DNA of 64,000 bases from a virus. Positions 1 to 64,000 of the stretch are shown piece by piece (the first letter of the stretch is position 1; every line of letters begins with the position of its first letter). The stretch lies in the IMG/VR virus record IMGVR_UViG_3300020182_002648, positions 82,810-146,809 of that record, one strand, 5' to 3'. A model generated the notes under the pieces. It worked only from the letters and a program-made list of their open reading frames with translations, had not been told where the DNA came from and searched no databases. The position numbers were made by a program, and so were the translations under genes.

Positions 1-12
1 CACTGTAGGCAA

Positions 13-177
13 CTATTGTTTTTCTTTCTCTTCTTCTGGTACAATGTAGCTAGCGATTGTGGTTAACACATCCTCCAACTTGAGGACAGAGTCAGCTAGA
101 CTGTTGATTGTGTCTTCTAAGATCTGCACTCTACTCTCAAGTTCGATGATTTTACTGCTAGTTGGATCGTGACTCAT
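13..177 (-). CDS. small coiled-coil hypothetical protein (54 aa, not in ORF track)
   Basis: Hand-translated MSHDPTSSKIIELESRVQILEDTINSL...EKQ*; ATG overlaps the stop of 177..518. Confidence 0.6.
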   Translation of the reverse strand: MSHDPTSSKIIELESRVQILEDTINSLADSVLKLEDVLTTIASYIVPEEEKEKQ

Positions 178-518
178 TATCGTGACCTGGTGCGTGAGTG
201 ATAATTACGATTGTGATTATGAACGCGACGACGATTCCGGTTTTTGTAATGATGCTCAATCAATAGAGACACTTCATCACGATGCATGTTACGCTTGGTG
301 ATAATCTTAGGCGTCTCAGCATTTCTACCTGACGTGTCTGTGATCTCAATCAAGAAGTTCTCAACACCATCAGCTTGTTGTCCGGTGTTACCACCAGTCA
401 CTGTGATGTTGTAGCCTGAACTCAATGTACCTTGAGCAATACATCCTGTGTTGGGTACCACCATTGGGTGAAATACGAGATTAGCGAAAGAGGCGATTTG
501 ATCCTGATTTTTGTTCAT
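177..518 (-). CDS. hypothetical protein
   Basis: 113 aa ORF coupled to neighbours; basic C-terminus. Confidence 0.6.
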   Translation of the reverse strand: MNKNQDQIASFANLVFHPMVVPNTGCIAQGTLSSGYNITVTGGNTGQQADGVENFLIEITDTSGRNAETPKIITKRNMHRDEVSLLIEHHYKNRNRRRVHNHNRNYHSRTRSR

Positions 519-754
519 AGTGTGTTTGTTAGGTGTCTAGTTATTAATGCTAAGTCTTCAATCTCTTTATTGAATCTTGTTAAATTGTGTGTTGTTGCGT
601 AGAAGATGGCTGACTTGAATCGTAACAACACGTCGTTCATCAACTCATCGCTAGGTTTGTCATCATTCTTCACAGCGTCATCGCAAATGGCATCCCATAG
701 ATCACCAGCGAAGAAATCAGTTACATCTGTCCAGTTTTGGTCGTCTTCATTCAT
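515..754 (-). CDS. hypothetical protein
   Basis: 79 aa ORF in co-oriented run. Confidence 0.6.
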   Translation of the reverse strand: MNEDDQNWTDVTDFFAGDLWDAICDDAVKNDDKPSDELMNDVLLRFKSAIFYATTHNLTRFNKEIEDLALITRHLTNTL

Positions 755-762
755 GTGTTGTG

Positions 763-954
763 TTATTTAGCGATTACTACGAAGGCGTCTAAGACGAACT
801 CTAAGATGGCCCACCCGATAAACATGCAAAGCCCGCCGACTGCCATAACTCTGGCTTGAGCTGGGAAGAGAAAAAACCCTCCGATTAACATGCAGCTCGC
901 GATGAATATCGCTAAGACTACACCCATTGATCCTATTTCTATTTCTGGTGGCAT
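763..954 (-). CDS. small membrane protein (2 TM)
   Basis: Two hydrophobic stretches; promoter at 996..1024. Confidence 0.6.
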   Translation of the reverse strand: MPPEIEIGSMGVVLAIFIASCMLIGGFFLFPAQARVMAVGGLCMFIGWAILEFVLDAFVVIAK

Positions 955-995
955 AATATGTAATTATTTAATGTTATTGTCGTTGTTAAAATTTA

Positions 996-1024
996 ATTAT
1001 AATCTATTCTAGCTGATCAGGCAA
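996..1024 (-). promoter_or_regulatory. sigma70-type promoter TTGCCT-N17-TATAAT
   Basis: Read directly on minus strand. Confidence 0.7.
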
Positions 1025-1970
1025 CTAATAGATGTTCAACCGCTACTCGTTTGGCTCGAGCCTGCATGCCTGATCCTAGATTGCTGATAAACTTACGGGC
1101 AGACGGGTTCTTGCTACTCTTGGCATGGTGATCAAGATACTCTGTGACTGCATTCATCATGTCATAGCGTGTCTTCCCTTCATTTCCCATACCCTCTTTG
1201 AAGAGATGAATAAGATCATCCACTCGATTGTTCATCATGGTCTTGCTTCTGTCTGATTTCAATTTAGCAGCCTTCTTGACAGTCTCTTTGTCTCGGAAAT
1301 CATTGAAGAAGTTCTGAGCGAATGATTTAGCCTGTCCTTCGCTCATGTTCACCTTGTACAATTTACTTGCGATATGTTGAAACTCTTTGATCTGTCCTAC
1401 ACTCCTGCTGAACGCATCACGAGCCTGAGTCAAGTTGTCCTCCCATGTGGTTGAATGTCTCACACCGAATCCTCTGTCCTTGCTAGCAGCAGACAATGAG
1501 GCCATCATGTTGTTACAGATGATTCTGTTGTTGTATGACAGGAATGAGTTGCGTCTCATACCATCATGATACACTATCATGACCACTCGTTGCTCAAATT
1601 TATCATCCTTGTTGTTCGCAGCCTTAAAGTTCTCTGGAAGTTTAGCACTCACCCAACAGGTCTTTCCGTGATTAACAATTCCGGCGGATTCATAAACCGC
1701 CCCGGCGTCTTTGACTGTCTCATCAAATGGCGCGAACATGTCTTCATTGTCAACGATGTTGTAACGATCACTACATGTACCTAACACGAAATGATTGTCC
1801 TCACGACGCAACAGATACTTACCAGACACTTCATCACCTTCAGGTGTGTGCATTGGTACTTTCTCCATTTTGAAGTTGAGTTGGCTCCTCTCAAGGACGT
1901 TACTAAAGTCGATTTCACCGGTCAAGTCTGTGCCGGTTTTCTTATCTAAGCTGGTTAATTGACTGATCAT
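1017..1970 (-). CDS. DUF932 / phage-plasmid (TIGR03299-like) protein
   Basis: RIICNN, VRHS, NAVTEYLDH motifs; start moved to ATG at 1970, 6 nt after the -10 box. Confidence 0.8.
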   Translation of the reverse strand: MISQLTSLDKKTGTDLTGEIDFSNVLERSQLNFKMEKVPMHTPEGDEVSGKYLLRREDNHFVLGTCSDRYNIVDNEDMFAPFDETVKDAGAVYESAGIVNHGKTCWVSAKLPENFKAANNKDDKFEQRVVMIVYHDGMRRNSFLSYNNRIICNNMMASLSAASKDRGFGVRHSTTWEDNLTQARDAFSRSVGQIKEFQHIASKLYKVNMSEGQAKSFAQNFFNDFRDKETVKKAAKLKSDRSKTMMNNRVDDLIHLFKEGMGNEGKTRYDMMNAVTEYLDHHAKSSKNPSARKFISNLGSGMQARAKRVAVEHLLVA

Positions 1971-1976
1971 ATTTAT

Positions 1977-2005
1977 ATTATAATGTATATTGTATTGATG
2001 GGCAA
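1977..2005 (-). promoter_or_regulatory. sigma70-type promoter TTGCCC-N17-TATAAT-N6-ATG
   Basis: Read directly. Confidence 0.75.
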
Positions 2006-2008
2006 CTA

Positions 2009-2239
2009 TTACATGCCCCATTCGTTAGTTACTTTAAGTTCGAACTTGGTCATCACCACATCATCTGACACTCGATCAGTGTGAGAGCAAGTGTATCCCC
2101 ATGGTTCCAATCGTGTCAACATATATGAAAGGTATCTTTCTCTATGTTTGACTAGATATGAGTACTCTTTCTCGATTATAACCTCCATCAGACTGATGCT
2201 AAATTCTTCTAATATCGACCTGACCGGCTTCCGTACCAT
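2009..2239 (-). CDS. hypothetical protein
   Basis: 76 aa ORF abutting the SprT gene. Confidence 0.55.
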   Translation of the reverse strand: MVRKPVRSILEEFSISLMEVIIEKEYSYLVKHRERYLSYMLTRLEPWGYTCSHTDRVSDDVVMTKFELKVTNEWGM

Positions 2240-2968
2240 TTAGTCAACAGTTGCTTCAGCGAAAGCTTCTGCTTGAGTCTTTACCAAGATTGTCTCATAA
2301 TGCGATATCATGTGTTCTAAAGCATCCTCCACAAACTCACGTTGACTCATGGAGCTAGCCTCCACTACATTTTTCAATCGCTCCTTGAAGGAACTGTTGA
2401 CTATCAACGAGAAGTAACGATCATGTGTCTTCTTGACGTTTTTTCTTCTCAAGCCATTGAACAAAGACTCATCTGCATCTACTTTCTTGATAGCTTCAAT
2501 TGCTGGTTGGTCAAGTTTAGTGTGTGACCATCCTCGAGTACCGGACCGCTCAACAGTCAATCCGAATCGCTCGGCAGCTGTCTTGAACTTCTTATTATGG
2601 TACTGACCTCCACTGCAATCACTCACCTTCTCCACACATGCGTTCCACAGATGAGCCATCTCATGTAACAATGTTTCTAACAAGCATGAGGCACCTCTAG
2701 AGAGATATTCAGCACTCAAATTGATCTCAGGAACACTGTCACCTACTAAGTTGTCTTTCCAGAAACCATTTCCAAACCACCCGTAGGCATTGCGACGACC
2801 ACTCTCTTGAATGGTTATGACTACATTGGGTAGTTTGTTCTCTGCGAACGTCGCGTTAAAAATGTCAAATGCACGATACAGCTCAGAATACAATTGCTGG
2901 CTTCGTGATGCGGGACTAGAGACATACCTTCCGGTTTTTTGATCTCTATATTTGGTTTTCTGTTTCAT
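2240..2968 (-). CDS. SprT-like zinc metalloprotease domain protein
   Basis: TLLHEMAH and YHNKKF motifs; possible C-terminal ribbon-helix-helix. Confidence 0.8.
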   Translation of the reverse strand: MKQKTKYRDQKTGRYVSSPASRSQQLYSELYRAFDIFNATFAENKLPNVVITIQESGRRNAYGWFGNGFWKDNLVGDSVPEINLSAEYLSRGASCLLETLLHEMAHLWNACVEKVSDCSGGQYHNKKFKTAAERFGLTVERSGTRGWSHTKLDQPAIEAIKKVDADESLFNGLRRKNVKKTHDRYFSLIVNSSFKERLKNVVEASSMSQREFVEDALEHMISHYETILVKTQAEAFAEATVD

Positions 2969-2974
2969 GTCTTT

Positions 2975-3003
2975 ATTATATACTATTGAATTGTGTTGTG
3001 CAA
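2975..3003 (-). promoter_or_regulatory. sigma70-type promoter TTGCAC-N17-TATAAT-N6-ATG
   Basis: Read directly. Confidence 0.75.
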
Positions 3004-3011
3004 CTTAAAGT

Positions 3012-3272
3012 TTAATATCCCCAATCGAATCCATCACGTCGGAATAGATTGATCTTACCATCATGAGATTTATACTCCTTGATGTATTGCTTTGCGTTAT
3101 TCTCTTTTGCTTTAGTGTGTCGCTTGAGCACTCTGTCTCTCTCAGCATCTCTTTTCTTCATTACCTTGGGGTCGTCATATTGATTACCCAGGCGATACTC
3201 TTGGGAACCACAGGACGATAGAAACAATACAGAAGTTATTAATAGTGCTTTCATTTTGTCATGATATAGCAA
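3012..3272 (-). CDS. putative lipoprotein
   Basis: MKALLITSVLFLSSC lipobox-like signal. Confidence 0.6.
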   Translation of the reverse strand: MLYHDKMKALLITSVLFLSSCGSQEYRLGNQYDDPKVMKKRDAERDRVLKRHTKAKENNAKQYIKEYKSHDGKINLFRRDGFDWGY

Positions 3273-3466
3273 TCCTCTTTGCTTTTGTCAATTCCAAGGC
3301 ATGGATAAATCTTACGGTCATCTCCTAGAACAGTATATGTTGCATGACCGTTATTCTCGAACGTAAGCTCCGTTACTGTTCCCTTGCGGTAAGACCCGGC
3401 ATGATAAAACCACACCCTGTCTTTGATCTTTCTTTTGTGTCTCTTAGGAAATGTCTTTTTCTTCAT
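3251..3466 (-). CDS. hypothetical protein (SH3/Tudor-like)
   Basis: IKDRVWF...KGTVTEL...YTV pattern. Confidence 0.5.
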   Translation of the reverse strand: MKKKTFPKRHKRKIKDRVWFYHAGSYRKGTVTELTFENNGHATYTVLGDDRKIYPCLGIDKSKEDCYIMTK

Positions 3467-3740
3467 GTCCTGGTAATTCTCTAGCGTATGATTCTATCAA
3501 AGCTATACATGATTGAGCTAGCGCTTCAACTGACGGTGCCATGATATCAACTGGCTTGGGTTTGCCATTCTTTCCTGGTTTGCTTATCTCTAGTCTCTCT
3601 TTGCTCAACTCGATCAAGTTCCTGATTGCGATTGATTGCTTGAGTGTTGGAGATGTATCAGACATCATGACGTCATTTATACCGAATGGGTGTCGGCAGC
3701 TAAACCAAAACGCTTTCATTTCATCCTTGAACCAGCTCAT
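3444..3740 (-). CDS. hypothetical protein
   Basis: Overlap-coupled ORF. Confidence 0.55.
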   Translation of the reverse strand: MSWFKDEMKAFWFSCRHPFGINDVMMSDTSPTLKQSIAIRNLIELSKERLEISKPGKNGKPKPVDIMAPSVEALAQSCIALIESYARELPGHEEKDIS

Positions 3741-3994
3741 CTCTTTTTGTATCGATTCCTCTTGATGTTGTTAGCTACAAATTCTTCTGCCATTTTGACT
3801 CTCTTCTCGAGAGACTTGCCTCGAGGCCATCCCTTGGTGAATATTATACTCTCCAAGCCTGTACTGATCATATTCTCGTACTCGAATACATCCTTCTTCT
3901 TTATCAAGAGTATGGTGATCCCGTCATCAAAATGAACTGAGTAACGTGCAGCTAGTTCTCCTCCTCCGTTGTATAATGAGCTTATAATCTTCAT
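3737..3994 (-). CDS. hypothetical protein
   Basis: ATGA-coupled ORF. Confidence 0.55.
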   Translation of the reverse strand: MKIISSLYNGGGELAARYSVHFDDGITILLIKKKDVFEYENMISTGLESIIFTKGWPRGKSLEKRVKMAEEFVANNIKRNRYKKR

Positions 3995-4134
3995 AGAAGC
4001 CAGCTGGCGATAAATCCTAGTGTTTTCATAAATTTTAGTTCTGGTAATTGAGCGAACTTATAGAAACGCTTCCACCAACTCTTGCTAAATACCCAGTCTC
4101 GAGATTTGATGTACTGTGTTCTTATTAGCCTCAT
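3991..4134 (-). CDS. small hypothetical protein (47 aa, not in ORF track)
   Basis: MRLIRTQYIKSRDWVF...; ATG 6 nt after TTGCGC-N17-TATAAT (4141..4169); ATGA overlap with next gene. Confidence 0.6.
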   Translation of the reverse strand: MRLIRTQYIKSRDWVFSKSWWKRFYKFAQLPELKFMKTLGFIASWLL

Positions 4135-4169
4135 AATACAATTATAATGTCAGGTGATGTGATGCGCAA

Positions 4170-4667
4170 CTACTTAAGCTCCCATGGGAACACGATCCAT
4201 TGATCATCCTCCACACACTTGTAATAGTAGTCTGGTGTGAATGATGTTCCTCGTTTGGTGAATATTGATGCAGTTTGAATAGGGTTACCGAAAGCCTCTT
4301 TCACATGGTTCACAACATGTCTCAATGTATTGCCTTTATCAGATATATCATCCACAATAAGAACTGGTTGTCCTTTGGAGAGACCCGGGCAATTGATAGG
4401 TAAGCGTTGATATGTACGTATGCTGCTTTGTATGTCTTCTACATATCCGTTACTGGTGTCGTAACTCGCAACTCCCATGCTATAAACTTCTCTGACACCC
4501 ATCAGGTTTGCGAAGGTTACAGCTGGTACCCATCCACCTCGGCTCAATCCGATGATCACTTGCGGTGGTGGAGGATGATATGTCTTGACTATCTCTCTGC
4601 AAGCACGTTCTATGTATCTCCAGCTATAATGCTTCTTTTTACTCGTCCACTTGCGAATCCAGCTCAT
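4170..4667 (-). CDS. type I phosphoribosyltransferase (xanthine/guanine PRT-like)
   Basis: GLSRGG, LIVDDISDKGNT PRPP motif, WIVFPWE. Confidence 0.9.
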   Translation of the reverse strand: MSWIRKWTSKKKHYSWRYIERACREIVKTYHPPPPQVIIGLSRGGWVPAVTFANLMGVREVYSMGVASYDTSNGYVEDIQSSIRTYQRLPINCPGLSKGQPVLIVDDISDKGNTLRHVVNHVKEAFGNPIQTASIFTKRGTSFTPDYYYKCVEDDQWIVFPWELK

Positions 4668-4818
4668 CGTTTAATTCAGTAAGGTTTTCGATTGCGTCAT
4701 TGAGACTTTCGAGAGTATCACCAGGTTCGATTGTGCAAGCATAAGCGTCGAGCGAGTATTCAAGTTTTTTGTATAAGTCATCTAATGTTGTTATATACTT
4801 CGCAAGATCTTTAGGCAT
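4639..4818 (-). CDS. small acidic hypothetical protein (59 aa, not in ORF track)
   Basis: MPKDLAKYITTLDDLYKKLEY...VDE* fills the gap. Confidence 0.5.
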   Translation of the reverse strand: MPKDLAKYITTLDDLYKKLEYSLDAYACTIEPGDTLESLNDAIENLTELNDELDSQVDE

Positions 4819-4822
4819 AAAC

Positions 4823-5035
4823 TTATTTATGCTCCTCCTGATCCAAAGTCGAGAAAAGTTCCAATTGATCTTTATTTTCTGTATTCAATGTTACGTTAGT
4901 GTCCCATATCTCTGTAACAATCTCATTAGCTAACTCTTCTTGAGCTCTGGAGCTACTCAGATTCACTTGACCTTCGTACTTGTCACTGAACCGCTTGATA
5001 GTGGTTGTAATTTTGTTTTTAATATCGTTTAACAT
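4823..5035 (-). CDS. hypothetical protein
   Basis: 70 aa ORF. Confidence 0.55.
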   Translation of the reverse strand: MLNDIKNKITTTIKRFSDKYEGQVNLSSSRAQEELANEIVTEIWDTNVTLNTENKDQLELFSTLDQEEHK

Positions 5036-5039
5036 AAAG

Positions 5040-6017
5040 TTATTTGTTTTGCGCGGCGAAAGCTAGGATGTTATCTTCTCTTGACTCAAGCTCTTCAGCT
5101 GATAAAGTCCATACACCAGCAGTACCACGACCGTCTTTATTAGCTTTACCAATAGTAACTAACTCTCTTAACAAGTTATAAGCACGATTCACGTTATCTT
5201 CTAGAAGTTTAGAAGCCTCGCTGATGTTGATACCGGTTGGTGACTTGCTCATAGCGTCAAGTAACGCTTCACGGTCAGCAGCTTTACGGTCAGCCTTACT
5301 ACTAACTTTAGTAGTGCTTTCCTCATCACGGATAACAACCGCATCGAAGTCATAACCGTGAGGACCGATGACAGTCTCAAGCTCATTACAAGGACCGAAT
5401 CGATTCTTCTCAAAATACACAACCCGGGCACCGTCATTGTCAACATCGTCGATACGATCGATCTTGAGGTTAGAGTCAACAGTATGAGGAACAATTGTAC
5501 CACCCTTGAGCTCACCACTCTTGGTCAAGTGCATGATGAATACTACAGTACATTCTGTATCTTTAGCGCGCTTAGTCAAAGTCTGTACAGCATATTTCTC
5601 AAGCTGACGACTGTTCATTTTAGTCTTGCTAGTAAGAGCTTGAAATGAATCGATAACAATAAAGTCAAGATCAGTCATGTACTCACAAATCTCATCAATA
5701 TCAGTCATGTTGGCGATTTGTACTCTCTTAGCATTAACTCGATTAGCAGTAAATGCTAACTGATAAATGCTCTCTTCACCAGAGAAATAACCAGTCTTGT
5801 AACCGTTACGATCCATGCCGTCTAACAACTGCAACATGAATGTAGTCTTACCACAACCAGCTTTCGCAGTCAAAGTCAAAGCACTACCAGGTAGAATGCC
5901 TTCATCGAACAACGCATCAATCTTCGTGATGCCAGTTTTGAGGCGACGATTAAAGATGTCAGGGATAGTGATATCACATACCCTGGTGAGTTTGGTTGTT
6001 GTTAAGTCTAGATCCAT
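5040..6017 (-). CDS. RadA/Sms-like RecA-family ATPase, lacking Lon domain
   Basis: Walker A AKAGCGKT, SGEES, Walker B FIVIDS, KNRFG motif; HTH-like C-terminus; promoter 6057..6085. Confidence 0.85.
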   Translation of the reverse strand: MDLDLTTTKLTRVCDITIPDIFNRRLKTGITKIDALFDEGILPGSALTLTAKAGCGKTTFMLQLLDGMDRNGYKTGYFSGEESIYQLAFTANRVNAKRVQIANMTDIDEICEYMTDLDFIVIDSFQALTSKTKMNSRQLEKYAVQTLTKRAKDTECTVVFIMHLTKSGELKGGTIVPHTVDSNLKIDRIDDVDNDGARVVYFEKNRFGPCNELETVIGPHGYDFDAVVIRDEESTTKVSSKADRKAADREALLDAMSKSPTGINISEASKLLEDNVNRAYNLLRELVTIGKANKDGRGTAGVWTLSAEELESREDNILAFAAQNK

Positions 6018-6090
6018 TTTATTATATGTTAGGTGTTGTTATCTTGTTATACTATAATTATAACGTATTTGAGTAGTATGCGCAACTTTA

Positions 6091-6312
6091 TTATTTGTCA
6101 TCTGCTGTGTCTGGTTCGCAGCATTCTTCTGCGAAATAGGTGCTTTTGATCTCAGTGGAAAGTTTCTGTTCATTTGACTGGCGAATCGCGCCCATCATGA
6201 CTTCGCTCTGTTCCCTATGAATATAATCATCAGTCCCTTTGCTGAATATGTCATCAAAATTGTCTCCATATTGCGTTATGTTGTAAGGTCTTGGTTTGCT
6301 TCCTTTGCTCAT
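6091..6312 (-). CDS. small phage protein (MSKGSKPRP type)
   Basis: ATG 6 nt after TTGAAC-N17-TATAAT (6319..6347). Confidence 0.65.
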   Translation of the reverse strand: MSKGSKPRPYNITQYGDNFDDIFSKGTDDYIHREQSEVMMGAIRQSNEQKLSTEIKSTYFAEECCEPDTADDK

Positions 6313-6327
6313 ATGTATATTATAACC

Positions 6328-6513
6328 TCACTCTTCAGAATGTTCAACTTCTTTCTCCTGTTGTATCAACTCGCGAGACACTTTCTCGGCTCTGACTACA
6401 ATTTCTGGATGTGCATCATCGATCCACCAGTCAACAATTTGTCTCTTGTATAAAGCGATCTTGTCATCCTCAGTGAAATCTATAGTGTATTTGTTTATTT
6501 TGACCTCGTCCAT
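6328..6513 (-). CDS. hypothetical protein
   Basis: 61 aa ORF. Confidence 0.5.
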   Translation of the reverse strand: MDEVKINKYTIDFTEDDKIALYKRQIVDWWIDDAHPEIVVRAEKVSRELIQQEKEVEHSEE

Positions 6514-6514
6514 A

Positions 6515-6522
6515 TATAAATA
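6515..6522 (+). promoter_or_regulatory. T4-type late promoter TATAAATA
   Basis: Exact consensus 8 nt upstream of ATG 6531. Confidence 0.75.
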
Positions 6523-6530
6523 ATAACATA

Positions 6531-6926
6531 ATGAAGACGTTTAAGCAACATTTTAGTTCAGTATTAGCAGAAATGACCCGTCCAGGTCTAGCCAGATACT
6601 TCAAGACATCAGAGAGAACAGGAGAGACTAAGTTTAAGAGTCGTCAATACGAAGATGATACTAATGATCTTCTACGCAGAGCACAACGCACAGTGAGCAA
6701 GCTCGATCAAGGAGACAAGGAGTCCATAAGGAGTGAGATAGCTGAACTGTTGTTCAAGATCGACATGATGTATGATGCATCAGGTGACGAGAGAACTGAT
6801 GCAAAAGGTGACCTAGCTCGTAAGCGTACAGAAATCATCAAGAGAGCCAGACAAATGAACGCCATGCCCACTTACGGAGAGGCAGTTCAATTTGCTAGAG
6901 ATTTAAAGATAATACTGAGAGGTTAA
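6531..6926 (+). CDS. putative internal head protein with T4 capsid-targeting-like N-terminus
   Basis: MKTFKQHFSSVLAE resembles T4 IP leader MKTYQEFIAE; late promoter. Confidence 0.55.
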   Translation: MKTFKQHFSSVLAEMTRPGLARYFKTSERTGETKFKSRQYEDDTNDLLRRAQRTVSKLDQGDKESIRSEIAELLFKIDMMYDASGDERTDAKGDLARKRTEIIKRARQMNAMPTYGEAVQFARDLKIILRG

Positions 6927-7243
6927 TGAACCTCGTTATTGACGGTAACTTGGTTTACCCTCCTAGCGAACTGTCTTGTATTAGAGACATAACATTGTAT
7001 AGCTCTATCTACAGTGACCTCACAATCGTTGTTCAGATTTGGCCTGAGTTGAAAGATGATGTCTGGTTCAGATTGAAAGCAGCTGGAGCCATGGATTATG
7101 TGTATGAGATAACTGATCCGGAGATCGATGGTATTGTCATAAGCGATGCTAAAGGTAGTAACATCAGAGTTGATGAGATAACATGTGACAATTTAAACAG
7201 TATTCTCAATCGATTGAGACCCTGGATTGATCTACCTATTTAG
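6926..7243 (+). CDS. hypothetical protein
   Basis: TAATG coupled to upstream gene. Confidence 0.6.
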   Translation: MNLVIDGNLVYPPSELSCIRDITLYSSIYSDLTIVVQIWPELKDDVWFRLKAAGAMDYVYEITDPEIDGIVISDAKGSNIRVDEITCDNLNSILNRLRPWIDLPI

Positions 7244-7706
7244 TGTTGCTTTTCTTTTCAGCTACATTCTTACGACTCTTGCGTACCTGCTCCATATACT
7301 CGCGATGCTTCTCTAGTCGCTTCTGAGCTTCATTAGCTTTATCCCAGGCAGCCATTACTGATGGATCCTTGATAGGTGATTTATCAGAGCCGTACAATGT
7401 ATGCTTCTCGTCTTTGACAGCCTTGTTAGCATCTCCATCCAATTGTTGTAATTTATCAATTGCCTCGTAGTTGTAAGGCATCCCGGACGGTCGATGTTTA
7501 GGTGAAGATGGTGAAGACGACATTCCGTTGTCTAACTTATAAACATAAAACATACCATTACCTACCTTCTTGATACCTGGTCGATTTTGCGACAGATCCT
7601 TTGGTGCTTGTAACTTCTTTAAGAAATTACCAATCATGCTCTCACCGTTAGTTGTGATTGGTAATAACAATGTTATTAATGTCAAGGTGCGTATGTATTT
7701 GTTCAT
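7236..7706 (-). CDS. secreted hypothetical protein
   Basis: Likely start MNKYIRTLTLITLLLPITTNG (signal peptide). Confidence 0.55.
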   Translation of the reverse strand: MNKYIRTLTLITLLLPITTNGESMIGNFLKKLQAPKDLSQNRPGIKKVGNGMFYVYKLDNGMSSSPSSPKHRPSGMPYNYEAIDKLQQLDGDANKAVKDEKHTLYGSDKSPIKDPSVMAAWDKANEAQKRLEKHREYMEQVRKSRKNVAEKKSNTK

Positions 7707-7725
7707 GTCAGTATTCAGTTTGATA

Positions 7726-8178
7726 TTAGTCCTCACGACGTCTTGGCAACACTTCAATCCGATCCATCTTACCGAGAGCTCGTTCATATCTCTTCTCGTA
7801 ATCGATGATCGCATTTGCTCGACTAGCGGCTTCCATATTTTCAGCTTGCGTTCTAGCAACATCAGCTTCTGCTTGCAATGTTCTTTCTCTGGCTGCTAGC
7901 ACATCAAACTCATCAATCGATTGACCGAACATGATACTCTCACGAGACACATATCGACTGCTCTCACGACGTTTGATGTTTCTGTCTAGGTCACGATCGC
8001 GGGCCTGCTCACGAGCTTCTAAAATCTCATTGCGTTCAGCGATGATGTTCTTAGCATCCCGACCAGTCGCGTAGTCTCCGGTGCTAGGGTCATAAACAAT
8101 GGTCTTCGATCGACATCCTACATTGAAGAGGATGGTCAGTGTTGCAGCGAGTTTCACTAATTTTAGTTTGTTTTTCAT
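7726..8178 (-). CDS. putative lipoprotein, coiled-coil
   Basis: MKNKLKLVKLAATLTILFNVGC lipobox. Confidence 0.65.
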   Translation of the reverse strand: MKNKLKLVKLAATLTILFNVGCRSKTIVYDPSTGDYATGRDAKNIIAERNEILEAREQARDRDLDRNIKRRESSRYVSRESIMFGQSIDEFDVLAARERTLQAEADVARTQAENMEAASRANAIIDYEKRYERALGKMDRIEVLPRRRED

Positions 8179-8195
8179 AATCTTGTTTAATATGG

Positions 8196-8366
8196 TTATC
8201 GTTGGCGTATATCTAAGTATACGTCTATTTTCTCAAAGCGCAACTTATTTAAATATGCATCCGCTTTGTGATCGTCACTCCAGTCTGAACATACAAGAAC
8301 GCTAGCGATCAACGCTAACGTTCCTAGTACGGCATATAAAGTGATACCTTTGTTGTTTTTGTTCAT
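8196..8366 (-). CDS. small membrane protein (56 aa, not in ORF track)
   Basis: MNKNNKGITLYAVLGTLALIASVLVC...; ATG 6 nt after TTGCCT-N17-TATAAT (8373..8401). Confidence 0.6.
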   Translation of the reverse strand: MNKNNKGITLYAVLGTLALIASVLVCSDWSDDHKADAYLNKLRFEKIDVYLDIRQR

Positions 8367-8408
8367 TCTATAATTATAGAGATATAATCATAGACAGGCA
8401 ACTAATTA

Positions 8409-8639
8409 TCAATCATCCCATGGATCATCATCAATCTCTTGATTACAATCAAGTGAATCCTCTACTGAGAAACTCACTTCATTAGAATGTGCTCCTGAGT
8501 TGATGATATTAGTAAAAATCTCCAGCTCATCACTAGTGAGATACAACGCGCCTGTATTGTTTCCATCAATTTCTAATACTGCATGCACTGAACCAGATTC
8601 AGCTCGCGAGGCGATCAGTAGCTTCAATGCTTGCATCAT
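8409..8639 (-). CDS. hypothetical protein
   Basis: Coupled ORF. Confidence 0.55.
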   Translation of the reverse strand: MMQALKLLIASRAESGSVHAVLEIDGNNTGALYLTSDELEIFTNIINSGAHSNEVSFSVEDSLDCNQEIDDDPWDD

Positions 8640-8950
8640 TATGCGGGTGCAGGAGCCGGGGCGTCCTCACTCGTAACTTGAGCCTGCTCAGCATCTGCTT
8701 GAGCTTTTTCAGCCTGTTGTACCGCTTCAACGAATGCAGTCTTGATCTCCTTGATCTTCTCTTCATCAGCGTCACTCACGATAGTGTCAGCATCTCTCAG
8801 AGATACTTGCTGTACTAATGTTACAACCTGATTCAATGTGATATTGTTCAGAATGTTATTTGCTACGAAATTGACAAGTTCTTGCTTGTTCTCGATCTCG
8901 GGCTTTGCGTTAGATTTTGTGTCTTTACTCGTACTTTTTTTCTTGGCCAT
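8639..8950 (-). CDS. hypothetical protein
   Basis: 103 aa ORF. Confidence 0.6.
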   Translation of the reverse strand: MAKKKSTSKDTKSNAKPEIENKQELVNFVANNILNNITLNQVVTLVQQVSLRDADTIVSDADEEKIKEIKTAFVEAVQQAEKAQADAEQAQVTSEDAPAPAPA

Positions 8951-8989
8951 ATAATTATATATTATGTTTAAGGGTTAAATCAACTGATT

Positions 8990-9184
8990 CTAGTCTTTTT
9001 CAACTAGATATGTTCCTAAATTCTCTGACAAAACTTCGCATGCAGCAATGATAGAAGCTTTGATCTCAGGATCTTCCTCACCTATGCTAGTCTCATATAC
9101 ATCTAGTATGAAATCGTGAGTGATTTCTTGCTTCACCTCTCCTGTATCCATGTCGTGTGTCTCTTTATTGTTTTTGTTACTCAT
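8990..9184 (-). CDS. hypothetical protein
   Basis: 64 aa ORF. Confidence 0.55.
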   Translation of the reverse strand: MSNKNNKETHDMDTGEVKQEITHDFILDVYETSIGEEDPEIKASIIAACEVLSENLGTYLVEKD

Positions 9185-9708
9185 AGTTCTTCAGTTAGAG
9201 TCTCGATCTTTTGTTCGATCTTCTCTATCTTAATATCTAGTATAGATACTTTGCTAGCCAATTTCAACCTTTTTTGTTGAACATCGATAGCATCCACATG
9301 AACATCAGTGATAGCTTCTATGTTATCAATTTTTGTTCCTAATTTATTCTTGTCAATTGCTTCTAGTTTAGCCAATTGCACTCTGAGAGACTTCTCTTTG
9401 GTTAACTGAGTCAACATCTCTCTGTTGGTACGTGAGCGCTCTCTCTGCAGATCGTCTCGATCTTCCTCTAGCTTGCTGATCTCATGAATCTTTTTAGTAT
9501 CATCCAGATCATCACTCAAATCATCCACCTTTCCTCTGTCCTTAGCGTTTACTTGTGCGTACAGTGCGTCAGTACTTGAGGAACTAGATCCTGTAGGTAT
9601 CATACTCTTAGCACGGTCAAATGCATTGTTCATTGAGGATGTACATCCAATGTTCAGTGACATTGCTGCAGCTAGAAGGGAGTATATATAGATCTTGGTC
9701 TTTCTCAT
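9181..9708 (-). CDS. putative lipoprotein, coiled-coil
   Basis: LLAAAMSLNIGC lipobox; promoter TTGCCG-N17-TATAAT at 9750..9778. Confidence 0.7.
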   Translation of the reverse strand: MRKTKIYIYSLLAAAMSLNIGCTSSMNNAFDRAKSMIPTGSSSSSTDALYAQVNAKDRGKVDDLSDDLDDTKKIHEISKLEEDRDDLQRERSRTNREMLTQLTKEKSLRVQLAKLEAIDKNKLGTKIDNIEAITDVHVDAIDVQQKRLKLASKVSILDIKIEKIEQKIETLTEEL

Positions 9709-9782
9709 GGTAGTAATAATATTGGTTTACGAATAATCTTGATTCGCTAATTATACTATGATCTATACTTAACGGCAACTTC

Positions 9783-10340
9783 TTATCGATACTTGCTCAT
9801 GTCGATACCCTGAGCGAGGGCTTTTGCTCGTGCAAAACCAGTCAACTTGTCCGGATCTGGTGCTACTCTGTCTGGTTCATCCTGGTGTTCCTCTGGATCT
9901 CCTTCGACTTCAGCCTTTTTGACCAGGTCCCCTACTTTAGCCTTGGCTTGTTTCTCGATGTTGCGGTATCTTTCTGCACTCATTGGTGGTTTGCCTGTGG
10001 TGAATGCACCAATTGCTTCAAAATATCGTTTGATATCATCTAAATTGTACTCATCTCCTGCCATTCTGCTCTCTAGTTGTGCTAGTTCTCTAATTGACAG
10101 GTCGGCTAGTTCTTTTTTGCTCATTGGTCTTCCAGCTTCATCAGCATCGTCCCATTGAACCAGCACTCGTTCAGCAGCTTGTTCCATTGCTTGGAGTTTT
10201 CTGTTCTTGGTGTCTCTGAATTCAGATTGTTCACCCTCCGGAAGGATGTTAACTTGACGCTTGATACCGGTCATTTTCTCATACGGGCTGCTGAAGTATG
10301 CTTCTTTTAAGATCTTGTCTACTGATTCATCGAAATTCAT
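9783..10340 (-). CDS. putative late/internal virion protein
   Basis: MNFDESVDKILKEAY N-terminus; AATAAATA 5 nt upstream (10346..10353). Confidence 0.5.
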   Translation of the reverse strand: MNFDESVDKILKEAYFSSPYEKMTGIKRQVNILPEGEQSEFRDTKNRKLQAMEQAAERVLVQWDDADEAGRPMSKKELADLSIRELAQLESRMAGDEYNLDDIKRYFEAIGAFTTGKPPMSAERYRNIEKQAKAKVGDLVKKAEVEGDPEEHQDEPDRVAPDPDKLTGFARAKALAQGIDMSKYR

Positions 10341-10354
10341 ATAGTTATTTATTA

Positions 10355-11059
10355 TCAGAACGCTGTATGCCTAGGTTTTTCTTCAGTATAATTACCGTAC
10401 GGGTGAAGCAACCGGTTCATTTTGAACTTATCCCTGGGGTAGTAATTCCACTTATCGTCCAATATGAACCAATGATCACGTAATATTATGTTCAGAAAAG
10501 GTTCATCCTTTTTATAGTGCTCATGGTGACTGTATTGCCTTATCAACCTCATGTAATCATCAGTTGTGTTGATATCGAGCCACGTATTAATATCAAAAAC
10601 CATCATACCAGCATTAAAAAACTTCCTGGACTCATCCCCATTAGCGTATAACTCTGTTAGATTGTAGTATTTCAATGATTCATGTACGGTTTTTAGTATA
10701 TAATGAGGCACAGCTCCTATAGGTTGTTGGTTAAGATCATGTCTCCATAGATCATATATACATCCAGTAGCAAACACATCACTATCTAGAAAGATCGCCC
10801 GGGTGATTGATTCATCTAACTTGCGGAGTATCTCTGGGATATACACCCGCTGGTGCATCAATGGTAGTTTGCTGATTTCATCTGATGGTTTAACGTACGT
10901 TATGTTATCATGAGAGATCATATCATCACTGGTTATTATATAGTAGTTGATATCACTCTTATCTTTCCTGTAGAACATGTTGATATAGTTGATTGATTTT
11001 AATGTGAGCTTATGGTATGTTGAACCGCTCACTAGATAGCAGATATTAACACTCATCAT
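10355..11059 (-). CDS. glycosyltransferase family 8
   Basis: IFLDSD, FFNAGMMV, DEPFLN, KWNY, KP motifs. Confidence 0.85.
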   Translation of the reverse strand: MMSVNICYLVSGSTYHKLTLKSINYINMFYRKDKSDINYYIITSDDMISHDNITYVKPSDEISKLPLMHQRVYIPEILRKLDESITRAIFLDSDVFATGCIYDLWRHDLNQQPIGAVPHYILKTVHESLKYYNLTELYANGDESRKFFNAGMMVFDINTWLDINTTDDYMRLIRQYSHHEHYKKDEPFLNIILRDHWFILDDKWNYYPRDKFKMNRLLHPYGNYTEEKPRHTAF

Positions 11060-11763
11060 ATCTTCAACTTAAATCTATAAGTATCGTCTTCAATCCATGA
11101 GCCTATATTCCAATGCATGCCAGCACCAGTGAGGGGTATGTTCATGTTTGATTCTTGTATTTTATATCTCTCTGTTTTTGAGAGAGACTCAAAACTTTGA
11201 TAGTCATGAGTAGTAGTGTTACAAATTGAACTGAACTTGTTATGACATACAGTCATATACCCACCGGCGGTGGTCATCATCACTTGATGATGTTTATCTG
11301 CCTCAGAGTCTCTACTATCAAGAGCGAATTGCAATCCTCTTATACAATAATTCATGAACTTGCTTCCTGGTACTGAGTAGAATATACTGTTAGTCAATAA
11401 TGGTTTATCATGAGGCCATCCTCCTAGACCATGCCCCGGGTGCTCTTCAAACAACACAACCTCGTCAGTAAGTAGGTGGCTAACATCTTTAAAACATTCG
11501 ATGTCTAAGTCACAATACAATCCACCATACTCATATAATATTAAGTATCTGCTCATGTCACTCCTAGATATATTACACTCATAACGCAAGTACAACCCCA
11601 TCAACTCCGGAAACTTCTCTTCTATCAATTTCTCTATAGATTCATCAGTCCAGAACACGTGGTTCCAATCACGGTGGTGCTCAATCCATGTTGCTCTCCA
11701 ATCAGCAAGCTTTGGTGGTATGTTATCATCTGACCACATCTGATGAATTGTCTTACAGGTCAT
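11056..11763 (-). CDS. glycosyltransferase family 32 (OCH1-like)
   Basis: KTIHQMW, RSDMSRYLILYEYGGLYCDLD. Confidence 0.9.
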   Translation of the reverse strand: MTCKTIHQMWSDDNIPPKLADWRATWIEHHRDWNHVFWTDESIEKLIEEKFPELMGLYLRYECNISRSDMSRYLILYEYGGLYCDLDIECFKDVSHLLTDEVVLFEEHPGHGLGGWPHDKPLLTNSIFYSVPGSKFMNYCIRGLQFALDSRDSEADKHHQVMMTTAGGYMTVCHNKFSSICNTTTHDYQSFESLSKTERYKIQESNMNIPLTGAGMHWNIGSWIEDDTYRFKLKI

Positions 11764-12274
11764 AAATATCCACCCGGTCCTTTCCATAGAATTTATTGAA
11801 ACCATGCTTCTCTAAAATACATTGATACACTGGATTGTCATCATTATACGGAAAGCAGAAACTGGTCGGTATCAGGTTGTGATCTCTAAAACGTCTCATC
11901 ATTAATTTTGTATCATTTACAGTATTAAACCCGGCATGCTTGATATGCATGTGACTGTGACCACCTATATAACACCTCGGAGTACTGGCTATCTCTTGTA
12001 TTTGTCTCCAGTTCATGTAGTGTGATAGGTCACCGGTTTCGAACAGCTTGTCATGTGCTTTGTGGCATTGTATAAATTCATCTGATTGTGATTGATCATC
12101 CGGAGCTACTATACCTGTACTGATGAAGAATATTTTATCGGTATCAATGCTATTAATCTTATCAAGATGTAAGTACTGTGTATATAGCCCATCATCGAAC
12201 GTCAATATATACTCATCTAGAGGAAGATCAAACATCCACTCCGCGACTTCATGTATCATCAATACAGGTTTCAT
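11753..12274 (-). CDS. polysaccharide deacetylase (NodB/CE4)
   Basis: LTFDDG, GGHSHMH, FCFPY. Confidence 0.85.
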   Translation of the reverse strand: MKPVLMIHEVAEWMFDLPLDEYILTFDDGLYTQYLHLDKINSIDTDKIFFISTGIVAPDDQSQSDEFIQCHKAHDKLFETGDLSHYMNWRQIQEIASTPRCYIGGHSHMHIKHAGFNTVNDTKLMMRRFRDHNLIPTSFCFPYNDDNPVYQCILEKHGFNKFYGKDRVDIYDL

Positions 12275-12918
12275 CTCTTGAACACTAACTTAAATCCCTC
12301 AGCGAGTTCGTACCCACACAAGCTTCCATGATACTGATCTCGAGCGGTTATCATCCGCAAGCTTACTGGATCAGGTGAGGGTCTGAGTTCCGTTGTATAT
12401 CTGCTTATCATCTTCATCTTGATGTTAGCATGCTGAGTTATATCCTCATATACATTGAGCTGTTTAGGCTCATGTCCCCATTCAGTGCTGCCAGGTATCG
12501 TGAACTCATATAATTCATTGACAGGACTAGACTCTCTCATCCGACAAGCGACTCGCGTTGCACTAGATATTATCTGATGATCCTTATGCACGTCACCATT
12601 GTAGTGTGTGTACACAACCGTCGGTTTAATTGACTGTATGTATTGATACATGATATTACACAACTCTGTTTGAGGTGTTTGATCTAGCCTGGTGTCTGAA
12701 TATCCATGAAATGATGTATCTATGATACCAACATCCTTGCAGTTAGCAAGGCATGCCTTCTTCCGAGGAGATCCAACCTTCTCATGACCCGGTCTATCCC
12801 CCTTGCAGAACACCATCAAGTGTACATCATTTTGCTCACATAACTTTGCAGTAGTACCGCCCATGCCTAACTCAAAATCATCTAAATGTGCTGTCAGTAA
12901 CAGTATTTTCTTTTTCAT
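12271..12918 (-). CDS. PIG-L/LmbE family N-acetylsugar deacetylase
   Basis: AHLDDFELGMGGT, DVHKDH, AEGF. Confidence 0.9.
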   Translation of the reverse strand: MKKKILLLTAHLDDFELGMGGTTAKLCEQNDVHLMVFCKGDRPGHEKVGSPRKKACLANCKDVGIIDTSFHGYSDTRLDQTPQTELCNIMYQYIQSIKPTVVYTHYNGDVHKDHQIISSATRVACRMRESSPVNELYEFTIPGSTEWGHEPKQLNVYEDITQHANIKMKMISRYTTELRPSPDPVSLRMITARDQYHGSLCGYELAEGFKLVFKR

Positions 12919-13835
12919 ATCATGCTCTTGATTATTGAGCGAACATCATGGATTGGTGTGAAGTATTGATTGATCTTATCAGTGTTCGGTTTGCGTTTGT
13001 ATATTTCACCGAACTGATCACTGAAGTCATCTGCATGCGGTCTGTATATAATTTTACTCTTGCTGCCTATGACATCTATCACAGTTTCTGCTAGTTGTGA
13101 TATGGTTAGTACATTACTTGTGTTACCAATATTGTATATTTCCCCTGCATGCTGATCCATTGACACAATGTCAAGCATACTAACAGCATCTCTGATGTCA
13201 CAGAAAGTCCGGTATTGTGTACCATCACCATAAACAATTATATCTTCATCTTGTTTGGCTAGCTCCACGAACGTTGGTAACACCATACCGTATTTACTCA
13301 GCTGCCCCTCGCCTGTGACGTTGAAGAACCTTGCGATAGTGTGAGGGAATGAGTATGTTTTGAGTAGAAATTCTGACATGAGTTTAGCACAAGCATATCC
13401 CCAACGTAGGGTGTCAGGTGAGCCAATCTTCAGCGTGTCTGTCTCTCTAGCCTCTTCTGTATTACCATAAACCTCACTTGTGCTAGCAAATACGACACGA
13501 TTGTTATACTTCTCGAATAGCGGAAACATGTTGTTGTTTATGTTGAATGAATTGCGTAATGTACCTTGAGGGTCTCTGTCTACATACTTGACACCAACTG
13601 AACCAGCCATGTGATAAACCAGATCAGCATCAGCGAGCTCTTTCTCGATCGTCAAGATGTCGTGCTGTGTACTTAGATCAACTGATAAGACAGTCCGGTT
13701 GGGGCCTTTGATAAACACTTGACCGGTACTAAAATTATCGATAATAGTTACATGATCTTGTTGCTCTACATAAAACTCAGCCAGATGAGAGCCTATGAAA
13801 CCTCCACCACCGGTGATTATTATTTTTTTATCCAT
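12915..13835 (-). CDS. NAD-dependent nucleotide-sugar epimerase/dehydratase
   Basis: TGGGGFIGSH, STSEVYG, YACAK, RFFNV. Confidence 0.9.
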   Translation of the reverse strand: MDKKIIITGGGGFIGSHLAEFYVEQQDHVTIIDNFSTGQVFIKGPNRTVLSVDLSTQHDILTIEKELADADLVYHMAGSVGVKYVDRDPQGTLRNSFNINNNMFPLFEKYNNRVVFASTSEVYGNTEEARETDTLKIGSPDTLRWGYACAKLMSEFLLKTYSFPHTIARFFNVTGEGQLSKYGMVLPTFVELAKQDEDIIVYGDGTQYRTFCDIRDAVSMLDIVSMDQHAGEIYNIGNTSNVLTISQLAETVIDVIGSKSKIIYRPHADDFSDQFGEIYKRKPNTDKINQYFTPIHDVRSIIKSMI

Positions 13836-14419
13836 TGTTTTATTTCTTGTATACTTTTCTTGTTGGTTACATCATACTCATGTGTAATGTTCGTGCTTGC
13901 TAATATCGGTTTAGTTTGATCGACAAACTCCTTCAATGTTATATATTCAATAACATTGTTCATGTCATCTGCCGGGATGATATTCTCTCGTATTTGTCTC
14001 ATTAGGCCTTTCTTTCTGCATTTACTATACACACGTGGTATACGCAGTATGATATAATTATTATATACACTCTTGATATAGTTTTCCATCAAAAGTTTAC
14101 AGTGACAATATATGTTATCAGGTTGTAATGCTCCAGCAGTACTAGCAAAGATAAATTTAGCATCATGCTTTTTTGTTAGCTCTATCATATTAATAGTACC
14201 GTTTACAATAACATCAACGACACGTGCAGCGTCCTTGAAATCATACACGTCTGACGGACCCGCGAAATGGTACATATTGTCAAAATTGCTTACATTGTCA
14301 CTAATGTTTAGTATGTCACCATAGTCCACGTTACTACCAATTACATGCTGCTTCAGAGCACCAGCGAGATACCCTCTCTGACCACCAGTGAATAGGTTAA
14401 CTGGTGGAATCCCACTCAC
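13820..14419 (-). CDS. short SDR epimerase/reductase
   Basis: TGGQRGYLA, FAST, YCHCK. Confidence 0.7.
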   Translation of the reverse strand: MSGIPPVNLFTGGQRGYLAGALKQHVIGSNVDYGDILNISDNVSNFDNMYHFAGPSDVYDFKDAARVVDVIVNGTINMIELTKKHDAKFIFASTAGALQPDNIYCHCKLLMENYIKSVYNNYIILRIPRVYSKCRKKGLMRQIRENIIPADDMNNVIEYITLKEFVDQTKPILASTNITHEYDVTNKKSIQEIKQWIKK

Positions 14420-14885
14420 AGTTGTCCCATCCTAACCTTATGAAATTGGTGTGATTGTTTCTTAGACAGGATGTCAGAGTCTTAACAAATCCAGATCGAT
14501 TTACCGGTTCATGACATTCAACACCCAATGCTTCCATTAATTTATAATCATCATCTGGTATATGACCGATACCACATCTATCATAACAGCCATTATGACC
14601 AGCGTTGATCAGAGTGACATTATTACCATAATTCACTACGCTAAACTTTAACTGTTCATACGCTCGTTGATACACGAACCCAGCCACACCATACACTATG
14701 ACTCTCTTACCAGATCTCGCCAATCCTCCTGCAACGTTCATCATATTTGTCTCTTGAATACCAAAATTTAAACATCTCTCCGGGAACTTTTTCTGAAACT
14801 TCTTAAATCCCCACATGTCAGCATGCATGAAGATAGTGTCCTGGTTGTTATATTTACTTAAAAATGTATCAAGTGTCGCTCTCAT
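14397..14885 (-). CDS. transketolase pyrimidine-binding subunit (no C-terminal domain)
   Basis: FPERCLNFGIQETNM, RAYEQ, GIGH. Confidence 0.85.
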   Translation of the reverse strand: MRATLDTFLSKYNNQDTIFMHADMWGFKKFQKKFPERCLNFGIQETNMMNVAGGLARSGKRVIVYGVAGFVYQRAYEQLKFSVVNYGNNVTLINAGHNGCYDRCGIGHIPDDDYKLMEALGVECHEPVNRSGFVKTLTSCLRNNHTNFIRLGWDNCEWDSTS

Positions 14886-15759
14886 TATAATTTTTCAGAT
14901 ATAGATTGAGTTCATGATTGTAGTCCTCAAATGTCATCTCTCTACCGGTTATTTTAAAATTAGATATACCTCTAGTCATTAATTGTTTGATCTGATTGGC
15001 CTTGAGGTCCATTCCATAACTATCTCCATACTTATTGATAGTAGGCCCGTGACCCTCATCCGGTTCGAAGCCAGAAGATTTGAGGTAATCAGATCTCTCA
15101 GATAACCAACATTCCTCTATTCTATACATCTCTTTCTCTCCCGCTTCTTCCCATGGCTTCTTATATGTTCTATTTTGTTTGGCTATCTCTTCAAAATGCT
15201 CACCATAGTAAGGACAGTTATAAAGACATGTGTCGTTCAACATTATCTCGTATTTGGATTGTGTTAATTTATCGAACTGGCTATCGAACACATGCTCACA
15301 TCTAGGTACTATATAATCGTATATTTCCTCTAGTCGAGTGTATAGTGAGATATCCTCCTCACTCATCGGGACTGTTATCTTCCCAAACCCAGTGATGGAC
15401 CGTGTATGCTTATACAATGGATATTTGTCCTTAACATAACTTACCAGATCTTCATTGACTGATATAATCACGTTACCCGCCCGGTGAAACTTCTCTAATA
15501 ACTCATTACCAATCTGGTCAGTCAGATCAACAACAGGGTTTGTGAACGTCAACGCTATAGTGATTTCATTCCGATAATAGAAGTCAATTGTGTCATCATC
15601 ATGAAACACATCGCGATTTATTCTACCACCATTCCATGGACAGTTATTAATACCATCATATACGGTAATATCTATATCCTTGAGCGTCGACTTGTTACGA
15701 AATATATACATCTTCAACTCAGTACTCTTACTGAACGCACCAGCTACATTAAACCTCAC
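14869..15759 (-). CDS. U32 peptidase-like Fe-S protein
   Basis: MLNDTCLYNCPY...EEC...FKITGRE pattern. Confidence 0.6.
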   Translation of the reverse strand: MRFNVAGAFSKSTELKMYIFRNKSTLKDIDITVYDGINNCPWNGGRINRDVFHDDDTIDFYYRNEITIALTFTNPVVDLTDQIGNELLEKFHRAGNVIISVNEDLVSYVKDKYPLYKHTRSITGFGKITVPMSEEDISLYTRLEEIYDYIVPRCEHVFDSQFDKLTQSKYEIMLNDTCLYNCPYYGEHFEEIAKQNRTYKKPWEEAGEKEMYRIEECWLSERSDYLKSSGFEPDEGHGPTINKYGDSYGMDLKANQIKQLMTRGISNFKITGREMTFEDYNHELNLYLKNYNESDT

Positions 15760-16543
15760 AATACATCTCCTCCATCGGTTTATAATGCCACTTGACTGGG
15801 TCCTTCTCCATATAAGGCACTCCGTGACCTTTTGTGGTCTTAAAAAAGAATATACGTGGACGGGGTTGATTACGTGAGAGTGGTGAATTGACTGAATGAT
15901 TCCAGTTATCTTTAATTTTATCTACGTCATGTCCCTCAACGTCATATGTAAGCCAGTCGTAACCTCTACACATGTCAATAATCGGATCGACAGTAAGTAC
16001 GTTATCAGTGAATCCGGTCACTTGCATATTATTATAATCTACAGTTACTAATACATTATAGATCCTATGGTGACCTATATATTGTAATGCTTCTAATGTA
16101 CTACCCATTTGTAGAGTTGCATCAGTTATATTGACCCATACTAGTTGTTGAGGATTCGCGAGAGCTATACCGGTTGCTACTCCTAAAGCATTTCCCATGG
16201 TCTCCTCACCGTAATCTACAAACTTGATCTCATCATGCTTCACACCAACAGACAGGTCTTCAATTTCCGTTAGATAGCCGAGATCTTTCCATAGAATATA
16301 GTAGGCTTGAGACCCAAATGGTTTACCTAAGACAATCCTATCACGGTATGGCTTGATATATTCATTTGTAAACAACACATCGATATATGTCAGCATTGAG
16401 AGAGCAGACGGTACGTGTGTTAGCTGGTGATCAAATGAATATTGAAGAATTCTATTACTGATAGAGCGCACTAATGTATTATAGTATATTTCTAATGTAA
16501 ATGCAACTACGGTCTTACTTTTTCTTGGGTATATAAAACTCAC
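15749..16543 (-). CDS. transketolase ThDP-binding N-terminal subunit (divergent)
   Basis: HVPSALS, MGNALGVATGIAL, DYNNMQ, VEGHD, TTKGHGVPYME..WH; start uncertain. Confidence 0.85.
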   Translation of the reverse strand: MSFIYPRKSKTVVAFTLEIYYNTLVRSISNRILQYSFDHQLTHVPSALSMLTYIDVLFTNEYIKPYRDRIVLGKPFGSQAYYILWKDLGYLTEIEDLSVGVKHDEIKFVDYGEETMGNALGVATGIALANPQQLVWVNITDATLQMGSTLEALQYIGHHRIYNVLVTVDYNNMQVTGFTDNVLTVDPIIDMCRGYDWLTYDVEGHDVDKIKDNWNHSVNSPLSRNQPRPRIFFFKTTKGHGVPYMEKDPVKWHYKPMEEMYCEV

Positions 16544-17462
16544 CTTTACAACAACTCCACTTACATTTGGTGTAGTTGTTGGCTCTGATCTTGAATAATG
16601 TCTTATTGTCCAGTATATTTCCGATAGGCTTCTCTAAAGTATTTGCACAACACATAAAATAATCTCCATTTCCGTTTATTATAATATACTCCTTACCGAC
16701 AGAGCAAGTCCATCCCTCGAATGAAATGCCCTCTCTGTACAGATCATTTGTATCATGAGTTTTAATTGTACCGTCTTGGTATGTTACTTCGTACTCTTCA
16801 TGGAACATGGCATGCTCATTAACAAAATCGCTATACATGTCAGTGGTGCTTCGATAGTCAATGTAGCTATGAATAAATTCTATCTTGTTCTTGTATGGTC
16901 GCGTCAACATCTGCTTACTGTTGTCTATGATGTCATTCTTACTCTCTTCATCATGCTCCAACATCACATCTACCTTGCCTAACATCCCTGCATTATCAAT
17001 CATATCAATTTTATCTATAAACTTCTTAAAGTCCTTGGTGTATTTATGATGATATGATACGTTTATATCTAACTTGTTGTCTTTATGATCGTCAATCAAT
17101 TCCTGTATATATCCATGGCCTACTGACAGGTTTGTTTGTAATTCAACAATAACAGATTTGTTCATGTTGAATATAAATTTGATCACATCTCTGCATTTAG
17201 GGTGTGTTGTAGGTTCTCCGCCATGGAAGTATATCCGGAAGTTTGTGTGATCTATGCAGTCAATCGCCGAGGTGATTGTATTTTCAATATCATCTATATT
17301 GTAGTGATGACCGTATTTCCAGTGACAATACTCGCAGTCATAATTACAGTAATCTGTTATACGTAATTGGAATTCATAGTAAGGTTCATCAAACTTATGT
17401 ACTCCTTGTTGAGTATTACCTCCTCGGTCGGCTTTTATATTATAATCTTTTGGTATAATCAT
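16515..17462 (-). CDS. radical SAM protein with twitch/SPASM domain
   Basis: CNYDCEYC, GGEPT, QTN, GWTC..C..CKWSCC. Confidence 0.9.
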   Translation of the reverse strand: MIIPKDYNIKADRGGNTQQGVHKFDEPYYEFQLRITDYCNYDCEYCHWKYGHHYNIDDIENTITSAIDCIDHTNFRIYFHGGEPTTHPKCRDVIKFIFNMNKSVIVELQTNLSVGHGYIQELIDDHKDNKLDINVSYHHKYTKDFKKFIDKIDMIDNAGMLGKVDVMLEHDEESKNDIIDNSKQMLTRPYKNKIEFIHSYIDYRSTTDMYSDFVNEHAMFHEEYEVTYQDGTIKTHDTNDLYREGISFEGWTCSVGKEYIIINGNGDYFMCCANTLEKPIGNILDNKTLFKIRANNYTKCKWSCCKGEFYIPKKK

Positions 17463-17472
17463 AACAATCCTC

Positions 17473-18219
17473 TCACATTAAAAAGCATTTATCGTGATTA
17501 CATATACCGGTATGGTTCTTCCGGTGACAACAGTTATATAGACTTAAATCAGGAGCGTACAGGAAGTACACGCCAGTATACAAGCAAGGCTTGCCTCTAG
17601 GAGAATGACCCTCCCATAGTTTAGATCGATCTGTTCCTAGTCTTTCAACTTCCTCAAAATTAATTACCTTTTGCCAAGCCGGAGATCGTTTCAATCGATT
17701 ATAATCCTTCAATGACTCACCAGACACACCATCACCAAAGTCTGCCACCGGTGTCAAGTATGTATTTTTAACATGTTCTTTAACTTTCATATAATACTCA
17801 ATCGCACCTCTGTTGGTGTACATGACGTCGACTATTCGTATGTCAAGATTTGTTGGTATGTTTATATCATCTAGAGCTATTTGCGTGGGATGTATTGATA
17901 CTTGTAATGTTACTGGTTCAGTTATCTTACTCAGAACCCTTTGGCTCTTGTTCGATAAATTTGTTTGTATGACGAATGGTATTTTATGTTTATTGAATGT
18001 ACGTATTATATACTCTATGTGCTGGTGTAGGAACGGCTCTCCACCGAATACAAATATTTCTACTCCTGGGTATGTCTCACCTAACATTATTATAAATTCC
18101 TCTAACCGTGTCTTATCTAGCACCGGTTTTATTGATGGATCGAGATTTGTACAGTACGTACAACTATAATTGCACAACATAGTGACCTCCCATTCCACCA
18201 TTGTTGGAATTTTATTCAT
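17473..18219 (-). CDS. radical SAM protein with twitch/SPASM domain
   Basis: CNYSCTYC, GGEP, QTN, Cys-rich C-terminus. Confidence 0.9.
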   Translation of the reverse strand: MNKIPTMVEWEVTMLCNYSCTYCTNLDPSIKPVLDKTRLEEFIIMLGETYPGVEIFVFGGEPFLHQHIEYIIRTFNKHKIPFVIQTNLSNKSQRVLSKITEPVTLQVSIHPTQIALDDINIPTNLDIRIVDVMYTNRGAIEYYMKVKEHVKNTYLTPVADFGDGVSGESLKDYNRLKRSPAWQKVINFEEVERLGTDRSKLWEGHSPRGKPCLYTGVYFLYAPDLSLYNCCHRKNHTGICNHDKCFLM

Positions 18220-18227
18220 TACACTTA

Positions 18228-19016
18228 TTATAATATAATTTCGCGACGTTTTCCACTCAACATTATATTAAACTTTCTCACGTCAATGTCATATATTCTA
18301 TCATATGATTCCTTGGGAACATCTGTACCACCGTCTATCCATATGGAATTATCTATCCGAGGTGATAGTTGATACCGGGAGAGTTTTGGGTACTTGATTT
18401 GCGTCCTATCATCACTTATAAAAAAATCATCAGTATCAATATCAGTAAAGCTAACGCACGGTTTATACTGTTCTGAAGTAAATTCGAATGACTCTTTCAT
18501 GTTGTTACGAATAAGTTCAGGGTTACTGGAAACCAATTCCGGTTCCGATAACTCAATATACTCTTTATATAATGTTTTCTGTAACTCAATATCAGTACTA
18601 TCCAATAGATTATCCAATTGAAAATCAATAACTTGTCTCATCACAGATTTGAGTAGTTTGGTTGCTAGCGGTACCCCACCAATCACTGATACTAAGTCTT
18701 CCTCACGCATAACACGCCAACCAGTGGTCAACAATTCGATCCCTATATAGTTTGTAGTGTCAAACACGACCTCTGGTAATATATCATGTTTATTAGACTT
18801 TAAAATGCCTGGCATCCAGTTGATCATATCATACTTTGGCCAGATTACATTCTTATTATATATTTTTAAGAAATTTTCCGTCACTGTATCAAAATAACAT
18901 TCAAATAGAATACCGCTTTCCGGTAACGGGTTGCCTTTTGGTAAGGTTTCACGTGGTACTGATTTTATTCTATTGGCTGTAAGCTCTTCATTCAGCTGTA
19001 TTATATCGATATTCAT
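18228..19016 (-). CDS. hypothetical protein (weak kinase-like hint)
   Basis: LKIY and FTDIDTDDF; AATAAATA 6 nt upstream (19023..19030). Confidence 0.5.
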   Translation of the reverse strand: MNIDIIQLNEELTANRIKSVPRETLPKGNPLPESGILFECYFDTVTENFLKIYNKNVIWPKYDMINWMPGILKSNKHDILPEVVFDTTNYIGIELLTTGWRVMREEDLVSVIGGVPLATKLLKSVMRQVIDFQLDNLLDSTDIELQKTLYKEYIELSEPELVSSNPELIRNNMKESFEFTSEQYKPCVSFTDIDTDDFFISDDRTQIKYPKLSRYQLSPRIDNSIWIDGGTDVPKESYDRIYDIDVRKFNIMLSGKRREIIL

Positions 19017-19025
19017 ATATATTAT

Positions 19026-19838
19026 TTATTCTCTAGCATTCATTATAACAATTTTATCAAGGCTATCAGCATATTTGGCGATCAACGCAGAGTATTCTCC
19101 TTGTGTTGGTATGAATATGTCTCCTGACAGCATGTCTAACAAGTCACTATCAGCATCACTTGAACGGAATTGAGTTTTTATGCCACGACATGTGAAGACA
19201 TCACCTACCATATACATCTCATCAACAATCTCATCTAGATGTACCTCTACTTGCGAATCTCTAGTCCCGAGATCTTCGTGTGTTCCGGAATATATTGTAA
19301 TACTATCGCAATCAAGCTCGATCAATATATCAGCAATTTCATGAAATTTCTTAATTGGTGTGTACATTCTCCATTCTTTACCTACATGTCTAGAGATGCT
19401 CAGAACATCACCTGTTCTCAGATGTAACTGAGCAATGGTATCAGGGGAGCTCAATCTACTCTCTATTAAATTAAAGAATTTACGCTCTCTCGTGTCTATA
19501 TTATCACTTATATCAATTGACTGTATGAACATAGATAACAAACTCCCAGGGAAAGCATCTACCATCCACTCTAGATCACTCATCGAATTACAATGAGTGG
19601 CATAATTATAAAAATCACCCAACCTGTAGAGGTATCTCTCATCATCAACCGCGTGACAGCCAGTAAACCGGTCTAGATCAGGTGCTCTAGAGCTCTCATC
19701 AGAGCATGTATGTATTGTGTCTGTATATATTATTGAGAATAATTTTGCCCTCATGTTAAAGTTCATTGATCTTCGCTCCGGAGCATACTTTATGTTAGAG
19801 TTTAAATACATACTATCCTTAAGTTGTGCCCGGGTCAT
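19026..19838 (-). CDS. fucosyltransferase-like GT-B protein
   Basis: LHLRTGD and D..MLSGDIFIPTQGEYS resemble GT11/GT23 motifs. Confidence 0.6.
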   Translation of the reverse strand: MTRAQLKDSMYLNSNIKYAPERRSMNFNMRAKLFSIIYTDTIHTCSDESSRAPDLDRFTGCHAVDDERYLYRLGDFYNYATHCNSMSDLEWMVDAFPGSLLSMFIQSIDISDNIDTRERKFFNLIESRLSSPDTIAQLHLRTGDVLSISRHVGKEWRMYTPIKKFHEIADILIELDCDSITIYSGTHEDLGTRDSQVEVHLDEIVDEMYMVGDVFTCRGIKTQFRSSDADSDLLDMLSGDIFIPTQGEYSALIAKYADSLDKIVIMNARE

Positions 19839-20785
19839 TGTTTCTTCTCTTTGTATATTTTTAGCAGACCGTCACAGTTACATGAAGCGTGTGGACATTT
19901 CACTGGACAAACCCGGGTTATATTTTTAAAGAAATATATATCTCTCACTAGATCCACTGGCTCATCAAAACATACCCTATGTGCGATTCCATCATATGAT
20001 ATCTCATAATTATTATTCCAGCAATCCCAGTCCTTGAAGTTAGTAAATTTGTTTTCAAATATATTATAATCATTGTACATCTGCTTGTCTCCGGTTGCCG
20101 TCTCGAATGTAAAGTAATCCGGGTAATCCTTAAATCGTTGAAATTCACTATAAAACTCTTGATTGTATTCTTCTAGCTTATGTACATCTCCTTCTGCATA
20201 TAAAAAGTGAGGATGTATCACAACTTGATCGCCATATTTTTCGATCTCATCGACAAATTTATGAGTCTTGTTCCATAGACTCTTATTTGGTGATAGCATT
20301 ACATTTATCTTCACTCGGAATTTCCTTCGGGTAGCGATCTCAATATTATCTAGTAGTTTCTTGAAGTTCTCGCCATACCGAGATTCATACTCAGGGTGAA
20401 AGCTGAACAGGAAATACAATCGCTCGTGAAACTGATGCTGCTCAAATATACTAGATCGTTGTGAACCGTTTGTAGTTATATACAATCTACCATCTTGATG
20501 TGTAGTGACTGCATCCAGGCACCGGTTTACAAGCTCATCATAATGTGGATGGATTGTCGGTTCTCCTCCTAATAATCCTAGAAACACTGGTAAGCTACTT
20601 CTAGCAATATTATTTATCACTAACTTTTGCTTGAACCACTTATCTCTTCGTCCCCACTCTTCGCCATAATCTTTCATCGCATAACAATATGTACACTTGA
20701 AGTTACACTGAGTGCTAACATCCCAATGAATATATAACCGCTGCACCTTGTGCTTTGTGTCGTATTGCTTTACATAATTATTCAT
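19835..20785 (-). CDS. radical SAM protein with twitch/SPASM domain
   Basis: CNFKCTYC, GGEPT, TTNG, WDC...CPHASCNC. Confidence 0.9.
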   Translation of the reverse strand: MNNYVKQYDTKHKVQRLYIHWDVSTQCNFKCTYCYAMKDYGEEWGRRDKWFKQKLVINNIARSSLPVFLGLLGGEPTIHPHYDELVNRCLDAVTTHQDGRLYITTNGSQRSSIFEQHQFHERLYFLFSFHPEYESRYGENFKKLLDNIEIATRRKFRVKINVMLSPNKSLWNKTHKFVDEIEKYGDQVVIHPHFLYAEGDVHKLEEYNQEFYSEFQRFKDYPDYFTFETATGDKQMYNDYNIFENKFTNFKDWDCWNNNYEISYDGIAHRVCFDEPVDLVRDIYFFKNITRVCPVKCPHASCNCDGLLKIYKEKKQ

Positions 20786-21722
20786 GTTTATAAAAGTTAT
20801 AACAATCAGTACATGGGCAACCAGTAGTCAGAGGACAGGTAACACATTCACTTATGTTTTTATTATTTAATAGTAATGGCTCACCGGTGCAACCATTACG
20901 AATCGATCCGTCTGGTTGTATATCCCAAAACGTAGCCTTGCACGACCATCCATAGAAGATATCTAATTCCTTCAATCGGACGTTATAATCGTCTATAATT
21001 GTTGTGTTGTTATCCTTGTCAGTAAACTTAACATCCTGAGATCTAAATAGAGATACACCATACCTCTGTTCAGTATCTCTTAAGAATATATTAAACTCAT
21101 CCACGAACTCATCAGTGTACTCTTCATTCCATACATCACTAACAGAGCTCAGCATTTGAAGCCCTATAGGTACTCCATGGTCAAGTAGATCGATGATAAC
21201 TGCCTTTATCTCACGCCACATCTTTTCATATATATTAATATTACATACATACGATACATGCTTAAACTTGTTCACCCCCACGCTAGTCTCCACAAACTTA
21301 TCTTTAGATTTTTCATATTGAGGATGATATGAGCCGTTGATCTTAAGTTTGTTAAACTGCTGTTGATCGTACTTTGAGTACCACTCTATACTTCTAACCA
21401 TATTTGTGTGTAGGTTTATCTCATTACATTTATTATTCATGCATAGAGATTTTATGATTATATCTATATCATCATGAAGAGTTGGTTCTCCACCTAATAG
21501 ATCCATATTAAATTTTGGTATTGTCTTGAGAGATACCCGCTTTAAAACATTAACGTAAGCAGTTTTATTTCCTGTGGGTTCAACTTTGTTTAGACTCTTC
21601 TTGAAATAACAATAGTCACACCTGTATTGACATTGTGTATTGATATGCCACTTTAAGAATATCGTATCATGATCCTCTCTTCCGGAAGTGATATAATTAT
21701 TCTTCATAGAATCTAGTATCAT
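20778..21722 (-). CDS. radical SAM protein with twitch/SPASM domain
   Basis: CQYRCDYC, GGEPT, GWSC...CPLTTGCPCTDC. Confidence 0.9.
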   Translation of the reverse strand: MILDSMKNNYITSGREDHDTIFLKWHINTQCQYRCDYCYFKKSLNKVEPTGNKTAYVNVLKRVSLKTIPKFNMDLLGGEPTLHDDIDIIIKSLCMNNKCNEINLHTNMVRSIEWYSKYDQQQFNKLKINGSYHPQYEKSKDKFVETSVGVNKFKHVSYVCNINIYEKMWREIKAVIIDLLDHGVPIGLQMLSSVSDVWNEEYTDEFVDEFNIFLRDTEQRYGVSLFRSQDVKFTDKDNNTTIIDDYNVRLKELDIFYGWSCKATFWDIQPDGSIRNGCTGEPLLLNNKNISECVTCPLTTGCPCTDCYNFYKHE

Positions 21723-22356
21723 TATTAAGTTCAGGTACGCTTATGTTGTCCATCCCATCAGTAGTCTGTACCCATTTCTGTTCAGCTATATATTTAAAAC
21801 TACATCCAATCTCTGCTAACATTCCTAGCAAGTGGTAGTCATTTCTTATATTATTACCACGTGGTACTTGATCTATCAGGTTGTTCTTAAATATGATCTG
21901 ACCTAATTGAAAATACTCATCATCAAAGACGTTAAAGAACTCACTCAAGTTAGTGAGAGACTGATACTTGCGATTTTTCCGCATCATCTTATATGCACAA
22001 ACCGGGCCGTAATATTCAATTTCCGGTTCAGAAATATACTCGATATACAGTACATCAGAATCATATACTATGTTGTCAAAAAAATTACTTCTAATATAAT
22101 CATCATCTTCCAGAATATAGACATATTCCCCTCCGGATTGATCATATAACAGCTGATATATATCGGATATATCGATCGATGTTTGATAGTTATATCGAAT
22201 CTGTACCTGAGCGCTATGTATTTCGGTTATATCTTTACTGTCATTGTTAACTATGATTTCGATCGGATAATCTGGTAGATTATTGAGTATACTATTTATT
22301 GATCGTTTAAATAGTTCCGGGCGATTGTGTGTTGGTATTAATATCGATAACTTCAC
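21697..22356 (-). CDS. glycosyltransferase family 2
   Basis: LSILIPTHNR, EIIVNND, ILEDDD. Confidence 0.85.
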   Translation of the reverse strand: MKLSILIPTHNRPELFKRSINSILNNLPDYPIEIIVNNDSKDITEIHSAQVQIRYNYQTSIDISDIYQLLYDQSGGEYVYILEDDDYIRSNFFDNIVYDSDVLYIEYISEPEIEYYGPVCAYKMMRKNRKYQSLTNLSEFFNVFDDEYFQLGQIIFKNNLIDQVPRGNNIRNDYHLLGMLAEIGCSFKYIAEQKWVQTTDGMDNISVPELNNDTRFYEE

Positions 22357-23300
22357 GTTGCTTCTAGTATATTGATGATATCATCGCTCTCGGACAATCG
22401 AATACTATCAAAATCACTTTCGATATCCAGCATGCGATTCTTCAATCCAGTATCATGGTCAAGGTAATCATTGTCAATATTATGATAGATTACATCTCGG
22501 TCATAATGTTTACATTCTGCTGGGAGTCGAGGGCTACCATCAAACATCCCTCGTGTAGGTGTGTATATATAAGTGTTGAATCGACTGAACATATCTTGTA
22601 GAGGAGGTACAGTAAACTCAAACCGGTCATCTGGAATACTTCTGCATTGTTCTGTTATCACAACATATTTCTCAAACTCATAACTATCAGCCACCTGTAA
22701 CAAGTCAGTATCTGAGATTTGTCTGCAGTTGATAGTAGCGTATATCAACCCAGTTGATTCTGTACATGTGTCAACTTGCTTCAATATGTCGAAGTTTATT
22801 TTCTTCTTGTAATTTATACTCAACTTAGTATCCTCTGGATTGCACAGATCATACACTCGATCATCTTGCAAAATAGTCACATCATACGGTACATCATACA
22901 GTGTATCAAACCGCGAGCATTTGAAGGAATACACGCGATCAAAAATCAACTTCGTGCCTTGTCGCTTCAATCTGTGCAAATCACCATCTACAAATAGAAT
23001 ATTATTGCCTTTGATAAACCTCGGTAGATTTGTGAAGTAGGTAGAGTTCTTAATTGAATCTAACTGATCATCGCTCAAGCTATACTTACGTGTTATCACT
23101 AGTTTAAATTCATCCCAACATTTAAACGTGTCACCGAACAGTATACATACATTAAGCTTGGTTGATAGTATCACGAAGTAATCGATTATTTCGAAAACAT
23201 GACCTGATATTCGATGTGGTTGATCTGGGTACCAGGTCATCGATAAACATATATCATACTTCCGATCAAGTATGGTCATGTCACTCATCATACATCCCAT
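22353..23300 (-). CDS. putative GT-B glycosyltransferase
   Basis: C-terminal FDGSPRLPAEC resembles GT-B donor-binding motif. Confidence 0.45.
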   Translation of the reverse strand: MGCMMSDMTILDRKYDICLSMTWYPDQPHRISGHVFEIIDYFVILSTKLNVCILFGDTFKCWDEFKLVITRKYSLSDDQLDSIKNSTYFTNLPRFIKGNNILFVDGDLHRLKRQGTKLIFDRVYSFKCSRFDTLYDVPYDVTILQDDRVYDLCNPEDTKLSINYKKKINFDILKQVDTCTESTGLIYATINCRQISDTDLLQVADSYEFEKYVVITEQCRSIPDDRFEFTVPPLQDMFSRFNTYIYTPTRGMFDGSPRLPAECKHYDRDVIYHNIDNDYLDHDTGLKNRMLDIESDFDSIRLSESDDIINILEAT

Positions 23301-24312
23301 GACGATAATGATTCACGTCTGTGATCTTCTCACCTGGCTCAGGATTCGGCTTGCATGCGGTCACTTGCTTCTCGATACCATCACATATGTTATAATACTT
23401 ACAACTCATACACTCAACTGGCTTGACGTAATCCTCTTCACGTGGTTTACGCGCTGCATCATAAGCCATGTCTATCTTCTCTTCATGACTGTACTGTTTT
23501 GATACGTCAACACTGTAATCATAAATCTCTTTGTTCCAATCATATCTATCATAAATATGTTGATATTGATTGCATACATACTTCTCATATCCTTTCATGT
23601 AACAATAGGGTGTGTATCTAACGTTTATATATCGTACGTGATGCTTTATGTTATCGATACAAATTTTAATATTGTCCGTTACCTCCGTATAATCTATAGC
23701 ATCCGCAAACTTGTTATTTACCCAATAATTTAGAGTCAAGAAATTAACTTCTAATGGGTTTAACCTTTTGATAACCTCGTGATAACTCTTGAGACCTTCA
23801 CAATTTCTTTGATACACTGTACAGTTTACTCTCACTACCATGTCATGAGCATGAGCTAGTTCGATTGCCTGGTTAATCTTCTTCCAGGCACCCTTCCGGC
23901 GGACAATCTCATCATGGCTTTCCTCATCATATCCATGAACACTGAACATTATCTCTTTGAGTCCGCGCTCCTTGCTCTTCAATAAGAATTTCTCACGAGC
24001 AAATGCCCATCCATTACTCAATGTACTTATGTTACTGAATCTTGTATTACAGTAATCTAGTATATCAAACCATTGCTTATGCACGCTGCTCTCTCCGCCA
24101 GATAAATCAACCTCGTCAATACCGTATTTGTGGAGTATATCTATACGTCTCTTTATTTCATCAAAATCTGTCACTTGATCGAGCATGCCTTGGTAATAAC
24201 AAAACTCACAGTCATAATTACAGAACGTACCAGTGTCCAGCTTGGCACGGTTACATCTAGGAGTGGTATAATCTTTTCGTAGTAGTACGGTGCTGAACTT
24301 GTTGCAATTCAC
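23281..24312 (-). CDS. radical SAM protein with SPASM-like domain
   Basis: CNYDCEFC, SGGE, SNG, CMSCKYYNICDG; GTG start. Confidence 0.9.
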   Translation of the reverse strand: MNCNKFSTVLLRKDYTTPRCNRAKLDTGTFCNYDCEFCYYQGMLDQVTDFDEIKRRIDILHKYGIDEVDLSGGESSVHKQWFDILDYCNTRFSNISTLSNGWAFAREKFLLKSKERGLKEIMFSVHGYDEESHDEIVRRKGAWKKINQAIELAHAHDMVVRVNCTVYQRNCEGLKSYHEVIKRLNPLEVNFLTLNYWVNNKFADAIDYTEVTDNIKICIDNIKHHVRYINVRYTPYCYMKGYEKYVCNQYQHIYDRYDWNKEIYDYSVDVSKQYSHEEKIDMAYDAARKPREEDYVKPVECMSCKYYNICDGIEKQVTACKPNPEPGEKITDVNHYRHGMYDE

Positions 24313-24317
24313 ACTAT

Positions 24318-24346
24318 ATTATATACTACCTGACTACAATTTGCAA
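24318..24346 (-). promoter_or_regulatory. sigma70-type promoter TTGCAA-N17-TATAAT-N5-GTG for the radical SAM operon
   Basis: Read directly. Confidence 0.7.
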
Positions 24347-25465
24347 TCAGTCTTTCAATGATGTGATTCGATCTTCTATAACATCAATCCATGTACGATC
24401 AACCACCTTAATTTCACAGTCCGGGTTGTCATGGAGATCTATTTTTTGTTCATCGGTAAGTTCATCAGAGATTGTGAAGGTTTCACCTTGATATATATCA
24501 AGCAGCTCTTGCAATTGTTCCGGTTCGTTTACCTCACTGAGTATATTGATCAATTGTTGTAATTCAAAATTCATTTCAGATGGATCGATATCAATTTCCT
24601 CTTCCACGAACTCTGGTTCAAGTCCCTTGTTTAGTGTTTCATCCATCATGATGTCATCATCAACCAACTGTTTGATAGTGTCTCCGGATTCAATAATTGA
24701 TATCATCAATTCATTATTAGGCCCCGGTAACAGTAAACTGGGCCAAAATCTGAACAACTCCTGGAATGTATTGTATTGTGTTAGGTCAGTTTCCTGTGGT
24801 ATGTCTCTGAACATCTGCTTGATAGTGTCAATGTCTGCTAAATCGTCCTCACTTGTTTGCGCTTGCTTTGCTTCCTCTTCCAGTTGATCGAGCTCAACAA
24901 AGGCATCCTCGCGTTTGGTTCTGATCAGGTTCATGTATTCCTCCCTCATGCAGTGCAGGTCATCATCACACGCACAAGCTAAATCATGTATGTTATCAAA
25001 CTTCAAATTCATTGATTTGAGCGTGTACCACACATCAAATGTTTCCGGGTCTTGTACATTGGTTCTAGTGTGAAGTATCACATCTTCTACATGCTGATTA
25101 TCACACTTGACATGCTTAGAATCACAACAGCATTGTATTTCATCCTTCATCTTCTGTATGGTTTCCAATGTTCGGTCATGGTCGTAACCACCGTCATCAT
25201 CCACGAACACTGACATTATGCCAACATTATCAACCGCATGCACCACGAATTTTTCTGCAAATATATCCCACATCACGATTTGACTCGTGTCAACATCAGG
25301 TATGTCAGTGGTATCGATCGCTTCACAGCAGTAACAATCCTCATGATGAGGCCACATTGTGTAAAATCTATTGGAACCGAAATTGTCTTGATCGTCTTGA
25401 TATATCTCCAAGCGTATCACACTGTCAAGCATTGCTTGTTTAATTTTTTCTATTAGTATCGACAT
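24347..25465 (-). CDS. acidic Cys-rich protein with tail-fibre assembly chaperone-like domain
   Basis: IRTKREDAFVELD...KQMFRDIPQ...WP pattern; follows fibre genes. Confidence 0.55.
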   Translation of the reverse strand: MSILIEKIKQAMLDSVIRLEIYQDDQDNFGSNRFYTMWPHHEDCYCCEAIDTTDIPDVDTSQIVMWDIFAEKFVVHAVDNVGIMSVFVDDDGGYDHDRTLETIQKMKDEIQCCCDSKHVKCDNQHVEDVILHTRTNVQDPETFDVWYTLKSMNLKFDNIHDLACACDDDLHCMREEYMNLIRTKREDAFVELDQLEEEAKQAQTSEDDLADIDTIKQMFRDIPQETDLTQYNTFQELFRFWPSLLLPGPNNELMISIIESGDTIKQLVDDDIMMDETLNKGLEPEFVEEEIDIDPSEMNFELQQLINILSEVNEPEQLQELLDIYQGETFTISDELTDEQKIDLHDNPDCEIKVVDRTWIDVIEDRITSLKD

Positions 25466-25467
25466 GA

Positions 25468-27015
25468 TTAAAAGAGTTTGAAGTGATTAGCACTCGGTGC
25501 TACCCCGACATGTGTTTTACCGGTGTATATGTCATATCCGACTTTTTGAATCCAATGCGTGTATTTCGGTGCAGCACCGGTGCCCCAGTTGGTCCAGTTC
25601 AATTGTTCACCCCACGTGGGGGTTGACATCATTGGATCACCCCATACGTGTCCGGATGATACCCTGTTGCCTTTATCAGTACATACCATTATTCCATTGC
25701 TATAATTTCCACTCTGTCTAGATGTCCATGTCAGCTTGTCCCTGTCTGGTCCGAACGCGGTATCAGTATTTGATTTCCCAATAGCCACAACTTGCTCAGG
25801 CTTGCTTGTGTTCCATATTGCAGCCGCAACCGCGCATGGATTTCTACCTTGAAATTGGTGTGGTACATTTCCATTTTTGACCTCAACTTCGATCTTCTGA
25901 TATCGGTTCGCGCCAGCTGGTAATGTAAAAGTGTGACTCGGTGGCATGTTAGATGAGTGCGAGGCTCCAGTGAATGAAAGTCCAAGCGTGGGTAAACTTA
26001 CCTTCGACGCATCATCTCCACCGACCTTGATAGCCCACGTGTTGGGTTGACCAACACCGAAATCAACCATATCAACATATGTGTATGTTCCTGGTAATGG
26101 ATTCCTTGATTTACCGAAAGCGTCAGTCGCGTTCATGGCATATGACCATGATCCTTGACCCATGTCACCAAAACCAATACCAGTATATTTTGTAAAAGGC
26201 AACATTGGAAATGAACCATTAAATTCAAGCCATTTCCCCCAACCGGCGAGAACTCCACCGTACGGTACGTTCCATGACTGGTAATAAATCGTACCGTACC
26301 AATCGGAGCTGGCAATTCCTATCATGACAGCTTTGTTTGTTGTTCTGATTGTAACTCCTGAACTAGCCGTCCATTCCAACTTGACTGGGTGATGAGATTT
26401 GTTGAATGCATGATCATTGGCCTGCCGGAATAACCAGCTTGAAGTACGGGAGTGAACTCTTTTGGTCGCTCCTAAAAGGAATGATGCAGTCCCGCCGGCG
26501 GAGGTAGTTTTGGCGATCGAATCACATGTGACCTTGACGATATCACCAGTTCCGTGACCTAAAAACCGTTGAGAGTATGCTCCATTCTTCGCATCAGCAT
26601 AACCACCCACAGCCGCGCGTGGTTTCACTCTCTCGTAATATTGCAAACATGTATGATCGCGAAAATCACTGAACTTTACTGGGTTTTTACCTCCATCAAA
26701 TGTTTGATGTAATGCACCTACTGATCCTAAAGTGCCTTGGTTTGTTATCTGTGATTTGTGATAGTTGTCTATGTTAGTTCCTTGAGGTATAGGAAACATC
26801 CTTCTGGCGTACCAGCTCCACATCTCACTCAAGGATGCTTTGTTGTTCCATGATCCTCCTACTTTGGCAGTCTCATCACTACTAGTGAATCCACCGTGCA
26901 CGTAATTTCTTTTATGGTCAGCATACACCCTAGTGGCTGCATTCATGTCACTCATACCAATTGCACCAGTGGCAGGTGTTTGTACTGTTGCTTTTACGTT
27001 ACTTGTTCTAGGCAT
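25468..27015 (-). CDS. putative tail-fibre adhesin / receptor-binding protein
   Basis: GAIGMSDM...VKFSDF motifs, Gly/Trp-rich; immediately follows S74 fibre. Confidence 0.55.
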   Translation of the reverse strand: MPRTSNVKATVQTPATGAIGMSDMNAATRVYADHKRNYVHGGFTSSDETAKVGGSWNNKASLSEMWSWYARRMFPIPQGTNIDNYHKSQITNQGTLGSVGALHQTFDGGKNPVKFSDFRDHTCLQYYERVKPRAAVGGYADAKNGAYSQRFLGHGTGDIVKVTCDSIAKTTSAGGTASFLLGATKRVHSRTSSWLFRQANDHAFNKSHHPVKLEWTASSGVTIRTTNKAVMIGIASSDWYGTIYYQSWNVPYGGVLAGWGKWLEFNGSFPMLPFTKYTGIGFGDMGQGSWSYAMNATDAFGKSRNPLPGTYTYVDMVDFGVGQPNTWAIKVGGDDASKVSLPTLGLSFTGASHSSNMPPSHTFTLPAGANRYQKIEVEVKNGNVPHQFQGRNPCAVAAAIWNTSKPEQVVAIGKSNTDTAFGPDRDKLTWTSRQSGNYSNGIMVCTDKGNRVSSGHVWGDPMMSTPTWGEQLNWTNWGTGAAPKYTHWIQKVGYDIYTGKTHVGVAPSANHFKLF

Positions 27016-27019
27016 GAGA

Positions 27020-29827
27020 TTATTTAAGTCGAGATTCTAGTTCTTCCACTTTCGCGGTTAGTTCTTTTATCGATTCGATTAACAGAGGCACTAGTTTTTC
27101 ATACTTGACTGCCTTGTAACCATCATCACGAGCTGCAACAACCTCTGGCATGACCTGCTCGACCTCTTGTGCTACAACTCCTACATCATGGCCAGAGTAT
27201 GTATTCTGCTTGTCATTCCAGTCAAATTCATATCCGTTTAACCTCGAGACTTTCTCTAGTGGACTGGATATAAGTGTTAAGTTGTCCTTCAATCGTTCAT
27301 CTGACGATGCGAATGCAATAATATCACCTTGACATTCTATCGTACCGGCACAGCTGATATCACTACAGGTAAGTCTCGAAGCAGTTATAATTTGTTTGAG
27401 AACATATATCGAGTCATCGACTCTAACATGACCTGTGAAGGTACCTCCTGTAACATCCACAAAATTACCTTTTGGAATTGACGCATTGTTGCTCAAGTCT
27501 AAATTATCACCATTTCCATGAAAACTAGTAGCATGGCATTGGGAGTTGATTGAGACACCTTCGCTAGTGGTCATGATTCTCCAAGTGTTGTTGTGATATA
27601 ACTTTGAATCTGAATTGCCGGCGAATCTTGCAGATGTTTCAGAACCGCTACCAATTGTTACAACCCCAGCTGCGTTATCCGTCTTGACTTGGAGATGTGT
27701 ACCGGTGTTGATTAACATATTACCGCTAGCTGTTTGCTGAATGTATGATCGCTGAGTAGTTCCTTCCGAAAAAGCGACTTTTGCTTTGTTATTGAATGAA
27801 GTGGTCATACTTGCTCCAGTTGTGGCGGAACTTGCATTGCTTTTCAGAAACGATGCATTACCAATAGCAGTCTGCAAGTCATTTAGTTGAGTTTGAACTC
27901 CTGAGAATCGATTACCTACTTCATGTCTATTGTAGTAATTGGCCTTGAGATCATACACATGTGTGGCTTTAATTGTACCATAATCATTAAAATCAAATCC
28001 GGTTACAACTTGAGCATGGTAAGTCGCACTGTTCTCCACAACACCGGATGTCAGTGAAGGTGTGGACGCTGATCTACCTGTCATCAGATTGTAATCATTA
28101 GGTGCAGTGACTGATCCACCGGACCTGCTAGGTTTAGTACCTACATGCTCTAGAGAGAGAAAACTATCAGATGGTGAGTTGGTCGTAATATTGGTCACGT
28201 GACCGGCTCGATTAAATTGAATACTCTCGACTAACGTACCACCACCGCCAACAGTCGCTAACGTTTGACCGCTAGTAGCATGAGCAGTGAAAAGCGTCTG
28301 TGCGTGGGATTTGTGATTGATCTTGATCTTGTTCCCTGTGATGTTTTGGGTGCTTATGTTAACCTCACTAGAACTACCAGCACCATTACTAGCACTGTCT
28401 CCGACAAATGATATCGCGGAGTGGTTTGTGGTGGGATTGAAATTACCTGTGTTAGTGGATACATTGTACCACTTGTTAAAGAACTCAGTTTGTGTAGTAG
28501 CAGCATCAACAAATGCTGCAGTAGGTACCATACGATTTGCGAAGGATATAACACCGGTCGTTGCATTGGATGTAATATCGATCCAACTAGCAGAATCAAA
28601 ACTAGTGGATTTAGCGCCGGTGCTTGAACCAGTTATCAATTGACCGGCACCAAGAACCAAACTTCTGAACGGACCATCACTGTCTGTCTCATGAGAAGCT
28701 AACACTCCTCCAGCGGCGTATGAACTGTTACCAGTACCACCACTACTCACTGACATAGGATCACCTGGTGTACCATCTGCGTTCTGAATGTTGATACCAG
28801 CGAAAGTCGGAGAGGCTCCTGTGTCAGTGCTTTGATTGATTAGATAGCCATTCCATCCACCGATATCAGTTGCTCCTTCACCGTACACAATCAAACCGGT
28901 CTCAAACACTAGATCAGCATTACCAGAGTATTGACTCGGTCTAGCACTTTTCAGCACCAGAGGCTTACAAGCATTGAGCCCAGAGCCAACTGATATACCT
29001 CCACCGGTCCAACCGCTAGTTGTTTGGGAGTTTCTGTCTAATCTTGTCAATAGATCTGTCTCACCATTGGTCCAGTCGTTTTCATATACAGGTGGTTGTA
29101 TCTCAATAGTACTCCATCCTGTATCATCACCAGTATGTCCGACGGATATATGACCGGCACTCAGATAATTTCTATGAGATAGATACAATCCAGTCTTTTC
29201 TGATGTTCCTCCAACTCCCGGTGCTGTTATATTACCATTAGTTACATTGACGTTAAGATCAAGTGTCTTGTCTTCGTATACAGTTGTATCAGCTTCCGCA
29301 AAAATAAGTTTAGCTGCCTCAAAGGTAGTTGAATCGGTGCTAAATCGTACTGAACCTAATCCAGTATCATCTACATCTACATACAATGCATTACCTATAT
29401 TGATTGTACCTCCGTTGGTTCTATTAATATAAAATTCAGACTCTGCAGAGCCATTGTAAAAGATTGCCGGTTCTGTTTGGCTTATGGTGCTGAACTGTAG
29501 AGGGTAGTCAGTGTTGATAGTCCGGTCTGTGCCATGAACTGATCTGTTGTACTCACCATCACCAACGAGAGAGGCACTCAACCCATGAACATTGATATCT
29601 AATTTCTGCGGCCCGGCACCCTGTTGTCCGCTAGCATCAGTGTAATGTAAGTGTTGATCGGCTCCACTCAAGGCCGGATAACCACCAGGAGTAACACCGT
29701 CACCAATCCATAATCGTTTAGTATCTAATGCCCAGCCTGGTTCCCCACTCGCTAAGATTGTCTTTTCTCTGTCAGAATTATTCCCTCTACGGAATAACAT
29801 TTTAGTAATTGTAGTTGTTGTTGCCAT
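27020..29827 (-). CDS. tail fibre with Mtd-like N-terminus and C-terminal S74 intramolecular chaperone
   Basis: RRG...LASGEPGWALDTKRLWIGDG; SSDERLK...GVVAQEVE...YEKLVPLLIESIKEL. Confidence 0.9.
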   Translation of the reverse strand: MATTTTITKMLFRRGNNSDREKTILASGEPGWALDTKRLWIGDGVTPGGYPALSGADQHLHYTDASGQQGAGPQKLDINVHGLSASLVGDGEYNRSVHGTDRTINTDYPLQFSTISQTEPAIFYNGSAESEFYINRTNGGTINIGNALYVDVDDTGLGSVRFSTDSTTFEAAKLIFAEADTTVYEDKTLDLNVNVTNGNITAPGVGGTSEKTGLYLSHRNYLSAGHISVGHTGDDTGWSTIEIQPPVYENDWTNGETDLLTRLDRNSQTTSGWTGGGISVGSGLNACKPLVLKSARPSQYSGNADLVFETGLIVYGEGATDIGGWNGYLINQSTDTGASPTFAGINIQNADGTPGDPMSVSSGGTGNSSYAAGGVLASHETDSDGPFRSLVLGAGQLITGSSTGAKSTSFDSASWIDITSNATTGVISFANRMVPTAAFVDAATTQTEFFNKWYNVSTNTGNFNPTTNHSAISFVGDSASNGAGSSSEVNISTQNITGNKIKINHKSHAQTLFTAHATSGQTLATVGGGGTLVESIQFNRAGHVTNITTNSPSDSFLSLEHVGTKPSRSGGSVTAPNDYNLMTGRSASTPSLTSGVVENSATYHAQVVTGFDFNDYGTIKATHVYDLKANYYNRHEVGNRFSGVQTQLNDLQTAIGNASFLKSNASSATTGASMTTSFNNKAKVAFSEGTTQRSYIQQTASGNMLINTGTHLQVKTDNAAGVVTIGSGSETSARFAGNSDSKLYHNNTWRIMTTSEGVSINSQCHATSFHGNGDNLDLSNNASIPKGNFVDVTGGTFTGHVRVDDSIYVLKQIITASRLTCSDISCAGTIECQGDIIAFASSDERLKDNLTLISSPLEKVSRLNGYEFDWNDKQNTYSGHDVGVVAQEVEQVMPEVVAARDDGYKAVKYEKLVPLLIESIKELTAKVEELESRLK

Positions 29828-29902
29828 GGTATACTACATTATTTATTTGAGGAGATTCGTTTTCCAATGGCCTTTTACTACATTTGTTGTTATAATATAG
29901 AT

Positions 29903-30274
29903 ATGTCAGATATTAAATCTAAAAAACTTGAATGTATCGTTACAGGGAGAAAGCTCATTGCCACCAAGGATTACTATGCTAGAAAGGTAGAAAAGGCTGG
30001 AAGTGAAGATGAATTGCATAGAACTTATATATGCAGGGAGGCGAAAAATTTACTCAAATCCGGCACCAGTGTCGACAAAGTACGTGACATTCTCGGATCC
30101 ACTGACACTGTGGCGCCTGAGATTGATCAGGATATTATCAACAGTATAGTTGATGACAGTACCAGAACCAGCTTGAGACGTATAAACAATATCGTGAGTA
30201 TCAGCAACATGATCAACAACAAGACAGATCCAGCTGTCAAAAAATACATTTTAAACATCACTAAGACTAATTAA
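29903..30274 (+). CDS. hypothetical protein
   Basis: Start moved to ATG 6 nt after TGGCCT-N17-TATAAT (29868..29896). Confidence 0.6.
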   Translation: MSDIKSKKLECIVTGRKLIATKDYYARKVEKAGSEDELHRTYICREAKNLLKSGTSVDKVRDILGSTDTVAPEIDQDIINSIVDDSTRTSLRRINNIVSISNMINNKTDPAVKKYILNITKTN

Positions 30275-30278
30275 TAAC

Positions 30279-30503
30279 ATGAACAGAGTGTACACAGTAT
30301 CACCAGTTGGACCTGGTATATATCAAACAGCAGACATGTCAAATGGAATGATATTGAGTAGATTCAATATCCCGGGTGTGCTTATAAGTGGACCGATCGT
30401 TAATGGTGATCAGTGCACGATTGTCACCAAGGAGCACGGAACACAACACGGATATACACTGCGACTACCCAGTGGTATGATCATGAACAGATATATCATG
30501 TAG
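30279..30503 (+). CDS. hypothetical protein
   Basis: 74 aa ORF. Confidence 0.55.
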   Translation: MNRVYTVSPVGPGIYQTADMSNGMILSRFNIPGVLISGPIVNGDQCTIVTKEHGTQHGYTLRLPSGMIMNRYIM

Positions 30504-30542
30504 AATATTCAGTCGCGCACAGTGAGATGATTAAGTAATTAC

Positions 30543-30983
30543 ATGAGTGAAAAGGAATCATCAAATACACATGGCGCATGCAATATCGAAGAAAGGCTCG
30601 AAGGAGAGTTACATAAAATTAGGCGCGAAGTAGATGATTTATACGAGACGGTCTACAAAGGAAATGGAGTTCCATCGTTGGTTACACGCGCCAACAACAT
30701 GGAATCCAAACTCAGCGGGTTACGCGAAATAATGAACGACAAAATCTCTCATATATCATCAGAAAATGCACTCAGATTCGAGTCAATAAACCAGAAGATA
30801 GACAGCAAGTTCACTCGACTGGAAGGATGGATAGAGACAAAGTTATCAAGCGTTGAGATGATACTTCATGGTCTGTCTGAAGCGAAAAAAATCGACCGTA
30901 CTGGTGGTTGGCAATTGAAAGCTGCCTTGATCACCGCAACAGTCGCGATAGCTGGTATTGTAGCTTCATTATTATCTAAATAA
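30543..30983 (+). CDS. coiled-coil protein with C-terminal TM (holin-like)
   Basis: C-terminal hydrophobic helix; ATTAAGTA 5 nt upstream. Confidence 0.45.
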   Translation: MSEKESSNTHGACNIEERLEGELHKIRREVDDLYETVYKGNGVPSLVTRANNMESKLSGLREIMNDKISHISSENALRFESINQKIDSKFTRLEGWIETKLSSVEMILHGLSEAKKIDRTGGWQLKAALITATVAIAGIVASLLSK

Positions 30984-31021
30984 AACTTGACTTACACCGG
31001 TGTATACTATATCATTAGTAT

Positions 31022-31516
31022 ATGCACGAGCAATTATTAGAACTAGCTGACTCTCCACCGGACTTAGAGCAGTACACACCTTACGTTCAATATGGACCAC
31101 CAGTTTTAATTTATGGTGTCCCTATCAAGAATAGCTATGATCATGAGAGGTTGACTCTCAATGAGAGTTTAGAACCCAAAAGATTGAGAGTTGGTACTGA
31201 TTGCTTTTATGGCTTTATATTGCAACCGACACGATTGATGAGCAAGGTGTGTAGTGTTGCAACTAGTGTGCCGATGGATCACCCAGACTGTGTCAATATG
31301 TATAAGAAGAGACTCGCCATGTGTGAATTGACATGTGACAATTGTTGGGCTCACTTGAGTGAAAATATTTTTCCTATTGATGCGAATAATTTACCTCTCT
31401 TAGCTATAAATAGTCGGTACATGCGGATGGCGAACCCCATGCCACTACAATCAACTCGCACCAAACTTCCCTGGTTCACACAACACGCACAAATGAAAAT
31501 TTTTATCCTCAAATAA
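31022..31516 (+). CDS. hypothetical Cys-containing protein upstream of nrdA
   Basis: TTGACT-N17-TATCAT-N6-ATG (30987..31015); TAATG coupled to nrdA. Confidence 0.6.
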   Translation: MHEQLLELADSPPDLEQYTPYVQYGPPVLIYGVPIKNSYDHERLTLNESLEPKRLRVGTDCFYGFILQPTRLMSKVCSVATSVPMDHPDCVNMYKKRLAMCELTCDNCWAHLSENIFPIDANNLPLLAINSRYMRMANPMPLQSTRTKLPWFTQHAQMKIFILK

Positions 31517-33156
31517 TGAACGTAAAGAAACGTAACAACAAAACAGAAGAATTTAACGAACAGAAAATTCGCGCTTGTATCGAGAGATGCTGCGTCGATC
31601 CTGAAGGAAATGTATACCCCGGGGTCACAGCTGATACTATAGTGTTTAATGCTAAGATCAAACTGTATGATGGTATAACAACTCAAGAGATCGATGACAG
31701 TATAGTCAAGAGCGCTCGTAGCATGATTGAGCAAGAGCCTAACTACAAGTTTGTTGCTGCCAAGTTGTTGTTAAACACCATATACAAAGAAGTGTTCAAC
31801 ACTGGTGTTGATGGTGATGCGTTTGAATTACAATATCGTACCAGCTTCATTGTGAATCTCAAGAAACTGGTGAAAGCAGGTATCTTGCACAAAGACATGG
31901 CCAAGTTTGATCTTAACAAGTTGTCGAGTCATTTGAAAATTGAGAGAGACAACAATTTCGAATATTTAGGTATTCAGACTATCTATGATAGATATCTGCA
32001 TCATATTGATGAACAGAAAATGGAGGCTCCTCAGGCATTCTGGATGAGAGTCGCCATGGGACTGGCATTAGGTGAAGCTAAGGAAGATAGAGTCGAGTGG
32101 GCTTTGAAGTTCTATGATCAATTGAGCAGTTTCAATTGGATGAGCAGCACTCCTACATTGTTTAATAGTGGCGGGACGTTCAGTCAGCTGAGCAGTTGTT
32201 TCCTCAACACATTCGAAGACAGTATTGTGGGTATATTTGATGGCTTGTTACAAGAGGCTCTCAAGAACAAATATTCAGGTGGGTTGGGTATGGACATGAC
32301 CAACTTCAGAGCCACAAACAGTTATATCAAGGGTACAAATGGAGAGACACAAGGCGCTGTATACTTCTGGAAGCTGTATGGTGACATGCTCACTGCTGTC
32401 AATCAAGGTGGCAAGAGAAGAGGAGCCGGATGTGCTTACTTAGAGACTTGGCATGCTGATATTGAAGACTTTATTCAATTGCGGAAGAACACAGGAGATG
32501 AACGCAAGCGCGCTCATGATATGAACACAGCTAACTGGATTCCTGATCTGTTTCTCAAATGCGTCAATGAGGACAAGCCATGGTATTTGTTCACACCCAA
32601 TGAGACTCCTGATCTTCATGATTTATATGGTAAGGATTTTGAGAAGAGGTACTATGAGTATGTCAAGAAAGGTAAAGCAGGAGAGCTCAGAGTGTTTAGA
32701 GAGGTTCAAGCTAAGGATCTGTGGAAGAAAATGCTTAGATCTCTATTCGAGACTGGTCATCCATGGATCACTTTCAAAGACTCATGCAATCTGAGAAGCC
32801 CTCAACAACATGCTGGTGTGGTTCACAGCAGTAACCTTTGTGTAGTGGGTGATACAGAGATAGATTGTATCATAGATGGTCGTAACAGTGTTGTACGTAT
32901 GGATGAACTTGTTGATCTACATAACAGTGGTAAACGATGTGAGACAATGTCATATAACGTCGATACACAAGAGTATGAATATAAGCTAATAACTGATGCT
33001 GCTATGACGAACGACAACGCAGAGATCCTAGAGATTGAGGATTGTACCTCCGGTAAGGTCATCAGATGTACTGCTGATCACAAGATATACACAACCAACC
33101 GTGGGTATGTACCTGCCGGAGAGCTAACAGAGGAGGATATTTTAGTAATATCGTAA
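31516..33156 (+). CDS. nrdA: ribonucleotide reductase alpha, N-terminal fragment fused to split-intein N-half
   Basis: ATP cone, STPTLFN, QLSSCF, GGKRRGA, SSNL then CVVGDT intein start. Confidence 0.95.
   Translation: MNVKKRNNKTEEFNEQKIRACIERCCVDPEGNVYPGVTADTIVFNAKIKLYDGITTQEIDDSIVKSARSMIEQEPNYKFVAAKLLLNTIYKEVFNTGVDGDAFELQYRTSFIVNLKKLVKAGILHKDMAKFDLNKLSSHLKIERDNNFEYLGIQTIYDRYLHHIDEQKMEAPQAFWMRVAMGLALGEAKEDRVEWALKFYDQLSSFNWMSSTPTLFNSGGTFSQLSSCFLNTFEDSIVGIFDGLLQEALKNKYSGGLGMDMTNFRATNSYIKGTNGETQGAVYFWKLYGDMLTAVNQGGKRRGAGCAYLETWHADIEDFIQLRKNTGDERKRAHDMNTANWIPDLFLKCVNEDKPWYLFTPNETPDLHDLYGKDFEKRYYEYVKKGKAGELRVFREVQAKDLWKKMLRSLFETGHPWITFKDSCNLRSPQQHAGVVHSSNLCVVGDTEIDCIIDGRNSVVRMDELVDLHNSGKRCETMSYNVDTQEYEYKLITDAAMTNDNAEILEIEDCTSGKVIRCTADHKIYTTNRGYVPAGELTEEDILVIS
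32839..33153 (+). mobile_element. split intein N-half (105 aa)
   Basis: Block A CVVGDTEI, block B IRCTADHKIY, then stop. Confidence 0.92.
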
Positions 33157-33187
33157 AAGTATTCAGGGGTATCTCATAAGTAGTTAT

Positions 33188-33976
33188 ATGACGCTTAGAG
33201 ATACCCCTAAACACTATGTATATATGCATACAATAACTACAACAAACAAGTCCTATATAGGATACACATCAAAGAGTGTATCTGAGAGGTTGAAGGGTCA
33301 TTATAAGAATGCTTTCATTAATAACCTACAAGCCCATTGGCATAAAGCTTTAAGAAAGCACGGGATGGGAGCAGTTAAGACTAAGTTACTAGCAGAAGCT
33401 GATTCTAGAGAAGAGGGATTGAAACTTGAAATGGAATTTATCGAGAAATTTGATACTTATAAGAATGGTTATAATCAAACACTTGGAGGTACCGGAGGTG
33501 TTACTATAGACAGGGAACGCGATCCAGAGAAGTGGCAAGCATGGTATGACAAGAAGTTAAAACATGTACAAGGAGCAAACAATCCTAGTTATTCTGGATA
33601 CACTGATGACCAGCTGGTCGACATCGCGGTTGGTTTATATTTAGACAATAACAGATTGTTCACGTACGGTATATGGAAGAGACATTGCCAGTCGTCAAAG
33701 ACTCCACAGAGTTTCTCTAAAATGAGATTCAATGGAGAAGGGTTCAGAGGTTTCAAGAGAATGATCAAACTAGAATTGACAAATAGAGGTATTGATTATA
33801 CTGATGATAGTTTTACATACAAGAGAACTGCTGAGCATAATGCCAATTTGAGAAACAACAATATAGGAAAAAAGTGGTTCACAAACGGGACGAAGAGGTT
33901 AATGACATATCAAGATGACCCGCGGGTATCCGGTTGGAAGAACGGAAGGACTTTAAACAAGACAAACACAATTTAA
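33188..33976 (+). CDS. free-standing GIY-YIG homing endonuclease
   Basis: YVY...SYIGYT...RLKGH, GYN.T.GG; KWFTNG...GWKNGR C-terminus; CATAAGTA 5 nt upstream. Confidence 0.88.
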   Translation: MTLRDTPKHYVYMHTITTTNKSYIGYTSKSVSERLKGHYKNAFINNLQAHWHKALRKHGMGAVKTKLLAEADSREEGLKLEMEFIEKFDTYKNGYNQTLGGTGGVTIDRERDPEKWQAWYDKKLKHVQGANNPSYSGYTDDQLVDIAVGLYLDNNRLFTYGIWKRHCQSSKTPQSFSKMRFNGEGFRGFKRMIKLELTNRGIDYTDDSFTYKRTAEHNANLRNNNIGKKWFTNGTKRLMTYQDDPRVSGWKNGRTLNKTNTI

Positions 33977-33978
33977 TT

Positions 33979-34077
33979 ATGATAAAAATTACAAAACTTA
34001 AACAAAAGCAACCAGTGTATGATATCACTGTAAAAGATAATCACAATTTCTTCGGAAATAATATACTAGTACACAAC
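33979..34077 (+). mobile_element. split intein C-half (33 aa)
   Basis: Blocks F/G, terminal HN followed by +1 Cys. Confidence 0.92.
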
Positions 34078-35205
34078 TGCACCGAGATCACATTAAACAC
34101 AAAAGCGACTAGCTACACAAAAACTGGCAGAAGTGTCAAGGAGTATGGAGAGACCGCTGTTTGTAATTTAGGTAGTATCAATCTGAAGAATCATTTGATT
34201 GAAGTAGATGGAAAAGTAACGTTAGACTATGACAAGCTGAAGAACACAGTGACTGTTGGTATGAGGATGTTAGATAACGTTATTGATATCAACTTCTATC
34301 CGACTGAAGAGACTCGGAGGAGCAATACTAAGCACAGACCAGTAGGCATGGGTAGCATGGGCTGGCATGATATGTTCTTGTCAATGGGCATTGAATTCGA
34401 TAGCGATGAGGCTGTCAAGTTGTCAAGCGATGTGTATGAATACATTTCATACAATGCTATATCAGCTAGTAACGATCTAGCCAAAGCCAGAGGCAAGTAT
34501 GAATCATTCGAAGGATCAGCCTGGTCACAAGGTATATTACCGATGGATAGTTATCGTGACTTGATGAAGTTACGTACTGTGCGAGCTAGCAGTCGATCCA
34601 AACTCGATTGGGACTCTCTCAGAGCGTCTGTAGTTAAGCATGGCATGCGGAACAGCAACACGATGGCCATAGCACCAACAGCCACGATTAGCTCTATTGT
34701 AGGATCAAGTCCGAGTATCGAGCCATATTACAGTGTGTTGTATGTGTACAGTACATTGAGTGGTGAGTTTACCATGGTCAATGATCACTTCGTCAAGGAC
34801 ATGAAGAAGTTAGGATTATGGTCTCAGAGGCTAATCGATGATGTGAAACGTACAGATGGTGATATCTCCAAGTTGACTGATTGGAAAATTCCAGCAGAGA
34901 TTGTGTCCAAATACCGAACAGCGTTTCAGCAGGATCAGATGAAGATGGTTGAATCTGCTGCTGCAAGGCAAAAGTGGATTGACCAGGGGGTGAGTTTAAA
35001 TCTGTACAATGACAAGTCGAGTCTCAAGTTTTTGAATGATTTGTACATGCATGCATGGGAGAACGGATTGAAGACCACATACTATCTACGCAATCGTGCT
35101 GCCAGTACAATTGAGAAGAGCACAGTTGGGTCAACTCCAGAACCAGAAAATATCACAGCATGTAGTTTGAACAGTGCCCCTGGTGAATGTGAAGCTTGTC
35201 AGTAG
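33979..35205 (+). CDS. nrdA: split-intein C-half fused to ribonucleotide reductase alpha C-terminal fragment
   Basis: VYDITVKDNHNFFGNNILVHN|CTEI, CNLGSINL, APTATIS, KTTYYLR, CEACQ; start moved to 33979. Confidence 0.95.
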   Translation: MIKITKLKQKQPVYDITVKDNHNFFGNNILVHNCTEITLNTKATSYTKTGRSVKEYGETAVCNLGSINLKNHLIEVDGKVTLDYDKLKNTVTVGMRMLDNVIDINFYPTEETRRSNTKHRPVGMGSMGWHDMFLSMGIEFDSDEAVKLSSDVYEYISYNAISASNDLAKARGKYESFEGSAWSQGILPMDSYRDLMKLRTVRASSRSKLDWDSLRASVVKHGMRNSNTMAIAPTATISSIVGSSPSIEPYYSVLYVYSTLSGEFTMVNDHFVKDMKKLGLWSQRLIDDVKRTDGDISKLTDWKIPAEIVSKYRTAFQQDQMKMVESAAARQKWIDQGVSLNLYNDKSSLKFLNDLYMHAWENGLKTTYYLRNRAASTIEKSTVGSTPEPENITACSLNSAPGECEACQ

Positions 35206-35388
35206 CGTGAGAATAATATTTGCCTGGTTATTATATCAAGTTGGTGACATTATAAGTAGATTGTTACGGTATAGTATGTTCGCGTGGTTATATCCAGTAT
35301 ATAGCAAGTTGATGTTGTGGAGCTCTCATCTCGATAGTAGTGATGCTATATGGCATAAAAAAAATGACTGATATGTATAAATAATAGT

Positions 35389-35541
35389 ATGCCAGTAACA
35401 ACCACGACTACAAGCACTAGACCTGTACTAGAATCATCGCATGCAGGTGCGATGTTATTCGACACAGATACCAATCAACTCATCATATGGGATGGCACTA
35501 TATGGTATGTATTCGAACCAACGGCCACAATAGATCCTTGA
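35389..35541 (+). CDS. mini fibre-motif protein (50 aa, not in ORF track)
   Basis: TRP...GAMLFDTDTNQLIIWDGTIW; TATAAATA at 35376..35383. Confidence 0.65.
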   Translation: MPVTTTTTSTRPVLESSHAGAMLFDTDTNQLIIWDGTIWYVFEPTATIDP

Positions 35542-35548
35542 TTCCATA

Positions 35549-35854
35549 ATGAGTACAAAGATTATAGGAAAGAACGGGTCGATATGGTTAACTGGTAGAT
35601 CTGCATTTGATCTAGATCAAGGAGGAGTCATTACTTTCCCGTACCCGGATATAGTTGATATTGAGAGTGTCATCACCGCTGCAGCAGCAGAGGACGGTAT
35701 AATGGGATTCGGTACCGATACTAAGAACTTGTATATATCAAATAATGGAAGATGGTATAAGTTTGATTCTAGGTGGCATAAATGGAATACTCACGACCTA
35801 GATTGGAATGAGGAGAGCTTTGTTGCGATTGATTCTAATAGCACACCAATATAG
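35549..35854 (+). CDS. small fibre-motif protein
   Basis: DGIMGFGTDTKNLYISNNGRW. Confidence 0.55.
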   Translation: MSTKIIGKNGSIWLTGRSAFDLDQGGVITFPYPDIVDIESVITAAAAEDGIMGFGTDTKNLYISNNGRWYKFDSRWHKWNTHDLDWNEESFVAIDSNSTPI

Positions 35855-35927
35855 GCTGAATAACTTTCTATAATTAAGTAGTACTTGTTGCTATTTATCA
35901 GCAATAATATATACTAAGTATTGAAAT

Positions 35928-36923
35928 ATGAGTCAAATCTTAGGCAAAGAATCCGCAGGAGTAAATCAAATACTCCCACACAAAAACAAATGGGCTTGGG
36001 ACCTGTATCGTTCTGGAAAGAACAACAATTGGACACCTGAAGAAGTGCCTATGACCAAGGATGTACAGAACTGGAAGAAGAGTGATGTTATCTCTGATAA
36101 TGAAAGACTGCTCATCAAGAGATGTCTAGGGTTTTTTGCTGGTAGTGAGAGTTTGGTAGGTAACAACTTGTTCACATTGTTCAAGTATATAACGGATGCT
36201 GAATGTCGGCAGTACTTGAGCAGGCAGATGTATGAGGAGTGTTTACATAATGATACAATCGTGTATATTTGTGATTCACTTGATCTGGATATTACTGAGG
36301 TATATCAAGCATATGAAAATATTCCTAGCATCAAGGCTAAAGATGATTTTCTCATGAATGTAACAGGTGACTTGGTTAACAATCCAGTTGACACGAGCAC
36401 ACCTGAAGGAGTGAGAGAAGTTATCAAAGCAGCGTTCATATACTGGATTGTATGTGAGGGTACATTTTTCTTCAGCGGATTCGCCATGCTGCTGGCATTA
36501 TCGGACAAGATTCCTGGAATCGCTGAGCAAATTCAATACACATTGAGAGATGAGAGTATACACATCAAGTTTGGCACAATGCTTCTCAACAAGATCAGAG
36601 AACAACATCCAGACGTGTGGGACGCTAAGCTAGATGAAGAGTTGACAGGATATCTCAAGAGTGCTGTAGAGTTGGAGATAAACTACGCTAAAGACGCTCT
36701 CCCCTCAGGGATCCTAGGTTTAAACTCTGACATGTTCGTTGATTACATGCAACATATTGCAAATCGTAGATTGTCCGGATTAGGCATGGATTTCCGGTAT
36801 GAAAAGGACGAGAATCCGTTTCCTTGGTTGAGTGAAGTGATAGATTTGAGCAAACAAAAGAACTTCTTTGAATCAAAGGTTACAGAGTATCAAAACTCTG
36901 GTGCTCTCGACGACGACTTTTAG
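35928..36923 (+). CDS. nrdB: ribonucleotide reductase beta subunit, class Ic-type (Mn/Fe)
   Basis: WTPEEV, FFAGSESLVGNN, EECLHNDTI, EGTFFFSGF, DESIH, KNFFESKVTEY. Confidence 0.93.
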   Translation: MSQILGKESAGVNQILPHKNKWAWDLYRSGKNNNWTPEEVPMTKDVQNWKKSDVISDNERLLIKRCLGFFAGSESLVGNNLFTLFKYITDAECRQYLSRQMYEECLHNDTIVYICDSLDLDITEVYQAYENIPSIKAKDDFLMNVTGDLVNNPVDTSTPEGVREVIKAAFIYWIVCEGTFFFSGFAMLLALSDKIPGIAEQIQYTLRDESIHIKFGTMLLNKIREQHPDVWDAKLDEELTGYLKSAVELEINYAKDALPSGILGLNSDMFVDYMQHIANRRLSGLGMDFRYEKDENPFPWLSEVIDLSKQKNFFESKVTEYQNSGALDDDF

Positions 36924-36974
36924 AAATACGTATACTTTTCGGTAGCGCAACCGACTTTTCGATTAAATAATTAT

Positions 36975-38192
36975 ATGATCGAGAAAATAAAGAATATACT
37001 TAAATTTAAAAATGATGTAAGCCTGCCTGACATAGAGGTCAACGAGGTGTCACAGACTTTATCTCAATCCATTGGATGGGGATTAACACAAAACAACATA
37101 CCACGGGCTTGGACAGAGTCTAAGGGCAAAGGAGTTGTCGTGGCTGTGATTGACACAGGCATGCCCATTCATCCAGATATAGGGGACAATGCTATTGAAG
37201 GTAAATCCTTCATACCTGGTGAGAACATATATGACAACCATGGACATCAAACTCATTGCGTTGGTATCATATGTGCCAAGAATAATGAGTTTGGAATGGT
37301 CGGAGTTGCTCCGGAATCTAAATGTGTTTGTATCAAGGGATTGAGCAACAGTGGCAGTGGCAGTTCTAAAGGAATCGCAGATGCACTAGATTATTGTTTG
37401 GAAATCAAGCCGGATATCGTGAGCATGAGTCTAGGTAGTTCCAGAGCAGACCCAGCCATGCATGAGGCTATCAAGCGACTGGTCAAGGCTGGTATAGTTG
37501 TAGTATGCGCCGCTGGCAATAGCGCTGCAGCTGGTGTCAATTATCCTGGAGCATTTCCAGAGACTATAGCTATTGGTTCACATGAAGTTGATGGTAAGCT
37601 GTCATGGTTTAGTAGTGTAGGTACTCAAGTCGATTGGGCTGCACCTGGAGGTAAAATATACAGCACGTACACCAAAGGACGATATGCAGAGCTGAGCGGA
37701 ACTTCAATGGCATGTCCATTTGTAGCTGGTGTTCTAGCTCTATTGATATCTAAATGGAAGAAGGACGGTAGAGAATACACTGTGGATGATGTTTGGTTGT
37801 CGTTACTTTCCAATACTATAGACAAGTTTACACCTGGTGAAGACAATCACTTTGGTAATGGCATCATTGATGTGTTGTCTCTTTTAGATGCTGGGCCGGA
37901 ACCTGAACCAACACCGGAACCTGAACCAACACCGGAACCAACACCGGAACCAACACCGGAACCAACACCGGAACCTGAACCAACACCGGAACCAAAACCC
38001 GGGGTATGGATGAGACAACGGACATGGGTTACTATTGGGTTGTTTTTACTAACCACAATAGGCATACTGTCACTAATAAATCACCACATGTCTATTGACG
38101 TTCTAGAAGAGATCGATTGGGATCAACGACTAGAGGAGGACTTGGAGAGCAGAGGACTAACGGAAGAGCAATGGCGCTCTATGAGGCGTTAA
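36975..38192 (+). CDS. subtilisin-like S8 protease with Pro-Glu-Pro-Thr linker and C-terminal TM anchor
   Basis: VIDTG, HGHQTHCVG, AAGN, GTSMACP; ATTAAATA 5 nt upstream. Confidence 0.92.
   Translation: MIEKIKNILKFKNDVSLPDIEVNEVSQTLSQSIGWGLTQNNIPRAWTESKGKGVVVAVIDTGMPIHPDIGDNAIEGKSFIPGENIYDNHGHQTHCVGIICAKNNEFGMVGVAPESKCVCIKGLSNSGSGSSKGIADALDYCLEIKPDIVSMSLGSSRADPAMHEAIKRLVKAGIVVVCAAGNSAAAGVNYPGAFPETIAIGSHEVDGKLSWFSSVGTQVDWAAPGGKIYSTYTKGRYAELSGTSMACPFVAGVLALLISKWKKDGREYTVDDVWLSLLSNTIDKFTPGEDNHFGNGIIDVLSLLDAGPEPEPTPEPEPTPEPTPEPTPEPTPEPEPTPEPKPGVWMRQRTWVTIGLFLLTTIGILSLINHHMSIDVLEEIDWDQRLEEDLESRGLTEEQWRSMRR
37896..37994 (+). repeat. 12/18-bp tandem repeat encoding PEPT/PEPEPT
   Basis: Repeated ccggaacc(tgaacc)aaca units. 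Confidence 0.9.
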
Positions 38193-38688
38193 GAGAGTCT
38201 TTTTTGATAATTTTAAGTGCTGCTTCGCGATCTAACCAGTCGTGAACCAGCACTTGTTTGTTGGACAAATCCTTGTAGTGTTGAAAGAAATTCTTAGTCA
38301 CATCTAAGAATAACCGGCTGACTTGATGTATGTCGGTTTTTCTTTTAACTGCGGATGTAGGCACGCCTAAGATCTTGTAATCCTTATCACCATCGTCATC
38401 CATATCTAACACTCCTATCACGCGACACTCTACTAATGTGGTTCTCTCTATGGGAGCATTAGCATACACCAGGATGTCTAGTGGGTCGCCATCAGCACCT
38501 AATGTGTTAGGTATAAACCCGTAATTGGCAGGGTAGACCATGGCGCTCGTTAAGCATCTATCCAGTCTAAATATCTCTAAATCTTTATCATATTCATACT
38601 TCGTACTGGTTCCTTTGGGTATCTCTACAATAGCGTTTACTATGTCCGGGGAGTCCTTATGTAGGGGAATCTTGTACAGGTTTATCAT
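38179..38688 (-). CDS. ppa: family I inorganic pyrophosphatase
   Basis: EIPKG, KYE, YPANYGFIP, DGDPLD, DKDYK; CATAAATA 5 nt upstream. Confidence 0.95.
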   Translation of the reverse strand: MINLYKIPLHKDSPDIVNAIVEIPKGTSTKYEYDKDLEIFRLDRCLTSAMVYPANYGFIPNTLGADGDPLDILVYANAPIERTTLVECRVIGVLDMDDDGDKDYKILGVPTSAVKRKTDIHQVSRLFLDVTKNFFQHYKDLSNKQVLVHDWLDREAALKIIKKDSLNAS

Positions 38689-38723
38689 GTGATTATTTAT
38701 GATAGTGTTGTGTGATTAAATAC

Positions 38724-38754
38724 AAAAAAGCCTGCCAACTTTCGCTGACAGGCT
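38724..38754 (-). terminator. rho-independent terminator
   Basis: AGCCTGTCAGC-GAAA-GTTGGCAGGCT followed by T run, downstream of the OMP gene. Confidence 0.85.
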
Positions 38755-38781
38755 AGATATTTTTAGCTCTTATTCCATCAA

Positions 38782-39441
38782 TTAGAAGTCCATGGACAGT
38801 CCAACTGATACAATAGTTTCCCCATCGACGTCTTCTGCATCAATGTAATCGACTCCCAAGTTACCCTTGAGATCACCAACGACCACACGTGAAGCACCCA
38901 GACCAGCAATGAAGTAGTCTCGGTCGAGTGTTTTGGTCACTTCAGTCCGTCCAACACCAGCTCCAACCGTCAATGCGGCAAGGTCAGTGTCGAACGTGTG
39001 ACTGATTCCAAGCTCAGTAGTATACAACTCATCGTCGAGATTGTAAAACACTGTAACTGTTGGTGACAATACTACATCAGCTGACAAACCAATGAACAAT
39101 TCACCAACTGACGCTCCGTCTACTTGCTCACGGTGAGTGTACCCACCAGTTGCAGCTAACAGACCGTCAAGGAAGGTTGATGACACACCTCCGACGAATT
39201 CATACGTATCACTCGTGCCTGCTAGAGGTGAGCTCATGAATCCGGAGAAGTACGCTCCGATATTATCAGAGACATCCCCTTGGACACCTAGTTGAGTTTG
39301 GATTGCTTCAGAAGACACGAGAGCACCACGATAAATGTAGTCGGACTTGTACCCCGTGCTAATATTACCAGACAGCTCTCCTGCCGTTACGTTATTGATT
39401 AAGCTGCAAAGCAGCGTTAGAATAGTTAATTTAACTTTCAT
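38782..39441 (-). CDS. outer-membrane beta-barrel protein (TorF/Gcw_chp-like)
   Basis: Signal peptide, SDYIYRG, alternating beta strands, C-terminal Phe; promoter 39448..39476. Confidence 0.75.
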   Translation of the reverse strand: MKVKLTILTLLCSLINNVTAGELSGNISTGYKSDYIYRGALVSSEAIQTQLGVQGDVSDNIGAYFSGFMSSPLAGTSDTYEFVGGVSSTFLDGLLAATGGYTHREQVDGASVGELFIGLSADVVLSPTVTVFYNLDDELYTTELGISHTFDTDLAALTVGAGVGRTEVTKTLDRDYFIAGLGASRVVVGDLKGNLGVDYIDAEDVDGETIVSVGLSMDF

Positions 39442-39483
39442 GCCATTATTATAATGGCTTCTGAAGCTAATGGCAACTGTTAC

Positions 39484-39600
39484 CTACTCTCCAAATTTGT
39501 ACCCGAAACAATCTTCATCTATCACACTTTCATAAAACCCCAATAAACTATTAAGTTCTGAGCATAATCCACGTATTGTGAGTTTGTATGTATAATTCAT
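39484..39600 (-). pseudogene. 38 aa chimeric remnant (GT-like start, sulfotransferase-like end)
   Basis: MNYTYKLTIRGLCSELNSLLG...DCFGYKFGE*. Confidence 0.45.
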
Positions 39601-40256
39601 TTCTCTAAAATTATTCTCATTAATACAGGGTTATCATCTTTGTAGATAGATAAATCGTCTTGCTCGTTGAAATAAAGCAATTTAAATCCAAGAGATAGAA
39701 CTGTATTTAAGAACTTTTGTGAATCTACGAATCTACGAGTATGTCCATCATTAAAATATGTTGTGTCACATATATGCTCACCCACTCCGAATTTTGTATC
39801 TTTGGTTGTGCGAACTTCAATACAAAACAAACCCTCTCCCCTTAAACATTCGAATACTTTGGTTAATAGTCTATCTTGCTCTTCTGATGTAATTGAATGA
39901 ATAGTGAACCGAGAATAAAACACATCAATTGGTAACAGGTCTGGATGATATTCATTTGTATGTTTATCATCTGAGTGATGCGAGGGTTTGATAAAATCAT
40001 CCACAAGAAACTGTAGTCTATGGTGAGCTTTGCCTTCTTTAACTGAAGAATCTATAGACTGATCAACAGCCAGAACATCATGACCTAATTTAGCGAAATA
40101 AAACGAGTCTCTTGCATTTCCACACCCTAAGTCCACGATTGATCGCTGATGTTTAAAAAAGTTTTCTTCGCAAAATTTAGCAAAAGTGCTACATTCAGAT
40201 ATATCCTCTCTAAACGAGTGATCTCTATAAAATTTATTCCAGTATTGTTTGTCCAT
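39597..40256 (-). CDS. class I SAM-dependent methyltransferase
   Basis: IVDLGCGNARD, AVDQS, YSRFTIH. Confidence 0.9.
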   Translation of the reverse strand: MDKQYWNKFYRDHSFREDISECSTFAKFCEENFFKHQRSIVDLGCGNARDSFYFAKLGHDVLAVDQSIDSSVKEGKAHHRLQFLVDDFIKPSHHSDDKHTNEYHPDLLPIDVFYSRFTIHSITSEEQDRLLTKVFECLRGEGLFCIEVRTTKDTKFGVGEHICDTTYFNDGHTRRFVDSQKFLNTVLSLGFKLLYFNEQDDLSIYKDDNPVLMRIILEK

Positions 40257-40843
40257 TATCGTTTTCCGTGTCTAGTATGAGCATGCTTGTCTTTTATTGG
40301 TGTGCGCCAATCACTACCATAAAGTTTCTGAAAATAAACCTCTGGATTTACTGGGCATGCAAACTCTCTATTGTTGAAGCTCACTGTGTTATTTTTTGAG
40401 AAATCCGCAGGTGTCAAAGTGCCAAAAGACGGATGATTGATTAAGTTTTCTGATTCCGTATTTTCTTTTTCATAGAAATAAATATCTATATAATCCCCGC
40501 CACGAGTGAATGAGGTAATCAAAGGGAGCAACCTAGTTAGTATCAGCTTATTTTCTTTCATCTTTTCTACGATTTTGATAAGCTCCTCCTCATTATCAAT
40601 CCATACAGCTATATCTGTATCCGTATCATGCTCGATAAGGTTTCCATCTCTGTATATCCCCAGTAGAGTACCAAATACAATACAATACTTGACTTCAAGA
40701 TGTTCAAAGATATCAACCGTGGTTAACAGGTTGGATGTTGACTGTTGTATATTGATTGGAGTTCCGGGCTGGTTAGGATGATTTGAGAACCGATTTTGCC
40801 CGGTGATTCGAGGGTACTTACGTTTGATTTTATTTATTTTCAT
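40256..40843 (-). CDS. LicD-family nucleotidyl/phosphotransferase
   Basis: FGTLLGIYRD...HDTDTDI, YG.DW.TP. Confidence 0.88.
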   Translation of the reverse strand: MKINKIKRKYPRITGQNRFSNHPNQPGTPINIQQSTSNLLTTVDIFEHLEVKYCIVFGTLLGIYRDGNLIEHDTDTDIAVWIDNEEELIKIVEKMKENKLILTRLLPLITSFTRGGDYIDIYFYEKENTESENLINHPSFGTLTPADFSKNNTVSFNNREFACPVNPEVYFQKLYGSDWRTPIKDKHAHTRHGKR

Positions 40844-40853
40844 TTTATAAATT

Positions 40854-41015
40854 TTACATTTTTGTTATAATCCCATGCATTTTGTTTTTGCAGTGAGTCT
40901 TGTTTGTTGTTTTGGGAGTATCTAATTGTAATCCAGTTTTTTTAGCCAGCACATATGCAGCTGCATATTGTATCAGTCGGTTTCCAAGGCGACCTCGATA
41001 TTTCATATCAATCAT
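40854..41015 (-). pseudogene. truncated GT11 alpha-1,2-fucosyltransferase-like remnant (53 aa)
   Basis: MIDMKYRGRLGNRLIQYAAAY = GT11 motif I, then early stop. Confidence 0.6.
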
Positions 41016-41980
41016 AACTTGCTATCTAATCCTTTTAAACTTAAAATTTCAGTAGATATAAATTTATTATCAATTTTATTTATATCAAAATCATTTTTAT
41101 ATATTTCCACGAGCTTTGCTAACAGAAACTCCGAGAATCCATATGCAGCACAATTGTGTTTAAAGAACATATCATGAAATTTGCGAATATTGTTCTTCAT
41201 ATACAATACACGTTCTTTGTCTTCTAATAACAATGTAACTTGTTGATGTATATGTTCCATGCTATGTTCTCGTAAATCAAATCTTAACACGTAATCGTCG
41301 ACATTCGTAAATATATTTTCCCAGCCATAGTCATTCATAGAATTGATCATAATCGGAATACACCCACATCTTATTACATCAAAAAATGTATGTGTCCAAA
41401 TTCTATCACCACGTAACATATACACGACATCTGATTTGGATAAATTATTTAAATAAGTTTCATATGTTCCTGTTTTGAATCCATCTCTGTAGATCTTCTC
41501 TTTAAATAAAGAAACATCGAATCTTTTGTCATCTACTTTGTTGTAAAAAGAAAGAACGTTACCTCGTGTTTCATGAGTGTTGTTACCAGACCAAAAAACT
41601 TTATTGTGAAAAGTTTCATTTTTAATTGTTTTATTGTCGCCAAACTTAGGGCCGAGAGGAGTCGGTATGACATAAGGAATATCGCATAAATCGTTTGTTG
41701 AAAAACAAAAGTTACTAAAGTTTGGACGAGGTGAAATTGCATTATCAACACAAAATCCTTCACGGCACTTCAACAAACTTAAGTTTACATATTTGCGAGG
41801 ATTGCGAAGAATAGAAACCTCATTGGGTTTTACTTTGTTTGAATCATATGCATGCCAGTGCTTTTCCGTAAAATACAAATCGGCATCTTTAGATGAGCCA
41901 TCAACGAAATTGATTTTTTTATGAAAAGTGTCGCAAAACCGGTTTTGCTTTAATCCAAAATCTGTTGCTATTGTTATCAT
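41012..41980 (-). CDS. exostosin/GT47-like glycosyltransferase
   Basis: FWSG...R, Y...L..S....LRGD, FFDVIRCGCIP. Confidence 0.7.
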   Translation of the reverse strand: MITIATDFGLKQNRFCDTFHKKINFVDGSSKDADLYFTEKHWHAYDSNKVKPNEVSILRNPRKYVNLSLLKCREGFCVDNAISPRPNFSNFCFSTNDLCDIPYVIPTPLGPKFGDNKTIKNETFHNKVFWSGNNTHETRGNVLSFYNKVDDKRFDVSLFKEKIYRDGFKTGTYETYLNNLSKSDVVYMLRGDRIWTHTFFDVIRCGCIPIMINSMNDYGWENIFTNVDDYVLRFDLREHSMEHIHQQVTLLLEDKERVLYMKNNIRKFHDMFFKHNCAAYGFSEFLLAKLVEIYKNDFDINKIDNKFISTEILSLKGLDSKL

Positions 41981-41981
41981 A

Positions 41982-42701
41982 TTATAGTAATTTATTTAAG
42001 AAATCATCATATTGTTGTATAAAAGGAAATTCACTCAATAATTTGCTCTGTTCCTCATTGCTGAGTTTTTTCTTCCACTCATAAATGTCTGTGGTTCTTT
42101 TGTGAGATTTTAACTTACCCGCTTCGATTAAATCGCTTTTATCTTCAATCGGTGCGAAAGAGTATTTCCATTTCTCGTAAGTTTTATCGTATACAGAAGC
42201 CATGTCAAGAGTTTGTAACAACTCTTTTAAAAATTCACTAAAATTACCTATCATGAACTCATACGGTAATATAACTTTGTTGGTTGCCGGCAAGTTCCAA
42301 AATTTTTCAATTTTCTTTGAATTAATGGGGGTAACTCTATTGATATAATTCGCAAGTCCTTCTTTTTGAATTTTTTGCCGTTTCGACTCAAATTGTTCTT
42401 GTGTAAAACCAGCAGGGCACTTATGAGTGTATCCGAACGAATAAAACATAGATATGGTAATACCAATAGGATTGCGAGGTATGAAAATAAAATTGTCATT
42501 AGCGAGATTAACACCAACAAGTTTTGCCGGATTTGCTGGATTGATCAATCGCTCAAATCGCAACTTCATTAAGCCTGAATCATTATTAACCACAATATCT
42601 TCTCCCACTTTGATTCGCGGAAGATCGAAAACACTCTTCAAAATTTTTGAAACTATTGTTGATCCGCACTTGTGCGGTGCATGTATTATATATTTTTTCA
42701 T
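41982..42701 (-). CDS. sulfotransferase domain protein
   Basis: HAPHKCGST 5'-PSB, RNP...SMFY 3'-PB, YE; likely start 42701. Confidence 0.75.
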   Translation of the reverse strand: MKKYIIHAPHKCGSTIVSKILKSVFDLPRIKVGEDIVVNNDSGLMKLRFERLINPANPAKLVGVNLANDNFIFIPRNPIGITISMFYSFGYTHKCPAGFTQEQFESKRQKIQKEGLANYINRVTPINSKKIEKFWNLPATNKVILPYEFMIGNFSEFLKELLQTLDMASVYDKTYEKWKYSFAPIEDKSDLIEAGKLKSHKRTTDIYEWKKKLSNEEQSKLLSEFPFIQQYDDFLNKLL

Positions 42702-42747
42702 TTTTGTTTTTTTTTCGTTCCCTAAGAAAGTATACTTTTTTATTTTG

Positions 42748-43380
42748 CTAAAATTTATATCCAAAGTAATTTATGTCCCACTCAAATAATTTTGAAACCT
42801 TTTCTTTGGTCTCGTCGTTGTAGTATTTTCTATAATCATATTCTACCCGGTTAGTATTATGCTTTTGGTGTGAGAGATTATAATCAACAATTCCCAGTTT
42901 ATTAAAAACGACCTTCGCATCGTGTTCTATGTTTTCTTGTCTTATGAAGTGATCTATACATAGTTCGTTGTTATAATGAAACATTGATTTATATGTGTTG
43001 TTACGGGTAAAATGATCTCTCTCTAGATTATGACAAACCCAATCATTAAATGTAGATGTTACTCCACGATGAACCGATATATGATGGTAAAAAGAGACAA
43101 CCCTATCAAAAGGATTTCTTATAACTGTAAATATATACCATTCCTTTCTTTTAAAACAATCTTCAGAATACCTGTCATTAATAAATTTAACAAATTGAGG
43201 TAGTGCTCCATGTACAGATAGATAATAATTTATGCCTTCGTTAGATAAATCCATACCAAACGGCTCTAGTTCTTTATTTCCATCGAAGGATCCATACTGA
43301 CGTCGCAATACCGCCCTAACACTTGTACCAGCACATTTAGGTGGATGTATGAACATGAATTTTTCTGAATTATTAATCAT
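42748..43380 (-). CDS. sulfotransferase family 2
   Basis: FIHPPKCAGTS, RNPFDRVVSFY, DINYFGYKF. Confidence 0.9.
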   Translation of the reverse strand: MINNSEKFMFIHPPKCAGTSVRAVLRRQYGSFDGNKELEPFGMDLSNEGINYYLSVHGALPQFVKFINDRYSEDCFKRKEWYIFTVIRNPFDRVVSFYHHISVHRGVTSTFNDWVCHNLERDHFTRNNTYKSMFHYNNELCIDHFIRQENIEHDAKVVFNKLGIVDYNLSHQKHNTNRVEYDYRKYYNDETKEKVSKLFEWDINYFGYKF

Positions 43381-44195
43381 TGATCATCAGTTATAATTCT
43401 ATCAAGCTCATTACCTTTTACACTTAAGTCAACATATCTGTCTGGTTGTTGGGTAGCTCTACTGCTATAATGACCAAATATATCGTCATAATTTGTTTCA
43501 GCTATAAGTTCTAGACCATCTTCTTTCCACCTATCAATCCAGAAAAAATCTTCATGAGTAAATTCATGTGCATATGCTCCCATCACATTATATTCAGACA
43601 TAATAGGTAAATCTTTTAATACATCCACAAGAGGGGTACTCTCATTGATTCCTTCAATGTACTCTCGTACCAGTTTGCTTAAGTTCTTCGGATATACTAG
43701 AGGCATCCTGAACATGAATTCAAACTCGACATTAAAATTAAGAATTTCTGATGTAGTGTCTTGCCATCTCTTGACCCCTTCAATAGGATGTCCAATTTTT
43801 TGTAAGCGAGGTAATAATTTGCTGTATCTATTTTTTACTAAAAGAGGCTTATTGTTTTTAAAAAATCTATCTGGTGTATGCTCTTTTTTAAATAAGCTAT
43901 CTGCATCAATATGACATATGTAATCAGTGTCAGTCGGGACATACAGGTCACTTAATAATTTCATATATTGCTGCCGCACATATCCCCTTTTAACGTGTTT
44001 CGCTTCTTTGTTTATGAAATATTTTTGTTCTATTGAATCAAGGTAACGCTGTGTTTCAATGCAATCATTTTCATGGTCGTCTATAATTACCACGTTATCA
44101 TGATATCCTTTACAAAACTTTTTGATGGACTTGAGGTTGTACTTTAAGAACTCAAGGTCCTTATCGTAAGTTATTGTAACGATGGAAGTTTTCAT
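43377..44195 (-). CDS. GT-A fold glycosyltransferase (DUF6492-like)
   Basis: GYVRQQYMKL, HIDAD, SEYNVMG. Confidence 0.7.
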   Translation of the reverse strand: MKTSIVTITYDKDLEFLKYNLKSIKKFCKGYHDNVVIIDDHENDCIETQRYLDSIEQKYFINKEAKHVKRGYVRQQYMKLLSDLYVPTDTDYICHIDADSLFKKEHTPDRFFKNNKPLLVKNRYSKLLPRLQKIGHPIEGVKRWQDTTSEILNFNVEFEFMFRMPLVYPKNLSKLVREYIEGINESTPLVDVLKDLPIMSEYNVMGAYAHEFTHEDFFWIDRWKEDGLELIAETNYDDIFGHYSSRATQQPDRYVDLSVKGNELDRIITDDQ

Positions 44196-44506
44196 TTTTT
44201 ATTTTTTTTGTAGTCTGTTAATTTTACTTGCATACGTGATGCTATTGATGTGATTATTAATATCATTTTTTGCAGACCCTTATCATCTTCGTAACAATTG
44301 TATAATACTCTTAGTAAATCGCACACAACCTTCGGGTTTTCCGGGGATATTTTATCCCTGTTTTGAAGGTGTAATAGACACCATTTTAGTCTTTCTTCGT
44401 CATGTTTTGTAGTGCCACGTAGATTAACTTCACCGGTAATTATACTATCAGCGAACTGCTTAAGTTGCTCTTTTGTTTTTATTTTTGTTATATCGATTGT
44501 CTTCAT
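44192..44506 (-). CDS. hypothetical protein
   Basis: ATGA-coupled ORF. Confidence 0.55.
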   Translation of the reverse strand: MKTIDITKIKTKEQLKQFADSIITGEVNLRGTTKHDEERLKWCLLHLQNRDKISPENPKVVCDLLRVLYNCYEDDKGLQKMILIITSIASRMQVKLTDYKKNKK

Positions 44507-44521
44507 AAATGTAATGATGTT

Positions 44522-45445
44522 TCAAGAATTACAATATCTCTCCCATAATTTTCTGTCCCAATATGTGCGGTCAAGAAAAGTTTGTTGTGTCTGATCGTCA
44601 AGTTCGTTGAATTCAAGTTTGATCTTGTTAGGTGTGTTGTTCCGCCAAACATCAACAACCTCTACCTCCACATCTGATCTCATGACACCGTATGCTCCGT
44701 GAAACACCTGGTCAATCAATTGGTCTGTGTTTTGTATGCTTTTGACTATCCAATGCCTCAAGTATTGATCACATGCGGTCAGGTGTTTAGGTTCAATTAT
44801 GGTATCATCTGATAGATTCAACAAATTGCGAATGAACCAGCTGTCCTCTAGTTCATCTGAGTTGATATACTTGATGAAATCTTCTGCTTGAATGGCTCCA
44901 TGATTTGGTTCATGTGCGCTGGCATCTGTGGTCAAATAGTTGTACATCGATTGAGTTCTGCTCCATGGATCTCTCAGGATGGTGAAATTGAGCAGATGTT
45001 CACGTCCAGTGGCTTGTTGAATCAATTGCAAGGCTTGTCTGTGCTGACTGTAACCATGAGAGTAATCATCTGGCATGTTTGAAGCACCATCACCCACTGG
45101 ATCGACACTCACAGAAAAAACCTCAATCTCACCAGATTCAATCGCCTCAACAAAATGTACTATATCCACCCAATCGGAATTTCCGTCTCCACTTGGGTTG
45201 CTTTTGAAGTGTTCATTGTTGATATGTACATCTGTCGGAGTGTATATCACGCAGGTCAATTGCTTGTGACCTCCTACGTTCACAATACTTCTTCGAATTC
45301 GATCAGACGTCCAACCCGGGACAGATCTAGATCCCATCTCTATACTGTACACACGACACAACATCATCATCCAACCCAAAGTGTACGTACCGGCGTTTTT
45401 TGCTATGTGGTAGAACACTGGAAGTAGTGATGGTGATGAATTCAT
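44522..45445 (-). CDS. sulfotransferase family protein
   Basis: FYHIAKNAGT, LRDPWSRTQSMYNY, D.KLW. Confidence 0.8.
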   Translation of the reverse strand: MNSSPSLLPVFYHIAKNAGTYTLGWMMMLCRVYSIEMGSRSVPGWTSDRIRRSIVNVGGHKQLTCVIYTPTDVHINNEHFKSNPSGDGNSDWVDIVHFVEAIESGEIEVFSVSVDPVGDGASNMPDDYSHGYSQHRQALQLIQQATGREHLLNFTILRDPWSRTQSMYNYLTTDASAHEPNHGAIQAEDFIKYINSDELEDSWFIRNLLNLSDDTIIEPKHLTACDQYLRHWIVKSIQNTDQLIDQVFHGAYGVMRSDVEVEVVDVWRNNTPNKIKLEFNELDDQTQQTFLDRTYWDRKLWERYCNS

Positions 45446-46233
45446 GTCTTTTGATGTAAGATAATAGTATATGGATGTTTGGCTAATATATCCTTCTCAG
45501 AAATACCAGAATCGCAAGGGAGAGAGTAGTTAGCTATTATGTTTGTGTCTATCACTTGTGACAAGTATTTAGCTCCCTCAGGTGAATTAACATAATACCA
45601 TATGGCTATATCATAATTTAAGCGTGCATACGCTTTCTTGTGTATATATCTATACAACAATTCCTTGCTACCTTTCATAATGTCATATAATTCATCACAA
45701 TTCTTGTATAACGCGATTCCATTAAGATGGTATCTCCACTCGCTATCCGGTAATTTCTGTTTACCCTTGTATCTACTACCACCTATAATAAACTCCTTCA
45801 TATTACAGTAATGGACTAGTCCATCTAACCAATATTCACTCATTGGCCTTGAATCTGTTTCTATGACCATAACGAAATCATGAGATTTAGATTTAAGATA
45901 ATCGAACGTTCTATAGAAAGATTGATTAGGCCCGTTTGATTGTCCTAATTCATGTTTAACATCTACTTTATCATCGTGCGTGTATATATCTTCTTCAGCA
46001 GGGATATTACAGTTGTGTATATCTAGAGAGTTGACACTCTTATTGCTCTTGATGTAATCAAGCTGACTCGAATCGACATCAGTGTTAAGTGATATGATAA
46101 TATCGATCAACCGGTTCTCTGAAACACTCTCAACATATCTATCTATACACTCTTTAACATCACCAGATATGAGCTCTGATTTTGTAGTGATTAGAACTAA
46201 CGCGATCTTGTACTCCTCAGATCGTAACGGCAT
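45442..46233 (-). CDS. putative GT-A glycosyltransferase
   Basis: VMVIETD, HLNGIALY, island context. Confidence 0.5.
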   Translation of the reverse strand: MPLRSEEYKIALVLITTKSELISGDVKECIDRYVESVSENRLIDIIISLNTDVDSSQLDYIKSNKSVNSLDIHNCNIPAEEDIYTHDDKVDVKHELGQSNGPNQSFYRTFDYLKSKSHDFVMVIETDSRPMSEYWLDGLVHYCNMKEFIIGGSRYKGKQKLPDSEWRYHLNGIALYKNCDELYDIMKGSKELLYRYIHKKAYARLNYDIAIWYYVNSPEGAKYLSQVIDTNIIANYSLPCDSGISEKDILAKHPYTIILHQKT

Positions 46234-47060
46234 TACTCCGGACGTTTCCCGGTTGGTTTCCCGTCCTGACCTATGATACCAGCTCTGATCTTAGTGGCAG
46301 ACACTTCTTGTAACTCTTTGCTCAATTCCAATTGCTCGATGTTGTATCCAACACCGCGACCGTAAAACACATCCATTATGTTAGGTAGTTCGATAACCTT
46401 GATCTTGTCCCCAAATTCCACGCATGCAGCGTGTATCTCCGCTTTGACTTTCTCAAAGTCATATGGGTTACTGTCATCAATTCCACCAACGTCTCTAAGA
46501 GCTATGCAGCATTGACCTGTACGTTTCACAGCTTCCGCCACAAGAGTTTTGTGACCAACATGAAAAGGTTGATACCTACCAATTAACAATGCTGTAGGAG
46601 CTTGATTGTCCCACTTCTCGGTCTCGTAAATAGCTTCAAGAGCTTGTTCACACCACTCATCAGGTGTACCATCAGTTAAAATCAAATCTTTCTCATCCCA
46701 TCTAGCATCTTTGGTAGGATCCTCAAACATTTTGTTTGTGTCAGCGTATCTACCTTCTTCAATTCTGTTGACCCATATAACAAGATCAGGATTGAATAGC
46801 TCTCTAGCTTCTTCTGTGGGACAGCAAAAATCTGAAACTACATAACCACCACCAAGTGTGGCCCAGTCGGCAAGTTTGCCCATTCGACGTGCATGTTCAT
46901 TACGATCTTCCGGTGTGAATCCTAGATCCTTGTGGATCTCTTGCCTGATAGCATCAGCATTAAACCATACAGCTTGAAGCTTAGGAACTAGCTTTTCTGC
47001 CAACGTTGTCTTGCCTGAACCAGGAAGGCCCATGATTAAAATTTTTCGTTTTAAGCGCAT
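46233..47060 (-). CDS. cysC: adenylyl-sulfate kinase-like domain fused to HxGH nucleotidyltransferase
   Basis: GLPGSGKTT, NADAIR, DLGF...R, FE.P; then GRYQPFHVGH and VSATKIR. Confidence 0.8.
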   Translation of the reverse strand: MRLKRKILIMGLPGSGKTTLAEKLVPKLQAVWFNADAIRQEIHKDLGFTPEDRNEHARRMGKLADWATLGGGYVVSDFCCPTEEARELFNPDLVIWVNRIEEGRYADTNKMFEDPTKDARWDEKDLILTDGTPDEWCEQALEAIYETEKWDNQAPTALLIGRYQPFHVGHKTLVAEAVKRTGQCCIALRDVGGIDDSNPYDFEKVKAEIHAACVEFGDKIKVIELPNIMDVFYGRGVGYNIEQLELSKELQEVSATKIRAGIIGQDGKPTGKRPE

Positions 47061-47065
47061 ACAAA

Positions 47066-47073
47066 TACTTATT
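47066..47073 (-). promoter_or_regulatory. late-type promoter AATAAGTA, 5 nt before cysC ATG
   Basis: Member of recurrent NNTAARTA-N5-ATG family. Confidence 0.6.
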
Positions 47074-47137
47074 CAAACCCCGGAGGATCTTTCTTCGTAA
47101 GCGCGACATAATTATGCTTTTTTTGATAAGTAATTAC

Positions 47138-47356
47138 ATGAGCGGAGATTACGATAAATTATTAGGGGATTTGCAAGAGAACAGTGCCCGGAATGTAGAC
47201 CTTAGGTTAGCCTTGAAGCATGCACACCAAAAGATAGATGAGCTCGAGAAAGAAGTTTTCAGATATAAAATGTTAATGGCGGGCAAGGACGAGATGATGA
47301 ATTCTCTAGGATGGGCATGTAAGAAGCCTGAGGAGAAATACAACGGAGACGCTTAA
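47138..47356 (+). CDS. coiled-coil hypothetical protein
   Basis: GATAAGTA-N5-ATG start. Confidence 0.55.
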   Translation: MSGDYDKLLGDLQENSARNVDLRLALKHAHQKIDELEKEVFRYKMLMAGKDEMMNSLGWACKKPEEKYNGDA

Positions 47357-47408
47357 ATTTAAAATAATGGTTGCATCGGTGTGATTGAGCATGTATAATA
47401 AAGGAGTT

Positions 47409-47642
47409 ATGAAAAATACACTAGATACAATCCAGAGTTTAATCGGAGGAGTTACTGCGGTACTTCTATCAGCATTAGGCTTGTTAGTCGTCGCCCAAGT
47501 AGTTTTTGGCGAAGCGACTAGTCTTAACGTCATCAGTAACCTACAAGGAATCCTAGACGGGTTCGTAGGGCAAGGTGCTAGCTTAGCAGGTATTATTACC
47601 CTGTTGTTAGTCGTTGCATTACTTCAACGCAAGAAAGAATAA
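47409..47642 (+). CDS. small 2-TM membrane protein
   Basis: TTGCAT-N17-TATAAT, AAGGAG SD, own terminator. Confidence 0.75.
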   Translation: MKNTLDTIQSLIGGVTAVLLSALGLLVVAQVVFGEATSLNVISNLQGILDGFVGQGASLAGIITLLLVVALLQRKKE

Positions 47643-47665
47643 CAGTCCAGAATATTCTATACCCT

Positions 47666-47697
47666 AACCCGTTAGCCTAGTGCTAGCGGGTTTTTTT
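47666..47697 (+). terminator. rho-independent terminator
   Basis: AACCCGTTAGC-CTAGT-GCTAGCGGG followed by T7. Confidence 0.85.
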
Positions 47698-47723
47698 ATG
47701 TAAAAACCTTGTTTTATAGTGGC
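47687..47723. repeat. direct repeat copy 1 (37 bp)
   Basis: cgggtttttttatgtaaaaaccttgttttatagtggc. Confidence 0.85.
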
Positions 47724-48268
47724 TTGCCTGTATTAACGTCAAATTTATTTGGTTGAGCTGCTGGTAGTGGCTTGCCTGTATTAACGTCAAATTTATTTGG
47801 TTGAGCTGCTGGTAGTGGCTTGCCTGTATTAACGTCAAATTTATTTGGTTGAGCTGCTGGTTGAGCTGCTGGTAGTGGCTTGCCTGTATTAACGTCAAAT
47901 TTATTTGGTTGAGCTGCAGCATCGCTAGCGACGCGACGCTCATTTCGACTGACAACCTGCTTATATGTCTTATCTATCATTTGATTGTATTTATCAATGA
48001 TAGGTTTCTCCGTTGGACCTAGTTGATCATAAGTACCACCCTTCAAGTAACTTTGCATGTTTGTATCATACTGCGCGAATAGTGTCATCTGAGCAGGTGA
48101 TAATGCCTCCCACTCGACTCCTGCTTTAGTGGCATCATACCATTCGGGCATTGGTGGTAATTCCATTCCCTGGTCGGCCATCAACTTCTTTACCCCAGAG
48201 TTCCGTTGTTGGTGGTAATCCACCGAAGAATATGCCTCCCAAAGTAACCTACTATCTATATCAGTCAT
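47714..48268 (-). CDS. putative internal virion protein with C-terminal 16-aa repeats
   Basis: MTDIDSRLLWEAY start; TATAAATA at 48274..48281. Confidence 0.65.
   Translation of the reverse strand: MTDIDSRLLWEAYSSVDYHQQRNSGVKKLMADQGMELPPMPEWYDATKAGVEWEALSPAQMTLFAQYDTNMQSYLKGGTYDQLGPTEKPIIDKYNQMIDKTYKQVVSRNERRVASDAAAQPNKFDVNTGKPLPAAQPAAQPNKFDVNTGKPLPAAQPNKFDVNTGKPLPAAQPNKFDVNTGKPL
47717..47918 (-). repeat. 4x 48-bp tandem repeat (PAAQPNKFDVNTGKPL) with one 12-bp insertion
   Basis: Identical units in frame. Confidence 0.9.
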
Positions 48269-48320
48269 ATTTTTATTTATACCCATTACAATTGAATAAC
48301 AGTTAAACTTCATGCTCAAT

Positions 48321-48356
48321 CGGGTTTTTTATGTAAAAACCTTGTTTTATAGTGGC
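48321..48356. repeat. direct repeat copy 2 (36 bp)
   Basis: Identical to copy 1 except one fewer T. Confidence 0.85.
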
Positions 48357-48387
48357 ATTCATATAAGTAATGATTTATAATTAAGAT

Positions 48388-48717
48388 ATGAAAGCATTAT
48401 TTTCCATTGTATTCTTTATTCCGTTAGCATTTTTGTTACTTGGTTCATCACATAACGCTCCTGAGAAGGAAAACAATCTGAACATCACCAAGGCTGTGGT
48501 GAAGATACCTAGGGACAATTTACCAGAAGTGAAGCATCCAGTTGTTATACAGATCGAACATCAAGGGTTTCCTTTTGATATAAGCGGAAACTTTCCATAT
48601 GTTGTTATGGTTGACAACAGAGTGTATAGGTGCAACAAGGATGATGTCAAGCTGTTCTTAGAGAAGATTGTAACAGACAAGCCGTTTGTCCCTGGTCGTG
48701 TTCAGGGATTGAATTAA
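48388..48717 (+). CDS. secreted/membrane-anchored hypothetical protein
   Basis: N-terminal hydrophobic segment; TGGCAT-N17-TATAAT-N6-ATG. Confidence 0.6.
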   Translation: MKALFSIVFFIPLAFLLLGSSHNAPEKENNLNITKAVVKIPRDNLPEVKHPVVIQIEHQGFPFDISGNFPYVVMVDNRVYRCNKDDVKLFLEKIVTDKPFVPGRVQGLN

Positions 48718-49254
48718 TCACTCACCGCGTTCCGGTAAGCCTTCACCTCTTCTGTAATCATTTTCTGACTGACTGAACAAGTCAGCATCCGGATCTTCTT
48801 CTTCCATTGGCGGAAACTTTATATACTCAAGGAAATGACCATCAGCCAATCCAACAATCACGTCACCTAGATCGTGCTCAATCACGCCTCCCATACCATC
48901 TCCATCAGATCCATATGATTTAAACTCGTCAGAAGGTTCCAGTACAAAAAACGAACCCTCACGACTTGGCCGAAACAACTTGTCCAAGCCCATGGGCAAT
49001 TGCTCTAATGCTTGTCTCATCTGTTGTTCACTATCGAAAGCACCATCTTTAGGTCCTCTGTATACATACTCTCTACCATAATCATCGAGCTCCTTTTGTT
49101 CAGGAGGTCTGTTGAGTTTCAAACTTGAAGATTTACTTGGTTGAGGTCTTCTGCTAGGATTTTCATTCGCGAAGTCCATGTGTTCGTCCTCAATACCTTC
49201 ATTGTTGGTCATGTATGCTTCCCAAATTAGTTGCACGTCTTTGTTACTGCTCAT
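48718..49254 (-). CDS. putative internal virion protein
   Basis: MSSNKDVQLIWEAY start; GATAAGTA-N5-ATG. Confidence 0.55.
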   Translation of the reverse strand: MSSNKDVQLIWEAYMTNNEGIEDEHMDFANENPSRRPQPSKSSSLKLNRPPEQKELDDYGREYVYRGPKDGAFDSEQQMRQALEQLPMGLDKLFRPSREGSFFVLEPSDEFKSYGSDGDGMGGVIEHDLGDVIVGLADGHFLEYIKFPPMEEEDPDADLFSQSENDYRRGEGLPERGE

Positions 49255-49347
49255 ATACTTACTTATCATGTACAACCTATGTTGCATCAGTTTATCACTA
49301 AAAAAGTTTGGATTCAATCATCGTGTGGCAATGGCATAAGTAACTAT

Positions 49348-50295
49348 ATGTATTATGATTTATTTAATGGTGATGCTGACGGTATGATCAGCACTCATAT
49401 GTACCGGACTTTCATGCCTAAGGATTCTATCAAGTTCACGGGCATGAAGAGAGACATCAAGTTGCTTAGACATGTCACCAAAGCTCATGACAGTATCATA
49501 ACTGTATTTGATGTGTCTCTCGCGAGTAACGACGATTACGTGGAGAAGATTTTGCAGAATAATAATAATATCAGGTGGTTTGATCATCACGACCCAGGAG
49601 AGACTGACTTTGGAGATAGATTGATGGCTAAGATTGATCCTGATCCGGATTGTTGTACTGCTATACTGGTTGATAAACATCTAGATGGATTGTACCGACC
49701 GTGGACAATCGCTGCAGCGTTTGGTGACAACTTGCATAAGCAAGCAGAGGAGATGAACCCAAACATGTCTCAAGAGAGAATGGACACATTGCGTACCATA
49801 GGTGAGACGTTGAATTATAGTGGTTATGGTAATACTGAGGATGACTTGTTAGCACAACCTATAGACATATATGAGGACATGGCTCAATATCGTAATCCGT
49901 TCAATTACTTCAGAAGAAGCAGATTGTTTCACTCCATACATGATCAAATGTTAGCAGACAAAGAGCAGTTGTCTCGATCCGCAGTGTTGTTTGATGAAGA
50001 ATTCGGCATGGTGGTACAATTGCCTAGTTCTGTAGCTAGTTCACGATACAGTGGTATATATAGCAACGACCTGGCCATGAGTGATCCAGACAAAGCGTTT
50101 GCTATAGTAACTGCAAACGGAGAAGACTTCAAGGTTAGTATCAGAGCTCCAATCAACAGACCAACTGGTGCAGTCACGTTAGCTAATCAATTTCCAACAG
50201 GTGGAGGAAGAGAGAAGGCTGCTGGCATAAATGTACTACCTCAAGACAAAATACATGAGTTTTATAGTGGTTTTAGTGATATTTTTAATGTATAA
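49348..50295 (+). CDS. DHH family phosphoesterase
   Basis: NGDADG, FDHH, GGGREKAAG; CATAAGTA-N5-ATG. Confidence 0.88.
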   Translation: MYYDLFNGDADGMISTHMYRTFMPKDSIKFTGMKRDIKLLRHVTKAHDSIITVFDVSLASNDDYVEKILQNNNNIRWFDHHDPGETDFGDRLMAKIDPDPDCCTAILVDKHLDGLYRPWTIAAAFGDNLHKQAEEMNPNMSQERMDTLRTIGETLNYSGYGNTEDDLLAQPIDIYEDMAQYRNPFNYFRRSRLFHSIHDQMLADKEQLSRSAVLFDEEFGMVVQLPSSVASSRYSGIYSNDLAMSDPDKAFAIVTANGEDFKVSIRAPINRPTGAVTLANQFPTGGGREKAAGINVLPQDKIHEFYSGFSDIFNV

Positions 50296-50338
50296 CAATT
50301 AGTTGCTATTTCTCTGTATTTATGTTATAATTATATAT

Positions 50339-51604
50339 ATGGACGAACTCAACAGAAGACAATTTGTAACACAACTAGCAAAAACGTGCCTGGGTGTGGG
50401 TATGTTACCTCTCACGCAGAACTACATGCATGCTGATCAACTGAAAACATCACGTGTCATGGCCAAAGCGCAACATGTGATATACTTGAACATGAGTGGA
50501 GCCATGAGCCATGTGGACACATTTGATCCAAAACCAGGCACAACCAGTCAAGGACCTGTACAACCAATACAATCAAGCGCGGATGATATACAACTGTCTG
50601 AGTACTTACCGAACATAGCATCACAAATGCATAACGCAGCACTGATCAGATCTGTCAAATCAAGTCAAGGTGCACATGAACAAGCCAGTTACTTGATGCA
50701 CACCAGTTATCAAAAGAGAGGCACAATCTCGCACCCCACATTCGGCAGCTGGGTGAGCAAATTAAAGGGTAGTAAAAACACAACAATTCCCAACCACGTG
50801 AAGATCGGAGGAGGTCCTGGGCATGCTGGTTATCTAGAAGCCAAGCACGGGCCAGTACCAATTGGCAATCCAAAAGCTGGTCTGGCCAACAGCAAGCTGG
50901 CTGAATACTTAGGTACCAGTCGATTCGACCGCCGGCTCATGGTGTCATCTGCAATGAACAAGACTTTCACGGAGAGTTACCCGCAAAAGAAAGTGAGAGC
51001 ATACACTGATCTATACAAAGATGCGGTCAAGTTGATGAGAAGTACCGATTTGTTAGCGTTTGATATAGAATCTGAACCAGAGAGCATGCACGAGTTGTAT
51101 GGTGATAGTAATTTTGGTCAAGGTTGCCTGCTAGCCAGACGATTGATCGAGCATGGTGTGCGTTATGTGGAGGTGACCAGAGGAGGTTGGGACACACATG
51201 ATGATAATTTTGAAAGAGTCGCGGACAATTGCCTGGATGTTGACAATGCCGTTGGCGCGTTGCTCAGAGACCTGGACAGAAGAGGGTTGCTGAGCACCAC
51301 GCTCGTGGTGATGACTTCTGAATTTGGTCGCACTCCGGATATCAATCCCAGAGACGGTAGAGACCATTGGCCTAATGCATTCAGTGCCATGTTCGCTGGA
51401 GCTGGTATCAAAGGAGGTACATTGTATGGTAGTAGTGATGAGTTAGGCAAACGAGTTGCCGAGCATCCAACCAAACCAGAAGACCTGAATGCTACAATAG
51501 CACATTTAATGGGTATGTCCACTCTGGATATTCATTACTCACCTAGTGGCAGACCCTTCAAGGTGGCTCATGAGGGTACACCTGTTATGGATATAATCAA
51601 TTGA
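50339..51604 (+). CDS. DUF1501 protein with Tat signal
   Basis: NRRQF twin-Arg, SHVDTFDPKP, LLARRL.E.GV, GWDTH, SEFGRTP, GRDHWP; promoter 50303..50331. Confidence 0.92.
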   Translation: MDELNRRQFVTQLAKTCLGVGMLPLTQNYMHADQLKTSRVMAKAQHVIYLNMSGAMSHVDTFDPKPGTTSQGPVQPIQSSADDIQLSEYLPNIASQMHNAALIRSVKSSQGAHEQASYLMHTSYQKRGTISHPTFGSWVSKLKGSKNTTIPNHVKIGGGPGHAGYLEAKHGPVPIGNPKAGLANSKLAEYLGTSRFDRRLMVSSAMNKTFTESYPQKKVRAYTDLYKDAVKLMRSTDLLAFDIESEPESMHELYGDSNFGQGCLLARRLIEHGVRYVEVTRGGWDTHDDNFERVADNCLDVDNAVGALLRDLDRRGLLSTTLVVMTSEFGRTPDINPRDGRDHWPNAFSAMFAGAGIKGGTLYGSSDELGKRVAEHPTKPEDLNATIAHLMGMSTLDIHYSPSGRPFKVAHEGTPVMDIIN

Positions 51605-51774
51605 GAGAGCAATATTTAAAGCTCACAGAGATGTGGCAGAATGCTCAGTACAATGAAGTTGGTAGATATATCAACAATGCCGGTTGGTTACCTAGAGAGA
51701 TGGCTGAGTTTTGTGCATACTTCTGTAAATACCTGGGAACAAATCAGTTAAATATTCTTTATAAGTTCATTTAA
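51601..51774 (+). CDS. small hypothetical protein (57 aa, TTG start, not in ORF track)
   Basis: Open frame overlapping the DUF1501 stop. Confidence 0.45.
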   Translation: MREQYLKLTEMWQNAQYNEVGRYINNAGWLPREMAEFCAYFCKYLGTNQLNILYKFI

Positions 51775-51791
51775 GGTTATAAATACTGTAT

Positions 51792-52433
51792 ATGAAACCT
51801 GATGAAATTTACTTACGATATCAAGCGTATCAACATCTATTAACAGAAGGGTACACTTCTGAAGATGCTAGAGAGATGATATCAGAAGGGAAGTGGGATA
51901 GAGCTAAGGCTTTAGGAGCTCTAGCTCTAGGAAGCACCGGATTGTTAGGTGGTAATGCTGCTCACGCTTCTAGTGCGATGGACAGAGACGCTGATCTTCA
52001 GATGGCTCAATCGATTGAAGACAAGGGCAGGGGAATCAATTGGGGTAAGAAGAACATCAGAACCGGAAAGAAGGACATGCTTCCTAGTGGTGGTAGTATA
52101 ATTTTCACTGGATCTGATTTTGGTATGACTCATGATGAGTATCTGGAGTTGATAGATCAATACAAAAGATCGTTGTCACAATTTAATGGTTTCCGAGATA
52201 TGATAAAGATGGCATCAGAGGATGCACAAAATGCTAGTATTGAGGATCACGTCAAGAGAGCTCATGTAAAAGGTATTTTCAAGGGAATGGAAATAGAGGA
52301 TGCAATGGAACGCGCAGGTGTTTTAGATAAGAATCTAAGTGAGTTGTCTGGTATGATGGAGAAGACAATCAAGGAGATGATACAATTCCTCACTAGTTTG
52401 GACCGTGCTGGTTATATTGACTGGAGCAAATAA
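51792..52433 (+). CDS. putative internal virion protein with hydrophobic segment
   Basis: TATAAATA 51778..51785; LLTEG and ISEG possible L/I-x-E cleavage sites. Confidence 0.5.
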   Translation: MKPDEIYLRYQAYQHLLTEGYTSEDAREMISEGKWDRAKALGALALGSTGLLGGNAAHASSAMDRDADLQMAQSIEDKGRGINWGKKNIRTGKKDMLPSGGSIIFTGSDFGMTHDEYLELIDQYKRSLSQFNGFRDMIKMASEDAQNASIEDHVKRAHVKGIFKGMEIEDAMERAGVLDKNLSELSGMMEKTIKEMIQFLTSLDRAGYIDWSK

Positions 52434-52480
52434 ACTAACGGGAATACTATATTAATTCATTTGGACTGATAAATAATAAT

Positions 52481-53077
52481 ATGAAAGACAAAGATGCATT
52501 ACTTTTATGGGAATCTTATTTAGAGAGTACAAAACCGGACTTCGCTGACATTGACAAAGATGGAGACAAAAAGGAGTCCATGAAGAAGGCCGCTAAAGAC
52601 AAAGAAGAGGATACAGAGACTGTTGAAGAAACTGATCATAGTAATTTAAGAGCAGCTAGAACTGATAAAGAGAATGAGGAAGCTGACAAAGAGGAAGCTG
52701 ACAAAAAGAAGGATGACGATGGAGAAGATGTAGTTGAGGAAGCAGCAATGCCTGAGGATGATGTTTTCAGTGCTATTGAGATGGCTGAAGGTGGAGATTA
52801 CAGAGGTGCTATTGAAACAGCAGTATCTGCTATTGCTAACCACATGTTAAATGATATCGAGAATACTGGGAACGGTCCATTGGATGAAGCTGAGACAGCT
52901 GATGTATGGAACATCAAGGATGGTATCAAACTTGCAATGGAAGATTTATTCGGAGGAGCTAATGCAGAAGCATACGAGGCATTAACTAAAAATTTACGTA
53001 ACGCTTTTCATAAGAGTAGCAACGAACCAGCTATCGATGAGTACCAGCCAAGTCCTGAACAGGATTTAGGTTATTAA
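52481..53077 (+). CDS. acidic putative internal head protein
   Basis: MKDKDALLLWESY; KPDFADIDKDGDKKESMKKAAKD motif; GATAAATA-N5-ATG. Confidence 0.65.
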   Translation: MKDKDALLLWESYLESTKPDFADIDKDGDKKESMKKAAKDKEEDTETVEETDHSNLRAARTDKENEEADKEEADKKKDDDGEDVVEEAAMPEDDVFSAIEMAEGGDYRGAIETAVSAIANHMLNDIENTGNGPLDEAETADVWNIKDGIKLAMEDLFGGANAEAYEALTKNLRNAFHKSSNEPAIDEYQPSPEQDLGY

Positions 53078-53086
53078 TAAAGCAGA

Positions 53087-53572
53087 ATGACTCTAAGAGA
53101 GTTGATCCACTTTGTAATGGATCGCGGCAAGTCCACACACACCATAGGTTACATACACACATTTGATCCCAGGTGGAAGGAACGACCAATAGATGATGTG
53201 TTTCACAAGTACACCAATGCATTGAGAGAACTTCTAGAATTGTCAGGTGGTGACGAGCTTGAGGGTCATTCTATAGTTGTAGAAGGCAATGTACAAGATG
53301 GAGAGGAATTCACAGATGTGTACATAGGCAATGATGATGACAAGTGGAGCACCAGTTTTGTAGATTGGAATGAGTTGATAGACCTGCCAGTTGTAGACAT
53401 GACCAGTGTGGAGCTAACTGAGATGCTGGCTCATGTGTTGTATGATATTACGTTTTACGGATTCACTAGAAAAAGTGTGATGGACAGTGCTGAGAGTCTA
53501 CATGAAGTGATAAAAGAGGACACAATATTCTATGATCTTAGCAGCTTCACTGGTGATATCGATGTAGAGTAG
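53087..53572 (+). CDS. hypothetical protein
   Basis: W.ELIDLPV...LAHVLYDITFYGF. Confidence 0.6.
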   Translation: MTLRELIHFVMDRGKSTHTIGYIHTFDPRWKERPIDDVFHKYTNALRELLELSGGDELEGHSIVVEGNVQDGEEFTDVYIGNDDDKWSTSFVDWNELIDLPVVDMTSVELTEMLAHVLYDITFYGFTRKSVMDSAESLHEVIKEDTIFYDLSSFTGDIDVE

Positions 53573-53607
53573 TTGCACTTCACACAGATTGTCTTTATAA
53601 TTGTTAT

Positions 53608-54324
53608 ATGAAGTACAATCCAAAGCAACGCAGAAAGCTCCGAGCCACAAAAGCATACAATAACAACACCTTTCTCAACAGCCGGGAAGCTAGAAGTCTT
53701 CGTATACAGTGTGAGATGATTGAGCCTGGTATTCGATTGAAGCGGCTGGGTGTTGATCACATGATAACATTTTTCGGAAGTGCCAGACCAAAAGAAGATG
53801 ACCAGAATTATATAGATGCAAGGAATCTAGCGAGGATGTTAGGAGAGGTTGAAGGAGCAACAGGAGACGTTGGTATTAGCTCTGGTGGTGGACCTGGCAT
53901 CATGGAGGCAGTTAACAGAGGAGCAAGAGAGGGAGGCGCCAAGAGCATAGGCATGGGCATAAGTCTGCCATTCGAGCAAAGAAACAACCAGTATGTCAGC
54001 AGTGATTTAGATTTTGAGTTTCATTACTTCTTTACAAGGAAATACTGGTGTGTTTATCTGACCAAAGCGTATGTTATAATGCCTGGTGGTGTTGGCACGT
54101 TGGATGAGATGTTTGAGATTTTAACTTTGATACAAACTCAGAAAATGCCCGCGGTACCTATTGTGTTGTTCAATAGTGATTTCTGGAACAGAGTAGTTAA
54201 CTTTGATACTATGATCGAATACGGTACAATCTCACCAGAAGATGTGAATCTATTTAAAATTACTGATGATTATGATGAAGCTGTTAGTTATATCAGTGAT
54301 AATATTAACTTGGCACCTAAATAG
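53608..54324 (+). CDS. LOG family nucleotide phosphoribohydrolase (TIGR00730-like)
   Basis: FFGSAR, GGGPGIMEA, FFTRK, PGGVGTLDE; promoter 53573..53601. Confidence 0.92.
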   Translation: MKYNPKQRRKLRATKAYNNNTFLNSREARSLRIQCEMIEPGIRLKRLGVDHMITFFGSARPKEDDQNYIDARNLARMLGEVEGATGDVGISSGGGPGIMEAVNRGAREGGAKSIGMGISLPFEQRNNQYVSSDLDFEFHYFFTRKYWCVYLTKAYVIMPGGVGTLDEMFEILTLIQTQKMPAVPIVLFNSDFWNRVVNFDTMIEYGTISPEDVNLFKITDDYDEAVSYISDNINLAPK

Positions 54325-54328
54325 TTAT

Positions 54329-54607
54329 ATGAAATCAAGTAAAGGAGAGCCAATCGTACTCATCAATCTTCTTTTCATAGTAGCTATCATGATATGGGCA
54401 GCAGTGTATTATGTCAATCATGTTCAAGAGTTGAGAGAGGTGATCGACGTTCAGGATGAAGCGATTCAAATGCAACGCGTTGAAATCGACATGTTGAATC
54501 GAGTCTTTCTACCAGGATTACCATACACTCCGGGAAACACAAACCCGTTGTATAGACCTAATTACAATACTGGTGACAACTCTAATGCTAATATGAACAA
54601 TGAGTAG
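54329..54607 (+). CDS. membrane-anchored coiled-coil protein
   Basis: TM then coil; CCTAAATA-N5-ATG. Confidence 0.55.
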   Translation: MKSSKGEPIVLINLLFIVAIMIWAAVYYVNHVQELREVIDVQDEAIQMQRVEIDMLNRVFLPGLPYTPGNTNPLYRPNYNTGDNSNANMNNE

Positions 54608-54929
54608 AAAGATAGAACGTGAACCACGACCAGACATATATCGTCTGATATATAGACCTGGGAAGTGGACCACAAAAGGAGAGAGATTTTTTAATACATT
54701 CACTGCCGGAGAGGCATTAGATGATTTGTACCATGCATTCAAGACAGGTAAAGTCAATGCACCGTGCTTGACATTAGTAACAATAGATGTATGGAACCCG
54801 TACTCAAACAAATGGGAATGCCGGCAGATTGAAGCTATTCAAGAGACAACTATCAAGCCACCTCAAATGACTATCAAAGGTAGATCTATATACATATGCA
54901 ATGAAGAAGAAGGACCAACGGGTAATTAG
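54600..54929 (+). CDS. hypothetical protein
   Basis: Overlap-coupled ORF. Confidence 0.55.
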   Translation: MSRKIEREPRPDIYRLIYRPGKWTTKGERFFNTFTAGEALDDLYHAFKTGKVNAPCLTLVTIDVWNPYSNKWECRQIEAIQETTIKPPQMTIKGRSIYICNEEEGPTGN

Positions 54930-55131
54930 TGCAATAAGGCATGATTTGCTGAGTGAGCTCCATCGCCATGAAGATATACTGATCAAATCTCTCGAGATAC
55001 AAGTGAGCAAGTTGGAGTTCTCTGCTTTTAAATACAAGGAGCAAGAGGTGTATGATGATCTGCTGGACATGAAGAGAGCATTAAATATACTCAAGTGTTA
55101 CTTCGAGGTTACTCACACTGACGATTGTTAG
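54901..55131 (+). CDS. hypothetical protein
   Basis: 76 aa ORF. Confidence 0.5.
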   Translation: MKKKDQRVISAIRHDLLSELHRHEDILIKSLEIQVSKLEFSAFKYKEQEVYDDLLDMKRALNILKCYFEVTHTDDC

Positions 55132-55137
55132 TCTGTG

Positions 55138-57609
55138 TTAAACCTTACCAGTTGCTGGGACTATCTCAACATCAGCAGAGTCATTACGACCAGGAGGAGT
55201 CTTATCATTGTTTGCTTTTCCTATGTCACGAACACTATCATTAGTATCCATTAAATGCATAGCTGCATTCTTGAATAAATGACTGTGATCTTTGGCGACA
55301 ACATGATCAACATTACTATCACTGATCAACGTTAGTGTTGCACCAGTCCAATGAGGGTGATTGTCACTAGCATCGGCACTATCAACATGCTTTCCACCAT
55401 GAAGCTCACAATCGAAATGCAAACCTCTTAACAATTTACTATACAGCTTAACCAGTTCTGTTTCATGTATCTCTACAGGAGCTGTGATATGCTGACAAGT
55501 TAGCTCTCCTTCAACGTGAAGACCTCCTCCCACTATGACATTCTGGCTCACTCCTAAGTTACTATCAACCATCACCTGACCTCTGTCACGTTGCCGGATT
55601 GATATGATGTCACTCACTATGTTGAGTCTCTTGCCACCATCTATATTGACTTCATTCTGACTGCCTATATTGACTTGATCTCCTGCTACGTTAATTTGAG
55701 TGCCTCCGATCTCAACTCTGCCTAAAGTCTTGATAGCTATACCACCGGCACCAACATGAACATTCCATCTGTTGGTAACATTGAGAGAATAACTACCACC
55801 AGGTAGATCATCCACATGTACTGGTTCTATCAAAGGAGATGGTTTTTGACTGGCCAACACACCTTCTTTGTGGATGATCATGCTGTCACGATACATCTTA
55901 CCAACAGGATCAGTTCTGATACTAGGAAAGTCATTCATCACCATTCCTATATTTTCTATCTTGTGTTTAGCTACATTTATAATCTCACAACCTCCTAATC
56001 CTAACATGCTTTCAATTGGAGCGAGTTTTTCAGTTGTGATTTTGAGTAACTTTTCAAAATTCTTATCACTTTTTTTCTCCTCAACCTTCCATGTACCTTC
56101 CATTGTGCTAGGACTAAGACCACTACCATTACAAACCGGGCATGTCTCACCAAATATTTTACCCTGTCCACCACCGTGAGATTGAGAGCTTTGGTATCCT
56201 TCATTCTTGAATTTGTATTGTATAGCATTAGGAGATGACGGTACACCTAGATCACTACGACCAATTGGATTGAAAAATCCTTGCTGGTTGTTACCTGTAG
56301 CAGCCGATGATGCACCATTACCACCACCCCAGCTGGTGTCAGTCAATCCTGTATATCGAAATTGATTACGTAAGCTCCAGTACTTTATACGGTCATCATC
56401 ATTACACACAGGACAAGGCAAGAATGTACCGGTTTGGGTTGATTCTAACACACCGTTAGACCAACTAGGGCCGTTTATTCTTTGTATCTCGAACAATGCC
56501 TTCACTTCAGCTAGAGATCTCATCTCATCTCTCCATTGTAAGTGATAATTATAATTCTGATATCCTATTTTCTTGTAACTGTCTCCTCTGACTATATAAT
56601 CTAAATCCCGTTCAGTGTATATGTTACGAAAGCCTTTGACTGTGTCATAATAATCTTCTTGAATCAATCGCTGACTGTTACGTGTCGCGAATTCTATGTT
56701 GGTATGATTGTTGAACTCAATAAACGATCCACTGAAGTGAGTCATTTTTAACACTTCCTTGTTGTCTGTGTTGACGAACTCTAATGCACCACCTTTCTGA
56801 TTTATCACGTATTTGTTACGATACGTCTCAGTGTTGTTGTCGAACATCTTCTCTTCCTTGTTGCTTATGTTCTCATATGTACCTGGGTAATCAGATCCAT
56901 GTTCATCATTACAGTCATATATACCCTTCCAATCCTCCTCACCATGCATCACACCAAACACAACTGGTTGCATGTGATCGCCATCCTGAAAGAACACCCA
57001 CACATGGCTACCTACATTAGGTATGCTGAAGCTACCTTTGGCTAAATTACTATACGTGTTAGGTCTGTAGTTGTGTGCATATTTGTTAGGGCGATTCACG
57101 CCGTTGGCTCTGTCACCAGGTTCTAGTTCAGAAAACAGATCAGCATCAATATCATCAGGATTTTCTGTGTTAGTGAATGCATCCTTGGTCCATGTAGGAT
57201 GAGACTCATACACCTTGCCAGGGCTCTCACCTATATGCTCATCATTAAGCTTGTACTTCTTCTCCACATCTGTCTGATGTTTGTGAGGTTGTATAGTCTC
57301 ATTTCGATTACTGTCGCTTATCGTACCAATTTGCTGGTGAGCGTTATACTTACCGCTACCGGAAGCACCTATCAATGGCATGCTGTTCTCAGCCCATGGT
57401 AACACAGTCTTAAGCTCTGGTAAAATTTTCTCCAGATCACTCTGTATATTTTTACCTAAAAATCTGAAACTCTTGTCAGACAGCTCTGAAAACCAGTCCT
57501 GGTAAACATTAGCTTGTATGTGTGGTACATACACTTTTACGCGACCTCGGAAATCCGGATCGTTGTTCTGGATAACTATACCCAAGTACATTCCTGTGTA
57601 TTCATTCAT
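55138..57609 (-). CDS. gp5/VgrG-like baseplate central spike
   Basis: GIV..NNDP..RGRVKV OB fold, PNVGSHVWVFF.DGD..QPV, HFSGSFIE, beta-helix repeats, terminal HSH. Confidence 0.85.
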   Translation of the reverse strand: MNEYTGMYLGIVIQNNDPDFRGRVKVYVPHIQANVYQDWFSELSDKSFRFLGKNIQSDLEKILPELKTVLPWAENSMPLIGASGSGKYNAHQQIGTISDSNRNETIQPHKHQTDVEKKYKLNDEHIGESPGKVYESHPTWTKDAFTNTENPDDIDADLFSELEPGDRANGVNRPNKYAHNYRPNTYSNLAKGSFSIPNVGSHVWVFFQDGDHMQPVVFGVMHGEEDWKGIYDCNDEHGSDYPGTYENISNKEEKMFDNNTETYRNKYVINQKGGALEFVNTDNKEVLKMTHFSGSFIEFNNHTNIEFATRNSQRLIQEDYYDTVKGFRNIYTERDLDYIVRGDSYKKIGYQNYNYHLQWRDEMRSLAEVKALFEIQRINGPSWSNGVLESTQTGTFLPCPVCNDDDRIKYWSLRNQFRYTGLTDTSWGGGNGASSAATGNNQQGFFNPIGRSDLGVPSSPNAIQYKFKNEGYQSSQSHGGGQGKIFGETCPVCNGSGLSPSTMEGTWKVEEKKSDKNFEKLLKITTEKLAPIESMLGLGGCEIINVAKHKIENIGMVMNDFPSIRTDPVGKMYRDSMIIHKEGVLASQKPSPLIEPVHVDDLPGGSYSLNVTNRWNVHVGAGGIAIKTLGRVEIGGTQINVAGDQVNIGSQNEVNIDGGKRLNIVSDIISIRQRDRGQVMVDSNLGVSQNVIVGGGLHVEGELTCQHITAPVEIHETELVKLYSKLLRGLHFDCELHGGKHVDSADASDNHPHWTGATLTLISDSNVDHVVAKDHSHLFKNAAMHLMDTNDSVRDIGKANNDKTPPGRNDSADVEIVPATGKV

Positions 57610-57610
57610 A

Positions 57611-59188
57611 TCAAAGATTAAAAGCTGCCATCAACATAGGATCAAAATCACCATTTCTCCCTACATAATCTAAACTTTCTATAGTTACCGGGTCTTCATA
57701 GTTAATTATAGCCCTTAACATGAATTCATGAGGGAAATATGACTTGTTCATGTTTGAGCTGAAGTTAGGTATTGATACGAAGATTGTATTATCGGGTTCC
57801 CACTCAACTTGCGCGACCTTAGCATAATCCTTTCCCCATCCGGACTCTTTGTTTATTAAAGCGTTTTTCTTGCATAATTCAGAGAACACCGGTGTAAATA
57901 TTTTCCACCACCAAGCAAGTCTAGAAGTTGAGAAATTACTAAACACTCCAATGTCATCTGTTCCGGTGCCGTGTTGCACGTTCTCGTATCCTTTGATCTT
58001 GGGTAACCCGCCGTTCAAGTTTATATCTTCCGGTATTTCGAACTCATCATTCCATATCCGGAAGAATTGCTCCATTCGCTCCGTTCCGGTTGTTCGGATT
58101 GCATTATCGTATGACCATACCCTTGACCTACCTCCAAATGTATTAGGATGTTTATTCCGGAGAATAGTACGATATGAATCACCAACCAAGACATCTCTGC
58201 TCGCTGGTTCATCGCTAGAGATGTCACCACATCCATTATTCTTCCATAGATCTATTGTCATCGTCATCAGCTTGCGATACGCCATGACACGGACTGTGTC
58301 ACCTAGAATCCTTTGCGCTGAAATTGTTGGTGGGTTAGGGAATCTTTTGGGATATGCTATGTGGTTGAGTATCGCGTTAGTCTCGGCTTGAATATCCCGA
58401 AGGTTACTAAGCATGATTCCATGCAGAAATATCATGTATTCTAGATAATGCCATTTCTCTGTTAACGGGCATCGCTCTACCTTCTTACTCACAGTAGTCA
58501 CACTGTCTGCTTGAGTCACTGTTTGTACTGTTCTGACTTCCTTGTTTATTGTGACAGATGTCTTGACAGTCTCTTGTTTGGTCTCTTCTTTGACTTCAGC
58601 TATTATCTTTTCCTTCTGCACCTTGGCAACCTCTGGATCCTTTAACGCAGCCACTCTCTCCTTGGGGGTAAGAGCCTCTGTCTTACTCTTTATCTTGTCA
58701 TCCATCTTCACACCAACAGCACTAGCTTTGCCAGCAAATTGCTTACCACAATCCTTCTCAAGTGCAGCTGCGCGTGCGGCTACGGCATCTGATGCACCGT
58801 TCACTTTTCCTTTCACATTGTTGAGTGTTTCCTCAGGACTGTTAGGTACAAAACTCTTGACCTTGGCAGCTGGATCAAATCCTGTTATCATGTCCTTGAG
58901 ATTTGATAACCCGGTCACTGCTGCATCAACTCTGCTGGTTATAGATCCGGCTATTCCTTCAATTGCATCTCCAATTTTACCGGCGATCGCATCCGGAGAA
59001 AAACTGTTTCCTAATTTCTTGGCGTTTGATGTGATCAAACCGCCGGCTCCCTTGAGAGAGTCTGACAATGTAGATTTGCTCACTGGAGCTTTCAAATCAT
59101 CTAGACTTTTGCCAGCTGGGAGATTACCTTTGAGCTTGCTAACGTCAAGCTCTGGTACTTCAGGTGGTTTTATCTCGTCACATCCCAT
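57611..59188 (-). CDS. putative late virion/baseplate-associated protein
   Basis: TATAAATA 59195..59202; adjacent to the spike gene. Confidence 0.5.
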   Translation of the reverse strand: MGCDEIKPPEVPELDVSKLKGNLPAGKSLDDLKAPVSKSTLSDSLKGAGGLITSNAKKLGNSFSPDAIAGKIGDAIEGIAGSITSRVDAAVTGLSNLKDMITGFDPAAKVKSFVPNSPEETLNNVKGKVNGASDAVAARAAALEKDCGKQFAGKASAVGVKMDDKIKSKTEALTPKERVAALKDPEVAKVQKEKIIAEVKEETKQETVKTSVTINKEVRTVQTVTQADSVTTVSKKVERCPLTEKWHYLEYMIFLHGIMLSNLRDIQAETNAILNHIAYPKRFPNPPTISAQRILGDTVRVMAYRKLMTMTIDLWKNNGCGDISSDEPASRDVLVGDSYRTILRNKHPNTFGGRSRVWSYDNAIRTTGTERMEQFFRIWNDEFEIPEDINLNGGLPKIKGYENVQHGTGTDDIGVFSNFSTSRLAWWWKIFTPVFSELCKKNALINKESGWGKDYAKVAQVEWEPDNTIFVSIPNFSSNMNKSYFPHEFMLRAIINYEDPVTIESLDYVGRNGDFDPMLMAAFNL

Positions 59189-59240
59189 ATATATTATTTA
59201 TACAGGAAGCTCTATAGTTACAGCTATCTAACGTAGGTTC

Positions 59241-62200
59241 TTACTTGTTTTCTAATGTACTGATACGATTCTTAAGATCTTCAATTAATGCTTGTTGCTC
59301 TTGAATTGCTTTGGTTAGCACTGGAATGAGCTGAACATATTCCATCTCCAGTTTTGTGTCATCAGATTTAGGTATCATTTCAAGACTATCTTCATCTTCA
59401 GGTTGTTCATAACCGTCGATACAATCACCGGTGTCACGGACCGTCTCGGGGATTATCGGTTGAGTTGTTTGAGCTCCGAATCCTAATTTTGTTGTTGATG
59501 ATGTATCTTCTTTTAAGGTGTATGATATAGGTTTCAATTTCAACACATCACTCAAGCCGTAACTGAAATTCTCGTGGATGTCTTTCAATCTCTCATCTGA
59601 TGTCTGAGACCCTACTATGCTACCTCCGCCGGCATTAGCAGATGCAAACGAGGTTGCCATTTTCAACGTTTGGTTATCACTGTATATTATATTATTTGTA
59701 GTACTGTCCCGGCAAGTTGCTAGCCAGTAACTCCATGCATCAACCGCACCGGAAGGAGGGGATGCTTCTCTGTATAATCCAATTTCACTAACCGCGGCAC
59801 TGTTTAGATCTTCTACTCTGAAGTAATTCGCTGTGTCGTTGTATTGATATTGCTTGATGGTGTGTCGACCAGCGTTGGGATTTCCGCCGGCATTGACAGT
59901 GGTTGTTCCAAACCGGTCGACCGTCATGACTGTGTTCAAGGATTGAGTATCACCGGCTGCGGATGCAATTGTTGGGGATGCGCTGAATGTAAACTGCCCT
60001 TGAAGCAAACCTATTGCTGAAGGGTATCCAACTCCGTATGCTCGATTCGTTCCATCTGAGTGACTGTAATAGTTACTCTGAAGGTACAATTGGTCGTAAA
60101 CTGCAGACTCGTCTGAAACGCACATGAGCGTTGATGACTTACCTACCTTTAAGTTTTTGTAATAAGGATATGGTGCGTTGTGTGGTGCGTTACCAATTCC
60201 TACATTACCGAATGAGTCGATACGTAATCGCTCAGCAGCTACGTTACCTCCTTCCGTGACGAAAGCTAAATAACCATCAGCCACACTAGTGTGTGAAGAT
60301 ACAATTCTATTTACAATTCTATCAGCGTTGGTGCTAAAGTCTATAGACGCAAATGTGTTAGCTGCTGTCCCGGAATTCCGGAGGGTGATACATGAGTCTC
60401 CTCCTTGACCAAGGGCGGTTGAACTGTATAATGTTGAACTATTTCCACTGATGTCTAGTTTACTTTGAGGAGCTGTTGTGCTCAGTCCTGCATAGCCGTT
60501 GGATTTGACTAGAAATTTGAAATTCCCATCTGCGTGGACGCCAAAAACAGACTTGTTGTCTGCATTAGTTGCATCACTCCTGACGAGCAATCCGTTACCG
60601 GCAGTACCGCCTGTCCCCTTGTTGTATATTCGTGAAATCCAATCACTATCGACAACATCTTCTACAGTAAGCCTATAATTTGGAGCAGCAGTACCGATAC
60701 CTACATTGCCTTTTGATTTAACTGTGAATATAGTGCTATTGCTTGTGGAAAGGTCTCCTCTAACGTTAATAAGGTCAATTTCGTCAGCTCTAGTGGATGA
60801 ATCGATAAACAAGCCGCCAGGTGAATTATTTAACTGAGCGTTTATGCAAAATTTATGAGACGTGACTGCATTGCCAATACCTGCTGTACCGTCACCGTTC
60901 ATGACCATTATTGGGACGGCATTTGAGTTTCTTATTTGAAGTTGGTTTGAGGAATATACTGGGGTTAAGAAAAAATCTGCCGGATCAGGTGTATTGGCTG
61001 TGTTCCTTAAACGTATCTGAGATCTTGTATTATTATTACCCTCGATGTGCAGCGCGCAGTTGGGACTCGTAGTACCAATGCCTACATTATTTCGCTTTGT
61101 TATTAATACTGCAGAGCTTAAATCGGAGGCACCTACAAACAAACCAACATGATCACTTGCAGTACCATCCTCGACAATATGCACAGTGGCCGGGGCGCTT
61201 CCCCCTCCATTATAAAATTTGCTTGTCGTAACAGTATTTGAAGAGTTAACAACCTCTAAATTCGCATTAGGACTCGTAGTACCAATACCTACATTGCCGG
61301 ATGAATCAATAACCATTCTCTTATTAGCCGCGGTGGAGGAGGAAGTAGTAGTGTTCGCTGCTGTACCAAAGGTGATTTTTGTAGGACAATTCATACTACC
61401 AGTACCCCATCCGATAAATAAATTACTCTCAGTAGCACTTGATGTATGCATCATCATGTTTACTGGTTTAGAAGCATTCGTATACGCTATACCACCTATT
61501 CTAGATGATTTAAGAGCGTTATCAGTTACCCCCAAACCGTCATCACTACCTCCTAAAACCATGGTTGAAGTGTCTGCTACATCAAGTTTAAACTTAGGAC
61601 TCGTAGTACCAATACCTACATTACCACCCAAAAAGATCGCGGACGCATCACTACCTTCTTGATCTACATACAGAGTTGCTGAGGAATCACTATTACTTCT
61701 GAGCCAAGTTTGAGCCTCTGATACACGAAGTGTTCCTATGATATCTAATGGGAAACTAGGGCTCGTAGTACCAATACCTACGTTACCACCATCTTTAACA
61801 AATATTCCATTACCACCATCATCAAAGAGAGATAACCCGGACGTGTCTCTAGCCTGAACCTTATCAGTATATAGATACTTACCATCATTCAATATTACAT
61901 TCTCACTAAAATTCCAAGACTGACTTGCGTTAGACCATAATATAGTTTTATCAGTTGTTCCCTTGAGAGTTATACCTCCACCATTCGCAGTAGCGTCAGT
62001 AGGTGTGTTGATTGAGCCTATCTCAATATTCTTATCATCAACTGAAAGTGTTGTTGAGTTGATCGTCGTGGTAGTACCATTTACAGTTAATGTACCAGCT
62101 ACAACAAGATCCTGTGTACCGGTTGACCCAGTTACAGTCAAATCTTTAGTTGTGGTACCATTTGTTACCGATAAGTCTTTAGTTGTGGTCGTGTTCGTTA

Positions 62201-63569
62201 CAGAAGCGTTGTCTGTTACTGACAAGTCTTTAGTTGTCGTACCATTTGTTACCGACAAGTCTTTAGTTGTGGTCGTGTTCGTTACAGTAGCACTATCAGT
62301 TACAGAAAGGTCTTTAGTTGTCGTGGTGTTTGTTACAGTAGCTGAATCTGTTACAGAAAGGTCTTTAGTTGTGGTCGTGTTCGTTACAGTAGCACTATCA
62401 GTTACAGAAAGGTCTTTAGTTGTCGTACCATTTGTTACCGACAAGTCTTTAGTTGTGGTCGTGTTCGTTACAGTAGCTGAATCTGTTACAGAAAGGTCTT
62501 TAGTTGTGGTCGTGTTCGTTACAGTAGCTGAATCTGTTACAGAAAGGTCTTTAGTTGTCGTACCATTTGTTACCGACAAGTCTTTAGTTGTCGTGGTGTT
62601 TGTTACAGAAGCTGAATCTGTTACAGAAAGGTCTTTAGTTGTGGTCGTGTTCGTTACAGTAGCACTATCTGTTACCGATAAGTCTTTAGTTGTCGTACCA
62701 TTTGTTACAGTAGCACTATCACCAACTGTTAGTGAACCATCAACTGTTGAGCTACCAGTGGCTGATATACCCTGCACGTACAAATCACGCCATTGTTGTG
62801 AATTTGAACCTAGGTCATGAGTCTTGTTGGTATTTGGTATGATATTACTATCTACATCGGCGTTAAACACTACGTTATCATTATCACTATCACCGACATT
62901 TATATTACCACCAGCTCCAGCACTCAAATAGGCATTACCATCAACTCTAAGATCACCTTTTATATGTACATTATCGTCAAATACCGAACTACCCATAGCA
63001 CTCACTGTACCACCTAGAGTAATACCCGTGTCAGTTATGATCGCGCGTCTTTCCCCAGTTGTGAAGAATTTCAATTCATCGTTATCATCTCCAGCTATAT
63101 CCTCAGCTGATACATATGTGTCTTGATCGACATCAATTACTCCACCTAGTGAGCCCCAAGCTGGACCGGCTCCAAATCCTTCAAATTGATCAGTTGTTGT
63201 GTTGTATCTAATATAACCTTTGTGCTCTGCAGTTGTTGATGTTGGTCGCTCGGCTGTGGTTCCTTTGGGTATCTTGATAGCATCAACTGTGTTAACATCT
63301 ATAGATACCGCTGGTGACCATGTGTTAATACCGATGTTATCTGCTCTTAACGTTATGGCTCTCAACATTCCATCGACCTGTAATAATGATTCCACTGCTG
63401 GGTACTCTGTACCTATACCGATCTGTGTGGTTGAAATACTTAGTATAGAGGGTGTTCCTTCACCATCTTCAATCCACCGGGTTGCTGCATCTACTCCTGT
63501 GTTATTATTACTGACTTGTAACAAGTCTTTATAGCTAGTAGCTATGGTTCTATTCGTCAATGTACTCAT
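59241..63569 (-). CDS. long tail fibre with GNVGIGTTSP repeats and C-terminal S74 chaperone
   Basis: TSDERLK...GFGAQ...LIPVLTKAIQE; start moved to MSTLTNR (AATAAATA-N5-ATG). Confidence 0.9.
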   Translation of the reverse strand: MSTLTNRTIATSYKDLLQVSNNNTGVDAATRWIEDGEGTPSILSISTTQIGIGTEYPAVESLLQVDGMLRAITLRADNIGINTWSPAVSIDVNTVDAIKIPKGTTAERPTSTTAEHKGYIRYNTTTDQFEGFGAGPAWGSLGGVIDVDQDTYVSAEDIAGDDNDELKFFTTGERRAIITDTGITLGGTVSAMGSSVFDDNVHIKGDLRVDGNAYLSAGAGGNINVGDSDNDNVVFNADVDSNIIPNTNKTHDLGSNSQQWRDLYVQGISATGSSTVDGSLTVGDSATVTNGTTTKDLSVTDSATVTNTTTTKDLSVTDSASVTNTTTTKDLSVTNGTTTKDLSVTDSATVTNTTTTKDLSVTDSATVTNTTTTKDLSVTNGTTTKDLSVTDSATVTNTTTTKDLSVTDSATVTNTTTTKDLSVTDSATVTNTTTTKDLSVTNGTTTKDLSVTDNASVTNTTTTKDLSVTNGTTTKDLTVTGSTGTQDLVVAGTLTVNGTTTTINSTTLSVDDKNIEIGSINTPTDATANGGGITLKGTTDKTILWSNASQSWNFSENVILNDGKYLYTDKVQARDTSGLSLFDDGGNGIFVKDGGNVGIGTTSPSFPLDIIGTLRVSEAQTWLRSNSDSSATLYVDQEGSDASAIFLGGNVGIGTTSPKFKLDVADTSTMVLGGSDDGLGVTDNALKSSRIGGIAYTNASKPVNMMMHTSSATESNLFIGWGTGSMNCPTKITFGTAANTTTSSSTAANKRMVIDSSGNVGIGTTSPNANLEVVNSSNTVTTSKFYNGGGSAPATVHIVEDGTASDHVGLFVGASDLSSAVLITKRNNVGIGTTSPNCALHIEGNNNTRSQIRLRNTANTPDPADFFLTPVYSSNQLQIRNSNAVPIMVMNGDGTAGIGNAVTSHKFCINAQLNNSPGGLFIDSSTRADEIDLINVRGDLSTSNSTIFTVKSKGNVGIGTAAPNYRLTVEDVVDSDWISRIYNKGTGGTAGNGLLVRSDATNADNKSVFGVHADGNFKFLVKSNGYAGLSTTAPQSKLDISGNSSTLYSSTALGQGGDSCITLRNSGTAANTFASIDFSTNADRIVNRIVSSHTSVADGYLAFVTEGGNVAAERLRIDSFGNVGIGNAPHNAPYPYYKNLKVGKSSTLMCVSDESAVYDQLYLQSNYYSHSDGTNRAYGVGYPSAIGLLQGQFTFSASPTIASAAGDTQSLNTVMTVDRFGTTTVNAGGNPNAGRHTIKQYQYNDTANYFRVEDLNSAAVSEIGLYREASPPSGAVDAWSYWLATCRDSTTNNIIYSDNQTLKMATSFASANAGGGSIVGSQTSDERLKDIHENFSYGLSDVLKLKPISYTLKEDTSSTTKLGFGAQTTQPIIPETVRDTGDCIDGYEQPEDEDSLEMIPKSDDTKLEMEYVQLIPVLTKAIQEQQALIEDLKNRISTLENK
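62130..62725 (-). repeat. mosaic tandem repeat of 51-bp and 33-bp units in tail fibre
   Basis: TKDLSVTDSATVTNTTT (x8) and TKDLSVTNGTT (x4). Confidence 0.9.
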
Positions 63570-63659
63570 ACATATATTTATTCTCTGGTTGGGTCTGTTC
63601 GTACACTTATGGTGATTTATTAAGTTGCATGTTGAAGCGCGATGTGTTATAATATGAAA

Positions 63660-64000
63660 ATGGATGTATATACAATTCCGGATTTTGTCTCTAAAGAGGA
63701 GATAGAAGCGATATACCAACAAACAAGTGTGGGTTTACAACGACCATGGACGTTCTCTGGTGATGTGATTGGACTGGGTGGCAGTAGCCGGAGTGTCCCG
63801 GGGATTTGTTTTGACATGACAGATGATATACATGTATATAAATCATGGAACCAACCAATCCGTCCGGAATTGTTCGAACCAGGGTGTGAGCTGGCGTGTG
63901 AAATACTTGATTCATTTGAATCAAGAGGATCACCAGTTGGGGTTCATGAGTTGTATCGGTTTCGGTTCAACTACCTGTTTAACAGTCTGGTGGATGGTTA
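63660..64000 (+). CDS. partial ORF running off the window (possible 2OG-Fe(II) oxygenase N-terminus)
   Basis: MDVYTIPDFVSKEE... open to window end; TTGCAT-N17-TATAAT-N6-ATG (63625..63653). Confidence 0.55.
   Translation, partial: MDVYTIPDFVSKEEIEAIYQQTSVGLQRPWTFSGDVIGLGGSSRSVPGICFDMTDDIHVYKSWNQPIRPELFEPGCELACEILDSFESRGSPVGVHELYRFRFNYLFNSLVDG

Follow-up and report, generated by a model that had tools for sequence, protein, structure and literature searches.

The window analysed here is a 64,000-nucleotide stretch from an uncultured marine T4-like phage, whose contig encodes a major capsid protein ~34% identical to cyanomyophage gp23. In the ORF list, 21 minus-strand genes, mostly overlapping, fill positions 10355–29827; neighbouring genes overlap by 4–53 nt or are separated by 2–34 nt. 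The unbroken run and its gene order are as the initial annotation had described them. Besides an S74 tail fibre and a pair of fibre-associated proteins, the run encodes five radical SAM enzymes (rSAM1–rSAM5) and four glycosyltransferases (GT-B, GT2, GT32, and GT8). It also specifies two SDRs, two deacetylases, and a transketolase-like enzyme split into two subunits that flank a TIM-barrel protein. Positions 10355–24312 form a ~14-kb operon directly behind the tail-fibre gene. The GC content of this cassette is 0.355–0.385, versus 0.40–0.43 in the flanks.

A sigma70-like hexamer pair, TTGCAA-17-TATAAT (24318–24346, minus strand, 10/12 match), occupies the largest intergenic gap of the run, the 34 nt before rSAM1. 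However, sigma70-like sites are no more frequent than in shuffles (92 vs 78 ± 9), so the pair, previously read as the run's own promoter, is only a candidate. The motif at 19023–19030, AATAAATA, matches 7 of the 8 bases of the T4 late consensus, whereas the exact TATAAATA does not occur in the run and shows no enrichment in the window. The internal late-type motif claimed at this site is therefore not upheld.

Fibre genes and radical SAM enzymes

The tail fibre (fib935, 935 aa, 27020–29827) matches tail-fibre PHROGs and has an Mtd_N-like N-terminus. Its C-terminus carries a Peptidase_S74 intramolecular chaperone (Pfam, residues 842–897), and the S74 junction reads ...IIAFAS followed by SDERLKDN. 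The next protein, p515 (25468–27015), is fibre-associated, has no Pfam or PHROG match, and is not assigned to a family. In the alignment, its N-terminal ~100 residues are homologous to f11/f54 (f11 versus f54: hhalign 96%), the proteins preceding the cassette in all close relatives, and its C-terminus is variable. Protein p372 (24347–25465; phrog_20196, E 3e-6) is acidic, with clusters of Cys, Asp, and Glu, and its C-terminal region is conserved. Its homologues f12/f55 (f12 versus f55: hhalign 99%) are always encoded immediately before rSAM1 in close relatives. The labels "adhesin-like" and "chaperone-like" given earlier to these two proteins are positional and have no family support.

All five rSAMs contain CxxxCxxC and a Cys-rich C-terminus, as first noticed. 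The most conserved cassette gene is rSAM1 (343 aa, 23281–24312; Pfam, 66 bits; phrog_27238, E 5e-85), which contains CNYDCEFC and GGE. Residues C237, C301, C304, and C310 are invariant in an alignment of 13 and twitch-like. The nearest solved structures to rSAM1 are SkfB and viperin, and its best NCBIfam matches include AlbA and HxsC. Three enzymes, rSAM2 (314 aa, 20778–21722), rSAM3 (316 aa, 19835–20785), and rSAM5 (315 aa, 16515–17462), belong to the large paralogous rS family; C255, C272, C297, and C302 of rSAM3 are kept in 99–100% of 75 homologues. The remaining enzyme, rSAM4 (248 aa, 17473–18219), has five invariant C-terminal cysteines and orthologues in the sister group that are 55–58% identical.

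Pfam Radical_SAM matches all five enzymes, four of them above the cut-off and rSAM5 below it (25.9 vs 29.5); the best NCBIfam match of rSAM5, the STM4011 family, is also below cut-off. The C-terminal cysteines, four per enzyme and five in rSAM4, are 99–100% conserved across 75, 8, and 13 homologues. Together with CxxxCxxC, these near-invariant cysteines fit a predicted twitch-type architecture with a single auxiliary cluster in each enzyme. The Pfam SPASM domain was detected in none of the five, at variance with the initial annotation, and all five score far below every curated family cut-off. BtrN-type twitch rSAMs, which act on sugars or cyclitols, likewise combine a compact rSAM core with one auxiliary 4Fe-4S cluster and are encoded in operons that also contain a glycosyltransferase and a PIG-L deacetylase. 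The resemblance is architectural only, because no BtrN model or structure is among the matches.

Glycosyltransferases and sugar enzymes

Protein p315 (22353–23300) adjoins rSAM1 in 24/24 loci. Its GT-B-like label is borne out by the predicted fold (pLDDT 90.8), for which the top-ranked Foldseek matches are GT-B-fold enzymes, almost all glycosyltransferases. The other three glycosyltransferases are backed by Pfam: a small, soluble GT2 enzyme of 219 aa (21697–22356; PF00535, 32.9 bits), present in 19 loci; a GT32-type enzyme with a DXD sugar-binding region (11056–11805; PF04488, Gly_transf_sug, 62.7 bits); and a GT8 enzyme (10355–11059; PF01501, Glyco_transf_8, 85.3 bits). Protein p270 (19026–19838), formerly called fucosyltransferase-like, loses that label: it has no family match, has only three homologues, all unannotated, and is not common to related cassettes. 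Protein p262 (18228–19016) has a weak homologue in one related locus (L035) only.

Pfam also supports the two transketolase halves, on separate ORFs, and both SDRs. The ThDP-binding (PP) subunit (15749–16543; Transketolase_N) has as its nearest solved chain the N component of a split-chain transketolase (E 4.5e-16). In its motif, TDA...x28...YNN, both metal ligands, Asp and Asn, are retained and the two glycines are missing. The Pyr subunit (162 aa, 14397–14885; PF02779, Transket_pyr, 27.7 bits) lacks the C-terminal domain and has a Campylobacter phage homologue (36%). Between the two lies the TIM-barrel protein p296 (14869–15759), in which C40, C178, and C182 are invariant and an FKITGRE motif lies towards the C-terminus. 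Its matches are to a generic TIM barrel, tied with U32; the name "U32-like" was too specific, and p296 is possibly U32-related. The short SDR (199 aa, 13820–14419; Pfam Epimerase) contains TGGxxGxxxG and YxxxK and lacks a substrate-binding C-terminal domain. The extended SDR (306 aa, 12915–13835; Pfam Epimerase family, 141 bits) is nearest in a PDB search to UDP-glucuronate decarboxylases and NDP-sugar epimerase/dehydratases.

The PIG-L/LmbE family N-deacetylase (12271–12918; Pfam, 75.6 bits) has BshB, a GlcNAc-malate deacetylase, as its nearest solved chain. The second deacetylase (173 aa, 11753–12274) is CE4-like by phrog_26430 alone (E 1.8e-22), with Pfam at only E 0.28; its homologue in CP220 carries the annotation polysaccharide deacetylase. 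None of the 21 proteins has a membrane-helix-like hydrophobic 19-residue window (maximum Kyte–Doolittle 1.67), and no flippase, polymerase, initiating transferase, lipid-carrier transferase, or ligase is encoded among the 21 genes.

Conservation of the cassette beside fibre-type proteins

Synteny across the cassette, from rSAM1 to GT32, is seen in ~20 IMG/VR contigs. Close relatives keep the layout rSAM1–GT-B–GT2–rSAMs–TKN–(p296)–TKP–SDR–PIGL–CE4–GT32, and p515-like and then p372-like genes precede rSAM1 in 13/13 close loci. An S74 fibre lies directly upstream of this pair in 6 of the 13; in the other 7, a cytidylyltransferase-containing protein, not a fibre, takes that place. These relatives are not independent observations, because their synteny is common by descent.

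Outside this group, the rSAM1/GT-B core lies 2–3 genes from small S74-type or Cys-repeat proteins in 7 sister loci, 4 Bdellovibrionota loci, and 26 further contigs, the last from a motif-only IMG/VR scan independent of any enzyme query. The scan returned 33 contigs, ~31 with accompanying rSAM/helper genes, and the core is seen where the fetched stretch reaches that far. In the sister group, the core is 2–3 genes from one to four S74 mini-fibres ending in (CTCNCNY)4–6, and a homologue of flavin-dependent tryptophan halogenases lies between the two transketolase subunits. In Halobacteriovorax, Peredibacter, and a Bdellovibrionales MAG, GT-B–rSAM1 is present at 46–48% identity, and the core is chromosomal in Bdellovibrionota. 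The bacterial loci also encode an SDR, PIGL, CE4, a DegT aminotransferase, and many rSAMs, adjoining Cys-rich proteins with the S74 junction motif. The mini-fibres of sister phages and bacteria end in (CTCNCNY)n or CxC repeats and are accompanied by PapB-like thioether-forming rSAMs. The window has neither a Cys-heptad mini-fibre nor PapB-like rSAMs; therefore, it is relatives rather than this phage that provide the strongest clue to the substrate.

Campylobacter group II phages (Firehammervirus: CP220, CPt10, CP21, and IBB_35) are T4-like and carry 11–12 rSAM genes with no assigned role, for which a metabolic benefit at low oxygen was proposed (Timms et al. 2010, PMC2853527). They encode homologues of rSAM1 (45–46% identity), p315 (31%), the Pyr subunit (36%), the SDR (31%), PIG-L (28%), and the CE4-like protein (38%). 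However, these genes are scattered over ~35 kb among replication and nucleotide genes, in contrast to the single operon behind a fibre in the window, and these phages encode among their tail genes a (CTCDCNY)n protein (gp140 in CP220) of a kind that the window lacks. The fibre synteny anticipated for relatives extends well beyond this phage.

A possible decoration system for host recognition

We tentatively favour the reading that the cassette serves to decorate the host-recognition apparatus post-translationally, with a phage-made fibre-region protein as acceptor. The mini-fibre context in sister phages and bacteria supports such decoration without proving it. In mycobacteriophages, glycosyltransferases encoded next to structural genes modify capsid or tail proteins of the same phage in the cytoplasm; tailoring enzymes of the radical SAM, ThDP, or deacetylase kind are not known from that system.

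An unlikely alternative is that an unusual sugar or short glycan is fed into the host LPS or capsule pathway during infection, masking receptors and excluding competing phages. This is how the literature reads glycosyltransferases in the fibre-region islands of pelagimyophages and cyanomyophages. Their "host recognition cluster" is a hypervariable part of the structural region in marine T4-like phages and contains fibres, many LPS-type glycosyltransferases (GT8 commonest), and rSAM cassettes; its description is at the annotation level, and host O-chain modification was proposed (Zaragoza-Solas 2020, PMC7029224). In addition, the GT8, GT32, UXS/ArnA-like SDR, and CE4 enzymes resemble LPS/Ara4N-type toolkits, and the low GC of the cassette is like that of swapped cargo. 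However, the 21 genes include no membrane protein or any of the lipid-carrier transferase, flippase, polymerase, and ligase genes, and an O-antigen role does not explain a core beside S74/Cys-repeat proteins in both phages and Bdellovibrionota.

It is quite unlikely that the product is a free, soluble sugar-derived metabolite aimed at the host or at competitors, for instance an aminoglycoside- or pseudo-oligosaccharide-like compound or a modified nucleotide sugar. The combination of glycosyltransferase, PIG-L deacetylase, twitch rSAM, and SDR presumably recalls 2-deoxystreptamine aminoglycoside logic (BtrM/BtrD/BtrN). The halogenase homologue of sister cassettes, the DegT aminotransferase of bacterial loci, a five-rSAM module with an amidinotransferase in CP220/CPt10, and similar genes annotated as "antibiotic synthesis" in a cyanophage paper point the same way. 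Against this, the run contains no cyclitol synthase, exporter, or resistance gene, four glycosyltransferases of different families better suit a glycan built on an acceptor, and this reading does not account for the conserved linkage to fibre-type proteins.

Direct cross-linking, in which the five rSAMs act on side chains of p372, p515, or the fibre and the glycosyltransferases act separately, is distinctly improbable. Such thioether or C–C links, as in ranthipeptides, SkfB, or CrpC/CrpA, would accord with the twitch-domain thioether synthase SkfB as nearest solved relative of rSAM1, with AlbA and HxsC among its matches, and with the Cys/Asp/Glu clusters of p372 and its homologues in loci L006 and L035, just upstream of rSAM1. 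CrpC/CrpA of Methanococcus voltae, related to QhpD and PapB, forms ranthionines at protein scale, with thioether formation demonstrated on a 29-kDa protein, and is a precedent for an rSAM that acts on an entire Cys-rich protein encoded by a neighbouring gene (PMC13692751). The likeness is found in the sister cassettes, where PapB/QhpD-like rSAMs (125.7 bits, full-length) adjoin Cys-heptad mini-fibres; PapB-like enzymes and their Cys-repeat substrates are exactly what this phage lacks, and the window has no SPASM enzyme. Its rSAMs reach 22–29 bits on the PapB model (cut-off 340), fall below all curated peptide-maturase cut-offs, and each have one, not two, auxiliary-cluster Cys sets. Moreover, the Cys clusters of the p372 family are not conserved (1–20 Cys, with a single Cys in one member).

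Attachment of sugars to phage DNA bases, evading restriction, is very improbable: CP220 homologues of rSAM1 and the SDR/PIGL/CE4 trio do sit among the genes for thymidine kinase, ThyX, and NrdB, modification of CP220 DNA with 7-amido-7-deazaguanine is complete, and U32-family enzymes hydroxylate pyrimidine C5 in RNA, but the cellular cassette adjoins Cys-rich S74 proteins rather than DNA enzymes, none of the five rSAMs reaches the cut-off of a model for QueE (the only known rSAM in 7-deazaguanine synthesis), and the 146.8 kb contain no thymidylate-synthase-like hydroxymethylase, TGT/DpdA, or QueC, an absence that is not proof because the record is ~65% complete.

For decoration of a fibre-region protein, we infer a sugar, an order of steps, an acceptor, and a biological role as follows. 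Positions 10355–24312 would be a mobile, cytoplasmic sugar-building and sugar-tailoring operon. The UXS/ArnA-like SDR, the short SDR, and the split ThDP enzyme with its TIM-barrel partner would remodel a nucleotide sugar, and the four soluble glycosyltransferases (GT-B, GT2, GT32, and GT8) would transfer the sugars. Characteristically, enzymes of the PIG-L/LmbE family remove the acetyl group from GlcNAc once it has been joined to an acceptor; PIG-L and the CE4-like enzyme may accordingly strip N-acetyl groups after transfer. The five twitch-type rSAMs would perform oxygen-independent tailoring, for which epimerisation, dehydration, oxidation, and C–C/C–S bond formation are candidates. The acceptor would most likely be the S74 fibre, p515, or p372, encoded just upstream, and a cytoplasmic acceptor is argued for by the lack of membrane proteins in the run.

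Of the fibre or virion glycan-tailoring pathway originally proposed, the enzymes for sugar nucleotides, glycosyl transfer, deacetylation, and radical chemistry in one operon and the conserved fibre linkage stand, and the product and acceptor are conjectural. Phage radical SAM cassettes were known already in fibre islands of T4-like phages (pelagimyophages, 2020, PMC7029224) and as the many rSAMs of CP220-type phages (2010, PMC2853527), so the system is not undescribed as first suggested, although no function was assigned there. In T4-like phages, the fibre region is a known hypervariable island that collects cargo, and part of the adjacency may therefore be a matter of position (PMC7029224). 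The cassette is found again in dozens of phages, as well as in Campylobacter phages and predatory bacteria, and almost always adjoins fibre-type proteins, which suggests that it would decorate a host-recognition protein.

The contig and its minus-strand gene run

The window covers bases 82810-146809 of a 146.8-kb IMG/VR contig estimated to be 65% complete. Its genes include those for a major capsid protein of the gp23 type, only ~34% identical to gp23 of cyanomyophages, for a ribonucleotide reductase, and for several tail-fibre proteins. Therefore, we assign it to a distant, uncultured T4-like myovirus. A nucleotide search of the region against deposited phages gives no match, and a tblastn search with the baseplate-hub-like protein gives none either. 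The large subunit of the ribonucleotide reductase (window 31516-35205) is encoded by two ORFs (546 and 423 aa) with a 262-aa ORF between them, and both halves match phrog_84.

The cluster consists of 21 co-directional minus-strand ORFs, from 27020-29827 down to 10355-11059, which overlap by 4-53 nt or are separated by gaps of 2-34 nt. Profile searches mostly bear out the labels given to these ORFs in the initial annotation. Its two regulatory sites fare less well: the proposed late-type motif is AATAAATA, with only 7 of 8 bases matching, and the sigma70-like site shows nothing notable except its location in the largest gap of the run. The first ORF (27020-29827) encodes a tail fibre whose Peptidase_S74 domain is confirmed; residues 12-46 of this fibre match the N-terminal domain of the major tropism determinant (Mtd_N, E 2.7e-6). 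The genes for p515 (25468-27015) and p372 (24347-25465) follow, and then the enzyme cassette. The GC content is 0.355-0.385 in the cassette (window 10000-24000), lower than in the flanks and the fibre genes (0.40-0.43). A further low-GC block (0.33) at window 40000-44000 lies inside another minus-strand enzyme run.

Radical SAM and sugar enzymes of the cassette

All five proteins labelled as radical SAM enzymes (rSAM1-rSAM5) contain a CxxxCxxC motif near the N-terminus and a Cys-rich C-terminus. When membership is defined by this motif together with a PF04055 match above the gathering score (29.5 bits), four of them score 32-66 bits, and rSAM5 (16515-17462) falls below with 25.9-26.5 bits. Residues C237, C301, C304, and C310 of rSAM1 are invariant in an alignment of 13 homologues, four C-terminal cysteines are 99-100% conserved in the 75-member family that contains rSAM2, rSAM3, and rSAM5 (the rS family), and five are invariant in rSAM4 (17473-18219). 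A SPASM domain (PF13186), which holds two auxiliary clusters, would be recognized by a profile match or by a seven-Cys C-terminal pattern. None of the five has a Pfam match to it, and the conserved C-terminal cysteines number just four (five in rSAM4), so the earlier suggestion of SPASM enzymes is not upheld in the window; the domain is detected in the extra radical SAM enzymes of relatives. As judged from the sequences, the pattern fits one auxiliary cluster of the twitch type, not a two-cluster SPASM domain. Matches to the N_Twi_rSAM model (NF033640) are 15-36 bits, with a cut-off of 170.

No window enzyme exceeds the curated cut-off of a peptide-maturase model (PapB/ranthipeptide, sactipeptide, SCIFF; NF047865, NF012164, TIGR03974). 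The best scores are 21.9-28.9 bits on the PapB model (cut-off 340) and 60.8 bits on the AlbA model (cut-off 850), and matches to the viperin model (NF038283, cut-off 180) are confined to the N-terminal core, with 31-55 bits. The NCBIfam matches of the five enzymes are a mix of MoaA, viperin, AlbA, HxsC, STM4011, and PapB, all far below the cut-offs; therefore, their chemistry is not readable from family membership. The solved structures nearest to rSAM1 are SkfB and viperins. No curated radical SAM family accommodates the five enzymes, which makes them candidate catalysts of new oxygen-independent reactions on sugars or proteins.

Three glycosyltransferases score above the Pfam gathering scores: GT2 (32.9 bits, cut-off 23.3), GT8 (85.3, cut-off 24.3), and GT32 (62.7, cut-off 23). 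Although p315 (22353-23300) has no sequence-family match, its description as GT-B-like is confirmed by its structure model (pLDDT 90.8). The top-ranked Foldseek matches all have the GT-B fold and nearly all are glycosyltransferases, in accordance with TM scores of 0.63-0.70 against Glycos_transf_1 clusters of the Atlas. Transketolase_N and Transket_pyr are found on separate ORFs, both above the Pfam cut-offs; among solved chains, a split-chain transketolase lies closest. This split enzyme is without a C-terminal domain, and its ThDP/Mg motif (criterion GDG-x(25-30)-NN) reads TDA-x28-YNN, in which the Asp and Asn are retained and the glycines are gone. Also confirmed are the two SDRs, the longer of which is closest to UDP-glucuronate decarboxylases, and the PIG-L deacetylase (75.6 bits, cut-off 28.2), whose nearest solved chain is BshB.

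Other labels stand in part or fall. The protein labelled a CE4 deacetylase scores below the cut-off of PF01522 (11.6 bits versus 23.1, E 0.28), and the single match in its favour is phrog_26430, 'polysaccharide deacetylase' (E 1.8e-22). The protein called U32-like, p296 (14869-15759), is a TIM barrel with invariant C40, C178, and C182, but U32 is one among several tied folds. Its match to PF01136, a family that also takes in O2-independent hydroxylases, is 12.5 bits (E 0.092, cut-off 22.4) over 25 residues, and its fold matches U32 protein Mk0906 with a Z score of 11.4, on a par with the 11.6 of unrelated barrels. Foldseek and VIA-align both yield generic TIM-barrel ties only, which do not single out U32. 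The fucosyltransferase label of p270 (19026-19838) is not borne out: p270 and p262 (18228-19016) have no family and almost no homologues in profile and homologue searches.

Recurrence in phages and predatory bacteria

An IMG/VR scan seeded with rSAM1 returns 18 loci. In the family map, rSAM1, GT-B, GT2, several rS-family enzymes, the N-terminal transketolase half, p296, and the Pyr half (TKpyr) recur in nearly the same order, which further holds SDRs, PIG-L, CE4, and GT32. We refer to this recurrent set as module 2. A scan seeded with TKpyr, aimed at cassettes lacking rSAM1, reached only four close relatives.

The close relatives comprise 13 loci with rSAM1 identities of 60-76%, two of them on 'MAG' contigs that were mis-binned. 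In 13 of 13, rSAM1 follows homologues of p515 and p372 (hhalign probability 96% for p515-like and 99% for p372-like), and N-terminal motifs of the pair are visible in the alignment. The linkage to the fibre gene itself holds in part: an S74 fibre lies directly before the pair in six loci, and in the other seven the preceding gene carries a cytidylyltransferase domain. The product of this gene (L007:4462-6459, with homologues in L008-L013) has 665 aa; it contains a segment resembling cytidylyltransferases (phrog_395/3041) and takes the place of the S74 fibre. We also considered p372 as a conserved Cys-rich substrate of rSAM1, which is attractive in the window and in loci L006 and L035. Across the family, though, members differ in cysteine number (1-20) and the clusters do not align; because the Cys/acidic clusters are not conserved, the idea is dropped as a general explanation.

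A sister group of seven loci has rSAM1 identities of 47-57%. Here, ahead of module 2 lie a gene resembling UDP-glucose dehydrogenase, genes for three more radical SAM enzymes and for small helper proteins, and genes for one to four proteins (190-260 aa) in which a terminal (CTCNCNY)4-6 directly abuts a Peptidase_S74 domain. The three extra enzymes match the PapB ranthipeptide-maturase model over the full length with at most 125.7 bits, below the equivalog cut-off, and also match the SCIFF, CcpM, and QhpD models. A search of IMG/VR for the heptad repeat alone, as a DNA pattern, yields 33 contigs. Helper and PapB-like genes adjoin the repeat in ~31 of these, and GT-B/rSAM1/GT2/rSAM4/U32 genes are present wherever the fetched stretch extends to them. 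The fusion of an invariant heptad repeat to S74 is seen in L017-L023 (e.g. L019:6858-7508) and L116-L148, and a locus may hold as many as four paralogues in tandem; the ORF of L020 and that of L022 end right behind the repeat, without the S74 part. L018, L019, L021, and L022 (e.g. L019:19344-20615) encode a homologue of flavin-dependent tryptophan halogenases (Pfam E 1.4e-64). It sits between the two transketolase subunits in several sister loci, the position taken by p296 in the window.

Homologues of rSAM1 with 45-46% identity are present in all Firehammervirus Campylobacter phages, where GT-B, TKpyr, SDR, PIG-L, and CE4-like homologues are dispersed over the genome. Among the tail genes of CP220, gp140 is a 534-aa protein with (CTCDCNY)n. 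This hypothetical protein (L115:5433-7037; record 160932-162536) has seven copies of the heptad, followed by six more motifs of the CxC[ND]x[ND] type. The array accounts for the only intragenic 21-bp repeat noted, together with 11-12 radical SAM genes, by Timms et al. 2010, who explained neither (PMC2853527). The gene beside gp140 is probably a TKpyr homologue; this placement uses the offset in CJLB-13 and not an alignment in CP220.

A GT-B-rSAM1 pair with 46-48% identity occurs in Halobacteriovorax, in Peredibacter (complete chromosome), and in a Bdellovibrionales MAG. These Bdellovibrionota loci (L036-L039) contain 7-10 radical SAM genes (six to eight besides rSAM1), a DegT aminotransferase, SDR, PIG-L, and CE4, and adjoin small Cys-rich proteins with CxCxxx repeats that start with M(A/S)CSG(A/S)HCN. 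In Peredibacter, where cytochrome genes flank the cluster, the Cys-rich proteins end in the S74 junction motif SDKRLKKEI; the S74 domain seems split across two ORFs (L037:6822-7421 and 7415-7696). Beyond the Bdellovibrionota, rSAM1 relatives reach at most 38% identity (DPANN archaea, Nitrospirota, and others) and have no other cassette genes nearby. By hhalign, the two genes between the S74 protein and the core (f11/f12, f8/f20, and f8/f46) are not homologous across the three contexts. Therefore, the shared architecture is positional only.

Possible target and function of the cassette

The best evidence that the cassette targets a fibre-type protein is the recurrence of the rSAM1/GT-B core beside such proteins, which spans phage lineages and predatory bacteria that are ~50% divergent in sequence. 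The window carries module 2 alone. A six-frame regex search over all 146.8 kb of its contig finds neither a Cys-heptad protein nor an S74 mini-fibre, the S74 junction occurs only in the 935-aa fibre, and PapB-like enzymes and Cys-repeat proteins are absent from the same 146.8 kb. Therefore, the window probably represents the sugar-building and tailoring half of the system. What it adds to the picture is a clean variant that has module 2 and nothing else, placed behind a long S74 fibre; the cassette may act on this fibre or on p515/p372. As a rule, PIG-L enzymes remove the acetyl group of GlcNAc once this sugar is attached to an acceptor. From such family knowledge, an order of transfer, deacetylation, tailoring, and extension would be consistent with this habit.

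Remodelling of the host envelope is the default reading in the literature (PMC7029224). It is weakened here, since hydrophobic stretches of the kind seen in transmembrane helices are missing from all 21 proteins, as are genes for a flippase, a polymerase, or a lipid-carrier transferase from the run. The simplest assumption is thus that the four glycosyltransferases act on a cytoplasmic acceptor; the bacterial loci also count against envelope remodelling. Neighbouring genes for a halogenase, DegT, and an amidinotransferase suggest a free metabolite as the product, but this would leave the link to the fibre unexplained. DNA modification is suggested by the gene context in CP220, but no entry enzyme (ThyA-like hydroxymethylase, DpdA/TGT, or QueC/D/E; no match to PF00303, PF01702, or PF06508) is found in the 146.8 kb of this ~65% complete record.

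A bolder reading, which is less likely than not to hold, is fibre maturation. The rSAM1/GT-B core with its accessories would then form a so far undescribed system that matures the fibres used to recognize hosts or prey, and T4-like phages of marine and Campylobacter hosts would share it with predatory Bdellovibrionota. S74-type trimeric fibre tips or their partners would be covalently decorated, and in some lineages cross-linked, with radical-tailored sugars made in the cytoplasm. The window phage would have the sugar-only version, directed at its long fibre or at p515/p372.

Radical SAM cassettes have been recorded in fibre-region islands (PMC7029224) and in CP220-type phages (PMC2853527) with no function assigned. 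The 'host recognition cluster' of pelagimyophages is defined as an island between VrlC and gp14; the capsid protein of the window phage is only ~34% identical to cyanomyophage gp23. Protein-scale thioether formation by a radical SAM enzyme was shown recently in an archaeon (PMC13692751). Our literature search found no paper that links phage radical SAM cassettes with such chemistry or describes the CTCNCNY repeat, and searches on radical SAM, tail fibre, and thioether and on Bdellovibrio, radical SAM, and fibre found nothing relevant.

Should the cassette modify proteins of the fibre region, host recognition in phages would rest on post-translational enzymatic chemistry that neither sequence-based host-range prediction nor the engineering of receptor-binding proteins can see. 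Such a role would also offer a testable explanation for the dozen radical SAM genes in Campylobacter group II phages, a puzzle since 2010; these phages and the Halobacteriovorax and Peredibacter isolates are culturable.

Follow-up and report, generated by a model that had tools for sequence, protein, structure and literature searches.

A split intein and a free-standing GIY-YIG endonuclease gene interrupt a phage nrdA at the radical-cysteine codon

Within the analyzed window, a stretch of 64,000 nucleotides of viral DNA, the class I ribonucleotide reductase (RNR) gene nrdA was found in two pieces with an intervening cassette (31516-35205), and the coordinates, open reading frames (ORFs), and lengths agreed with those of the initial annotation. 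The source phage is uncultured and T4-like, and it is not close to any cultured phage. No match was obtained when the whole locus was compared by megablast with 50,697 phage records. The best cultured NrdA matches came from Acinetobacter and Pseudomonas phages (44–46%), and the protein was not particularly cyanophage-like. The following features were identified at the locus.

31516-33156, plus strand: ORF encoding NrdA-N and IntN, 546 aa; ...HSSNL is followed by CVVGDT...TADH...ILVIS and a stop
31516-32838, plus strand: nrdA N-extein of 441 aa, covering the ATP cone, the all-alpha domain, and the beginning of the barrel; its last residues are ...HAGVVHSSNL
32839-33156, plus strand: IntN, 105 aa (32839-33153) plus TAA stop
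33165-33208, plus strand: RNA hairpin with an outer stem of 11 bp (AGGGGTATCTC/GAGATACCCCT) and further pairs inside it
33188-33976, plus strand: free-standing GIY-YIG homing endonuclease gene, 262 aa
33979-35205, plus strand: ORF encoding IntC and NrdA-C, 408 aa
33979-34077, plus strand: IntC, 33 aa, MIKITK...VYDITVKDNHNFFGNNILVHN; blocks F and G, terminal His-Asn
34078-35205, plus strand: nrdA C-extein, 375 aa; its first residue is the thiyl-radical Cys (CTEI...); PF02867 positions 204-523
35928-36923, plus strand: nrdB, encoding the predicted small-subunit partner of spliced NrdA; PF00268, E 2e-71

The N-extein was delimited with the Pfam profiles PF03477, PF00317, and PF02867 (positions 1-213), and the RNR barrel profile was broken at about position 204-213. 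The cassette itself comprised 1239 bp (32839-34077), and its deletion in silico produced the sequence ...HSSNL/CTEI.... According to the ORF list, the endonuclease was encoded in a frame different from those of the intein halves, and no terminator-like site with a strong stem was present between the three ORFs. A free-standing GIY-YIG gene between the halves, as originally described, was borne out by its length, its separate frame, and a match to the GIY-YIG profile PF01541 above the cut-off (26.9 versus 22.6 bits).

The initial annotation had also placed the split intein immediately before the thiyl-radical cysteine of the NLCxE finger loop, and this position was confirmed in two ways. In the alignment with E. 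coli R1, the +1 Cys (residue 34 of the IntC and NrdA-C ORF) corresponded to Cys439, and intein-less alleles read SSNL/CTEI across the insertion point. In 78 of 80 related phage loci, the exteins abutted directly, with HAGVVHSSNL/CTEI uninterrupted at the exact junction, so the junction is not a product of chance. In an exhaustive protein search, split inteins at the same RNR cysteine formed at least 95 distinct clusters, and an N[LI]/C junction was found in 71 split homologue clusters.

Equivalents of C225, N437, C439, E441, C462, the YY pair, and the C-terminal Cys pair were all present in the two NrdA halves. The motifs SSCFL, NL-C-TE, AVCNLG, TTYYLR, and CEACQ were read directly from the ORFs, as were the YY pair and the C-terminal CxxC tail of the C-extein, C439 alone being placed by a printed alignment. 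The exteins were 60–81% identical to those of uninterrupted relatives.

Both halves of the intein carried the residues associated with splicing. In IntN, the block A nucleophile Cys1 (CVVGDT) was invariant among 135 aligned homologues, and in block B (T78-A-D-H81, TxxH) the Thr and His were conserved in 99% and 100% of these homologues, respectively. IntC contained blocks F and G (VYDITV...NNILVHN), with the penultimate His and terminal Asn followed by the +1 Cys, and it aligned with the C-termini of the solved inteins gp41-1 and NrdJ-1 and of DnaB inteins. The Pfam Intein_splicing profile PF14890 was divided between the two ORFs, positions 5-94 matching the N ORF and positions 124-155 the C ORF (E 9e-7 and 4e-7, respectively). 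The half scores of 29.3 and 30.4 bits lay under the whole-domain gathering threshold of 35.8 bits, as expected because each match represents half a domain. The intein relationship was settled by the homology of IntN to the NrdJ-1 intein 8ubs (E 3e-17). Net charges were −13 for IntN and +3 for IntC, the latter having five Lys residues, four of them within the first 10 residues; the earlier description of an acidic IntN and a Lys-rich IntC was thus correct.

All three kinds of stop codon, more than 30 in total, occurred in the frame joining IntN to IntC. The intein is therefore truly split, with its halves on separate polypeptides, and a contiguous intein produced by readthrough or an alternative genetic code was ruled out. 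A sister allele (P0001) showed the same architecture, with 87% identity in IntN and about 83–84% in the N-extein; IntN thus varies no more than the extein, a sign that the intein is under purifying selection. The probable ATG start of IntC (33979) lies 2 nt past the endonuclease stop, and an in-frame TTG at 33934 is an alternative that would create a 43-bp overlap with the 3′ end of the endonuclease gene in place of the 2-nt gap. The same M-x-K-I start of IntC was observed in the related locus L003 and in Klebsiella phage KP13-7, and the relatives favour the ATG. No Shine-Dalgarno sequence was visible before the candidate IntC starts, and RNA folding left the IntC leader unstructured.

The endonuclease matched the homing endonuclease family phrog_314 (E 2e-19), and a protein search yielded 44 homologues conserved over the full length. 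Its layout consisted of an I-TevI-like catalytic domain (about residues 8-100) followed by a conserved C-terminal region, which probably binds DNA; no solved structure matched this region. The motifs YVY and YIG were present, and among 26 family members E81 and N96 were invariant and R34 nearly invariant; from their position, the likely catalytic residues are among these. An AF2 model (pLDDT 84) gave its best fold match to 1mk0, the catalytic domain of I-TevI. No PDB match was returned by sequence search at E ≤ 1, I-TevI being recovered by fold search only, and a pattern-based search of IMG/VR found no close relatives of the endonuclease. Similarity to I-TevI of the T4 td intron (1mk0, 1ln0) extended to the catalytic fold (TM 0.85 on the target, rmsd 1.8–2.4 Å) and to the order of the two parts, with the catalytic domain first and the C-terminal region second. 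However, the identity was only 22–24%, and the gene described here is free-standing between intein halves, whereas I-TevI is intron-encoded.

The start codon of the endonuclease gene (33188) was enclosed by a hairpin with a folding energy of −25.6 kcal/mol (z −6.1), and none of 200 shuffled sequences was as stable. Comparable hairpins occurred in KP13-7 and L003, and Dassa et al. 2009 (PMC2677866) reported one at the 5′ end of this gene in 15 of 16 loci. Such a structure probably holds down translation of the endonuclease. The T4 late-promoter motif TATAAATA was absent from the hairpin, its nearest copies being at 31405 and 35376. The hairpin of L003 does contain the T4 late-promoter motif.

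Two same-strand nrdA ORFs, one ending and the other beginning with an intein half, with a free-standing endonuclease gene between them, correspond to what Dassa et al. 2009 (PMC2677866) described as a ‘fractured gene’. That study described seven NrdA loci (NrdA-1 to NrdA-7) with the same insertion point and the same charge pattern, and in its fractured genes the 3′ end of the endonuclease gene overlapped the IntC ORF by 6–69 bp. One of these inteins, NrdA-2, splices both in cis (75–98%) and in trans (Pinto et al. 2020, PMC7090010). The present intein resembled NrdA-2 in host gene, in the SNL/C site N-terminal to the thiyl-radical Cys, in the canonical split position, in a negative IntN of about 105 aa and a positive IntC of 33 aa, and in clearly homologous sequences. 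This locus, NrdA-2, and the loci of Dassa et al. also share an endonuclease gene that stands free between the halves, with a hairpin at its 5′ end. In contrast, IntN was only ~50% identical to that of NrdA-2 (53 of 106 positions, counted by eye) and IntC 70% (23 of 33), the NrdA-2 sequence being taken from OCR text of Supplementary Table 3 of Pinto 2020 with one Val restored from the DNA column. The +2 extein residue was Thr instead of the Asn of NrdA-2, and the endonuclease stop did not overlap the ATG-started IntC.

Among solved structures, NrdJ-1 (8ubs, 9omb) was the best match for IntN, with about 40% identity, and it also matched IntC; it has the same charge polarity and likewise comes from a fractured RNR gene. 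Its host, however, is the class II NrdJ, and its insertion point follows the radical Cys, one residue closer to the C-terminus (PMC2677866). The cultured Klebsiella phage KP13-7 (Alcyoneusvirus, OP617745) shows the same order of elements in its nrdA region, namely IntN (44% identity), a GIY-YIG gene (38%), and IntC (62%), with a strong hairpin ahead of the endonuclease gene. It differed in the junction (QSNLC/C...HN/CEID), which lies one residue downstream as in NrdJ-1, and in two further interruptions of nrdA, the pieces being annotated as hypothetical proteins. In Aeromonas phage Aeh1 (nrdA-a/mobE/nrdA-b; Friedrich et al. 2007; Crona et al. 2011, PMC3045599), a T4-like nrdA is also split by a free-standing homing endonuclease gene with hairpin-controlled translation. 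That endonuclease is of the HNH type, no intein is present, and the fragments assemble non-covalently, whereas a complete split intein was found here.

From the anatomy, homology, exact insertion point, and conservation described above, the locus is very probably a mobile cassette in a class I nrdA, made up of a class 1 split intein and an I-TevI-type GIY-YIG gene, which would act through trans-splicing and homing. Translation would yield NrdA-N-IntN (546 aa) and, as a second polypeptide, IntC-NrdA-C (408 aa). IntN, which is acidic, and IntC, which is basic, would associate, fold into a HINT domain, and carry out protein trans-splicing, in which Cys1 would form the thioester, the +1 Cys, later the radical Cys, would attack it, and the terminal Asn would cyclise. 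This would give an NrdA of 816 aa whose finger loop has the native sequence ...SSNL-CTEI... and which would then partner NrdB. The endonuclease, its translation probably kept low by the start-codon hairpin, probably cuts the intein-less nrdA of co-infecting relatives near the NLC codons, a target suggested by its position; as a proposal, such a cut would lead to the whole cassette being copied in by repair. Judged by sequence, the intein is probably functional, and the dependence of RNR activity on trans-splicing, as suggested at the outset, is the best-supported reading.

Three other explanations were weighed against this proposal. The intein halves might no longer splice and might only dock the NrdA fragments non-covalently, either like dead-intein clasps or like the ‘gene in pieces’ of Aeh1, where a fractured NrdA does assemble in this manner (PMC3045599; described in PMC2677866). 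This is quite improbable: every splicing residue is present and conserved, an unspliced complex would keep ~138 intein residues attached directly to the radical Cys, at the finger-loop tip, and the homologous NrdA-2 does splice.

A decaying nrdA, inactivated by endonuclease invasion in a phage that uses the host RNR, appeared more improbable still. Homing endonuclease insertions are able to inactivate genes, and the record is ~65% complete, so there is room for a second RNR; however, both halves are full-length open frames with all catalytic residues and an intact nrdB adjacent, the sister allele shows mostly conservative changes over 546 aa, and the exteins have the identity to uninterrupted relatives given above.

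Removal of the interruption at the RNA level, by a group I intron with a GIY-YIG gene or by RNA trans-splicing, has a practically negligible probability: GIY-YIG genes are frequent in group I introns of phage nrd genes and are associated with such introns in T4 td, nrdB, and sunY, but this reading was rejected because the Rfam scan of 31000-36000 showed no group I or II intron (no family at E ≤ 1 besides one chance sRNA match of 19.5 bits), and an intron would not explain the in-frame homologous intein halves encoded on both flanks of the endonuclease.

With the trans-splicing cassette as the preferred reading, its relation to described inteins can be assessed. The initial annotation was right that such a layout had already been reported for phages in marine metagenomes (Dassa et al. 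2009, PMC2677866), but its hint of novelty was overstated, since the same site and charge pattern occur in the seven NrdA loci of that study and the homologous NrdA-2 has already been shown to splice (PMC7090010). Orthogonality towards NrdA-2 is doubtful on sequence grounds and cannot be assumed, because IntC is 70% identical. It is rather unlikely, though worth stating, that the halves form a fast trans-splicing pair without cross-reaction with NrdA-2, NrdJ-1, and gp41-1, or that the redox state of the infected cell controls splicing and, with it, RNR activation. Such control is conceivable because both splicing nucleophiles are Cys, the +1 Cys being the residue that later carries the thiyl radical, and a non-cross-reacting pair, if real, would be an extra orthogonal ligation tool.

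The arrangement is common and was described in 2009, and the locus is a real addition to the NrdA split-intein family. For practical use it offers no more than a possible additional split intein for ligating proteins, with about 50% divergence from the single family member that has been assayed. The locus opens no new question; it is a complete and well-delimited natural example, with both exteins, both intein halves, the endonuclease, and its putative regulatory hairpin, and it confirms the RNR radical-cysteine codon as the favoured landing site of such cassettes.

The nrdA locus of the window was found to consist of three consecutive open reading frames, with coordinates and lengths as given in the initial annotation, which the ORF listing and Pfam showed to be correct:

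31516-33156, + strand: NrdA-N and the N-terminal intein half (IntN), 546 aa; ...HAGVVHSSNL, then CVVGDTEID...CTADHKIYTTNRGYVPAGELTEEDILVIS and a TAA stop
33188-33976, + strand: GIY-YIG gene, 262 aa, in a frame different from that of the preceding ORF
to 35205, + strand: the C-terminal intein half (IntC) and NrdA-C; contains MIKITKLKQKQPVYDITVKDNHNFFGNNILVHN, then CTEITLNTKA...

Pfam placed the ATP cone, the RNR all-alpha domain, the RNR barrel (positions 1-213) and Intein_splicing (positions 5-94) in the first ORF, a GIY-YIG domain scoring above the cut-off in the second, and Intein_splicing (positions 124-155) with the RNR barrel (positions 204-523) in the third. On reading of the ORFs, NrdA catalytic residues were retained in both halves (SSCFL, NL-C-TE, AVCNLG, TTYYLR and the C-terminal CEACQ). 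Gene nrdB follows from 35928. A contiguous intein produced by readthrough or an alternative code was ruled out, as TAA, TAG and TGA together occur more than 30 times in the frame linking IntN and IntC; the intein is therefore truly split. No intron families were found at the locus.

The insertion point was defined with relatives of the N-extein. IMG/VR was scanned, and five segments were placed by tblastn in the 80 loci returned. In 78, the N-extein match stopped exactly one base ahead of the C-extein match; of the remaining two, one stops before the C-extein, and the other, L003 (IMGVR_UViG_3300047548_001509), has a related cassette inserted elsewhere. Uninterrupted junctions read HAGVVHSSNL-CTEI(L/T)LHTKA, and the window reads alike once 32839-34077 is deleted. 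The abutting exteins and matching junctions thus identify the cassette as a precise 1239-bp insertion, and they bear out the SSNL-C-TEI finger-loop motif expected on intein removal. Judged from sequence, protein splicing would regenerate the native finger loop. Alignments to E. coli R1 by phmmer set the first residue of the C-extein, a Cys at position 34 of the C-terminal ORF, opposite residue 439, the thiyl-radical cysteine, so the +1 Cys, the predicted nucleophile, is this residue, as first proposed.

Cys1, T78-x-x-H81, the block F/G sequence, the terminal His-Asn and Cys+1 were all found in the intein. Among 135 aligned homologous N-inteins, C1 and H81 were invariant and T78 was 99% conserved. 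IntC aligned with the C-terminal ends of several solved inteins, gp41-1 and NrdJ-1 among them. A sister allele of the first ORF (P0001) has the same 546-aa architecture, with 84% identity overall and 87% in the intein, which indicates that the intein is constrained at least as much as the enzyme. The described charge difference was confirmed, with a net charge of -13 for IntN and +3 for IntC (4 Lys among its first ten residues); the same polarity has been reported for NrdA-2, NrdJ-1 and IMPDH-1 (PMC2677866).

The fractured-gene layout was, as had been stated, already known: Dassa et al. 2009 (PMC2677866) described 26 such loci, NrdA-1 to NrdA-7 among them. Alignment to known split inteins, suggested earlier as a check, matched IntN to the solved NrdJ-1 intein (E 3e-17); identity to NrdA-2 (Supplementary Table 3, Pinto et al. 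2020, PMC7090010) was ~53/106 for IntN, counted by eye, and 23/33 for IntC. NrdA-2 has SNL/CNE flanks, splices in cis at 75-98% and in trans in vitro, and is orthogonal to eleven other inteins (Pinto et al. 2020, PMC7090010). Since IntC identity is 70%, orthogonality of the window intein towards NrdA-2 appears doubtful. When 1.84 billion cluster representatives were searched exhaustively with HMMER, 870 IntN relatives passed E<=1e-3, all of them with 54% identity or less. Among the 150 of these relatives that were listed, plus four more, 71 are N-halves that end their ORF and have the junction N[LI]-C, and 24 have NP-C; no fewer than 95 separate clusters at 50% identity thus carry a split intein at the same RNR cysteine.

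PHROGs assigned the 262-aa GIY-YIG protein as a homing endonuclease. Conservation among its 44 metagenomic homologues of similar length extends from end to end: E81 and N96 are invariant, R34 is almost so, and the C-terminal region has the motifs NPxYSGYTD and PxSFSKxRFNGEG. In an AlphaFold model built from the homologue alignment (pLDDT 84), the N-terminal domain matched the catalytic domain of I-TevI on superposition (1mk0; target TM 0.85); the C-terminal part, without a match among solved structures, is presumably the DNA-binding region.

A hairpin surrounds the endonuclease start codon at 33188 (-25.6 kcal/mol, z -6.1). Comparable hairpins precede the endonuclease genes of Klebsiella phage KP13-7 (z -5.6) and L003 (TATAAATA in the loop), and the window hairpin fits the translational-control hairpins of 15/16 loci in Dassa et al. 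(PMC2677866). The IntC leader is A-rich and without structure, so independent initiation would be possible; ATG 33979 was favoured over TTG 33934 because the IntC of relatives starts at the corresponding Met. In endonuclease homologues P0155, P0156 and several rows of the homologue alignment (A1), the start was called at the internal Met of ...YVYMHT..., and the first (GIY) strand is thereby lost; the upstream ATG may have been missed owing to the hairpin around the true start.

Other nrdA genes were fractured differently. In the syntenic L003 (3930-7596), the split intein (39% identical in IntN, 61% in IntC) lies 24 codons upstream, around a different GIY-YIG gene (243 aa) starting within its hairpin. 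Its junction, ...LFETGGPW-C...IHN-CTFKDAS..., places the +1 Cys where PWITFKD has Ile and leaves the NLC site intact; the arrangement suggests a related intein in an ectopic position. In KP13-7, a cultured jumbo phage (OP617745 30877-36407; L001:2029-7559), nrdA is in at least four pieces, the middle ones annotated as hypothetical proteins. The breaks are an HNH gene after ...SCSQG, apparently without an intein; a homologous cassette of split intein and GIY-YIG gene at QSNLC-C, one residue downstream of the window's site; and a second split intein (...MPGE-CQSW..., ...IVSHN-TSSQ) around an HNH gene.

The window ends the 146,809-bp IMG/VR record (82810-146809; estimated completeness 65%), which has a capsid gene of the T4 gp23 type (E 2e-96) and only one intein, that of nrdA, and one GIY-YIG gene. 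Among cultured phages, no NrdA exceeds 46% identity to that of the record. By motif reading, NrdB (35928-36923) has Ile at the position of E. coli R2 radical Tyr122 (EECLHNDTI) and Glu in GSE versus the first Asp ligand of class Ia, and it may thus belong to the tyrosine-less R2 proteins, class Ic-like or otherwise. Directly downstream (36975-38192) lies a subtilisin-like protease (phrog_3677, E 2e-77) that has a hydrophobic segment at its C-terminal end and a long linker of (T/E)PEP repeats. Neither Pfam nor PHROG gave a match to the three ORFs upstream of nrdA (31022-31516, 29867-30274 and 30543-30983). In L003, a counterpart of the 29867 ORF (MADRKCTCPITGQSL...) likewise precedes nrdA, so the neighbourhood is conserved.

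The initial observation and its interpretation stand. From homology, we infer splicing, homing and hairpin control at this locus, which is a textbook fractured gene whose intein adds a new member, of moderate divergence, to the NrdA split-intein family.

Follow-up and report, generated by a model that had tools for sequence, protein, structure and literature searches.

The locus lies in a 146.8-kb record of a large uncultured marine phage, estimated to be 65% complete, from which a stretch of 64,000 nucleotides (the window) was analyzed. A gene encoding an APS-kinase-like domain fused to a small nucleotidyltransferase (NTase) heads a translationally coupled run on the (-) strand, comprising three sulfotransferase-like genes and genes for GT2-like, GT47, LicD, and methyltransferase proteins (Table 1). 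The open reading frames and motifs lie where a first, sequence-only reading had placed them, with GRYQPFHVGH at residues 161-170 and VSATKIR at residues 263-269, and the two-domain fusion enzyme it described is genuine and strongly conserved. Its three sulfotransferases were also recovered, one by Pfam and two by an HMM built from 42 Sulfotransfer_2-like neighbor genes of related phages; neither of these two had a Pfam match, and the assignment of the third is weak. The GT-A, GT47, LicD, and methyltransferase genes have Pfam matches as well, that of GT2 being weak. The 263-aa product adjoining the fusion gave zero matches in Pfam, NCBIfam, and PHROG, and its homologues (32-38% identity) adjoin the fusion in three related loci, while homologues of the secreted protein, which had no family match in NCBIfam or PHROG, are found close to the fusion in 11 loci.

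Table 1. Features of the fusion gene, the island behind it, and the neighboring pyrophosphatase gene.
Feature	Position	Strand	Product length	Evidence or remark
TAARTA-N5-ATG motif, TAAGTATTTGTATG	47058..47071	-		Start of fusion gene
Fusion gene	46233-47060	-	275 aa	APS-kinase-like P-loop domain and HxGH NTase of ~120 aa
Fusion N-domain (residues ~1-150)	46611..47060	-		Divergent APS-kinase-like P-loop kinase
Fusion C-domain (residues ~151-275 and stop codon)	46233..46610	-		Minimal HxGH nucleotidyltransferase, candidate non-canonical sulfate adenylyltransferase
Protein without assigned function	45442..46233	-	263 aa	One-base overlap with fusion 3' end
Sulfotransferase-like protein 1	44522..45445	-	307 aa	Neighbor-gene HMM, E 5e-8 (first round)
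Protein without assigned function	44192..44506	-	104 aa	No family match (Pfam, PHROG)
DUF6492/GT2-like putative glycosyltransferase	43377..44195	-	272 aa	PF20102, 25.2 bits; PF00535, 19.2 bits (under cut-off)
Sulfotransferase 2 (Sulfotransfer_2)	42748..43380	-	210 aa	PF03567, 40.7 bits, full length
Sulfotransferase-like protein 3, weak assignment	41982..42764	-	260 aa	Second HMM iteration only, E 1e-4
GT47 (exostosin-like) glycosyltransferase	41012..41980	-	322 aa	Exostosin_GT47 PF03016, 34.5 bits (cut-off 33.4)
LicD-family phosphotransferase	40256..40843	-	195 aa	PF04991, 34.2 bits
SAM-dependent methyltransferase	39597..40256	-	219 aa	Several methyltransferase Pfam families
Sigma-70-like promoter site of the secreted-protein gene	39476-39448	-		11/12 matches
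Secreted protein, outer-membrane beta-barrel look	38782..39441	-	219 aa	Signal peptide in sequence
Intrinsic terminator	38729..38754	-		11-bp stem, then T run; separates island from ppa
TAAATA-N5-ATG start of ppa	38686-38699	-		Motif scan
Family I inorganic pyrophosphatase (ppa)	38179..38688	-	169 aa	NF002317, 163 bits, E 6e-48 (model cut-off 200 bits)

The late-type TAARTA-N5-ATG starts claimed for the fusion gene (cysC) and ppa are both present, and the motif is enriched in the window (16 occurrences versus 2.7 expected, a count reached in 0 of 100 shuffles). However, the label "late-expressed" depends on a motif without conservation ahead of orthologous genes: it was found in 4 of 61 homologous starts of related loci, most of which carry a GTGTA-type motif instead. 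The pyrophosphatase gene lies outside the operon, as a unit separate from the island, behind the terminator; of 29 related records, 13 encode a pyrophosphatase (PF00719), among them six of the nine near-complete relatives, ppa being missing in the other three.

The N-terminal domain matches APS_kinase (PF01583) at 48.3 bits (cut-off 21.1) over residues 7-87, a match that spans only model positions 5-90 of 152, the second half of the model being unrecognizable in the kinase. NCBIfam CysC models reached at most 44 bits on the fusion, far under their own cut-offs, and the fusion family corresponds to PHROG phrog_10255, where the sole annotation is "kinase". A PDB search retrieved APS kinases at E 1e-7, whose substrate-binding motif, LDGDNIR..LGFSPEDR, aligns with NADAIR..LGFTPEDR in the fusion, and the best Foldseek matches of a model of the full-length protein (pLDDT 93) were all APS kinases. 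Across 59 diverse homologues with identity down to 30%, K17, D36, R39, F48, and R53 vary little or not at all. The domain would be an APS 3'-kinase retaining the P-loop, the catalytic Asp, two Arg predicted to hold the phosphosulfate, and two aromatic residues predicted to sandwich the adenine, with the lid and the C-terminal half trimmed, and it probably makes PAPS. AAA_28, which we take to be the NadR kinase family, reached 17.8 bits on this domain, under its Pfam cut-off, which together with the retained APS-kinase substrate residues argues against a nicotinamide riboside kinase.

The C-terminal domain belongs to a family of small NTases with the motifs GR[YWF]QP[FW]HxGH, NP[FY], PNI..YGR[GD]VGY, and ISATxIR, in which the family-specific R44 and R90 (YGR[GD]VGY) are invariant. 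Pfam gave a weak CTP_transf_like match at fusion residues 159-183, and the NadM-type NMNAT models of NCBIfam reached at most 32 bits, far under cut-off. A PDB profile search retrieved NadM and archaeal NMNATs only, over the first ~65-77 positions, which form the ATP-binding half, and no Sat at E<=10. Relative to the NMNAT of M. jannaschii, the small NTase lacks the segment that carries the helix binding NMN and the one after it. The sequence-only reading had proposed a reduced Sat, a kinship that could not be detected beyond the HxxH motif: hhalign returned a probability of 2.4% confined to the HxxH stretch, with no significant profile similarity, the QxRN motif is absent from the domain, and membership of the Sat family was rejected. 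In the structural comparison with Sat and NadM that it had suggested, the domain model (pLDDT 88) was nearer to NadM and PPAT (VIA Z 10.3) than to ATP sulfurylase 1v47 (Z 8.6). NMNATs and PPAT being its best matches in both sequence and fold counts against a sulfurylase; should the domain be one, it would be an offshoot of NMNATs that arose by convergence and not a reduced Sat.

The absence of canonical sat/cysDN genes, first remarked in the window, extends further, since the whole 146.8-kb record yielded neither Sat (PF01747) nor CysD/CysH (PF01507), and the nine near-complete relatives neither Sat nor CysD. Sulfotransfer_2-like genes, to which sulfotransferase 2 of the island belongs, are the most frequent neighbor family of the fusion (16 of 50 loci by clustering, 18 of 50 by HMM, 51 copies), and sulfotransferase-like genes occur in 20 of the 29 related records and 8 of the 9 near-complete ones, with a maximum of 11 per genome; the source record holds two more outside the window. 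The small NTase is coupled to APS-kinase or APS-kinase-like domains in four arrangements and in either domain order. These include neighboring but separate genes in another group of phages and a marine family of 177 clusters in which the NTase forms the N-terminal part of a fusion with a full-length, canonical CysC (P0262); this CysC matches the whole of PF01583 at 212 bits, unlike the phage kinase. The conserved phage neighbors of the fusion are mostly nucleotide-metabolism genes (RNR, dUTPase, dCMP deaminase, ThyX, and PhoH), which counts against a role in PAPS supply, and in three relatives the 10 kb around the fusion are free of sulfotransferase genes. The complete 55.6-kb genome of Xylella phage Salvo carries the fusion with a NADAR gene two genes upstream and no sulfotransferase of the three Pfam families searched, and NADAR genes have been reported beside phage NAD-salvage genes (PMC9503650); NadV was found in none of 10 phage records, which counts against NAD+ salvage.

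Among 101 Pelagibacterales genomes, where kinase and small NTase are adjacent overlapping genes, the pair (scored by its NTase) occurs in 72 and CysNC in nine with no co-occurrence, an exclusivity that may reflect one or few clade-level events. CysD, in the 8-9 genomes with CysD-CysNC, is confined to the CysNC set and adjoins CysNC without CysH, and Sat is present in four genomes, three of them NTase-positive. Sulfotransferases were found in 73 of the 101 genomes; eight of these 73, possibly incomplete, have neither PAPS system. Separate NadD-sized and CoaD-sized genes and a CoaE-like ORF (judged from N-terminal sequence) are also present in SAR11, and the pair is therefore unneeded for NAD or CoA synthesis.

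These gene contexts in phages and SAR11 suggest that the kinase/NTase pair makes PAPS. The "stripped-down ATP sulfurylase" of the sequence-only reading, once separated from descent from Sat, is the best single reading because the fusion is conserved and linked to sulfotransferases, no canonical sulfurylase accompanies it, the NMN-binding part is lost, coupling to the kinase is repeated, and the SAR11 pair is exclusive with CysD-CysNC. The assignment remains tentative: we give the small domain, as candidate sulfurylase, slightly less than an even chance, and a self-contained PAPS supply that relies on a type of ATP sulfurylase not described before is likewise a possibility rated just short of even. 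Sulfation of virion glycans and a resulting mimicry toward PVC hosts, also put forward by the sequence-only reading, would be speculative.

The kinase could instead act alone, turning host APS (from CysDN, Sat, or AprAB) into PAPS and leaving sulfate activation to the host, with the NTase being regulatory, structural, or engaged in an unrelated adenylylation. Among phage auxiliary genes, cysC unaccompanied by a sulfurylase is an established class, described in passages of PMC10914622 as enriched in large phage genomes and transcribed in situ, and interpreted as boosting host assimilatory sulfate reduction. Those genes are likewise phage-borne and APS-kinase-like, but the fused small NTase and the sulfotransferase arsenal of the present phages have no mention in those passages. 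In an unrelated T4-like phage, the divergent kinase is again linked to a sulfotransferase (591 aa), whose gene lies three genes upstream, but it is fused to an HldE-II-type domain instead of the small NTase. This fusion implies that kinase and fused partner do not have to catalyze consecutive steps, and AprB is present in SAR11, so that APS could arise from sulfite without any sulfurylase; both observations count against the pair as PAPS maker, and the dissimilarity of the small NTase to Sat also favors a kinase acting alone. Nevertheless, this explanation is unlikely, as among close relatives the NTase domain is better conserved than the kinase domain (~90% versus ~65% identity), its coupling to APS-kinase-type domains takes four forms, and the Pelagibacterales pair replaces the whole CysD-CysNC set and not CysC alone.

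A different donor, PAPS-like or ADP-linked, would result if another small anion, for instance a phosphonate, a phospho-alcohol, or a precursor of a phosphoramidate, were adenylylated by the NTase and then 3'-phosphorylated by the kinase. Such chemistry has a parallel in Campylobacter jejuni, where the APS-kinase homologue Cj1415, whose substrate is not a sulfate, follows the nucleotidyltransferase Cj1416 on a route to 3'-phospho-cytidine diphosphoramidate, which resembles PAPS in its 3'-phosphate and serves as a donor when glycans are decorated. The NTase of that route is larger and of another kind, and a glutamine kinase and an amidohydrolase also take part. A Cj1415-1418-like cluster with its own CysC-like kinase is found in one SAR11 genome (G001, L134 6512-11291), NTase domains for small anions exist (the cytidylyltransferase domain of Fom1, 5x3d, gave Z 8.5 against the C-domain model), and LicD and a methyltransferase are among the products of the island. 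Yet the recurrent phage partners are sulfotransferase-fold enzymes, no island ORF has the size of a glutamine kinase (about 770 aa), and the SAR11 pair is exclusive with the PAPS-making CysD-CysNC, so a donor of this kind is improbable. Its variant offered by the sequence-only reading, a CDP-alcohol donor for LicD (or an ADP-alcohol), is disfavored because LicD, present in the source window alone among 53 loci compared, was found in 0 of the 52 other fusion loci. Least probable is a NadR-like salvage or counter-defense role, in which the P-loop domain would phosphorylate nicotinamide riboside and the NadM-like domain adenylylate NMN to restore NAD+ during infection: the kinship of the C-domain with NadM/NadR NMNATs, the Salvo context, and the nucleotide-metabolism neighbors favor it, but it requires the NMN-holding part that the small NTase has lost, and it leaves both the fusion to canonical CysC and the exclusivity with CysD-CysNC unexplained.

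Returning to PAPS supply, the closest architecture is that of metazoan PAPSS1/2 (PDB 1x6v, 1xjq), in which one polypeptide carries a homologous APS kinase followed by an HxxH-superfamily adenylyltransferase and the product is the one proposed here. However, PAPSS has about 620 aa and a Sat-type sulfurylase with a PUA-like subdomain and QxRN and GRDHAG motifs, while the second domain of the phage protein is NMNAT-like and its kinase is shortened. The chemistry proposed equals that of bacterial CysC/CysNC with CysDN, and the Pelagibacterales pair and CysD-CysNC fill one phyletic slot, although CysDN is a GTPase-coupled PP-loop sulfurylase of unrelated fold. With NadM and archaeal NMNATs (PDB 1f9a, 2qjt) the C-domain shares GRxQPxHxGH, the NPF motif, and ISxTxIR, and it differs in the two absent helices and in R44 and YGR[GD]VGY. 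A pairing of NTase and P-loop kinase is found in NadR too, but in reversed order and with a kinase of its own type.

We infer that the fusion could serve as the phage's own PAPS supplier. Its C-domain, an HxGH nucleotidyltransferase apparently descended from NMNATs and stripped of the helices that bind NMN, would most likely move AMP from ATP onto sulfate, yielding APS and PPi. The fused kinase would drive APS formation onward, as would the pyrophosphatase in those phages that have one. Users of the PAPS would be the three sulfotransferase-like enzymes of the island and the two encoded elsewhere in the record, which may act with the GT2-like, GT47, LicD, and methyltransferase enzymes to decorate a glycan.

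An IMG/VR virus record of 146.8 kb, with an estimated completeness of 65%, ends with the 64-kb window, whose gene content is that of a large tailed phage, including tail-fiber genes, a subtilisin-like protease, a second glycan/radical-SAM cluster, and a class I ribonucleotide reductase interrupted by a GIY-YIG endonuclease gene. No match to isolated phages was obtained by megablast with 20 kb of the window. The open reading frames, a Pfam match to PF01583, and the sequence motifs confirmed the earlier proposal that a fusion of an APS-kinase-like domain with a small nucleotidyltransferase (NTase) heads an island of glycan and sulfotransferase genes, which runs on the minus strand from 47060 to approximately 39597 with mostly overlapping genes (see the table). 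The proposal of three sulfotransferases in this island held in Pfam for one of them; the other two had no Pfam match and were recognized only by a hidden Markov model (E 5e-8 and 1e-4) built on the Sulfotransfer_2-like neighbors from related phages. The sulfotransferase and glycosyltransferase part of the island (40001-44000) has a G+C content of approximately 33%, versus approximately 41% for the fusion gene and flanking DNA, as would be expected if a variable island lay behind a conserved gene. A similar drop was observed at 16-24 kb of the window, in the radical-SAM/glycan cluster, and both low-G+C stretches look like variable, possibly acquired islands. In 11 related loci, the fusion has a homolog of the beta-barrel-like secreted protein in its vicinity. 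The Tat-signal protein, presumably of the DUF1501 type as labeled in the sequence-only reading, has homologs in eight related loci and adjoins the fusion in several relatives.

Genes and signals of the sulfation island and the adjoining region
Feature	Position	Strand	Description
Island gene 1	46233-47060, read from 47060	-	Two-domain fusion, 275 aa
Island gene 2	next after fusion	-	263-aa protein, no assigned family
Island gene 3	after 263-aa gene	-	Sulfotransferase-like, 307 aa
Island gene 4	after 307-aa gene	-	104-aa protein, no assigned family
Island gene 5	after 104-aa gene	-	DUF6492/GT2-like protein
Island gene 6	after DUF6492/GT2-like gene	-	Sulfotransfer_2 protein, 210 aa
Island gene 7	after Sulfotransfer_2 gene	-	Third sulfotransferase-like protein, 260 aa
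Island gene 8	after 260-aa gene	-	GT47 protein
Island genes 9-10	past 168-nt gap after GT47, ending ~39597	-	LicD, then SAM methyltransferase
Secreted outer-membrane beta-barrel look-alike	38782-39441	-	Own sigma-70-like promoter 39476-39448; downstream of methyltransferase
Strong terminator	38729-38754	-	Between beta-barrel-like gene and pyrophosphatase
Inorganic pyrophosphatase	38179-38688, beyond terminator 38729-38754	-	Own start motif
Tat-signal protein	50303-51604	+	433 aa

The fusion and pyrophosphatase genes had also been regarded as late-expressed from their start motif, TAARTA-N5-ATG. This motif is strongly over-represented in the window (16 sites observed against 2.7 expected, a six-fold enrichment) and stands before the fusion, the pyrophosphatase gene, and several structural genes, with sites such as 27013, 36964, 48266, 52470, and 63567, whereas it was found at only 4/61 homologous starts in related loci. 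For the majority of homologous starts (loci L008-L034, immediately upstream of position 10001), the ATG follows a GTGTA-type motif at a distance of 10-12 nt. Two start-proximal motif classes therefore appear to exist and, if they are promoters, their short spacing from the ATG would imply near-leaderless transcripts; the timing of expression is not readable from sequence alone.

The Walker A P-loop GxxGxGK[ST] is present in the kinase domain as GLPGSGKTT (fusion residues 11-19), with K17 invariant among 59 homologs of identities down to 30%, and D36, R39, F48, and R53 invariant or nearly so across the same set. The DGDxxR region, NADAIR..LGFTPEDR in the fusion, was aligned with LDGDNIR..LGFSPEDR of human and fungal APS kinases; the P-loop, LGF, and EDR line up with their counterparts in these enzymes, and the counterparts of human D89 and of the Arg/Phe/Arg set that holds APS in the human enzyme (R92, F101, R106) are kept, with the first Asp of DGDxxR replaced by Asn throughout the fusion family. 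The match of residues ~7-88 to PF01583 scored 48.3 bits (cut-off 21.1) and covers only model positions 5-90 of 152, and the NCBIfam CysC model TIGR00455 scored 44.5 bits versus a cut-off of 138.7. For the Pfam family AAA_28, which we take to be the NadR-type kinase domain, the score was 17.8 bits (cut-off 27) versus the 48.3 bits of APS_kinase. An AlphaFold model from the 59-homolog alignment (pLDDT 93, pTM 0.76) was compared with the PDB by Foldseek, and the top matches were all APS kinases (E 1e-7, target TM 0.6-0.74), with gluconate and sugar kinases slightly weaker. The kinase half of the fusion probably makes PAPS.

The remainder of the fusion (residues ~151-275) is an HxGH nucleotidyltransferase of very small size, in which the motifs GR[YWF]QP[FW]HxGH, NP[FY], PNI...YGR[GD]VGY, and ISATxIR, together with the Arg ending strand 2 (R44 in domain numbering, R189 of the fusion), are invariant across the fused, split, and CysC-fused forms. 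NadM and archaeal NMNATs were the sole matches of the PDB profile search (2qjt, E 2e-10; 1f9a, E 3e-10). The alignment spans only the ATP-binding first half of the NMNATs (chain positions ~5-88) and the ISxT tail, so that the GRxQPxHxGH and ISxTxIR ATP-binding motifs of NadM are present and approximately 30 NMNAT residues are absent, namely the helix after strand 3, which we assume from NMNAT structures to carry the NMN-binding residues, and the following helix. NCBIfam NadM models scored at most 32 bits, with cut-offs of 127-449. In VIA comparisons of the domain model (pLDDT 88), NadM NMNAT and PPAT tied as the best matches (Z 10.3), followed by NadR (Z 9.1); T. thermophilus ATP sulfurylase 1v47 ranked sixth (Z 8.6, 118 residues aligned, rmsd 3.5), and the remaining Sat structures scored Z 5.7-6.5. 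The predicted fold is the HUP/HIGH nucleotidyltransferase fold, which is common to the whole superfamily and does not decide the acceptor.

The sequence-only reading had described this domain as a stripped-down ATP sulfurylase. Membership in the Sat family did not stand: no Sat in the PDB matched the NTase profile at E≤10, the domain carries the NMNAT-type GRYQPFHVGH in place of the Sat QxRNPxHxxH motif, its invariant YGR[GD]VGY is at most a possible counterpart of the Sat GRDHAG loop, and hhalign of the NTase family against nine Sat catalytic domains (PF01747) gave a probability of 2.4% over 23 columns around the HxxH stretch alone, which places the NTase outside the Sat family. If the NTase is a sulfurylase, its origin would lie in an NMNAT-like ancestor, and the proposal survives in this form as the best reading, with nearly even chances. 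To our knowledge, sulfate activation is limited to two enzyme types, Sat and CysDN. Metazoan PAPS synthase (PAPSS) shows the same order as the fusion, APS kinase then adenylyltransferase in one chain; its second domain is of the Sat type, unlike that of the fusion, and the fusion is thus an analog and not a member of PAPSS. The fusion as a whole is best read, tentatively and at slightly under even confidence, as a self-contained PAPS synthase with an NMNAT-derived minimal sulfurylase domain. No description of the fused NTase, or of a link between the fusion and sulfotransferases, was found in the literature.

The fusion family is abundant (4,587 matches at E≤0.001) and corresponds to PHROG phrog_10255, labeled "kinase"; identity among close relatives is approximately 90% in the NTase half and 65% in the kinase half. 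For the phage neighborhoods, 46 IMG/VR loci were fetched and every ORF lying up to 10 kb from the fusion was clustered. Sulfotransfer_2-like proteins were the commonest neighbor family (16/50 loci, 42 copies), raised to 18/50 loci and 51 copies by the HMM. Across whole records, Sulfotransfer_2 genes occur in 20 of the 29 related records and in 8/9 near-complete ones, scattered genome-wide with up to 11 per genome, and the window's own record holds two more outside the window. Four relatives (G088, G091, G098, and G101, with loci L010, L013, L023, and L030) encode 9-11 such genes in several islands, a sulfation repertoire of a size unusual among phages. Neither Sat nor CysD was found in the nine near-complete relatives searched, six of which have a pyrophosphatase gene. 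Other conserved neighbors of the fusion belong to nucleotide metabolism and repair (RNR, dUTPase, dCMP deaminase, ThyX, PhoH, UvdE). In the related loci L002-L004, no sulfotransferase lies within 10 kb of the fusion, and the downstream genes showed no homology to the island genes of the window.

Other domain arrangements were surveyed by searching 50%-identity representatives, followed by Pfam scans. A second phage group has the kinase and NTase as separate adjacent genes. The NTase also occurs N-terminal to a canonical full-length CysC (protein P0262, PF01583 at 212 bits) in a marine family of 177 clusters, whose gene is adjoined by an MFS transporter and a TPR/2OG-oxygenase gene; its carrier organism was not revealed by 81 Alphaproteobacteria and approximately 400 Pseudomonadota genomes. 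In two loci (L149, L150), this fusion is flanked by 2OG-oxygenase genes. The divergent kinase, alone or together with the NTase, is frequently joined to DUF4118 membrane domains like those of KdpD sensors (P0121, P0193, P0197, P0188, P0203), which suggests putative membrane-anchored forms. A T4-like phage has an operon (L155 4670-10896) in which the gene for a 591-aa sulfotransferase is followed, three genes downstream, by one for the divergent kinase joined to an HldE-domain-II-type adenylyltransferase; cupin, PfkB kinase, and epimerase genes belong to the operon as well. The gene set resembles an ADP-heptose pathway with sulfation added to it and again ties the divergent kinase to sulfation.

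Beyond phages, a scan of species-representative genomes yielded over 500 NTase occurrences, the majority of them in Pelagibacteraceae (SAR11), in which the kinase (135 aa) and the NTase (125 aa) are encoded by two overlapping genes. Two SAR11 genomes checked in detail (G001, G002) have sulfotransferase genes, AprB, NadD- and CoaD-sized genes, and a CoaE-like ORF (L135 10982-11482 in G001, presumably so by eye from its sequence), and no Sat, CysD, or canonical CysC was found in them. Among 101 Pelagibacterales genomes, the small NTase is present in 72, sulfotransferases in 73, and Sat in four, three of those NTase-positive; genomes bearing the kinase and NTase pair are without CysDN and mostly without Sat. 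CysNC was found in nine genomes, none also with the NTase (hypergeometric probability 4.8e-6, without phylogenetic correction), and CysD in eight (G115, G118, G120, G142, G144, G170, G178, and G202), all within the CysNC set and adjoining CysNC. These eight genomes contain no second PF01507 gene and hence no CysH, and their CysD-CysNC set appears, from gene content, to serve PAPS only and not assimilation. Because CysD-CysNC and the pair never occur together, they represent alternatives within Pelagibacterales. This exclusivity is the strongest indirect support for the pair as a complete PAPS synthase. It falls short of proof, since it may go back to few evolutionary events, AprAB is a potential source of APS, and eight sulfotransferase-bearing genomes, possibly incomplete, have neither PAPS system. 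Outside SAR11 the NTase is rare, with strong matches in 2/81 Alphaproteobacteria and 1/~400 Pseudomonadota genomes, too few for a wider co-occurrence analysis.

Two SAR11 loci showed further gene associations. In L071 (10373-11224), a HalD/WelO5-like 2OG-Fe(II) halogenase/hydroxylase gene (PF23169, 39.7 bits) comes after the pair, and two small membrane-protein genes that resemble YeeE/YedE sulfur transporters in sequence lie approximately 2.3 kb downstream. A cluster in G001 (L134 6512-12186, C1:119511-125185) resembles, by ORF sizes and N-termini, the Campylobacter Cj1415-1418 O-methyl-phosphoramidate pathway, and contains a second CysC-like kinase (140 aa), a methyltransferase, an NTP-transferase, a glutamine-amidotransferase-like protein, a sulfotransferase-like gene, and a 765-aa ORF of the size of a PEP-utilizing-type glutamine kinase.

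The fusion also occurs in Xylella phage Salvo and its relatives infecting Xanthomonas and Stenotrophomonas (37-39% identity). No sulfotransferase of three Pfam families was found in the complete 55.6-kb Salvo genome, and the second gene upstream of the fusion is a NADAR gene. PMC9503650 reports NADAR genes beside phage NAD-salvage genes, and for this reason a NadR-like role, as nicotinamide-riboside kinase plus NMNAT, stays a live rival, at least in the Salvo lineage. Arguing against it are the deletion of the NMN-binding segment from the NTase, the APS-kinase character of the kinase, the fusion to CysC, and the exclusivity with CysDNC; in NadR, moreover, the kinase is C-terminal to the NMNAT domain, whereas in the fusion it is N-terminal. 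A weak Sulfotransfer_4 match of Salvo_29 was not upheld by PDB or PHROG searches. Another rival holds that only the kinase acts in this pathway, on APS made by the host; in SAR11, AprAB could be the alternative APS source, and the NTase/CysNC exclusivity supports the complete pair. The fusion could also produce another PAPS-like donor, although the recurrence of sulfotransferases beside the phage fusion favors PAPS. The kinase-HldE-II fusion cautions that the domain joined to the kinase may not catalyze a successive step. A CoA synthase (PPAT plus dephospho-CoA kinase) and a role of the NTase as sole SAR11 NMNAT were set aside, given the CoaD-sized PF01467 gene and CoaE-like ORF in G001 and the NadD-sized gene, respectively; NadV as a partner of the NTase was rejected, as none was found in 10 phage records including nine near-complete relatives; and the earlier alternative of a CDP-alcohol donor for LicD was dropped, since LicD, found at the window's locus, has homologs in 0/52 other fusion-bearing loci.

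More cautiously still, the ~120-residue NMNAT-derived HxGH domain could be a third, unrecognized class of ATP sulfurylase that, with the trimmed APS kinase, forms a minimal PAPS synthase in a large clade of marine phages (with up to approximately 11 sulfotransferases per genome) and most SAR11. Virion glycans as the target of sulfation, and mimicry directed at PVC hosts, are speculation. If the PAPS synthase reading is true, a single-chain enzyme of this very small size would be a useful PAPS source in enzymatic sulfation. Phage cysC is described in PMC10914622 as a known auxiliary gene that is overrepresented among larger genomes and found transcribed in lakes; phage "cysC" would then be read as PAPS supply for a phage sulfation toolkit and not as a boost to host sulfate assimilation. 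Likewise, SAR11, the most abundant ocean bacteria, could activate sulfate or regain ATP from AprAB-made APS, which would supply a missing step in the sulfur metabolism of a group that has sulfotransferases and AprAB and is without a recognized sulfurylase or canonical CysC.
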